Made by a program: the position numbers and the translations under genes. A stretch of 42,260 nucleotides of DNA from Chiloscyllium plagiosum (taxonomy: Eukaryota), in NCBI RefSeq assembly GCF_004010195.1, contig NC_057719.1, forward strand, positions 32,668,138 through 32,710,397. The letters run 5' to 3'. This document shows, in pieces, positions 1 to 42,260 of this stretch. The notes under the pieces are model-generated. The model made no database searches. It saw only the letters and a program-made list of their open reading frames with translations, and had not been told where the DNA came from. Each line of letters begins with the position of its first letter. Within the stretch, counting starts at the first letter, position 1.

Positions 1-156
1 TTTCTCCCCACCCCCACCCTCCTCTAGCTTATCTCTCCATGCTTCAGGCTCACTGCCTTTATTCCTGGTGAAGGGCTTTTGCCCGAAACGTCGATTTTGA
101 AGCTCCTTGGATGCTGCCTGAACTGCTGTGCTCTTCCAGCACCACTAATCCAGAAT
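1..156 (+). mobile_element. Penelope-like element terminal repeat (pLTR) fragment, family A, with mutated hammerhead motif at 61-96
   Basis: attc-CTGGTGA-A-GGGC-tttt-GCCC-GAAACGTC-gatt followed by ggatgctgcctgaactgctgtgctcttccagc, homologous to the copies at 7683, 17651, 31474, 35599 and 41955. Runs off the window start. Confidence 0.8.
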
Positions 157-322
157 ACGATGGCTGGGATGCAGCGTGACATCAAAGCATTGGCTCAGTT
201 CTTGCACCAGTGGAGGTCTCCTTGAAGGCCTCAATCCTCACTCCTTGCCTGAGGCGAGGTGACTCTCTGGTTAAGCCACCTCCAGTCATCTCTCTCTGAG
301 AGCGCGGGATATGTTTCACCAG

Positions 323-1801
323 TAGAGTCATAGATTCATAGAGATGTACAGCACGGAAACAGACCCTTCGGTCCAACATGTCCGTGCCAACCAGATATCC
401 CAACCCAATCTAGTCTGACCTGCCAGCACCTGCCCCCATATCCCTACAAACCCTTCCTATTCATATCCATACACGTTCCATACATGCAACGTTTTCTCAG
501 TGAAAACGTTGCACCTTAGGTCTCTTTTACATCTTTCCCCTCTCACCGTAAACCTATGTCCTCTAGTTCTGGACTCCCCCACCCCAGGAAAAAGACTTTG
601 TCTATTTATCCTATCCATGCTCCTCATGATTTTATAAGCCTCTATAAGGTCACCCCCCAGCCTCCAACATTCCAGGGAAAATAACCCTAGCCTATTCAAC
701 CTCTCCCTATAGCTCAAATTATCCAACCCTGGCAACATCCTTGTAAATCTTTTCTGAACTCTTTCAATTTTCACAACATCTTTCCAATAGAAAGGAGACC
801 AGAATTGCACACAATATTCCAACAGTGGCCTAACCAATGTCTTTTACAGCTGCACATGACCTCCCAATTCCTGTACTCAGTACTCTGACCAATAAAGGAA
901 AGCATGCCAATCGCCTTCTTCACTATCCTATCTACCTGAGACTCCAGTTTCAAGGAGATATGAACCTGCACTTCAAGGTTTCTTTGTTCAGCAATACTCT
1001 CTTGGACCTTACCATTAAATGTATAAATCCTGCTAAGATTTGCTTTCACAAAATGCAGCACCTCACTTATCTCAATTAAACTCCATCTGCCACTTCTCAG
1101 CCCATTGGCCCATCTGATCAAGATCCCGTTGTAATCCGAGGTAACCTTTTTCATTGTCCACTACACCTCCAATTTTGGTGTCATCAGCAAACTTAGTAAC
1201 TAGACCTGTTATATTCACATCCAAAACATTTACCTAAATGACGAAAAGTAGTGGACGTAGCACCGATCCTTGTGGCACTCCAGTGGTCACAGGCTTCCAG
1301 TCTGAAAAACAACCCTCCACCACTACCCTCTGTCTTCGATCTTTGAGCCAGTTCTGTATCCAAATGGTGAGTTCTCCCTGTATTCCATGAATTCTAACCT
1401 TGCTCACCAGTCTCCCATGGGAATCTTGTCGAATGCCTTACTAAAGTCCATATCGGTCACATCTAGCACTCTGCCCTCATCAATTCTCTTTATTACTGCT
1501 TCAAAAAACTCAATCAAATTTGTGAGACATGATTTCCCACACATAAAGCCATGTTGACTATCCCTAATCAGTCCTAGCCTTTCCAGATACATGTATATCT
1601 TGTCCCTCAGTATTCCCTCCAACAACTTGCCCACCACTGACATCAAGCTCACTAGTCTATAGTTCCCTGGCTTGTCCTTACCACATTTCTTAAACAGTGG
1701 CACCATGTTAGCCAACCTCCAGTCTTCCGGCACCTCACCTGTGACTATCGATGATACAAATATCTCAGCAAGAGGCCCAGCAATCATTTCCCTAGCTTCC
1801 C
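323..1801 (-). mobile_element. CR1/HER1 LINE, 5'-truncated, frameshifted ORF2 (RT and C-terminus)
   Basis: ORF pieces 1404-1787 (VPEDWRLANMVPLFKK..PGNYR..SQHGF..KSCLTNLIEFF..DFSKAFDK), 771-1154 and 457-837 (LEYCVQFWSP..IERVQKRFTRMLPG). 8-bp tail repeat tagagtca/tagattca at 323-343. Confidence 0.95.
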
Positions 1802-2713
1802 AACTATGGCAAATTTATCTTATCTTTTACTCCATAACTTTGTGACTCCCATGCTATAGGTTTAGGTTCTAGGTCCAACCAATATGCTGTCTGTTTCGCC
1901 GCAGTACTGGATTGAATTAGCTTTGCTGAGTTTGTGTTTCCCACTTGTATAAGTCACGCTCTGCCTCCTTACCCCTACTATATCAGAAATGAAGTAGGGT
2001 TCTATATCAACGTCCTGCCCACTATTTTTAAAGCCTGTAGTCTTCTTATTCAATGGACATCCAGCACTGGGATGAATAGTAACTTGAGATGGTAAATGGT
2101 GATTAATTTGGATAGATATGAGGTATTGTATATTGGTGAAACAAACAAGGGCCTGATTTATATAATTAATGGTAGGGTCCTGGGTAGTGTTGCAGAGCAA
2201 AGAGACCTAGAGGTTCAGGAATGTAATTCTTTGAAACTTGTGTCATAGGTAGATGGGCTGGCTAAGAAGGTGTTTAACGCACTTGCCTTCATTGCTCAAA
2301 TGATTGAGAATAGGAGTTGGGATGTTGCATAGGATGTTGGTGAGGCATTTTCTGGAGTACTGTGTACAGTTCTAGTTGCCCTGCAATAACAAAGATTTAA
2401 TAAATTGGAGAGGGTTCAGAAAAGATTTCTCCAGATGTTGCTGGGACTGTAGGTTTGAGTTAGAAAAATAGGCTGGATAGGCTGGGCCTTTTTTCACTGA
2501 AGGACAGGATGTTGAGGACTGACCTTATAGAAGTTTATAAAATCATGAGGTGCATAGATAAGGTAAATAGCAAGGGTCTTTTCCCCAGGATTGGGGAGTT
2601 CAAAACCAGGGGGCATATTTTAAGGTGAGAGGAGAAAGTTTTAGAAAAGGCATTAGCAGCAACATTTTTGCAGAGAGTATGGTTCATGTGTGGAATGCAC
2701 TGCCAAAGGAAGT

Positions 2714-2918
2714 TAAAAATCACACAACACCAGGTTATAGTCCAACAGCTTTAATTGGAAGCACTAGCTTTCGGAGCGACGCTCCTTCATCAGGTGATTG
2801 TGAAGGAGTGTCGCTCCGAAAGCTAGTGCTTCCAATTAAACCTGTTGGACTATAACCTGGTGTTGTGCGATTTTTAACTTTGTACACCCCAGTCCAACAC
2901 CGGCATCTCCAAATCATG
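2714..2918. mobile_element. PLE terminal-repeat fold-back insertion, family B, with 15-bp TSD
   Basis: Inverted arms about 2710-2789 and 2801-2880 with an 11-nt spacer. TSD actgccaaaggaagt at 2699-2713 and 2919-2933. Removing the insert restores the CR1 WNALPKEVV sequence. Confidence 0.85.
2759..2799 (-). ncRNA. Minimal type I hammerhead ribozyme motif (family B), intact core
   Basis: Minus strand reads aatcac-CTGATGA-A-GGAGC-gtc-GCTCC-GAAA-GC-TA-gtgctt: CUGANGA/GAAA core, 5-bp stem II, palindromic AGCU stem III, UA cleavage site, stem I cac/gtg. Confidence 0.8.
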
Positions 2919-3144
2919 ACTGCCAAAGGAAGTGGTGGATGCAGGTACAGTTACAGCATATAAAAGACATTTGGATAAGTTCATGAATAGGAAAGATTTG
3001 GAGGGATATGGGTCAAATGAAGGCAAGTGGGACAAGTTTAGTTTGGGAACATGATCAACACAGATTATTAGGAGCGAAGGGTCTGTTTCTATGCTTATGA
3101 TTCCATGACTCTATGAGCAAAGGGCAGCGGATTGTGCCACTTCA

Positions 3145-3200
3145 CTCCAATGAGACCCACACCTCTCCAATGAGACCCATTCCTCTCCAATGAGACCCAT
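3145..3200. repeat. 20-bp tandem repeat, about 3 copies
   Basis: ctccaatgagaccca recurs at 3145, 3165 and 3185. Confidence 0.9.
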
Positions 3201-3842
3201 TGAGAATGAAGGTACATGTTGATTTACAGCGTCCAGAGGCGTTGACACAATATTGATACCATGAGTAGCTCATTGGTTGTCAGGTTGGAGATTGTTGCAC
3301 TGTACACAGAGCTGGCTGGCAGTCAGATGGTATAAAATTGTAAATGTTTCCTGAAATTTGTTTTCAAAATTCAATCGAGTAATTCCTATAGAATCTTTCG
3401 AGCATCAAGTAAATTCATATTATGACACCTATACGTGAGTAATCTCATTTTTATCTTGACACAATCTCCCACGATGGTGATGGCAGTATCAGCTCATGCC
3501 AGGCAACAAGTTCTCAGCTAATCATAGAAAATGACACAGTCAAAGGTGTCAGATGAATAAAACACCAGGACAGCATTGTCAACATTTTATATCTCACTAA
3601 TCCAGTTCAATAGTTCATTATTTTGAGAGAAATTCATGTTGAGTTACATAATGGCATCCTATATGACATTTGATCCAAATTAAATGTGAATTAAATTCCT
3701 GAAATGAAAACCAACTACTCTAAATTGTTGAAGCAAAAAGTGCATAAAGAATTATTCATCTGGGAGAAATACAGTATGGGACAAAGTCAAGCCCTTTAAA
3801 CCAAGCGTTGCACCAGGATAATTGGTTCATGTCAATTTACTA

Positions 3843-4672
3843 TTTGATTTGATTTATTATTGTCAGATGTACTGGGATGTATATACAATGTAAAGTATTG
3901 TATTTTGCGCTAACCAGTCAAATCATACCTTACACAAGTACATCCAGGTAACAGAACAGGCTGCAGAATATTGTGTTCCAGCTACAGAGAAGGTTCAGAG
4001 AAAAATCAACTGTGTATGAGAGGTCTGTCCATAAGTCTGCTCACAGCAGGAGGAAGCTAGTCTTGAATTTGTTGATGCAGGTTTTCAAACTTTTGTACCT
4101 TCTTCCCAATGGATGAGGGTAGAAGAGAGGATAACCACAGTGAGAGAGATTTTTGATTATGTTGGCTGCTTTCCCGAGGCAGCAGGAAGTGTAGATAGAG
4201 TCAATAGAAGGAAGGTGCTTTTCGTGATGGACTGGGCTACGTTCACAACTCTCTGTAATTTCTTGTGGTCTTGGGCAGAATAATTGCCATACCAAACTGT
4301 GATTCTGAATTTCCTTCTGAGAAAGTACAAGCTTGATGTGTTTTCTTAACTGTAGTGTCAACGTGAGTGGACTAGGTTAGATTGTTGGTGCTATTTACTC
4401 TTAGGAACTTGAAGTTCCTGAACACCTCCACCTCAGCACCATTGAATCAAACAGTGGCATGTCCTCCACTCTGCTTCCTGAAGTCAATGACCAGCTCCTT
4501 CATTTTGCTGACATTGATGGAGAGATTGTTGTCTTTACACCATGTCACTAAGCTGTCTATCATTGCTTGAGATCTGACACACTACGGTGGTGTCATCGGC
4601 AAATTTGTAAATGGAGTTAGAGCTGAATTTGCCCATGTAATCATGAGTGTATAAAGAATTTAGTAAGGAGCT
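3843..4672 (-). mobile_element. Rex1/Babar-type LINE 3' fragment with internal deletions
   Basis: Minus strand SIYKFADDTTVV at about 4581-4616. ORF 4041-4361 (LPSIDSIYTSCCLGKAANIIK..GRRYKSLKT..KFKTSF) is a typical Rex1 C-terminus. Tail ttgat repeats at about 3845. Confidence 0.8.
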
Positions 4673-4673
4673 G

Positions 4674-4768
4674 AGTGGTTAGCACTGCTGCCTCACAGCG
4701 CCAGGGACCCAGTTTCAATTCCACCCTCAGGCGACTGTGTGCTGTTTGCACATTTTTTTCTTGTGTCT
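4674..4768 (+). mobile_element. HE1-type SINE, 5' part (split by an LTR-like insertion)
   Basis: agtggttagcactgctgcctcacagcgccagggaccc..ttcaattcc tRNA-like head, matching the copy at 29955. Confidence 0.85.
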
Positions 4769-4777
4769 TGAGTACAT

Positions 4778-5722
4778 GGGATTAAGCAAAAGTCACCATT
4801 ATCCAAAATACTGGACAAGATTCTGGCCTTTTCTAATATTGAAAATAACAGACAAAATCCTGGGCTCAGGCTGCACCGAAAACACAATAGAACCAGAATG
4901 CTTTCTGTCTGGGACTATTGTTCAGCCTGGATTTCCAATTTACACCTCCACTTTAAGAGAACAATCAACCAAATTGAACACTCGAGACCGAAACTGACTT
5001 TTACACCTCAGGCTACCCTGCACAGACAATATGGGGTCTACAGAGATACCAAATATTAAATTTCAATCAAAATCCATTCACACATATTCTTAACTATCGA
5101 GAAACCAATTGACTTCAACAGGAACAACAGTAAGACAATGGAAATTGCAGATTTAGCGCGAAGGTGGGGGCCTACGATTACTATAATTGCAGGCCCTGAC
5201 CTTACCTGAGGGAGCTATCCCCATAAGCATTCCAAAGAACTAATTCCAGAAGGAGAATTCCAACAGCTAATTCCAACGGCTATTCCTAAGAGTTATCTCC
5301 GGAAGCGCGATCCCAACAGCAGTTCCGAGAGCTCCTGGCACAGTGGAACCAATGGCAACTGAGCATAACTAGCAGATCCAAGAACTGATGAAAACCCCCA
5401 ATCCGCCTGACACCAGGCCTCAGACACATTCCGGCCAGCAAAACCAGCAGAAACTAAGGAAAACCAAGTACTTACTGATAAATCCAATAAGAGCCTTACC
5501 ACATCAGCAAAACAAAAAGGTCTATGTAATCTAAAGTCTTCATCCAGGCACTGGGTAAGGCAAGTGGGAACACCCAACTGTACTTCAAAATCATAATTTC
5601 CACAGCAGTAAGCTGAAACTCCAGAGATCCCAATGTTCTGACCTCGCTCGCAAGGAGGGGAAGGTGGGTGGTGATTGTGCATTGGGATCCCAGTGTTGGA
5701 ATTCTGATTAACTTGGTGTTTT
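4778..5722 (+). mobile_element. Solo-LTR-like repeat, 3'-truncated copy
   Basis: Colinear similarity with 15504-16953 (shared gaacaatcaac, ttttacacctcagg, acagagatac, caccaggcctcaga, ggccagcaaaaccagcagaaa, ggaattctgatta). Confidence 0.7.
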
Positions 5723-5808
5723 CTGGTGGGATGCACGACAGAGCGTCAGTGTGGACTTGATGGGCTGAATGGCCTCTTTCCATACCATAGGGATTCTACG
5801 ATTCTATG
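5723..5808 (+). mobile_element. HE1-type SINE, 3' part
   Basis: gtcagtgtggacttgatgggctgaatggcct...gggattctacgattctatg tail. Confidence 0.8.
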
Positions 5809-6039
5809 TGTGTTTGCTTCTCACTCCACAGGTTAGGTTAATATCATTGTCAGGAAACTTGCAAATATTGAAAGTTAGAATTGAACCTGAGATTTATTGA
5901 AATTAGAGGTAATTTCATTATGACAGGTCAAGGAGACTAATAAAATTAATATGAGAAAATTTTCTCAAAGCACTAGCAATCATAACCTCAGTATTTCAAT
6001 TTTGGTACTTGCTGATCTCTTGAAATAGTCACTGTGCTA

Positions 6040-6830
6040 TTAAATGCCTTATAAGGATGAACATGCTTTAGGTTAGGTTTCTGTACTTAACAAGAATTAC
6101 TATTTATTACAAATTAATATATTCTAGCTACAGATAAATAATTATATTCTATCAACATATAACTCATCTAGTTAAAACTCTAACTCACTTATAAAATTCC
6201 CTCTGCACACACATAAACAGTTACAATAAAAATGGATGTTATGAGAAGGATCAACTGGAAAAGCAGTTCTATAGTGCCTGGTCACAGGATTCACTGAAAT
6301 GAATATTTTTCTTGTCATGACTGCTGTTCTGCAATCTTCCTTCTTCAGGTATTTTCACTTATTTGCATGAGGTACAGGGTGACTAGTTTAATATTACAAA
6401 GTCTCTAACTTCCTGGTTAAAAGCCACTGATGAGGGGGAATGAATTAGCTTTATTCATGGGTTGAATGTTTTTACTGCAGAGCTCCGAAGGCTTCGAACA
6501 AAACATTCACACCTGCAAGTTGATCAACTACCTGGGTGCCAATTGCGTAGTTGGTGGCAGGCAAAAAGCCTTTGCCAACAACAACTGGTGACCAGTCCAC
6601 AGATCAATCTTCTTGCTGGCTGAATCTCTCTTCATTCCCATTTTCTAGTTTCAGTTCATCTGTAGTCAGTTTCCTCATTGCTTGAACAAACAACACTTAC
6701 AATGAGAGCCAGGTAACTTACTTTTAAAAAGTGCAGTAATCCTTTCCATAACACTTGGTTTTTAAAACTGTCCATCTCCCATTTCAGTCAATAGTAAAAA
6801 ACACAGAAAACATAAAGCTTTTACACAATT
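6040..6830. repeat. Unclassified old dispersed repeat, copy 1 (approximate limits)
   Basis: Shares colinear blocks with 25890-26710: tatttatt, attctagctacagataaata, taaaactctaa, actgcaga, aaaacagaaaa-like end. Confidence 0.6.
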
Positions 6831-7682
6831 CTGAAAAGATTATTTTTCCATTTCCCGTTTTCCATGCCAGTTACTTAGTCAATTGATCAAAAACACTCAA
6901 ACTTATTAAACTGGGGAATTAAACTTATTTTGTTAGTCTTAGTTAAGCTCAAAGTTTATTCTTCAATTTGAAAGCTCTGTGTACTGAACACAGCCTTTCA
7001 CCTGTAATCTTCTATTCATTTTTCATACATAGTTCTTTAGTAATTTATGAGTTAAAGGTCCTCTCACTTTCTAGGGAAACATTGTACATTATACCATCTT
7101 TTGTAAACTCTAACGTCTGATCAGTTTGGTGTACACTTTTGGAAGACAACATAAGGAATGAGTTCACTAATTGAATCGAATGGATAATATCTTAAAACCA
7201 AAAGTGAACATATCTGTAATGTAACACACTGCACATATGTAAAAGTGGAATTTTTGGACTATTTTTTAAGGTTAAACTTATGTTGTTGACTATTACATGG
7301 CTACTACTTTTGTGAGGCTGAAATTTATACTAGAGGGATCCTGAGCTCTGCTGAACTGCACACAAAGGGAGGTTGTCACCTGACTCTGAGCTGATGTGTC
7401 TGAAACTTTTGTGCCAAATTCTTCTATTTTCCTCTGTTTTCTCTCATCTGTGTTATAATAGTTTTTATTTCTAATAAAAAAAAGTTATCAGACATTTGAC
7501 TCTCATACAGTCTCACGGATCGTTGTAGCTATGAGAAATTGTCAACAGTTGCACAGTAATTATAGTGAAGTAAATGCATATAGGCCTATCCTATACAGGA
7601 AATGATGCTGTGATCAACTTTGTATCACACTAATTATACTAATTATAGTGCTCATTCGATAATGAACTTAAGAAATCCGTAG

Positions 7683-7903
7683 GAGAAAGTGAGGACTGCA
7701 GATGCTGGCGATCAGAGCTGAAAATGTGTTGTTGGAAAAGCGCAGCAGGTCAGGCATCATCCAAGGAGCAGGAGAATCGACGTTTCGGGCATGAGCCCTT
7801 CTTCAGGAATCCTGAAGAAGGGCTCATGCCTGAAAAGACGATTCTCCTGCTCCTTGGACGCTGCCTGACCTGCTGCGCTTTTCCAGCAACACATTTTCAG
7901 TTC
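7683..7903. mobile_element. PLE pLTR fold-back insertion, family A, with 12-bp TSD
   Basis: Arms 7718-7808 and 7810-7900 are near-perfect inverted repeats. TSD agaaatccgtag at 7671-7682 and 7904-7915. Confidence 0.9.
7774..7811 (-). ncRNA. Minimal type I hammerhead ribozyme motif (family A), intact core
   Basis: Minus strand reads gattc-CTGAAGA-A-GGGC-tcat-GCCC-GAAA-CG-TC-gattc. The plus-strand mirror copy (7807-7844) is mutated to GAAAAGAC. Confidence 0.75.
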
Positions 7904-8516
7904 AGAAATCCGTAGTCTAACGTTGCTGTGAATTTTAGATCAAAACACATATTAGCATGAAAAATAAATTCATTTTCTCATTGTAACATTTATGTACAGG
8001 ATAATGCCTTGACTCACAAATGTTGATTTGAAGAACTAGGGTCAAACTTTACATGAGATCCACTTTTACTTGCGTGTATATGGTGTTTGTAACAGACAAG
8101 TTGTTCAATATAATCTTAGGAATAAGGCTTTTTTGCTTAAGAACTCGAGGAACAAAGAATTGTAGAACCATCAGACTAAAACAAAAAGAATGTTTTATGC
8201 ATTTTAAGCTATGAATATGTTAGATTGCTCTATTATAGCTCATGTGTAAAGGGCAGAGAGCATTGCACATGCATTATGCATCCTACTCAACTGAACAGTA
8301 AATCAAACTGTCTTAAAAAGGGAGAAAACATCCCTGTACACTCAATCTTCCTTTTCTAATCAGATTTATTTAATATTGACATTTGTACTTAGGCACAGTG
8401 AAATGTGGATAATGTCACCACGTTCTGGCGCCATCTTGCATTACAGAATAAATGACTGAATAAACTGCAAAAATGAGGAAAAAATGGGATAAATTAATAT
8501 TAAATTACATTTTACA

Positions 8517-8792
8517 TTAGATTCCTACAGTGTGGAAACAGGCCTTTCAGTCCACATTGACCCTCCGAAGAGTAAACCACCCAGACACATTTCCCTTTGA
8601 CTAATCTATCTAACACTATGGGCAATTTAGCATGGCCAATTCACCTAACCTGCACATCTTTGGACTGTGGGAGGAAACCGGAGCACCCAGAGGAAACCCA
8701 CACAGACACGAGAAGAATGTCTGTTGGAATTTGCACAGTCTCCTGAGGCTGGAATCGAGCCTGGGAACCTTGCATTGTGAGGCAGCAGTGCT
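8517..8792 (-). mobile_element. HE1-type SINE
   Basis: Reverse complement of the 29955 copy (ttagattcctacagtgtggaaacaggcc ... gtgaggcagcagtgct). Confidence 0.9.
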
Positions 8793-10803
8793 TCAAAAGA
8801 TCATCACTCCCTCTCCATAGACTTCACTCACTCCGCTCCTCCAGTCGCCACCACCCAACATCACCCCCAGGATGCCTGCTACCATCAGTGCCAGCACTTC
8901 CATGGCTGCCACCTCCATGCTGGAGACGGTCTCGCTGCATGGGTCCCACAACTCCTCTGACACTGGGACATTAAATGATCAGGCCTGTCTTCCAACACCA
9001 CCAGTCAAGATGAAGTAGGGATGACGATACACAGGGCTTCAGCCTCCTGCTGGAGGACATCAGGAGGCAGCCCCAGGTCAAGACCAAAAAGAAACATTAC
9101 TGATCTGGAAAGACAATGTTGAACCTGCATAGCTGTGGCTGGACCTGCCGTGTGAGCCCAAGAGTGGCCAAGACCCATGCTTAGGAGCCAAACGCTGCCA
9201 TCCCGACTGCCACCGTCTTAGATGTGCCATGGTGATCTGCTCTGGCATTCACTTACCTTTCATTCGAGGATAGATTACTGAATTGCTGAGAGATCCTTTA
9301 AGCTATTTTGCATTCTGGTATCTACGCAATGTTGACAGTAGTTGAGTTTGCATGTCCGCACCCTGGGATTTGACTGCAGCACTCAAACTTTGCAAGGCTG
9401 TCCTCCAAAACAATACTGAGATTTTTTGAGGTAAAGCCTTGGGGAACCGGTGGAGCTGCATTTGTCCCCTCTCAGTTTGAAAACACCCATGCTCTGATTG
9501 ATGCATCAATGCCCATATCAGCCCCTGTCATCCATAGAATTTGGACTGCGACCCCTTATGCTAAACTTCAGGAACCATCATTATACAACAGTGAATGATG
9601 AGAAGTAGAACTTGGGCAATTATTGTCTATTCCATCTTGGAAGGAAGCAAACACATTCCATTTCACAGCGACTTTCAGTCTCTGGCAATGCCATCTGAGG
9701 TGGCAGCTTCTTGGTGGAGCAGAGGTATCCAACATGTTGGATAGAATTTGGGTAAGAATGTTGGGTGGAAGTTTCCCAGGCTCTGAATGGCATGGGCAAT
9801 GGCGAGAAAGTTGGGAAAATATGGTGAGAGTGGAAAAATGAGATTCTAGATGTCAAAAGAAAGTCGGTCTATGGTTTTAATTATGAGATGAGGATCTCAC
9901 TAGTGAGGGGCTAATTTGCAAACAATAACAGCTCACTGTGATCTAATCTCACTGGTTACTATGCAGGTTGCTTTTCTCTCAGGTAGCCGAGGGAAACTAG
10001 ACATTAATACATGACATGCAAGTCAGAGGAATTACTTGCCGGTTACCCAACATGTGACTACCTGCACCCTCCTTCCATGGAAGGTGGCATCAGTACACCA
10101 GCTTGACACATCTCACACTCACTTAAAATATAGTTCACCACTTCAAATCTGCACTTTAGAGCTCACATATATCTTTTATTTCAATCATTGCAAAGCTGCT
10201 GCCAGCCTGCTTTGAGTGCAGGAACAAGGTCCGATCTCGTACATGATAAAGTGTGCATTTCAGAGCTATTAGCTTGTCTTCTCAGCACTCACTTAATTGC
10301 ACTTACTTAGACTCATGCAGCAACTCTGACTTGCCTTTTATCACATTGCCACTTCATTCTGAACTTACAGGCTCCCAGTAGTTCTGTCCTGCCTTTTCAG
10401 AGACAGAAAGCTTGGCAGCTTGTCATGTTTGCCACCAGGAAAAGTCAAGGGAATGGGCATGTTGCTGTACTTCACTGTACAATATCAAAGTCACAATTAC
10501 ACCACATCACACCAATCTGCAGTAAACCCAAAGCATCTGCTTCAAACAAAATGCCACATTGGAAGTTTAAGGGGAGTAGTCCTTTGTTCAGTCAAGGGGG
10601 ACAATTGTCAGTCAGGAGTTTCCATTACAGCCAATCAAGGGCAGCATCCGGCCTTAGTGCAGAGGCTTGGTCACAATCAATTAGCTGCTTGGAATAATCA
10701 CTGTCCAGGGAATGGGCCACAGACAGTCCTGCATTCTTGATTGCACTCTTAGATTCTAGATTAAAGACAGTTGTGTTGACTAGAACGTTATTACCGAATG
10801 AAG

Positions 10804-11077
10804 ATTGCTTGGGGTACCTTCACAGAGTGTGTTATCTGCTGGAGTATATCAGATGGAGAGCAATGTAGACACATTGAATTCCATGTCAGTGCAGCTGACT
10901 TACGTAATAGGAAAGGGTTCCTTCAATCAATGTTCTGGTCATATGTGATAACTCTCACCAACATCTTCAAATTCTGCACCAGATAACCTAGAAGCTGCCA
11001 TGATACCTATATCTTCGATAATTCTCAGGTTCCTGCATCATTTTGAGGGCTAGATGTCTGACACAGGATGGCTGTTG
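10804..11077 (+). pseudogene. Decayed PIF/Harbinger DDE transposase fragment
   Basis: With frameshifts it reads NRKGF.SINVLVICD ... CTR*PRSCHDTYI..NSQVP ... GWLL, matching the Harbinger/HARBI1 motif order NRKGxHS.NVQ..CD / YPGSxHD / GWLLGD. Confidence 0.7.
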
Positions 11078-11384
11078 CAACACACTGGAAAGTCTGGTCA
11101 GCACCACATGATGATAGAAATCATAATTTGCCTAGATTGTACAGTCCTGCTGCATGTTCCCTGTACCTACGCTGACACCTTGACCAAAATGGTGCCCAGC
11201 TCAGAAAGCTGTATTTGCATATTTCCTTTGGAACCTGTAGGTTTTGAAATCCAGGTGCTACACAATCGACTTGAGACCTGCTTATCCGAGTCACATTAAA
11301 GCATGGAGCAATTGGACAAAGAAAGCCTGCTGGAAAATTCTATTGGCTAATGTCTTCTGAAAACAAAAGGGGGGGGGGGGGGGG

Positions 11385-11693
11385 GGGCACAGTGGTTAGC
11401 ACTGCTGCCTCACAGCGCCAAAGACCTGGGTTCAATTCCCGCCTCAGGTGACTGACTGTGTGGAGTTTGCACATTCTCCCTGTGTCTGCGTGGGTTTCCT
11501 CCGGGTGCTGGGGTTTCCTCCCACAGGCCAAAAATATGCAGGTTAGGTGAATTGGCCATGCTAAATTGCCTGTAGTGTTAGGTGAAGGGGTAAATGTAGG
11601 GGAATGAGTCTGGGTGGGTTGGTCTTCGGAGGGTCAGTGTGGACTTGTTGCGCCAAAGGGCCTGTTTCCACACTGTGTGTAATCTAATCTAAT
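11385..11693 (+). mobile_element. HE1-type SINE preceded by a 19-nt G run
   Basis: ggcacagtggttagc A box, ggttcaattcc B box, aatct tail repeats. Confidence 0.95.
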
Positions 11694-13172
11694 ATTAAAT
11701 TGCTTTAAGCAGGAGATTAAATTATACTTTACAGAGCTGAAGCACTGGCAAACATCCAAATAGGATTAATAAGATTTTCTTAGCTGAAAAATGTTAAAGT
11801 TTTTGAATTGTTCAAAAGAGGCAAGCTGATCAAGTTGATATGGTCTAACTGCACTGTTGGCTTCAGCTCAACTATTCAGATCTGATTTTAAGGTTGTTGG
11901 GCTGGGTCAGTTTAGGTTGGACTAACTTTAGTATCTCAAATAAGGCTCATTCATTCATCTGGATAACATCGAGTTCAATGATGAGGCACATCACAGTCAT
12001 GAGATGACACACAAAGAAATATGGTTTTCTCTCTCTTATAAGTGTAGGAAAGTCATAAATAGACTTAAAAACAACACACCCAACGTGTGAAAAATGCCAT
12101 GTCCAACAGTAGGATGGTGCTGAGTGGGGAACTTGCTGAATTCGATTGCTTTCTGAATGATCTCAGAGCACAACAAGAGCCACAGGAAATAAAGACTTTG
12201 AAAAGACATGGAATAATTGTATTAAAGAACTGTAATAGAAAAATAATACGTATAACAGAATGTAAATAAAAGAATTATGATGCAGCATACCTAAAGAAAT
12301 AGGAAAGATCTAGTGACCCTAGCATAGTGAACTACCTTGACTATACCAAGTTTCTCAATGTTGTCCAAGTGGGACGAAATGACACTAAGGTTCAATTTCA
12401 CTCATTCCACTGGAGGTGCTGAAGCCTGATTTGCCACATTAGAGCAGCTCAAAATGCACTTATAGTAAATTGACCATCTGTCACTTTGAAACATTATACT
12501 GGTCACCTGTTTCACATATCCCTTGAACAGGTCAGTCAATAGTAACTGACAAAGGAAGTTCAGGATTGTGGAAGATTAAGAGAAAAAGCTTATCAAGTTG
12601 CCAGAAATACAGTAATCTGAGGTTTTTAAAATACAGCAAGGAGGATCAAGAACCTGATGAAGAAAGGGACAATAGAATATAAATGCAATCAAGCAAAAAA
12701 TATAAAAATGCATTGTAAAAGCTCTGTAGGTTGTAAAACCTAAACATTTAGCTAAACCAAATATGAATCAATTACAGGGAGAGTCAAGACAATTTTTGAG
12801 ATAATAGAGAAATGGTAGGAAGTCTGTTTACACTGAGGAAAACATAAGAAATCTCACAGACTTAGACATTCAAGGGGCTAGGGAGATGAGGAGTTGGAGG
12901 AAATTAGTATAAGTAAGAACATTGTATTGGAGAAATTATTGAGCCTGAAAGTTGATAAATCTTCACTTTCTGATAACTTACATCCCAGTGTGTTGATGGA
13001 GGTGTCCATAGAGATAACTGATGATCTTTCAGAATTCTACTGATCCTGGAATGATTGCTGTTGGAAGCTAGCAAATGTTACCCCAATATTTAAGAAAGGA
13101 AAGGAGAAGGATGAGAAAATATAGACCTGATAGCCTTCCATGAGTAGTAGGGAAATGTTAGTATCTATTATA

Positions 13173-14463
13173 AAGACCTTAAGACCATGAGACATTGGAG
13201 TAGAAATTAGGTCATTCAGCCCATCGCATCTGCTCTGGTATTCAATCATGGCCGATAAGTTTCTCAACTCCATTCTCCTGCTTTCTCTCATTAATCCTCA
13301 ATCCCCTTGACAATCACGAACTTGTCTTTCTCTGTCTTAAATATACTCAATGACCTGGCCTCCACAGCTTTCTGTGGCAGTGAATTCCATAGATTCACCA
13401 CTTGCCAACTGAAGACATTGCTCCTTATCTCTGTTCTAAAAGGTCTTCTCTTTACTCTAAAGCTGTACCCTTGGGTCTTTGCCTCTCCTACCAATGAAAA
13501 CATCTTCCCAAAATCCACTCTGTCAAGGCTATTCAGTATTCTACATGTTTCAATTAGATCCCACTCATCCTTCTAAACTCCATTGTGTATAGACACAGAG
13601 TCCTCAAACGTTGCTCATATGTTCAGCTTTTCATTCCTGGGACCATTCTTGCGAACTTCTTCTGAATACACTCCAGGGCCAGTTTATCCTTCCAGAGATA
13701 AAGGGCTCAAAATTGCGCACAATACTCCAAATGTGGTCTGACTAGACCCTTATAGAGCCTCAGAAGTACATCCCTGCTTTATATTCTAGTCCTCTCAAAA
13801 TAAATGCCAACATTGCATTTGCCTTCCTATCTACTAACTCAACCTACAAGTTTATTTTGAGAAAATCCTGGACTAGAACTCCCAAGTTTCTTTGTACTTC
13901 AGACTTCTGCATTTTCTTCCCATTTAGAAAATAGTCAATGCCTCTATTCTTCCTAGCAAAGTGTAATGACCTCACACTTTCCCAAGTTGTACTCTATCTG
14001 CCACTTCTTTGCTCACTCTGCTAATCTGTTCAAATTATTCTGCAGCTTTCTCGCCTCCTCAATGCTCCCTGTCTCTCTATCTATCTTTGTATCATCTGCA
14101 AACTTAGCCAGAATGCCCTCAGTTCCTTCATCTAGATCATTAATGTATAAGGTGAAAAGTTGTGATCCTGACACTGACCCTTGTGGAACATTACTTGTCA
14201 CCAGCTGCCATTCTGAGGGGGACCCTTTTATTCCCCACTCTCTGCTTTCTGCCAGACAGCTAATCTTCTATCCATGCTAGCACCTAGGTTCTAGCACTAC
14301 AGGCCCTTATCTTACTCAGTAGCCTCCTGTGTGGCACTTCATCAAAGGTCTTCTTGACGATCACGTAGATAACATCCATTGGCTGTCCTTGGTCTAACCT
14401 GCTCATTACTTCCCCAAAGAACTTCAGCAGATTTCTCAGGCATGACTTCCCCTTGATGAAACC
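13173..14463 (-). mobile_element. CR1 LINE 3' portion inserted in the older CR1
   Basis: ORF pieces GKSCLRNLLKFF, VPQGSV..LFTLYINDLD..KFADDTKI, VVNLWNSLPQKAVEA. Tail aagacc.t repeats. Confidence 0.92.
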
Positions 14464-15503
14464 AAGGATGTAAAGGATGGAATAAATAGACACCTGGCTG
14501 AAATTGATCAGATTGGGTATGGTTAGTATGGATTTGCAAATGGAAAATTGTATTTGACAACCTTGCTAGAGGCTTTTGAAGATATTGCTAACAAAATTTA
14601 TAAAGGAGAGGTGATATAAATGTTATATTTATATTTGAGAAGACTTTTAATTAAGTCCTTAAAAAAGGCTGGTTAGAAAAATTAAAGCACATAGGAGAGG
14701 AGGGAATGTACAAGAATGGATTAATGATTAATCAACAGACATAAAACAACAATAAAAAGGTCATTTTTCATTGGCAGACTATAACTAGTGGGTACTGCAA
14801 GGATCCATTCTTGGGCCCCAATTACTTACAATATATATCAATAAAATGCAAAGTTAAATGACAATCTGTGTTGTGAGAGATATGCAATGTGGCTTCAGAT
14901 GGATTTGGGCAGGCTTAGTGAATGGGCAAGAATATGGCAAATGGAATATAATGTGAGGTTATCCATTTTGGTAGAAGAAACAGATATGCAAAGCATTCTT
15001 AAAAGGTAAGAGGTTAGAACGTGTAGATGAACAAAAAGAACTAGGTGTCCTTATCGATTAGTGACTGAGGCCAACATTCAGGTGCAGAAAAGAATTCAGG
15101 AGGATGTTGAAATGCTATCCTTTATTGCAAGAGGATTTGTTTTGCAAAGTGTTGCTTCAGTTGTATAGTAGATTGGTGTGACTCACCTGGTGTACTGTGT
15201 GCAGGTTTGGTCTCCTTACTATAGCACAGAGATTAATGTAATCGGAGGAGGGCAGTGCACATTCACTAATGTTTCAAAGAATGAGAAGTGATCTCATTGA
15301 AACGTGCAAAGTACTTCAAGAGTTAGGCTGCATAAATTCTTAGGTTTCCCCCAATTATAGCATCCAGAACCAAGGTGACAATTTAAAAATAAGGCATTGG
15401 GTTTGAGGTGATGAGAAATCTCTTGACTTAGAAGGTTATAAACTGATGGAATTTGCTACCTCAGGCAGCTTTGGAAGCTTTGACTAAGTTGAATGTAGAC
15501 ATT

Positions 15504-16953
15504 TTTAGGATTGAGCAAAAATCCCCATCATCTAAATTACTGAAGATGACCCTGGGCTTTTCCACTATCGAAAATACTGGGCAAAACCTTAGCCTCAAGG
15601 TGCAGTGAATCCACAACAGAGCCTGCAGACTTCTAAAAGAACAATCAACTAAAATTAACAGATTCTAGCCAGAGACAGCTTTTACACCTCAGGTTATGCA
15701 ACACTGACAGTATAGGGCTTACAGAGATACTAGACATTCAACTTCAATTGAAATCTATTCATGCATACTTTTAATAATCAGGAAACTAGTTAACTTCAGA
15801 AGGAACATCAGAAACACAGTGGAAAGCACAGTTTTACTGCGAAGATAAGGGGCCCACAGTCAATATAATAGCAGTCCCCGATCTCATCTGACAGAGTGAA
15901 TCCAACAGCAATTCCAAAGCATTCCAAGAGCTAATTCCAGCACTATTTCCAAGAACATTTTCTGAAAGCAGTTCCAAGAACAGTTTTGAGATCAGTCCGA
16001 ACACTTCAAGAACATTCTGGGATTTTCTGAGCAAGAGCTAGCAGACGAGGGGAACCAACCACAACAAGCACATCCAAGAACTGACAAACTCCGAAAAGCA
16101 TCCAACTTGATCAACCACCACCAGGCCTCAGATCATCCTAGGTTCCCTTCATGGGGAAACAGGCCATTCGGCCCAACAAGTCCACACCGACCCTCAGGGG
16201 AGTAACCCACTCAGACTCATTCCTCTACATTTATCCCTGACACATGCACCTAACTAACACACCCTTGAACACTATGGGCAATTTAGCATGGCCAATTCAC
16301 CTAACCCGCACATTTTTAGATTGTGGGAGAAAACCGGAGCATACTTCCTGGGGTGAAAACCGGGCCAGCAAAACCAGCAGAAAGGAAAGAAATACTTACC
16401 CAATAGATCCACTACACACCTTACTCCATTAGTGGACTCAACCCAAACTCAAAAGCCGACGCAGTCCGAAGTCTTTGCCCAGGCTCCAGGCATTGTAAGC
16501 AGGAACAGTCAGACATATCTCAAAATGACGTTTCCCCCAGTGGTGAGTTGAAACTCCCAAGACCCCAAAGTTGCGAGCGAGCTAACAGGGAGGGGGAGGT
16601 AGGTGGTGACAGTGCAGTGGGACCCCAAGAGCAGGAATTCTGATTAAAAATTCTGTAATTAACCTGTTGTTTTTAGGTTCAGTTGTGTCTAATAGATTAT
16701 TCGTAGTATTACTGTCCTCTGTATAGTTGATTGTGTCAATTTCCCAGTTTATTGCATTTACATATATATCTTGTATTATAGTTAACTTTTGTATTTAAAT
16801 AAATGCAGAGATTCTTTTGCATTGAAACATCTGCCTACTACCTTCTTCATTTCGCATTCTCTAAATAAGCTCAGTGCCTAGACCCAGTGATGTGGGGGTG
16901 GTTTGAACTACTTAAAAATCAGAAAATTACTGATTGCAAACTAGCACCCTACA
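15504..16953 (+). mobile_element. Solo LTR-like element (about 1.2 kb excluding the nested SINE) with 4-bp TSD
   Basis: TSD CATT at 15500-15503 and 16954-16957, and the host CR1 rejoins cleanly. Ends are T(T)TAGG...CCTACA, i.e. TG..CA with one change. AATAAA at 16798-16803. Confidence 0.7.
16139..16341 (-). mobile_element. HE1-type SINE, 5'-truncated, nested in the LTR
   Basis: ggaaacaggccattcggcccaacaagtccacaccgaccctc...gggcaatttagcatggccaattcacctaac. Absent from the paralogous LTR copy at about 5420. Confidence 0.9.
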
Positions 16954-17129
16954 CATTGATAGATTTCTAATTACAAATTGCACAAAGGCTTACACAGATG
17001 AGGTAGGTAAAAGGCATTGAAGTGTTCAATATTGAAAAGTCTGTAGACTCAGTGGCTTGAAAGGCCTACTCATGTTCCTATGTTCTTATGTAGCAAGGAT
17101 GCCATTAGAAAAGAAAAAAACACACAAGC

Positions 17130-19090
17130 TTTAATGAATTGAAAAGAAACCATGTCAGCACCACATAGAACATACAGTCCCGACCCCTGGAGAAAGTGTG
17201 AAGGGTCTTTAAATTTGGCAAAGCAGCAGGACGTAATAAATTTCACAAGAATTTGAAACATCTTGACTCTGGTGTTCAATCCTGGCTGAGCCAGTGTTAT
17301 ATTAGAAGCATCAGCTCAAACTCATTCCCAAACGTATGTGTGGAATAGAGTAAAAATCATAGCTTTTTCAAAACTTAAAGGTGATCTCACATTTTGCAGC
17401 CAACTACTGACCAATTTCACTGCTTTCTGTTTGCTTTAAGATTGTTGAATGTCTTTTCCTGCAAGGAAGGAGAGGCCACATTTAAAGTGGACCAAACCAG
17501 TTTCCTTCCTGATGCAGCTCATGTGATCAGGTTCTGGCATGCACCACCCACAATGAAATAGCTTTTAAAAGAATCTGAAGACAGGCAGAGAGCTACTGGA
17601 CCTCACAGCTGCTGATAATACAGTGAGGCTCATTGGCCTGCTCCTAAAGCGAGGCGGACGTGGGTACTGCAGATGCTGGAGATTAGAGTCAAGGTTAGAG
17701 TGGTGCTGGAAAAGCACAGAAGGACAGGCAGCATCCGAGGAGCAGGAAAATTGATATTTCGGGCAAAAGCCCTTCATCAGAAACGAGGCTGAGAGCCTTG
17801 GGGGTGGACAGATAGATGGGATGGAGGTGGGGCTGGGGAGAAGGCAGCTGAGAGTGCAATAGGTGTATGGATGTGGGGGCATAGGTGATAGGTCAGAGAA
17901 GAGAGTGGAGCGGATAAGTGGGAATTTATCTCTCCACCCCCCCAAAGTTCCCAGCCTCATTCGTGATGAAGGGCCTTTGCCTGAAACGTTGATTTTCCTG
18001 CTCCTCAGATGCTGATGGACGTGCTGTGCTTTTCCAGCACCACTCTAATCCTGCTCCTAAAGCTGCCCAGAGTACTTCCACCCCAAGTAGGGACAGGTAT
18101 TGAAACATTCCTTCACAACAGACAATTTAGTGTACAAATCAACAAGGGAAAAATGAATAAAGAAGTCTGGCTAATGGACCACCTAATTTCATTAATGTCA
18201 TTGACGTATCACACTCAAACTCCAACATCCTGCATCCTGGACAAAGTTACAAAGTTGATGGATTACTTCAGCATGTGATGTCTCAAACTGAATCCCTCTA
18301 CAATCACACCCAGTGTATCCCACTACAACGTCAGTGCCACAAAAACATTGCATATCTACATGGATGTTAAATGATTAAAGTACAATCCCAAACCAACAAA
18401 CTCTAGAGGAACCTGAATAGAACTTTGTTCCAGGAACAGCTGAAGAAAAAGTAGCTAAGGTCAAAAAGCAAACAACAAACAACCTATCAACCAAATGTGC
18501 TTGATCTTCAGGTGTGTTGCTGCTACAATAGGCTAGCTCTCATTATTTGCCCAGTAACACTGCAGCAGACAACTGTCTACCTGTCTGGTGTAGGTTATCA
18601 CTTATGCACATCGTGCCAGCACTCAATTGAATCTGACAGTGAATTCATTAATTACAAGCCTCCACCAAAGCTTTCTGATCCTTGCAAACATCACTTCCCC
18701 ATACACCTTTTTGACAAAAACTTGCAAGCTGGTTGAAACCATTCTTGCTGTACTTCAATGATGAAACTATGATGATCTGTTTTAATTTGCTTACTTCCTA
18801 CCTTCCATCTCCGTGCTTCACATGAGCAACCTTTCTGAGCAAGATCCACCAGCAGACATTCTAGGAATGTAAATATCAGAAGTCATCAACAAGTTCCTTG
18901 TGGCAAACCTCACCTGTAAAAAAGCAAGCTTTGAACTATCACAGAGAGAGTAGTTCTTGCTGAACAGATTCAGGAAATGCCAGGATCTCTGTACAGCCTC
19001 GATACAAATCCATCTGGATCTGTGGAAAGACACAGATAATGCACATAACCAAGATGTATCTCTTCATTAGGCTAAGTGGACTAATCACCT
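17130..19090 (+). mobile_element. Heavily decayed Vingi/Ingi-like LINE (RT to C-terminus), interrupted by a PLE insertion
   Basis: Ordered remnants: KFGKAAG; WNRVKIIA; AANY*PISLLSVCFKI; CDQVLA; LLDLTAA.NTV..GLLLKL; TFLHNRQFSV; NRTL.F.EQLKK..AKVK; LLNRFR..Q.LC; CGKTQIMH. Confidence 0.7.
17651..18049. mobile_element. PLE pLTR inverted pair, family A, with 14-bp TSD
   Basis: Minus arm about 17655-17925, plus arm about 17926-18049. TSD cctgctcctaaagc at 17637-17650 and 18050-18063. Degenerate hammerhead motifs at about 17748-17785 (-) and 17959-17995 (+). Confidence 0.88.
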
Positions 19091-19127
19091 TAAACTTTGT
19101 AAATGAGGATTTGATCACGTGATTAAA

Positions 19128-19406
19128 TTAGATTCCCTACAGTATGGAAACAGGCCATTTGGTCCAACAAATCCACACTGACCCTTTGAAGATTAACTCA
19201 CCCAGACACATTTCCCACTGACTAATGTACCTAACGCTATGGGCAATTTAGCACGGCCAATTCACCTAACCTGCACAGCTTTTTAGATTGTGGAAGAAAA
19301 CCGGAGCAAACCCACACAGACATGGGGAGAATGTGCAAACTCCACACAGACAGTTGCCCGAGGCTGGAATTGAACCCGAGGCCCTGGTGCTGTGCCACCG
19401 TGCCAC
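19128..19406 (-). mobile_element. HE1-type SINE
   Basis: ttagattccctacag...ggagaatgtgcaaactccacacagacag...gccaccgtgcc. Confidence 0.92.
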
Positions 19407-19993
19407 ATGGCTCCCATGCTTTGCATTCTTTAAATAAAATAACAAACTAGAAGAGTTTATTGGAACCCTAGACTGTCACGTGAAAGTCACTTTAAGGTAA
19501 GGCTGAGGCAGAGCTGCTGCAGCTTATAGGGAGAGTATAATATAAGCAAGCTGCCTCCCAACATTGCATGACCAAAGCCCTCCATCTGTGCCATATGGCA
19601 GACAGAATGCATGAGCACTGACTGACAAACTGTTGAATCCAAATGGCAGCTCAAACCATGGTGTCAGTTCCATCCACAAATGATTTAAATTTGCTTCCAC
19701 GCCCATAAATCTTAGTCCCACATGAACATATGAGAAAGAAATGGGAACAGGAGTAGATACAAAGTCCCTCAAACCTATTCTGACACCATTCTGTAGATTT
19801 CATCTTAAATACCTAACTTGGATTTCAGTTGTACTTTACCAATTGTCTCAGTTCTCCTACAGTTCAAATGTCTTTTGGTTTCAGCTTTGAAAGATCATTA
19901 AAAACTGAGGAAGATGATGTGAAATCCTAGGCTCAGATACATTAGTCAGAGAGAAAGTAAATATGCACCAAGTCAAAAACAACACAAATAAAA

Positions 19994-20721
19994 GATGGGG
20001 TACTGGGCTAATGGTCGGATACTTGGTAGTGTGGATGAGCAGAGGGATCTTGGTGTCCATGTACACAGATCTCTGAAAGTTGCCACCCAGGTAAATAGTG
20101 CGGTGAGGAAGGCATATGGCGTACTGGCTTTTATTGGTAGAGGAATTGAGTTCCGGAGTCCTGAGGTCATGATGCAGTTGTATAAGACTCTGGTGCGGCC
20201 GCATCTGGAATATTGTGTGCAGTTTTGGTCGCCATACTATAGGAAGGATGTGGAGGCATTGGAACGGGTGCAGAGGAGGTTTACCAGGATGTTGCCTGGT
20301 ATGGAAGGAAAATCGTATGAGGAAAGACTGAGGCACTTGGGGCTGTTTTCACTAGAGAAAAGAAGGTTTAGGGGTGACTTGATTGAGGTGTACAAGATGA
20401 TTAGGGGGTTAGATAGGGTCGACAGTATGAACCTTTTCCCGCGTATTGAGTCGGGTATTACAAGGGGGCATAGCTTTAAATTAAGGGGGGGTAGATATAG
20501 GACTGATGTTAGGGGTAGGTTCTTCACTCAGCGAGTCGTTAGTTCATGGAATGCCCTGCCAGTAACAGTGGTGGACTCTCCCTCTTTATGGGCATTTAAG
20601 AGGGCATTGGATAGGTATATGGAGGATAGTAGGTTAGTGTAGTTTAGGTGGGCTTGGATCGGCGCAACATCGAGGGCCCAAGGGCCTGTACTGCGCTGTA
20701 TTCTTCTATGTTCTATGTTCT
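19994..20721 (+). mobile_element. Young 5'-truncated CR1/HER1 with open ORF2 C-terminus and 13-bp TSD
   Basis: Uninterrupted 215-aa frame 19995-20642 (LYKTLVRPHLEYCVQFWSPYYRKD..WNALP). ttctatg tail. TSD aacacaaataaaa at 19981-19993 and 20722-20734. Confidence 0.97.
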
Positions 20722-22044
20722 AACACAAATAAAAAGAACTCAGAAATAAAACACTGGAAGAAGAGAAAACAAAAGACAGACGTAAAAGGGAGACAACTCA
20801 AAGACTGGGAAAAGCAATAGTGTGAATGGAATTAAAATTACATATCAAGTAACTGCTAATTAAATAACAAGCAATATTAATGCAATCATGCTGCATTGTG
20901 GTGATGCTTACTTCAACACCATGATGAATTGAACATTTATAAGTTCAACCAGCCAAGTGAGAGAGTCATTGCTTTGACCTAGTAACAATCTAATGATACA
21001 ATTGTCTTGCTGTGGAGCCTTTTAATAGTTTTTTTTTATTAATCAAATGGCCAATCCATTCCATCTTAAAGATGAGAGATATCATCCATCAAAAAAATCA
21101 CATCACAATTCTCGGATGCTTTTTTCAGACATGCCCACTGTTTGATATGGTGCTAAACTTGACATAATAGAAGGACCTAAGCTGAATTCCCAATTCTGCT
21201 AGATTTGATCATAGCAAACTGGGTTATCACAATTCATAATCTAGGTTAGGGAGAAAAGTGCATCTGCCACCCAAGGATGGAGAGAAGGAAAACTGCTAAA
21301 AAAGACAGGCGCCGTATAATAAATTCTACTTGATATTAATATTCTGCATTTGCAACAAACCCGTGTAATTTGATATTCTAAATGTTAGAAGCTTTAATTT
21401 GTTGATACAGTTGTTTTATACAGCAAAGCCTCCACTGGGAAAGGTTTTTGATGGGCAGTTTGAATGTACATTAATTACCATACAAATTCCATTCAGTGAA
21501 CAATGTGTGATTTGATTAGAGCATGATCCACCTAGTCTATTCTGATCTAAACTGTCTGTAGAGCAGAAACATTGCGTAGCCATTCCATTTCTGCTGTGTG
21601 TGCATGTGTCATTGCACAGAGGTTAATCTGCTGCAGCAGATCCCTGATTGTGGAACAAATAGATAAGAAGGTCAATTATCAACCTTATGTTTACTTTGAA
21701 AGCCCACTAAGAGAATTATGGTGGGGGACAGACCTTTAGTAGAAGATGCCATTATTTCAAAATCAACCCTGTTATTAACACAAATTTATCTTTCACGTGA
21801 GAAGCAAGCACCCTAGTGTAAGATAGGAAGTCAATTGTAATAATATTGAGGAGAATAATTTTCGATCTACTTTTTTGACTTTTTATATAGTTTACTGTGG
21901 ACTGATAAATGTGGTATGTCGGAGAGATTAAAAGAATGCAACAAAAATGATCAACATCCTTAACCACTCATTGAAGAATTTGAAAAACATATGGAGAACT
22001 CATGTAAGTCATAGTGAAATTTTTAAAAATGTGTGGATTGGTCT

Positions 22045-22147
22045 GTGACTTCTGTGTGAGAAGGCTGTGGGTTCCTGGTCCATTTCAAAAACTGAAGGAG
22101 TGTTAAACTATCAAATAAGACATTAAGCTGAAGCACTGTCTCTCCCT
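22045..22147 (+). mobile_element. Very old Deu-domain (AmnSINE-like) SINE head relic
   Basis: ctgtgtgagaaggctgtgggttc ... actgaaggagtg ... ataagacattaagctgaagcactgtctctccct resembles the DeuSINE head and core as recalled; not aligned computationally. Confidence 0.45.
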
Positions 22148-22781
22148 AAATTGTTCGCCTTGCTATTATTATCAATGCAAAATCTGGACCAAAACTGCTG
22201 ATGTTCCAGCACAAAATTTAGAAATGACTTTTCAGTTGAGGTTTACCCTTTTATCATATTGACTGTTCCATTTGGTAAGTCAATTAATCTTGAGGGAATA
22301 AAACAGTTGCTGCATTTTATTTTTGGGCAACAAAGAATAACAATTTTGTAATCTTTAAGTAATAACATGCAGAAAATAAAGCTAAGATTCTGAATTTCAT
22401 CAAAAAGGTAATGCACCAAATCTGTGCAATTAGTCCCGGAATTGCTGCAAAAACATTTTGTCCAATTAGTGGTAGCTATGATTTACAAGCTGACATTAGC
22501 TTTAGTGATTTTTTGCTGGAAGAATTACATTACACACACAGTTTAAAAGGACAGCTAATGATTACTGCAGAGGTTTAATGGGTTGACTACTTTAGCAAGT
22601 TTTTTTCCCCTAATCAGGCTAGGGATACAATGCTTTCTGCCTGTTGTCTGTTATCAGCATTTCCAGTCCCAACAACATTGTCACTGAGTCAGCAAGTAAT
22701 TTAAGCATTTGGATATATCTGATACAACACCTGGTGTAAGTGACATGGCAACAAGTCATTCACTTTCTGCAACAGCAGTGG

Positions 22782-22880
22782 AGCAAGACTAGCATTTACA
22801 TAATGTCCTTCACAAACTCACGATGTCTCAAGACACTTTGTGCAAATGATACGTTTTTGAAGTGTTGTCATTGTTATTGC
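22782..22880 (-). mobile_element. Old Deu-domain (AmnSINE-like) SINE 3' end
   Basis: Minus strand aacaatgacaacacttcaaaaacgtatcatttg...gtgaaggacattatgtaaatgctag resembles the DeuSINE tail (acacttcaaaagtacttcattggc...gtgaaaggcgctatataaatgcaag). Confidence 0.6.
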
Positions 22881-24049
22881 TTGTGCTTAATGACAAAAAT
22901 GTCACGCAGTTTTTCCTTTCTGAAGCTGTTTACTTTGAAAACCTGTGGACAACTGAGCTGAAGTCATTGCGCTTTTAGTTTTGGAATTCTGAGGCAGTGG
23001 GCAGCAAGAGGAGATGGAAACAATATTGAAATTTTGCTCGTGTGCACCTGTTGCAATCATTCAGGGATTAAAACAGTTTAAAATATGTTGGAATAAAGTC
23101 GATGGTCTGGTCGGAACTCAACAAACTTGTAAAGGTGGTGTGCAGAAAATCTGGCAATCGCAAGATTACATCAAGTTGACAGTAAAAGGTTGGCTTGGCA
23201 TAGCACACAGCAACCTGTACCACAGTGCCCAGGAACCATAGTAGGTCATGAAAGCAGGGTATGCGTTACGGTTCCTGCTGGCCCCACAGAAATTCCCTCC
23301 CCTAAAGTGTTCCAGAACGCTTAGAGAGCAGCCTCCAACTAGTTTCTTTGAGAACTCCTGATGCGATTGCTCACCTTCTGCAAGCTCCACCTACTGTATC
23401 TATTGAGTGGCTCAATTCTTCAAGATTTTATGTGGCTCAATTGTTGAAGAGCTAATTTCAATTTTTTCTCTAAAACGCTTAATATTGCTTGCAAATAAAA
23501 TGCAAAGGGTTCAATATTTAGGGCTGAATCACTTTGTAAACCCTTTAATTAATGTATCCTCACAATGATGACTCCTTTTAAAAGTATAGAGAAATGCACA
23601 AACCATATAGGTTGCATAAGTCAAGATTTTTGCCTTCTGTAGCCACAAATGCATCATGGAACCTGGACAGTCAATACTGAGAAAAATCAATATTCCCATT
23701 AATTTTCTTTATTTATTTCTCAAGTTGCTGATTCAAGCATTCTTTAATAGCTTGATGTAGGATATAGCTATGAAGAACACAACAATTTCAAAACACTAAA
23801 TATCCAAGCCTGCTATATTCAGGCATGGACTAACCAGTAAGCAACAACTCATGGGAGTGAGTTACCTGGGTATCATTGGATAGATCCAGGCTTAGTCAAG
23901 ACGTTAGCCTAGATAGGCCTAGTGCAGATTATTTTAGAAACAATAATCCTGAGAAGAAAACTTGACATTGCAGATTGTTTGCAGTTCAGAATTGCTGGCA
24001 CAGATTCAAACATGTAAAGAAACATTTGCAAAAAACATTACTTTGGTGG

Positions 24050-25407
24050 ATTGTTGACTGGTGGTCTGTATCTGACACATAACCTCAACACCAAGGAGAG
24101 GGAAGCACTGAAATCACTAAGAAACGATAAGAACATAATCATACTACCAGCAGATAAAGGCAGAATGACGGTCATCCTAGATAAATCTGATTACATCCAA
24201 AAAGCACAACAACTACTTGCAGATATCAACACCTACCAAATGAAGGAATTTGACCCCACATCACAACTCACCAATAAGATAAATAACACACTAAGGAATC
24301 TACAAAAAAACGGACAGATAACCAGAGCTGACCTACAAAGAATGAAACCGGAAAGCAACAACACCCCCAGATTCTATGGATTACCTAAAGTACACAAACC
24401 AGACATCCCACTCAGACCCATATTATCACTACCAGGGACACCATCACACAAACTGGCCAAAGAACTACAACAGAAACTGAAACACCTGGTCAGCGGATCC
24501 AAACACTCTATACAATCAACACAGGAATTCTTGGACATCATCAGAAATATACACATAGACAAAGAAGAAACCATGATATCATTCGACGTGACGGCACTGT
24601 TCACTTCGATTGACAAAACCCTAGCCAGAGAAACAATAACCAACCTACTGGACAAACAGAACAGACAACAGGACGTTGAACCTATCAACAAAGATGGCAT
24701 ACTTAAACTACTGGACTTGTGCCTCACAACACACTTCACATTCAACAACCAGATATACGAACAAATCAACGGAACACCCATGGGATCACCAATCATAGTA
24801 GAGGCAGTTATGCAAAGGTTAGGACAAACAGTCTTACCACAAATTCAACCCAAACTCTGGGTCAGATATGTCGATGACACGTTTGTAATCATTAAAAACA
24901 TGGAAATAGAAAAAACACACCGGATCATCAACGCCACACTCACAGGAATCCGATTCACGAGAGAAGAAGAAAAGGACAACCAACTCCCATTCCTAGACGT
25001 GATGGTACAGAGAACACCAAATGGAGAATTCACCACAAAGGTATACAGGAAAGCCACACACACAGACCAAGTCCTAAACTATTAAAGTAACCACCCCGAC
25101 ACACACAAAGGAAGCTGCATCAGGACACTATTCAAAAGGGCCACAACACACTGCAGTACACCAGAACTACAAAAAGAAGAAGAGGAACACCTATACAAGG
25201 TATTCGCCAAAAACGGATACCCGCGCAACTTCATCAACAGATGCCTAAGAGAAAGACCACGGAACGAGGACATACCACAACCAAAAGGACTAGCCACACT
25301 ACCATACATCAGGAGCATCTCAGAACTGACAGCCAGACTACTGCGACCCCTAGGACTCATAACAGCACACAAACCAACAGCCACGCTCAGACAACAAAGT
25401 GTCAGAT
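24050..25407 (+). pseudogene. Penelope-like (probably Poseidon-group) reverse transcriptase, internal fragment with one nonsense codon
   Basis: ORF 24051-25085 has PADKG, PRFYGLPKVHK..PLRPI, SFDVTALFTSI, GTPMGSP, RYVDDTF, LPFLD and VYRKATHT. The frame continues past TAA (25083-25085) as SNHP..TLFKRA..KNGYP..TLPYI to about 25397. No GIY-YIG domain. 15-bp TSD acattactttggtgg at 24035-24049 and 25408-25422. Confidence 0.93.
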
Positions 25408-25889
25408 ACATTACTTTGGTGGCTTCAGTACAAATTCAATTGGAACAGCCTGGTTTTACTGAAAGAACTGCTTTATCAGAAGTTAGGTAGAACAGCACCT
25501 GCAACAATTTCACCAAATTGACTTTCTACTGTGCAAAAAATCATTGAATGGGATCTGGTTTTAATGCATCACTGCTGGTTCTATTAAAGGCACTGTGAAA
25601 CAAGTGCAAATGGCTCACGTTATTTCCAACTTTTCCTGCTTTTCAATACTATCATTCTACAGTCAGACAACATCTTCAATTAGTGCACTAGAACTGACAA
25701 CTGTTATGTTTACTAATGAAACCTGCACAAGTAACCTGAATTTTTACATCGCCATGCCTTCATTTCTTACAGGGGTAACACATTGGAAATCAAGTTCCAC
25801 TATTACTGGAGATGTCATTAAAGTTAAAGACTTTCAAATAGTTATATTTAATCCCCAATCTACCTGAATTTCAGACAAAGGTTAATAGA

Positions 25890-26710
25890 CATATGGACCA
25901 AGTTGATGTACTAAACAGAAATTATTATTTATTGGAAGCAATTAGATTCTAGCTACAGATAAATAGTTATAAATCATTTGCACACAATGCTACAAAATAA
26001 AACTCTAAACACCTTAAAATCTCCCTCATACATGCACATAGACAAACTGCCAGGAAAAATAGCTGTGGGTAAAGGAGAACTGGGAAGGAGTACAATAGTT
26101 CCTATTCATGAGTTGCTGAGATGATTCTTATGATGATCAGAATGTTGCTTCTCTGTTGCTTTTCTCCAGATGCTTGACCTGCTTTTCAAGAGACAGTAGG
26201 TATCTGGTTCATTTACAATGGTATCAGTTAAAAGTCACAGCTTGTAAGAACTGTTGAAGGAAGGATGAACTGGTATTTTTAAAGATTACGTTGATTTTGA
26301 CTGCAGAAAACAGAGAAACAGCTTTCGTCCATGTGGAGGGCAAAACACTCTCAATTTTCTTTTCCACCCCCAAGTTGTTTGGCTACATGAAAAATAGTCA
26401 TCCTGCTGTTGACAGGCTCCCATGGACTCTTGTCATCTATAAGTGATCACTAGTCCATAGACCAATGAATATCTTGTTGCCAAATAGTTGCATAACTCTG
26501 TACATAACTTTTTGGCCCCAGTTCACCTGCAACCCCAAACTTCAATATTGCTTGTATGAATATCTATTTATATGATGCTTGCCATGAATGAAAGATTGCT
26601 TGTTTTTCAAAACATGCAGCAATTCTTTAAAACACAGATTTTAAAACAGTTCTTCCCCATTTCACTCCACAACTTTCAAAAACAGAAAAAAGAAAAGACA
26701 CAGTCTTTGC
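25890..26710. repeat. Unclassified old dispersed repeat, copy 2 (approximate limits)
   Basis: Colinear similarity to 6040-6830, for example attctagctacagataaata at about 25946 and 6121. Confidence 0.6.
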
Positions 26711-28789
26711 AATATATTAGAAAAGCTTTGCTCATAAGCAAACTTGTCATTGGGTTGGGAGTATCGTCCTCCTATTTTCCTATGTCTCTCATAATCTATA
26801 AATAATAAATAAATACTTTCTTGCTTCTACTAAAAATTGAATAAAAGAACACTAATGGTAGAGAGAAAAAAAACTATGATTGTTGTGCTGAAGATGGTTT
26901 GGCTTTTTTCCCCGGAACAGGAACTTCTCAAAGGATGCTCGAGCTTTCATCTAAATATCACCTCGAGATATTTTTAATCAAACTGTTCTGAAATGATATG
27001 GCACATATTTGGGGTTGGACCCAGATTTTATGTTTCAGAGGTAAAGACAATGACACAGCACCACAATAATTGCTTCTATATTAATCCTCAATGCAAAGAT
27101 ATTCCAAGCTATTTTAATATGTTTCTATGACTACTTGCTCATTCTTCTTCCCTTTATCATTGCCTTTTGGACTTTGCTCTTCTTCCTGAATTATTAGGAC
27201 ATTTTTGCAGAGTAAAATGATGTGCATGATAACCTTTTTGAAGGTTCTCCAGGGATTTTATTGTTTTGTTACATTTGGATAACTGAAGCACTGCTTCAAG
27301 GTATCAAATAATGATCCTCAGAGTTGAACAGGCCAAACAGTACTGCTGCCTAAGGCTAATGTAATGGTATTAATATTTGTAGAAAACAAACAGTGTTGAT
27401 GAACTTTGTGCAGACCTCTCACATCATTGATTTTACTGCTCAGTAGTGAGTGCTGTGAGAGTCTGAACCTCTGGAATAAGCTATCCATCATCTCCTTGAT
27501 GTGTGTGGGCAGCAAGCTGTGCAACTTTATAGATATTCCAGTGCGACTTTTAAGGAGCCAGAAGCTTAAAAATTGAAGGTCCGAGATTACTTTGATGGTA
27601 ACTGACATTACTGCTTGGATTGTTTGAAGGTCTACCTTGAAGAGAGGGCTAAGATGGCGAACAGTCTTTCTGCATAACTGTGGCTTCCTAAGTCATTGCA
27701 CCTCACCAAATATAGTAAGCAGTATACCTGATGGGCAGCATAATAATTATCTGGCCAGTAATCCTTTGATGTAAGCTTACATATCCAGCAGCTTATCTCT
27801 GTTCGTGTGTCTCAACTAAGTCCAGTGAAAGGGAGGCATCAAACATAATTTTTATAGTATAGCACAAGCTTGTGCCAAAATAAGATGATTCCTCTGGATT
27901 CCAGTCTACAATGAACACTGGCTCACCTCCAATCCCCAGACTGTATTGGTGAAAATAATGGCATGCAAGTACATTGCAAAAGCTTGGCAAAATTATTTAA
28001 TCTTTATCTCTTTACTTATAGCAGCAATTATCTTTGTCTGAAGCCATATTTTGGTTGCAATTATATGCCTTATTACATAAAATAAATATTCTGCTGTTAG
28101 AAATATACTTGTGATCAATGAATAAAAATTATATTTGCATAAAAAATGTCAGTGACCCAAAGGTGGCTCCATTTGTGATTGGTTTGGGATCAGCATAATT
28201 GGTAGAACTATGCTGAATTCTTTTATTTCATTTGTTCCTGCGAAGGGAACATACTTAGAAGGTTGGGATTTGTTGTCCATCACCAATTGTCCTTGAGAAG
28301 ATGGTGGTGAGCTGCTCTTTTGAACCACTGAAGTCCATATGGAGCAGGAACATTCACAGTGCTGTAAGGAAGGACTTCACTCCAGTGGCAATGAAGGCGC
28401 AACAATATAGTTCCAAGTCAGCTTGGTGTGTGGCCTGGAGGGGAATTTGCAGGTAGTGGTGGTCCCATGTACCTGGTGCTTTTGTTCTAACAGATTGTGG
28501 AGGTTACAGGAGTGAAAGGTGCTGGTGAAGGAAGGTCAGTGAATTGCTACAGTGTTCTGGTGGTGGAGGGAATTAATGTTAGTGGAGGGAGCGAACGTTT
28601 AGGTGATAGAGGGTGGAGAATCGAGCAAAATACTTTGTCTTGGCTGTTATTGAGATTCTTGAATTAATGAGCTGCAAATGGTACAGGCAAATGGGGAACA
28701 TCCTATTCAATCCTGATCCAAGTCTTTTAGATAGCACAGAATTCCCATCTTGTATAGCCACTGTATCTTTATGACTCGTGCAAGAGGGG

Positions 28790-29053
28790 GTGAGGGTGAT
28801 CGAGTTGCTGTACTGTTAATCCAGAGACCCCGATTCTGGGGACCTGTGTTTGAATCCTGCTACAGCAGATGGTGGAATTTGAATTCAATTTTTAAAAATT
28901 GAAATTATAAGTCTAATTAGGTTCTTAACTAGTCTGGTCTATATATGACTACAGACCCACAGCAATGTGATTGATTCTTAACTGCCCTCAGGGCAATTAG
29001 GGATGGGCAATAAATGCTGACCTAGCCAGTGACACACTCATCCCATGAATGAG
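28790..29053 (+). mobile_element. tRNA-derived SINE with CR1-like tail (non-HE1 shark SINE family)
   Basis: B-box-like tgtttgaatcc, core gcagatggtggaatttgaattcaat, tail gggcaattagggatgggcaataaatgctg...catcccatgaatga. Confidence 0.7.
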
Positions 29054-29954
29054 TTTTTTTTTTATGTTAATTCCAAGAATATTTATGGTGAGGGATTCTG
29101 TTCTGGTGCTTTTGAAAATTTGAATGGAAGATGGTTAAACCCCTATATACTAGAGATATTCTTCACCAGACATCGGCACTTGCAGTTATAGAATAATTCA
29201 GTATCTGAGGGATCATGAATGGTGCTGAACATTATTAGATCAATTCTCACCTTATGTTGGAGACGAGGTCATTGTTAAAGTAGCTGAAGATGTTAGGCAT
29301 AAGAAACTATCCTGAGAATCTTCTGTGTCCTGAAGCTGAAATGATTGACCTCCAGCAAGAACAGTCATCTTATTTTGTGATTGGAAGGCAATGGATATTC
29401 CTCATCTTTGCTCCTTCGGAGCTTAATTTTGTCAAGACTCTGTGATGCCGCATATGGTTTTGATGTTGAAGGAAGTCACCTCCATCTCACGTCTGGAACT
29501 CAGTTAGTTTTTCTCGTTTGAATCAAGGCTATAATGAGGTCAAAAGCTGAGTGGCCCTGGTGGAACCCAAACTGAGTGTGAGTGAGTAATTCTTGTTGTG
29601 TAAGTGCCACTTGATAGCATTATCAACAACACTTTCCATCATTTTAATGATTGACAGTAGGCTAAAAGCATGGAAATTGGTTACATTGGATTTATCCTAC
29701 TTTCTGTGGACAAGAAATAAGTGGACAATTTTCTACTTTGTCATGTAGATGATAGTGTTGTAGATGTATTGGAACAGCTTATCTGATAGCTTGGCTAGTT
29801 CTGGAATACAAATATTCAGCACAACAGCCTGGACGTTGTCAGAGTCGACAGTCGACAGCACAGTATCCAGTGCTTTCAGCCATTTCTTGATATCACATAG
29901 ACTGAATGACACAGGCTGAAGACTGGCAACTGTGATGCTGCAGAGTTAAAGAGG

Positions 29955-30262
29955 AGCGGCACGGTGGCACAGTGGTTAGCACTGCTGCCTCACAGCGCCA
30001 GAGACCCGGGTTCAATTCCCGCCTCAGGCGACTGACTGTGTGGAGTTTGCACGTTCTCCCCGTGTCTGCGTGGGTTTCCTCCGGGTGCTCCGGTTTCCTC
30101 CCACAGTCCAAAGATGTGCAGGGTCAGGTGAATTGGCCATACTAAATTGCCCCTAGTGTTAGGTAAGGGGTAAATGTAGGGGTATGGGGTGGGTTTCGCT
30201 TCGGCGGGTCGGTGTGGACTTGTTGGGCCGAAGGGCCTGTTTCCACACTGTAATCTAATCTA
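29955..30262 (+). mobile_element. Full-length, young HE1-type SINE
   Basis: A box tggcacagtgg at 29965-29975, B box ggttcaattcc at 30009-30019, CpGs retained, taatc tail repeats, possible TSD aaa(g/a)aggag. Confidence 0.96.
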
Positions 30263-31473
30263 TAAAAAAAGGAGACCGAGATAACTCAACCGTTTGTCAG
30301 TTATCACTGTCAATTTTTGCAAATGCCTGTAACCTTGACTTTTGCACTGATGAGCTGGGCTCACCCATCATTGAGAATAGGGAATTTGTGGAATTTTCAC
30401 CTCCTGTTAGATGCTAAATTGCACTTCCGCTCACAATAGAGGAATTTGACAGGACTGCAGAGCTTAGATCTGATGCATTGATTATTTGAAATTAGCTTTG
30501 TCTATTGCATGCTGCATTTTTTGTTTAGCACGCGTGTAGGTCTTTGTCATAACTTGAATGCAGTGTGTAGGATTCACACATATAGGTGTTATAAATTCAG
30601 GTCTGCTCCAGAAATCTGCGCAAGGTCAATATTGGCAGTGGCTCTCTTCAGCAATCTGCCAGGCAAATACAGACACACACGTGGACCACAGTGGGCAACT
30701 TACCTGAACAAAATATATCCCTTGCTGTTGGTTCTCTAGCTTTTCTTCAAACAATTCTGAAAACTTCCAATAGTTTTTCTCAGATAGGAAAAAAAAACAT
30801 TGTGATAACAGATACTTTTGATGCAATCTTGAAAATGGCGCATGTTGTTATGGACTTCAGGTAAAAACTTTAATCAAAGTTGTATTAAAAGACATGTTAA
30901 AACAATTGGAATACATGATGAGGCAATGTCCAGGTCCACCTGGAGATTATAGAAGGTTGGCCTAGAGGCTTAATTGGATGTGAAACAAAACTTTCATTTC
31001 CTGACAGAGGGTTTGACCAGTAAGTTCTCGGAAGCTCTCAGGGTGGTTGACTTTCCTGACCTTAATGTTCAGAACCTTTTCTGCTTTAAGTAGCATGCCA
31101 TGAATACTCATTTATACTTCAAGCTGCATTTATACCACAGTTTTGGTAGGTAAAGACAGGCAACACGAGCTTTCTCAAGCCTGATCATTCTAATGAAGTG
31201 TGTATGTAATGGGAAAGACATCTTCCTCCAATTTCTTACGAATTCAAACTTATCCAGTGACTAGGATGCTTCATAATCAAACAGCTCCTTTGTGAAAATG
31301 CTTATAATTTCAGAGGTGAAGTCTCACTGTGATAACCAGCTCATGACAATTCTCAGTAATATACAACAATACTTGTAGCTTTTAAATGCTTATAGTGTAA
31401 GGGATGAAGATCAATCAGCTCTTGAGAAGTCTTAGTCATAGGCCATTTTACTTGTAGTTCTTATGTATGTACA

Positions 31474-31603
31474 AGGAGAAAGTGAGGATTGCAGATGCTG
31501 GAAATCAGACTGGAGAGTGTGGTGATGGAAAAGCACAGCAGGTCAGGCAGCATCCGAGGAGCAGGAGAATCCATGTTTCGGGCAGAAGCCCTTCATCAGG
31601 AAT
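31474..31603 (-). mobile_element. Single PLE pLTR 3' fragment, family A, with mutated hammerhead cleavage site
   Basis: aggagaaagtgagga..gcagatgctgg...gtttcgggcagaagcccttcatcaggaat. Minus strand reads CTGATGA-A-GGGC-ttct-GCCC-GAAAC-ATG. Confidence 0.85.
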
Positions 31604-31624
31604 TTACGTATAATCCAAGGACGC

Positions 31625-32120
31625 AGAAAATAGAACATAGAATATGGAACAATACAGTGCAGAACAGGCCCTTCGGCCCTCGATGTTGCGCCGACCTGTG
31701 AACTAATCTAAACCCATTTCCCTACACTATCCCATCATCATCCATATGCTTATCCAAGGATTGTTTAAATCTCCCTAATGTGGCTGAGTTAACTACATTG
31801 GCAGGCAGGGCATTCCAAGCCCTTATCAGTCTTTGAGTAAAGAACCTGCCTCTGACATCTGTCTTAAATCTATCACCCCTCAATTTACAGCTATGTCCCC
31901 TCGTACAAGCCGACATCATCATGCTAGGAAAGCGAGTCTCACTGTCCACCCTATCTAATTCTCTTGATCATCTTGTATGTCTCTATTATATCCACACTTA
32001 GCCTTCTTCTTTCCAATGAGAACAGACCCAAGTCCCTCAGCCTTTCCTCATAAGACCTTCCCTCCAGACCAGGCAACAACCTAGTAAATCTTCTCTGCAC
32101 CTTTTCCAATGCTTCCACAT
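31625..32120 (-). mobile_element. CR1/HER1 3' fragment
   Basis: ORF 31722-31949 (TRGHSCKLRGDRFKTDVRGRFFTQR..AWNALP) and a tagaaca tail. Confidence 0.93.
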
Positions 32121-34495
32121 TGGAAACAGGAGTAGAGCCTCACTGGTTCAACCAGAAGTCTCATTCACATATGGTCTTGCTTGTAGTTCTTCAATATTTA
32201 CAGTGTAAGAGGTGAAGCCTCATCCCATCAACAAGCTTGTCCAAATAAGGCAGCAGTACTGACTGACACCAGCGAACCATACTCAGGTACACAATTCAAG
32301 ATGGAGTGTAATACAAAAAAGACAATCATCTTAGAAGGTTCAGGTAAAGCAGGCTGAGAAAAAAAGGAGCAGTAGGGATTGAGAATTAAAGGAGGTGCTT
32401 GTGAAGGGCAGTGGTGAATGGAGGGAACAAAATGAGATGAAGAGAAGAGAATTACAGCAAAAGGGGAGGGGGTCAAGGAAGGGTACAAACTTCACATTTA
32501 AGGTGGGAACACAATGGGGTAATGAGGTACATTGGGAAGGGTGAAAGAGCAGACAATTTGAATAAGGGCTGCAGTTCGGTGAAAGTTGGGCATGGGGATC
32601 CGAATAGAGTGGGACAGGGAAAAAGCAGGAACAACCAAGGTGACAGTGAAAGATGCAGTAGTTACAGGAAGAGAGTGAAGAAGGTAAGGAGAAGGCGATC
32701 TACAGTGATAGAAGGGATGAAGGAGTATAGAGGAGGAGAGAAAGTGAATGAATGAAACGAAAAATACAATCACTATATGGCTCATTAATCATCTTATAAA
32801 AGGCTTTGCACAGAATGCAGAGTATACATGAGATGGGCATGAGATCTGTTCAGGACATGGGAATGAAACTGTCATGTAAACTGGACATTCAAAGGTTGTA
32901 GGACTGTATCACAGAAGCTAACAAAACCCAAACCACTAATGGAAAGCAATGTAAAGATCAAGGCTGCAAATATCTGCTTCATGGCAGAGTGAAGATGGGG
33001 AAAATCAGTCATGAGAATGCCCCTCACCATGTAGAGGTGGCTGGAGGACAGGCTTTCAGTCAACACATGAATAACCTAGTAAGCATCCAAAGGGTAGGGT
33101 ATGGCTTAACTATGTGAAGATCTCAAATGGAACACATATATGTCACTTGTGATATATCTTCACAGATCAGTATTTCCATTCCAGATGTTTGACCAACTAT
33201 ACCCAGCAGCTGTATGAGCATTCCCAAGATTTGGAAGAAGAAGGAGATGGAACAGAATAAGGGACATGAGGTTCAGGGCACTGTAGCTGTGGATGAAAAG
33301 GCAGCACCTGACGAGTGAAACCAGGGTCCTCAGCTCTGTCCAGCACTGTACAAAGTCATGATCTACTGAAGGAGTTTGCAGCAAGCTACAGATAAGTGAA
33401 AGACAGTATTGGAGAGGTGTTTTAGGGCTAAACATATTGTTTGCCACACCTTTCACCTCCTTCAGGTAAACTTACAGCCAGGCACCTTGACTGGATGGGC
33501 CATGCCTCTGGTATTGAGATATGGAGCAGCATTGAACATTCTAGTCATTGGCTGCTATGAAATCTCAATGGTGGACATATGCGGTATCTCCCATTCAGCA
33601 ACCAAGAAGAGCATTCATTAGCTCACCTGATGTCATTTATACAAAAAGCTATAGATTATCCAGTGGACCTAGAGAATCAAGGTACCTGAGCCATCAGATT
33701 TGCCAACATCGTTTGTTTCCCTCAGGTCCAAAGGCCCACCGATTTAACTAAAGTGGAGGAAAGATGGATTTTAGTTTCCGATTTCTGTGAAGACGTGACT
33801 TATCTTTGCTTAAAGGACAGAAGTCATTTTGAACATTGAATTCAAATCAGCATTTACAAGGTGTTACCTGATACCAGCTTAAAATGATCATCAAGCCTCC
33901 TAGGGAGGTAATTGCTGAGGTGTTTGCTGACTTGAGTTTTACGACCATTGCAGAAAAAAAGAGAGAATGAGCCAGAAACAGGTTCATGCAGGAAGAAGAG
34001 ACCCATAACAGCAAAGGTGCTCTGTAGCAGCTGCTAAGTGCTCAGCACTAGGAAGTGTCCTGAGGTGTTTAGAGATCAGTGGGAAGAAAACACCAATAAG
34101 TGGGAAAGGAGAGGCCTATCAGGGTGTTGGAGAGGAAGGTATTCTACAAGGTTTATGAGAACATGACCTTAGGGAAACCATGTTCAGTAATAGTGAGCCG
34201 TGTTTGCAGTTTGCTTTAAAGGTCTCAGTGAGAACCAGGAAAGTAGCACCTAATGAATGCCCAAACATTTGTAGAAAGGAAGTTAAAAACAGCCATGCCA
34301 GCTGAGCAAGACATTTTATCCCTGAGGTTTAAGTGCAATGGTATTACTTGGATAAATTAGCTGAACCCTTCTTTTCTAATGTTGGTAATGAAATCAACCT
34401 AATAGTCCTTGTCTAGTGTAATAGGTAATAAACATTTTTTTTGTTAAAAATACATTGCCAGCCTATTGTAAGTTGGAGCAGTGCTTGGTGACTCA

Positions 34496-34615
34496 GCCTG
34501 ATCTGCTGTGCTGTTCCAGCAATAAAGTTTCAACTTTGCTGCCTGACCTGCTGTGCTGTTCCAGCAATAAAGTTTCAACTTTGATCTCCAGCATCTGCAG
34601 ACCTCACTTTCTCCT
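34496..34615 (+). mobile_element. PLE pLTR 3' end, family A, with a 42-bp tandem duplication
   Basis: gcctga(t/c)ctgctgtgctgttccagcaataaagtttcaacttt occurs twice, then gatctccagcatctgcagacctcactttctcct, identical to the end at 35998-36075. Confidence 0.9.
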
Positions 34616-35598
34616 TTAACATTGGCCAGGAAGGCCATCGTGGATACACATCGCGGAGCCGATTTGATGCTACGCACATTGATGCTGGCAATTTGTAACC
34701 CCATTTTAACAGTTTACGAGGTTAACAGAGTGTCCATTTGCTTCTGGTCTTGCCCCTCTGAGGTAGCTGTGTGCATCCCCGTGGTGACGGCAAACTGCTG
34801 GACCTTCCCAGGGCTGAGGTAGCTGTCCGGCTCCACGCTGGAGCCATTTCCCTGTTCTGGTGTCTTCGAGTCGGGCCCAGGGTCCGCATGGTCCAGTTCT
34901 CCATCTGACAGCAGGGCTGTCACAGAACGGCTGCTCCCAGTTACCTGGAGCTGTGGGCCGGTGGGTACCTCTTGGTTCTCACCAGGTGGGGGGAGGCCTT
35001 TACCCATCCCCTCAGAAGGATCGTCTTTTCCTGCTTGGGCGGTGCTCCCCTCCTTTTTCCCCACGGTGCTCTGTCTCTTCCTCTGGTGATGACCCTCTTT
35101 GCGCCCGTCCTCACCGTCGGAAGAACTGCCTGTATCCTCGTCGTGTAGGTGTCGCTTCCCCCTTCGCTGGGTGACTTTGGGAGGTTTCTTCTTCCTGCTT
35201 TTGACAGTAATCCAATCCTCTGCCTCCTTTGATCCCTCCTCTTCCATTTCCTCCGTCTGTCTTGAAGGAGCTTGGATCAGCTGCTGCATCTCCCCGCTGT
35301 CTGCCGTCTTCTCCTCTACAGCGTGCCCTTCCTTCTGGGTGCCTCCAGACACCGTTCCCGTGCTGGTTTGTGGTACCTTGCTGGTCTTAGGTGGTCCATG
35401 GCTCGTGTTGCCACCTCCGGCCATCTGTGCGTAGATGTCGGCCCTCGTCTTGGGCAGGCCTTGTACATGTGGCCCGCCTCTCCGCACAGACTATAGTTCT
35501 TGGCCTCCTTACATCCCTTGGTCAGGTGGCCTTCCTGCTGGCAGTTTCGGCAGACGGTCACCTTGCAATCCGCCGCCATGTGGCCTGACCTCCCGCAG
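34616..35598 (-). mobile_element. Tx1-clade (L1-related) LINE internal fragment: ORF1 C-terminal half plus the first 30 codons of ORF2
   Basis: Three zinc knuckles (CGRSGHMAADC, CRNCQQEGHLTKGC, YSLCGEAGHMYKAC), frameshift near 35440, low-complexity tail with WITVKSRKKK, stop at 34714-34716, 9-nt spacer, then ATG at 34704 MGLQIASINVRSIKS (APE endonuclease start). Confidence 0.85.
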
Positions 35599-35642
35599 GC
35601 TGGAACAGCACAGCAGGTCAGGCAGCATCTAGGGAACAGGAG

Positions 35643-35678
35643 ATTCGACGTTTCGGGCACAGGCCCTTCTTCAGGAAT
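35643..35678 (-). ncRNA. Minimal type I hammerhead ribozyme motif, intact
   Basis: Exact reverse complement of 35946-35981. Confidence 0.8.
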
Positions 35679-35945
35679 GAGCAGAGAGTGTTCAGCAGGA
35701 GAAGATAAAAGGTAGGGAGGAGGGACTTGGAGGAGGGGAGTTGGAAGTGGAGGAGATGCGGTGGAGGGCACCGTCGACCACGTCGCCTTCCTGACCTGCA
35801 GTCTTCTTGTTGACCTCTCCGCCTCCATCCTACTCCGACCTATCACCCTCACCTTGACCTCTTTCCACCTATCACATTTCCAACGCCCCTCCTCCAAGTC
35901 CCTCCTCCCTACCTTTTATCTTCTCCTGCTGAACACTCTCTGCTC

Positions 35946-35981
35946 ATTCCTGAAGAAGGGCCTGTGCCCGAAACGTCGAAT
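35946..35981 (+). ncRNA. Minimal type I hammerhead ribozyme motif, intact
   Basis: ATTC-CTGAAGA-A-GGGC-ctgt-GCCC-GAAA-CG-TC-GAAT: 4-bp stem I, 4-bp stem II, palindromic ACGU stem III, predicted cleavage after C35977. Confidence 0.82.
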
Positions 35982-37024
35982 CTCCTGTTCCCTGGATGCT
36001 GCCTGACCTGCTGTGCTGTTCCAGCAATAAAGTTTCAACTTTGATCTCCAGCATCTGCAGACCTCACTTTCTCCTTTTCGACTCAAAGGATATTCATCTC
36101 CTTAGAAATGTAAAGGGGCTAAACTATACTGTTTGACCCCTGAAATGCAAACACCCGTCCTATGTTCCCACTTTCCCCGAGATGATGTTCTTCCCTGAGA
36201 GCAGCAGCGAATGACAGTCTCAGCAATCTTTGCACTTCCCCTCATGATGCAAATGCGTCTACAAACAGTGATCAGTGTCCTTCAGTCAGAAGCCTTAAAA
36301 AATCAAAAGGGACCACAAGACTGTTGTATAATGTGCTACACTTGCTAAATGGGTGGAGCTCCGGAATGGAAAGACACAATCACTTTAATGGGGTTGCACT
36401 ACACACCTCATAACAGCCAGCAGGAGGAAGAGGAACAGATTCGTGGACAGATTATGGAAAAAAAATGTTAAAACAAAAGGGTTGTTAATTTTAACATCCC
36501 TTATATTGCTCTACGCATCTCCCTTAATGTCAGGTGCTTAGATGGGGGAATTTGTTAGGTGCATCGAACAGGGTTGTTTGAAGCAATATGCAAATCGTCC
36601 AACTAAGGAACAGGCCAAACTAAACCTGCTATGGAACGAACTCAGCTAGGTGATCACAGTTTTGGTAGGGGAGCATTTCAGTAACATTGACAATAATTCC
36701 TTAAGTTTTAATTTACTTATAGATAAGGATAAGATTAGTCCTCAGATGAAAGTACTACATTGAGGGAAGGCTAACTACCACAATATTTGGCAGGAATGGG
36801 AATGGGCACATTTGGAAAAATATGGGCTTATTAATGACAAGCAGCATGACTTTGTACAGGGGGAGGTTCTGTCTCACAAACTTGATAAACCTTTTTTAGG
36901 AACTAACAAAGGTGATTGATAAGGTCAGGATGGTGGAGGTTATCTACAGGGACTTTAGCAAGGTTTTTGACAAGGTCCCTCATGGCAGGCTGATACAGAA
37001 GGTGAAATCACATGGGATTTGCAG

Positions 37025-37219
37025 TGAGCTGGTAAGATGGTTACAGGTTAGGTGGATTGACCATGCTAAATTGTCCACAGTGTCCAGGGATGTGCAGGCT
37101 ACAATGAAGGGGTACTGGAAGAGCTTAAGAGGTTGAGTCTGGGTGGGATGCTTGTCGGAGGGTTGGTGTGGACTCAATGGATCAAGTGGCCTGCTTCTAC
37201 ATGATAGGGATTCTATGAT
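37025..37219 (+). mobile_element. HE1-type SINE, 5'-truncated
   Basis: caggttaggtggattgaccatgctaaattg...gggattctatgat. Confidence 0.85.
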
Positions 37220-37342
37220 CAATTCGCTTGGTCATAGAGAATAGCCAAGGAAGGATGTTTTTCTGACTGGAGTTCTGTGACAAGTAGTGTTCTGCAAGGA
37301 ACAATGTTGGGACCCCATCCATATACAGCAGGACCCTGCTTT

Positions 37343-37787
37343 GGGGCAGCGTGGTGGCTCAGAGGTTAGCACTGCTGCCTCACAGTGCCAGGGCCCTATA
37401 TTTAAATCAAGCCTTGAGTGACCGTCTGCGTGAAGTTTGCTTGTTCTCCCTGTGTCTATGTGGGTTTCATCTGGGTGCTCTAATTTCCTCCCACAGTGCA
37501 ACGATGTGCAGGTTAAGTGGTTTGGCCATGCTAAATTGCCCTGTAGTGTGCAGGATAGGTATATTGGCCATGCTAAATTGCCCTGTAGTGTGCAGGCTAG
37601 GTGTACTGGCCATGCTAAATTGCCCTGTGCAGGCTAGGTGTACTGGCCATGCTAAATTGCCCTGTAGTGTGCAGGCTAGGTGGGTTAGTCATGATAAATG
37701 TGGAGAGAGGGTGAGACTAGATCGGCTGCTCTTTGGAGAATTGTCATAGACACAAATCCCTTTTTGTTTTGCACTGTAGGGATTACA
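37343..37787 (+). mobile_element. HE1-type SINE with an internal tandem array of about 42-bp units
   Basis: A box gtggctcagaggttagc. ggccatgctaaattgccctgt starts at 37524, 37566, 37608 and 37645, with a degenerate fifth unit at about 37687. Confidence 0.9.
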
Positions 37788-40700
37788 GGGTATAGATAGA
37801 CTGAAGAAATGGTAAATGGAATTTAATCTGAACAACTTCATAGTGATGCATTTTGGAAAGTCTAATGCAGGCAGGAAGTAGACATTAAATGGAAGAACCA
37901 TTAGAAACATTAAAACATAGATGGATCTAGGCATACAGGTTCACAATTCCCTGAAGGTGGAAATGCAAGTGGATAAGGTGGTCAAGAAAGCATATGGTAT
38001 GCTTGCCTTCATTAGTTGGGGCATAGAATATAAAAATTGGCAAGTCAAGTGGCTGTAGTATTGTACTTTAGTTAGGCCACATTTGGAATATTGTGTGCAG
38101 TTCTGGTCACCACATTACCAGAAGGATGTGGACGCTTTGGAGAGAATACAGAAAAGGTTTACCAGGACGTTGCTTGGCTTGGAGAATTTTAGCTCTGAGG
38201 AGACATTCCACAAACTTGGTTTGTTTTCACCTGAATGTTGGAGGCTGAAGGTTGACCTGATTGAGGTTTACAACATTATGAGAGACATAGACAGAATGGA
38301 TAATCAGAGTCTTTTTCACAGAATAGAAATGTAAATTATGAGGGGACTTGGTTTAGAGTAAAAAGGGGAAAGTTTGAAGGAGATGTGAGAGGCATGTTTG
38401 TTTACACAGAGGGTGGAAAGTACCTGGAATTTGCTGCCAGAGGGAGTTAGATGCAGATACAGTAGCAAAATTCAAGAGGCATCTTGACAGATACATGAAT
38501 AGGCAGGAAATAGATGGTTAATGATTGTGTAGAGGCAAAAGTTTAGAAAGGTGATGTGGGGGTGCAATCATGGTGGGTCAAAGGGCCTGTTCCAGTGCTG
38601 AACCGTTCTCTGTTATTTATTTGTGACAAGTGTCAGACCGTATAGAAAATTTTCACAATTAGAGCCAAAAAGATCTCAATGTTGTTTGATTTTTCTTTCC
38701 CCACCATTACATCTTGGTGTCACCTGAGCTTGAGGAAGCCTGTTTTCTGGTTTCGGCAGGTATTCACTGGCTCTCTGGGATGTAGAATGCTCCAGCATAG
38801 CTGGAAGCATTACCTGCTGAGCTGAGCTGAGCTGAGCTGATCAAAACATTTTGGGTCTTGGCAGTGGAGAGGTGGTGTGAGAAGGCACGTCTGGAGTGGG
38901 AAACCATTAGAAACATGGCTGCCCCTCCTCCTCTGTTTCTCTAATATCCAGTGAAGGGAAGGGGACACCCGGAAGGATGACAGATCTCTCAATCCTTTCC
39001 TGTCTAGCCCATGAATGAATGCTTTGAGTGATGGAATGAGCGTTCCTGCAGATATCCAGCAGGTCCAGATGGTTCTGCTGGTCCTGGTACATGGAGGCAG
39101 CCTTGCATTTGTCAGCCAGAATCAGGATATCAGACAGAACATGGACAGACTGCTCGACTCTTCACTTCAGACTCTGGCATCTCTGCCAGACCTTATCCTG
39201 ATTGCTATACATCTCCAACAGCTCATTAATGATCAAGTCCATACTGTACTGGGTCAGCCAGAGCCTATTCGCTGGCAGTCCCCCGAGTGTCAGAGATCTT
39301 GGCCATTTCCTCCTGCTGTACATGATCATTCTTCCAGTGCTGAACTCATCAGACTGTGACCCCATGCCTACTCTAGATAGATGACCAAGAGAGGTGAACA
39401 TCTCTGCACTGGACAAAACAAGGGAGATAGGCCTTGATGGTAGTACCTTTGAGGCTTACTCTTGCTCCTCCTCAGAAATGTGCTTCAAGAGGCCGATAGA
39501 AGTGGACCTGGTGTCAGGTTTGCAAGAGAGAAATAGAGGACCATAGAGAAACATAATGATTTGTTGGCGCTTCATTTGAGGCTGAGATTAGCAGATTGGA
39601 GGCAGTCTCACTAGAAGTTTTTTGAATTTAATCCTATGGTCGGCACATTCACAACCCCCTTAATCTCTTGCCAGAATGCCAGCCTATACCTCAGAGAACG
39701 TTAGGAGCCTTCTGTCAGCCTTTCCCCATGCGTCCCTCAAAGCCCCCAGTCAGAACATCCTTGTGATTATTGTGCATGTTCTGCTGCAGAACAGGAAAAG
39801 CAATAAGAGTCATTCAGACATGAGCACCAATCATGTGCAGATTAAGTTCCTATCCCCAGACTTCCCCTACAGACCTTCTCATCCAGACCTGTTCAGGCAC
39901 TCACCCATTTAATTCCACTTTTGTGGCTGTCAGATAGTTGAAAATTCTGTCAAATGGTCTGAAAACTATATTAGAACTTTGTGCATTTATGTTGTTTTGA
40001 TTACTAGAAACCTCAGTTGAGAAGAAAAAAGAGCAAATGAAAATCTTTTGTGCAATTTGACTGCTTTGTAAACAAGATGAGATGGCACCATTTTGTTTTG
40101 CATTATAAAATGTCACTTGTTGACATTTTCGATTTTAGAAATCATAATTGTGAGACAAGAAGTAGAGTTAATGAAAACTCTAAGTGCCTGCTAGATACAT
40201 ATAAATTATGCAGCAATGCTGCTTTTATTTTAGCATCTGCCTCTTATACACTGCATGCTCTGTCCTTGCCAGAACTTAACAAATCGAAGTAAAAGAAAAC
40301 TGTGTGAAAAGAACACGTGCGGTATGTTGTCAAGGTGTCTGCTATTTTGTACATTTGACTAAAAACATTTATATTAACTTTGTGTTTATGTTGCTAAAAC
40401 ATAATAAAACAATAGGATGACATCTTGAAAAATTGTCAAGTTACTAACAGGATTCCTGCGGTTACAAGTAAGAATTGCAGCGTTAGTTTAAAATTAACTG
40501 CTGATGGAATGGTTTCTGAAATATTGCAAGGCATGATTTTATTTTTATTACGCCATAAATGGCAAATTGTTAATTGCAAAATATTCTGCACTTGAGTATA
40601 GTCAATCATATAATAGCTTTTTTGTTCCAGCAAGTAGAACATTTCAGGATTATTTATAATGTTTTGGCAGTACTTACTCTATTCTGTCAACCTCCATAAA

Positions 40701-41092
40701 ATGTTTTTGTTAACAACAGTCCCTGGATTACAACTTGGATTGCAATTCTTTTCATGTGGGGGTCACGATTTCTTAACTGCCCACAGCAGGCCCAATGGGG
40801 ATAAGCAATGAGCACATTTCTCATTCCCTCTTCATTTATGATTGTGGTGTGCAGCCCATTGTGATCCATGACTGCTGGCTCCCTGCTCACACAAGAGATC
40901 TAAGAGCACGTGAACCTTGCATATGCTGTAGCTAGACTCCAGCTCATTAAAGCAGTGTGCTCCTCTTAAAGTTGTACTGGGAAACTAAAGACTGCGAATA
41001 ACTGACATTGCAATGGTCAAAGGGAAGGAAAATGAAATACTAGGTAATGACTCCAAGATTTTAAGACACTTCCTGGAGGCATTAATGTCGGA

Positions 41093-41215
41093 CATAAGAC
41101 CATAAGAAATAGAACAGGAGTAGGTTGTTTCAGCCCTGAAGCCTACTCTGTAATTCAATAAGATCATGGCTGTTCTGACCTTCCTCATGTCCACTTTCCT
41201 GCATTTTCCCTGTAA
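41093..41215 (-). mobile_element. CR1 3'-terminal fragment
   Basis: cataagaccataagaaatag..caggagtagg..ttcaataagatcatggctg, the same tail type as at 13173. Confidence 0.75.
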
Positions 41216-41278
41216 ACAAGGCAAATGTAAGACCTCAAAAAGAAAGATGACAGCTTTCTAGGAGGCAGGATATTTTGA

Positions 41279-41375
41279 CCTGATGAAGCGCTTATGTTTG
41301 AAATGTCAATTCTCCTCCTCCTCAGATGCTGCCTGACCGGCTGTGCTTTTCCAGCACCATGCTCTTCTACTCTGA
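41279..41375 (+). mobile_element. Decayed PLE pLTR fragment, family A
   Basis: cctgatgaagcgcttatgtttgaaatgtcaattctcc...gatgctgcctgaccggctgtgcttttccagcacc. Confidence 0.75.
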
Positions 41376-41699
41376 CCCCAGGCTATCCACAGAGAGTAGG
41401 AACAGGCAGGGGAGTGCCAGAGCATAGCTCTGAGGCCTGGGCAGCAATGTCAGATGATGTTTAATGACCAGATATGGATTGTCAAATTTGGTTAATGCGT
41501 CTAGATATCATATCTGACACCCACCGAATTATCAACCTCTGATGCTGCTCAATGCGTTGAATTGGATCCGATGTATGGGCTTCACCCTTTGTCATACCTG
41601 ACTGACTGTCCCCACTACATGGTTTTCTCAAAAATGGGGTTAGCTGTAAAACAGCATTGAGACCATACCATTTTTAGCAACAACTTAGATTGATATCGA

Positions 41700-41954
41700 A
41701 ACTTCAATATGCCGTTTACGTGATGAATTGGTTTTGGGAAATCAGGAAATGAGTTACCAAAATATTGATAGCCTCTGATCTGCTCATGTGACCACAGTAC
41801 TTAGACAACTAGTATAGTTCAGCTTTTGGTCAATGGTAACCCCAGGTTATGATATTTGGAAATTCAATGATTGCCATTGAGATTCAAGGGGAGATGGTTA
41901 GGTCCATTCTTGTTGGAGGTGGTCACTGTCTAGTACTTGAGTGGTGTGAATATT
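41700..41954 (-). mobile_element. Old LINE fragment, probably the same lineage as 28222-30560
   Basis: ggtcaatggtaaccccagg...aaggggagatggttag resembles the sequence at about 29070-29180. Confidence 0.5.
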
Positions 41955-42260
41955 AGGAGAAAGTGAGGACTGCAGATGCTGGAGATCAGAGCTGAAAAAT
42001 GTGTTGCTGGAAAAGCGCAGCAGGTCAGGCAGCATCCAAGGAGCAGGAGAATCGACATTTCGGGCATAAGCCCTTCTTCAGGAATGAGGAAGGTGTGCCA
42101 AACAGGCTAAGATAAAAGGTAGGGAGGAGGGACTTGGGGGAGGGGCATTGGCAATGCGATAGGTGGAAGGAGGTTAAGGTGAGGGTGATAGGCCGGAGAG
42201 GGGGTGGGGTCGGAGGGGTTCTTCCCGACCTCTCCGCCCCCCCCCCCCCTTTGGCCTACC
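41955..42260. mobile_element. PLE pLTR inverted pair, family A (runs off the window end)
   Basis: Minus arm 41955 to about 42219 is near-identical to 7681-7810 where they overlap. Hammerhead motif at 42050-42085 (GAAATGTC). The plus arm starts at about 42220 (ccgacctctccgcccc). Confidence 0.88.

Follow-up and report, generated by a model that had tools for sequence, protein, structure and literature searches.

Minimal hammerhead ribozymes (min-HHRs) in the pLTRs of metazoan Penelope-like elements (PLEs) were described in 2014 (Cervera and De la Pena, PMC4209133), where single min-HHRs showed no cleavage in vitro, and truncated PLEs were named as the source of solo copies and of opposite-strand pairs separated by 100-700 bp. 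A one-sided tail of 30-40 bp together with an adjacent inverted copy has been documented for PLE insertions (PMC8557442), the same insertion signature has been described elsewhere (PMC3846280), and two initiation sites of reverse transcription have been reported (PMC11167929). Another class of ORF-less repeats, the non-LTR retrozymes, carries type I hammerheads related to PLE pLTRs; these repeats form head-to-tail tandems with at least two hammerheads, and dispersed monomers have been described (Cervera and De la Pena 2020, PMC7229834; Li et al. 2026, bioRxiv 10.64898/2026.07.22.740005).

The window, that is, the whole analysed stretch of 42,260 nt from the bamboo shark Chiloscyllium plagiosum, holds copies of two repeat families (A and B) at all 12 sites that an earlier note had listed as 12 hammerhead motifs at 8 loci. 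The note's estimate of roughly one locus per 5 kb agrees with the measured density of one per 5.3 kb, and the repeats total 2,116 bp, or 5.0% of the window. These eight loci are likely 5'-truncated, dead-on-arrival pLTR copies of PLEs that the enzyme of full-length elements at other sites has produced. Their features are as follows.

1-158, plus strand: arm of a family A pLTR, truncated by the window start; box 1 altered to CTGGTGA (65-71); short 3' end, no tail.
2699-2713, no strand: left TSD of family B, 15 bp, within a CR1-type LINE fragment.
2714-2800, minus strand: inverted family B arm without tail; intact minimal hammerhead at 2796-2762, predicted cut between 2765 and 2764.
2801-2918, plus strand: family B arm with a tail of ~40 nt; no hammerhead core, because the arm begins inside box 1; 3' hairpin with fold z -2.5.
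2919-2933, no strand: right TSD of family B, 15 bp.
7683-7809, minus strand: family A arm with tail, starting 3 nt before an intact core (C3 at 7806); left TSD 7671-7682.
7810-7903, plus strand: inverted arm without the ~32 nt tail; U16.1 lost; right TSD 7904-7915 (12 bp).
17651-17899, minus strand: tailed family A arm of greater age, reaching ~120 nt upstream; core preserved (C3 at 17780); left TSD 17637-17650.
17906-18049, plus strand: inverted arm without the ~43 nt tail; box 1 GTGATGA; right TSD 18050-18063 (14 bp); 5' boundary approximate.
31476-31603, minus strand: solo family A copy with tail, beginning 4 nt ahead of the core; cleavage triplet gone; no convincing TSD.
34496-34615, plus strand: hammerhead-less 3' part of a pLTR with a 45 bp internal tandem duplication; left TSD GACTCA at 34490-34495.
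34616-35598, minus strand: cargo, a frameshifted LINE ORF1 of ~980 bp with zinc knuckles, running into the start of ORF2.
35599-35749, minus strand: inverted family A arm without tail; intact core (C3 at 35674); 148/151 identical to 35875-36025.
35743-35785, minus strand: other repeated sequence of ~43 nt, joined to the inverted arm.
35786-36079, plus strand: family A pLTR with full tail and ~140-165 nt upstream; right TSD 36080-36085; 5' boundary approximate.
35946-35981, plus strand: best hammerhead, predicted cut after 35977.
41279-41375, plus strand: decayed solo copy of family A, beginning 1 nt ahead of the core; stems II and I damaged; no convincing TSD.
41956-42219, minus strand: tailed family A arm reaching ~138 nt upstream; the core survives, its 15.2/16.2 pair being U-G (C3 at 42081).
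42222-42260, plus strand: start of an inverted arm, composed of upstream pLTR sequence, truncated by the window end and read from the sequence; hairpin matches of the Rfam scan lie at 42188-42259.

A search of the kind proposed in the earlier note, by a descriptor of type I minimal hammerheads (CUGANGA, 0-1 extra bases, a stem II of at least 4 bp, GAAA), returned 8 matches in the window; 200 dinucleotide shuffles gave 0.3 on average and never more than 2. An Rfam scan of the window gave no hammerhead match at E<=1; its 13 matches all concerned miRNA models under their gathering scores and lay nearly all on the hairpins of inverted arms. Pattern scans for the hammerhead in metagenome contigs and for the families in viral contigs gave 0 matches each, the 48 metagenome loci raised by a 19-mer scan were chance matches (best 34 bp), and a search of sequencing runs for the families gave no RNA run among the matches listed.

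The arms agree with the min-HHR pLTRs of PLEs (PMC4209133) in their minimal type I core, the extra base between positions 9 and 10.1, the G-C closing pair of stem II and the palindromic 15.2/16.2, as well as in the presence of several families in one genome, mostly as solo copies, with opposite-strand pairs within 100-700 bp. They differ from the Schistosoma min-HHRs, whose stem II measures 7-8 bp, in having a stem II of 4-5 bp, and their density in this one window, one locus per 5 kb, seems far above the 4,000-9,000 reported for coelacanth and Xenopus (PMC4209133). Like insertions of endonuclease-bearing PLEs (Arkhipova 2013, PMC3846280; Craig 2021, PMC8557442; Frangieh 2024, PMC11167929), they show 5' truncation, a head-to-head inverted copy, a tail of 30-40 nt at one end and TSDs of ~8-15 bp; unlike these, they have no ORF attached in the window, and many copies consist of almost nothing except the pLTR. 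They share with non-LTR retrozymes the ORF-less type I hammerhead repeat related to PLE pLTRs (PMC7229834; bioRxiv 10.64898/2026.07.22.740005) and depart from them in being solo or head-to-head. Families A and B of this shark were not found described in the literature searched. Both the motif traits and the insertion signature bear out the link to PLE minimal type I hammerheads that the earlier note had drawn.

The hammerheads themselves are unevenly preserved. In three arms the CUGANGA box is missing, reading CTGGTGA at 61(+) and GTGATGA at 17963(+), and being entered only partway at 2801(+); U16.1 is gone at 7812(+), a G occupies the cleavage position at 31599(-), and at 41280(+) stem II is broken and stem I absent. 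A full core, with the type I order of CUGANGA, stem II, GAAA and UH, is therefore found in 6 of the 12 arms (2793-, 7806-, 17780-, 35674-, 35950+ and 42081-), so that the description as 12 hammerhead motifs holds for half of the sites, the rest being broken. Its finer readings proved accurate: the loop II variants of family A (TTTT, TCAT, CTTT, TTCT, CTGT, TTAT) are as listed, the extra A after CUGANGA occurs in 10/10 family A arms and in the minus arm of family B, and reading the arms of family B, which is known from a single insertion, gave stem II as GGAGC/GCTCC and stem III as the palindrome AGCT. Stem II is closed by a G10.1-C11.1 pair and the palindrome at 15.2/16.2 reads ACGT in family A; a strict stem III palindrome is kept in 5/12 arms. 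The CpG at 15.2/16.2 has changed in 6 of 20 letters. Differences amount to 3/110 in the core versus 36/440 downstream (Fisher p=0.03) and to 11/40 in loop II. In the master lineages the hammerhead is likely to have been under selection, and in the copies of the window it is likely a decaying passenger.

Stem I comprises 4 bp at 35946-35981, where the hammerhead is its own minimum-energy fold (-7.1 kcal/mol), an energy no better than that of shuffles (z 0.33); three of the four pairs are kept in six other family A arms, and family B has 3 bp. In computed folds, helix III appears unable to close in the monomer, the double-hammerhead dimer lies 5-14 kcal/mol above the best cofold, and the read-through RNA of each pair would fold into an extended hairpin in which 5-7 of the 7 box-1 bases are paired. 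The predicted cut site was also considered as an element boundary and rejected: 35978 or its equivalent is not the first position of any arm, and hammerhead-less copies begin 20-24 nt further on. Among the matches listed, no start, end or RNA joint falls at this site (one poly(A) single-cell run, ~2% read).

The manner of insertion is recorded in the ends of the copies. An adjacent inverted arm is present in four complete pairs and in a fifth pair that runs past the window end, and thus the sites do not represent 12 separate elements, four loci being head-to-head pairs produced by one insertion each. The 3' tail is confined to one arm in 4/4 complete pairs, with lengths of ~40, 32, 43 and 50-54 nt. 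TSDs of 15, 12 and 14 bp flank three pairs, a length of 12 bp being reached by 0 of 1000 random flank pairs, and the fourth pair combines a 6 bp TSD with an empty site. Two of the eight loci are cut by the window ends and two solo loci lack a TSD; the 5-6 bp candidates at 31.5 kb and 41.3 kb were dismissed as chance, given that 52/1000 random pairs reach at least 6 bp. Upstream of the core the arms extend for 0 to ~164 nt, with 6/12 arms (4/8 loci) starting no more than 7 nt from the core or inside it, and the arm-to-arm junction differs at every locus. The range of 5' extents, the TSDs, the inverted arms and the one-sided tails support one of the two readings offered by the earlier note, that of extreme truncation products.

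The fourth pair is part of a larger structure. The locus at 35.6-36.1 kb exceeds the 480 bp at which the earlier note's size range ended and belongs to a 1.58 kb insertion (34496-36079) with ~980 bp of dead LINE ORF1 between PLE ends; the upstream repeat at 34496-34615, absent from that note's list, shares 81 bp at 100% identity with 35997-36077. The cargo at 34616-35598, which we take to be a LINE of Tx1/L1 type, has an ORF1 piece whose best relative carries ZCCHC3-type RNA-binding domains; in the ESM Atlas the ORF1 piece met only generic zinc-knuckle clusters below 0.9 and the ORF2 start had no usable match. In a related organism, a 640 bp contig runs from 34495 straight to 36102, the joint taking up 15 letters, and represents the empty site. 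The sequence at 35743-35785 recurs in two sequencing runs (36 and 32 contigs), continuing there into one common sequence, and is possibly an interior piece of the master element. As in the capture of foreign DNA by a rotifer PLE, two direct repeats and one inverted repeat surround foreign DNA, with a TSD and an empty orthologous site; the differences are that the cargo is a dead LINE fragment rather than a host gene, that the inverted arm lies beside the downstream repeat, that the TSD measures 6 bp, and that no source locus was found.

Coding traces of a PLE in the window are limited to an RT fragment at 24018-25490, 88% identical to a Chiloscyllium punctatum protein and with no pLTR beside it, which shows that this genome contains PLEs; no further PLE ORF fragment was found in the window. 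The protein search with the pLTR peptide gave one match only, a host protein containing the reading of the repeat, and that with the 45-aa junction peptide found nothing; neither links family A or B to an RT/GIY-YIG ORF.

The other reading of the earlier note, a non-autonomous short-element system, would have ~130-nt RNAs of short copies, transcribed from an internal pLTR promoter, copied in trans by the PLE enzyme in a SINE-like manner. It draws on the arms that start at the front edge of the hammerhead, half of the total, and on public data, in which 9 of the 12 listed arm-to-arm joints in contigs (15 of 304 joints listed) restart at 35946-35965 and 75 RNA reads come loose before 35946, so that palindrome centres pile up at this edge; joints and arm starts cluster more tightly than random truncation would leave them. 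In three runs, the depth summed over the upstream bin is 3.4- to 8-fold lower than that over the tail bin, and tail depth exceeds that of single-copy flanks by a factor of ~2-4 x 10^5, which is not a copy number. Moreover, the promoter of Penelope lies inside the pLTR (PMC2377424), mobilisation in trans needs no more than pLTRs (PMC3846280) and non-autonomous PLE derivatives have been published (PMC8557442; bioRxiv 10.64898/2026.07.22.740005). Front-edge clustering is, however, also expected from the 5' end of a full-length transcript, and the relationships of the copies speak against separate propagation. The short pair at 7.7 kb is closest to the long 42 kb copy (7680-7810 versus 41954-42085, 95.5% over 132 bp), its identity to the other two tail-bearing copies of similar length being 86-87%, so that by sequence comparison short and long copies share one subfamily in the window. 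Pairwise identity was preferred here because a ten-arm tree, in whose alignment some flank was included, had support for 1/7 inner branches. The ever-different arm junction means that no fixed unit was recopied, head-to-head copies would by computed folding be locked in hairpins, and the insertion signature is that of ordinary PLEs. Such a self-propagating family is thus quite unlikely. A wider proposal, under which bamboo sharks would harbour hundreds of thousands of ~130-nt hammerhead-headed copies as a self-propagating, SINE-like PLE population with its promoter at the ribozyme front edge and with repeats shuffling kilobase pieces of old genomic DNA, as at 34496-36079, is regarded as unlikely.

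Two further explanations assign an active role to the ribozyme. Under the retrozyme model, tandem hammerhead repeats would excise monomers that circularise and reinsert; the type I hammerhead, the missing ORF and TSDs above 4 bp (PMC7229834) would fit, as would the report of retrozymes in one chondrichthyan genome and the two direct repeats of the 34496-36079 insertion. No locus (0/8) has two hammerheads in tandem on one strand, however, and cis-dimers are therefore excluded and retrozyme circles improbable at these loci; the upstream direct repeat of that insertion is without a hammerhead, the unit forms no tandem array in the window, the predicted cut site marks neither the start nor the end of any copy, and RNA ends do not pile up there among 2,179 placed reads (one poly(A) single-cell run, ~2% of it read; a weak test for 5'-OH ends), all of which makes this model very improbable. 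That the host has kept the ribozymes to cut its own transcripts at these loci may be suggested by the full cores and by family RNA reads on both strands; it is opposed by copy-specific core damage and CpG decay, by the failure of helix III to close in the modelled monomer together with the published lack of cleavage by single min-HHRs (PMC4209133), and by the best-preserved locus being simply young, as it is missing in the related species, and it can be given hardly any credence.

Under the favoured reading of truncated PLE copies, and following published PLE work, the PLE protein would nick the target and begin reverse transcription at either of two internal positions, separated by 30-40 nt and close to the RNA's 3' pLTR hairpin, which would yield ends with and without a tail, and the inverted arm would be added in integration. 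For the ~130-nt copies, copying might begin in a tandem transcript, at its upstream pLTR, and run to an RNA 5' end just before the hammerhead, a step that we judge about evenly balanced, and with similar balance the longer copies may be ordinary truncations. The hammerhead of the master lineage would likely cut only as a dimer or with the help of protein.

As kinds, all of these features, from minimal hammerheads in PLE repeats through solo copies, inverted arms and tails to the capture of foreign DNA, have been published before. At the density seen, this shark genome supplies natural integration scars in very large number, on which one can ask at which points reverse transcription by the PLE begins and ends, by what route the inverted arm forms and whether the hammerhead has any role. 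The 34496-36079 insertion, whose site is empty in a related species, illustrates cleanly how DNA capture is associated with PLEs in a vertebrate.

All 12 places that the earlier note had listed as hammerhead motifs are copies of two repeat families spread over eight loci in the window, namely family A (ten repeat copies, or arms) and family B (a single insertion), although the full core is retained in just six of the 12, because the box is absent in three arms and three further arms are damaged elsewhere. The loop II list, the extra A and the family B changes described in that note proved correct when the arms were compared, and the descriptor search it had called for, using a minimal type I hammerhead, returned eight matches in the window against a mean of 0.3 and never more than two in 200 shuffles.

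Across the ten family A arms, 3 of 110 core letters are off the majority, compared with 36 of 440 in the downstream 44 nt (Fisher p=0.03); with one arm per locus, the values are 1/77 and 23/308 (p=0.03). Loop II departs from the majority at 11 of 40 letters and N7 in 5 of 10 arms, and the CpG at 15.2/16.2 is changed in 6 of 20 letters. This pattern probably reflects selection on the masters from which the subfamilies were founded, together with decay in the copies. Families A and B are set apart by paired changes in stems I, II and III, with B being one insertion. In the computed monomer fold, stems I and II form and helix III is unable to close; minimal hammerheads are reported to be inactive when single and weakly active as dimers (PMC4209133; review PMC6765202).

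Most arms are arranged in pairs placed head-to-head, as follows.

2714-2918: complete pair, flanked by exact 15 bp direct repeats
7683-7903: complete pair, flanked by exact 12 bp direct repeats
17651-18049: complete pair, flanked by exact 14 bp direct repeats
35599-36079: complete pair, part of a composite locus
41956-42260: fifth pair, extending past the window end

As a chance control for such target-site duplications, none of 1000 random flank pairs reached 12 bp. One arm carries a 3' excess in all four complete pairs (about 40, 32, 43 and 50-54 nt). Six arms at four loci form a short 5' class, beginning inside the core or at most 7 nt ahead of it, and six arms at four loci extend about 39-164 nt further upstream; none of the 12 arms in the window starts at the predicted cut site. 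About 20 nt at 41260-41279, directly ahead of the solo copy, look by eye like a short decayed inverted arm. When RNA reading across any of the pairs is folded by computation, it forms a long hairpin in which five to seven of the seven CUGANGA bases are paired, and no locus of the eight in the window has two hammerheads on the same strand, so that a cis dimer would be impossible at these loci.

Insertions of Penelope-like elements (PLEs) are reported to show strong 5' truncation, a frequent adjacent inverted copy and a one-end tail of 30-40 bp (PMC8557442, PMC3846280), and the window loci are likely truncated insertions of this type. The earlier note had weighed truncation products against non-autonomous short elements. 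A short self-copying family would fit the clustered 5' ends and the upstream drop in public-read depth, but the long copy at 42 kb and the short pair at 7.7 kb show 95.5% identity across 132 bp, compared with 86-87% between that pair and the copies at 31.5 and 36.0 kb; such a family is an improbable source of the short copies, and given this likeness and the lack of tandems, only the truncation half of that reading is supported. A tree of the ten arms left the branching unresolved. Non-LTR retrozymes, which the sources describe as tandem arrays in which the hammerhead occurs at least twice (PMC7229834; bioRxiv 10.64898/2026.07.22.740005), are ruled out at these loci because 0/8 carry a same-strand double hammerhead.

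For truncated PLE insertions, the 130-nt class could arise by copying from the upstream terminal repeat (pLTR) of a tandem transcript to a presumed RNA 5' end directly ahead of the hammerhead; this origin, which has about an even chance of being correct, would give the class without any separate family. Alternatively, copying might stall or switch template at the hammerhead fold. The Penelope promoter is reported to be internal to the pLTR (PMC2377424). For the anole PLE, the protein is reported to begin reverse transcription at two internal tail-bounding sites near the ORF start, and the hammerhead to require protein for cleavage, to be dispensable for insertion in vitro and to have zero reads ending at its cut site (PMC11167929).

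The composite locus is a 1.58 kb insertion in which three PLE repeats, two of them direct and one inverted, flank a LINE cargo (34616-35598); its components are as follows.

34496-36079, 5' component, direct: repeat end without hammerhead, with a 45 bp internal duplication
34496-36079, second component, minus strand: LINE cargo of about 980 bp, ORF1/ORF2 junction
34496-36079, last components: inverted arm, then direct arm with tail

The whole is bracketed by 6 bp direct repeats; its two direct repeat ends match perfectly across 81 bp, and the inverted and direct arms agree at 148/151 positions. The cargo, presumably of Tx1/L1 type, has zinc knuckles. The best relatives of its ORF1 piece (34.7-35.5 kb) are Chiloscyllium proteins; the closest, 450 aa long and uninterrupted, has ZCCHC3-type RNA-binding domains, and comparison with it reveals a frameshift in the window copy. 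Cargo-family contigs in public runs have one more base at 35441, and the pieces listed diverge from the cargo by about 10%. In run X9 of a related organism (organism B; 18 differences in about 1,000 flank letters), a 640 bp contig aligns to 34074-34495 and, 15 letters further on, resumes at 36102; an empty site holding a single 6-mer would give 16. This contig shows the empty site. Contigs of organism A leave the left flank and enter the element for 30 letters (two runs) and span the right junction, 30 letters inside 36085 (one run), just under the bridging rule of 31 letters. On this evidence, a dead LINE fragment of older age likely arrived at this site along with young PLE ends, perhaps through a read-through transcript, perhaps through template jumping at integration.

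Public reads from four runs, the basis of what is said here about the genome at large, were compared with 33900-36500 at 88% likeness. Summed contig depth reaches 6.1, 4.1 and 4.5 million in the tail bin (the 3' extension), compared with 13-20 for single-copy flanks; the upstream bin has 1.8, 0.9 and 0.6 million. These depths suggest copies on the order of 10^5, depth being no copy number. Loose ends accumulate at 34615 and 36075, which mark the tail end, and at 36026. Among the 15 joints listed of 304, 12 connect an inverted to a direct arm, restarting nine times at 35946-35965, three times at 35984-35996 and never at 35978. Organism A contigs also link two tail ends on opposite strands (34614/36075; 12 in one run, 1 in another), suggesting that tail-to-tail arrangements exist elsewhere in the genome beside the usual head-to-head ones. 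A single-cell poly(A) run, about 2% read, gave 2,179 matching reads on both strands with no pile of RNA starts or ends among them, such a library being poorly suited to ribozyme ends.

Protein searches and the window itself gave no link of either family to an ORF. At 24018-25490 (+) lies a piece from the interior of a Penelope-type RT ORF, open for 355 aa before one stop. It shares 88% identity with a Chiloscyllium punctatum protein, and neither a terminal repeat nor a hammerhead stands beside it. A 43 nt repeated piece, 35743-35785 (-), is joined to the inverted arm via short homology and has an open minus-strand frame; in 36 contigs of one run and 32 of another it leads on into a single shared sequence. 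We take it to resemble an interior stretch of PLE proteins; it may derive from the interior of a master element, and a protein search with its junction peptide gave no match. Starting at the ATG 3' of the hammerhead, a reading frame runs without a stop as far as the tail end in four subfamilies, of which one has a 3-nt insertion.

35996-36076: open ATG frame
7683-7760: open ATG frame
17654-17737: open ATG frame
31476-31556: open ATG frame

An annotated PDZ-domain protein of Chiloscyllium plagiosum (P0121) contains the same peptide, which is probably a repeat that has been exonised or mis-predicted.

The window consists of vertebrate DNA rich in repeats (GC 41.8%), and its coding fragments indicate a bamboo shark. 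The family B insertion is nested in a LINE fragment (2085-2695 and 2919-2990), assumed to be of CR1 type, with further such fragments at about 476-1810, 19990-20720, 31630-32120 and 37800-38320. A tRNA-like SINE family has at least seven copies in the window.

4670-4754, 8503-8792, 11383-11701, 16135-16344: tRNA-like SINE copies
19122-19394, 29963-30265, 37044-37699: tRNA-like SINE copies; the one at 37505-37699 contains a 42 bp unit expanded in tandem (4.4 copies)

Searches of the open literature yielded no paper on these shark families; they may be listed in the supplementary tables of bioRxiv 10.64898/2026.07.22.740005. That preprint makes the case that retrozymes of animals derive from PLEs as non-autonomous elements, covers one chondrichthyan among its genomes and reports cleavage of one in nine dimers tested. 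Foreign DNA captured between pLTRs, with an empty allele, has been described (PMC3846280; reviewed in PMC6431247), and the composite locus resembles that published case in holding foreign DNA between PLE repeats and having an empty site. By architecture and working, as read from sequence, the loci would group with truncated PLE insertions bearing minimal type I hammerheads.
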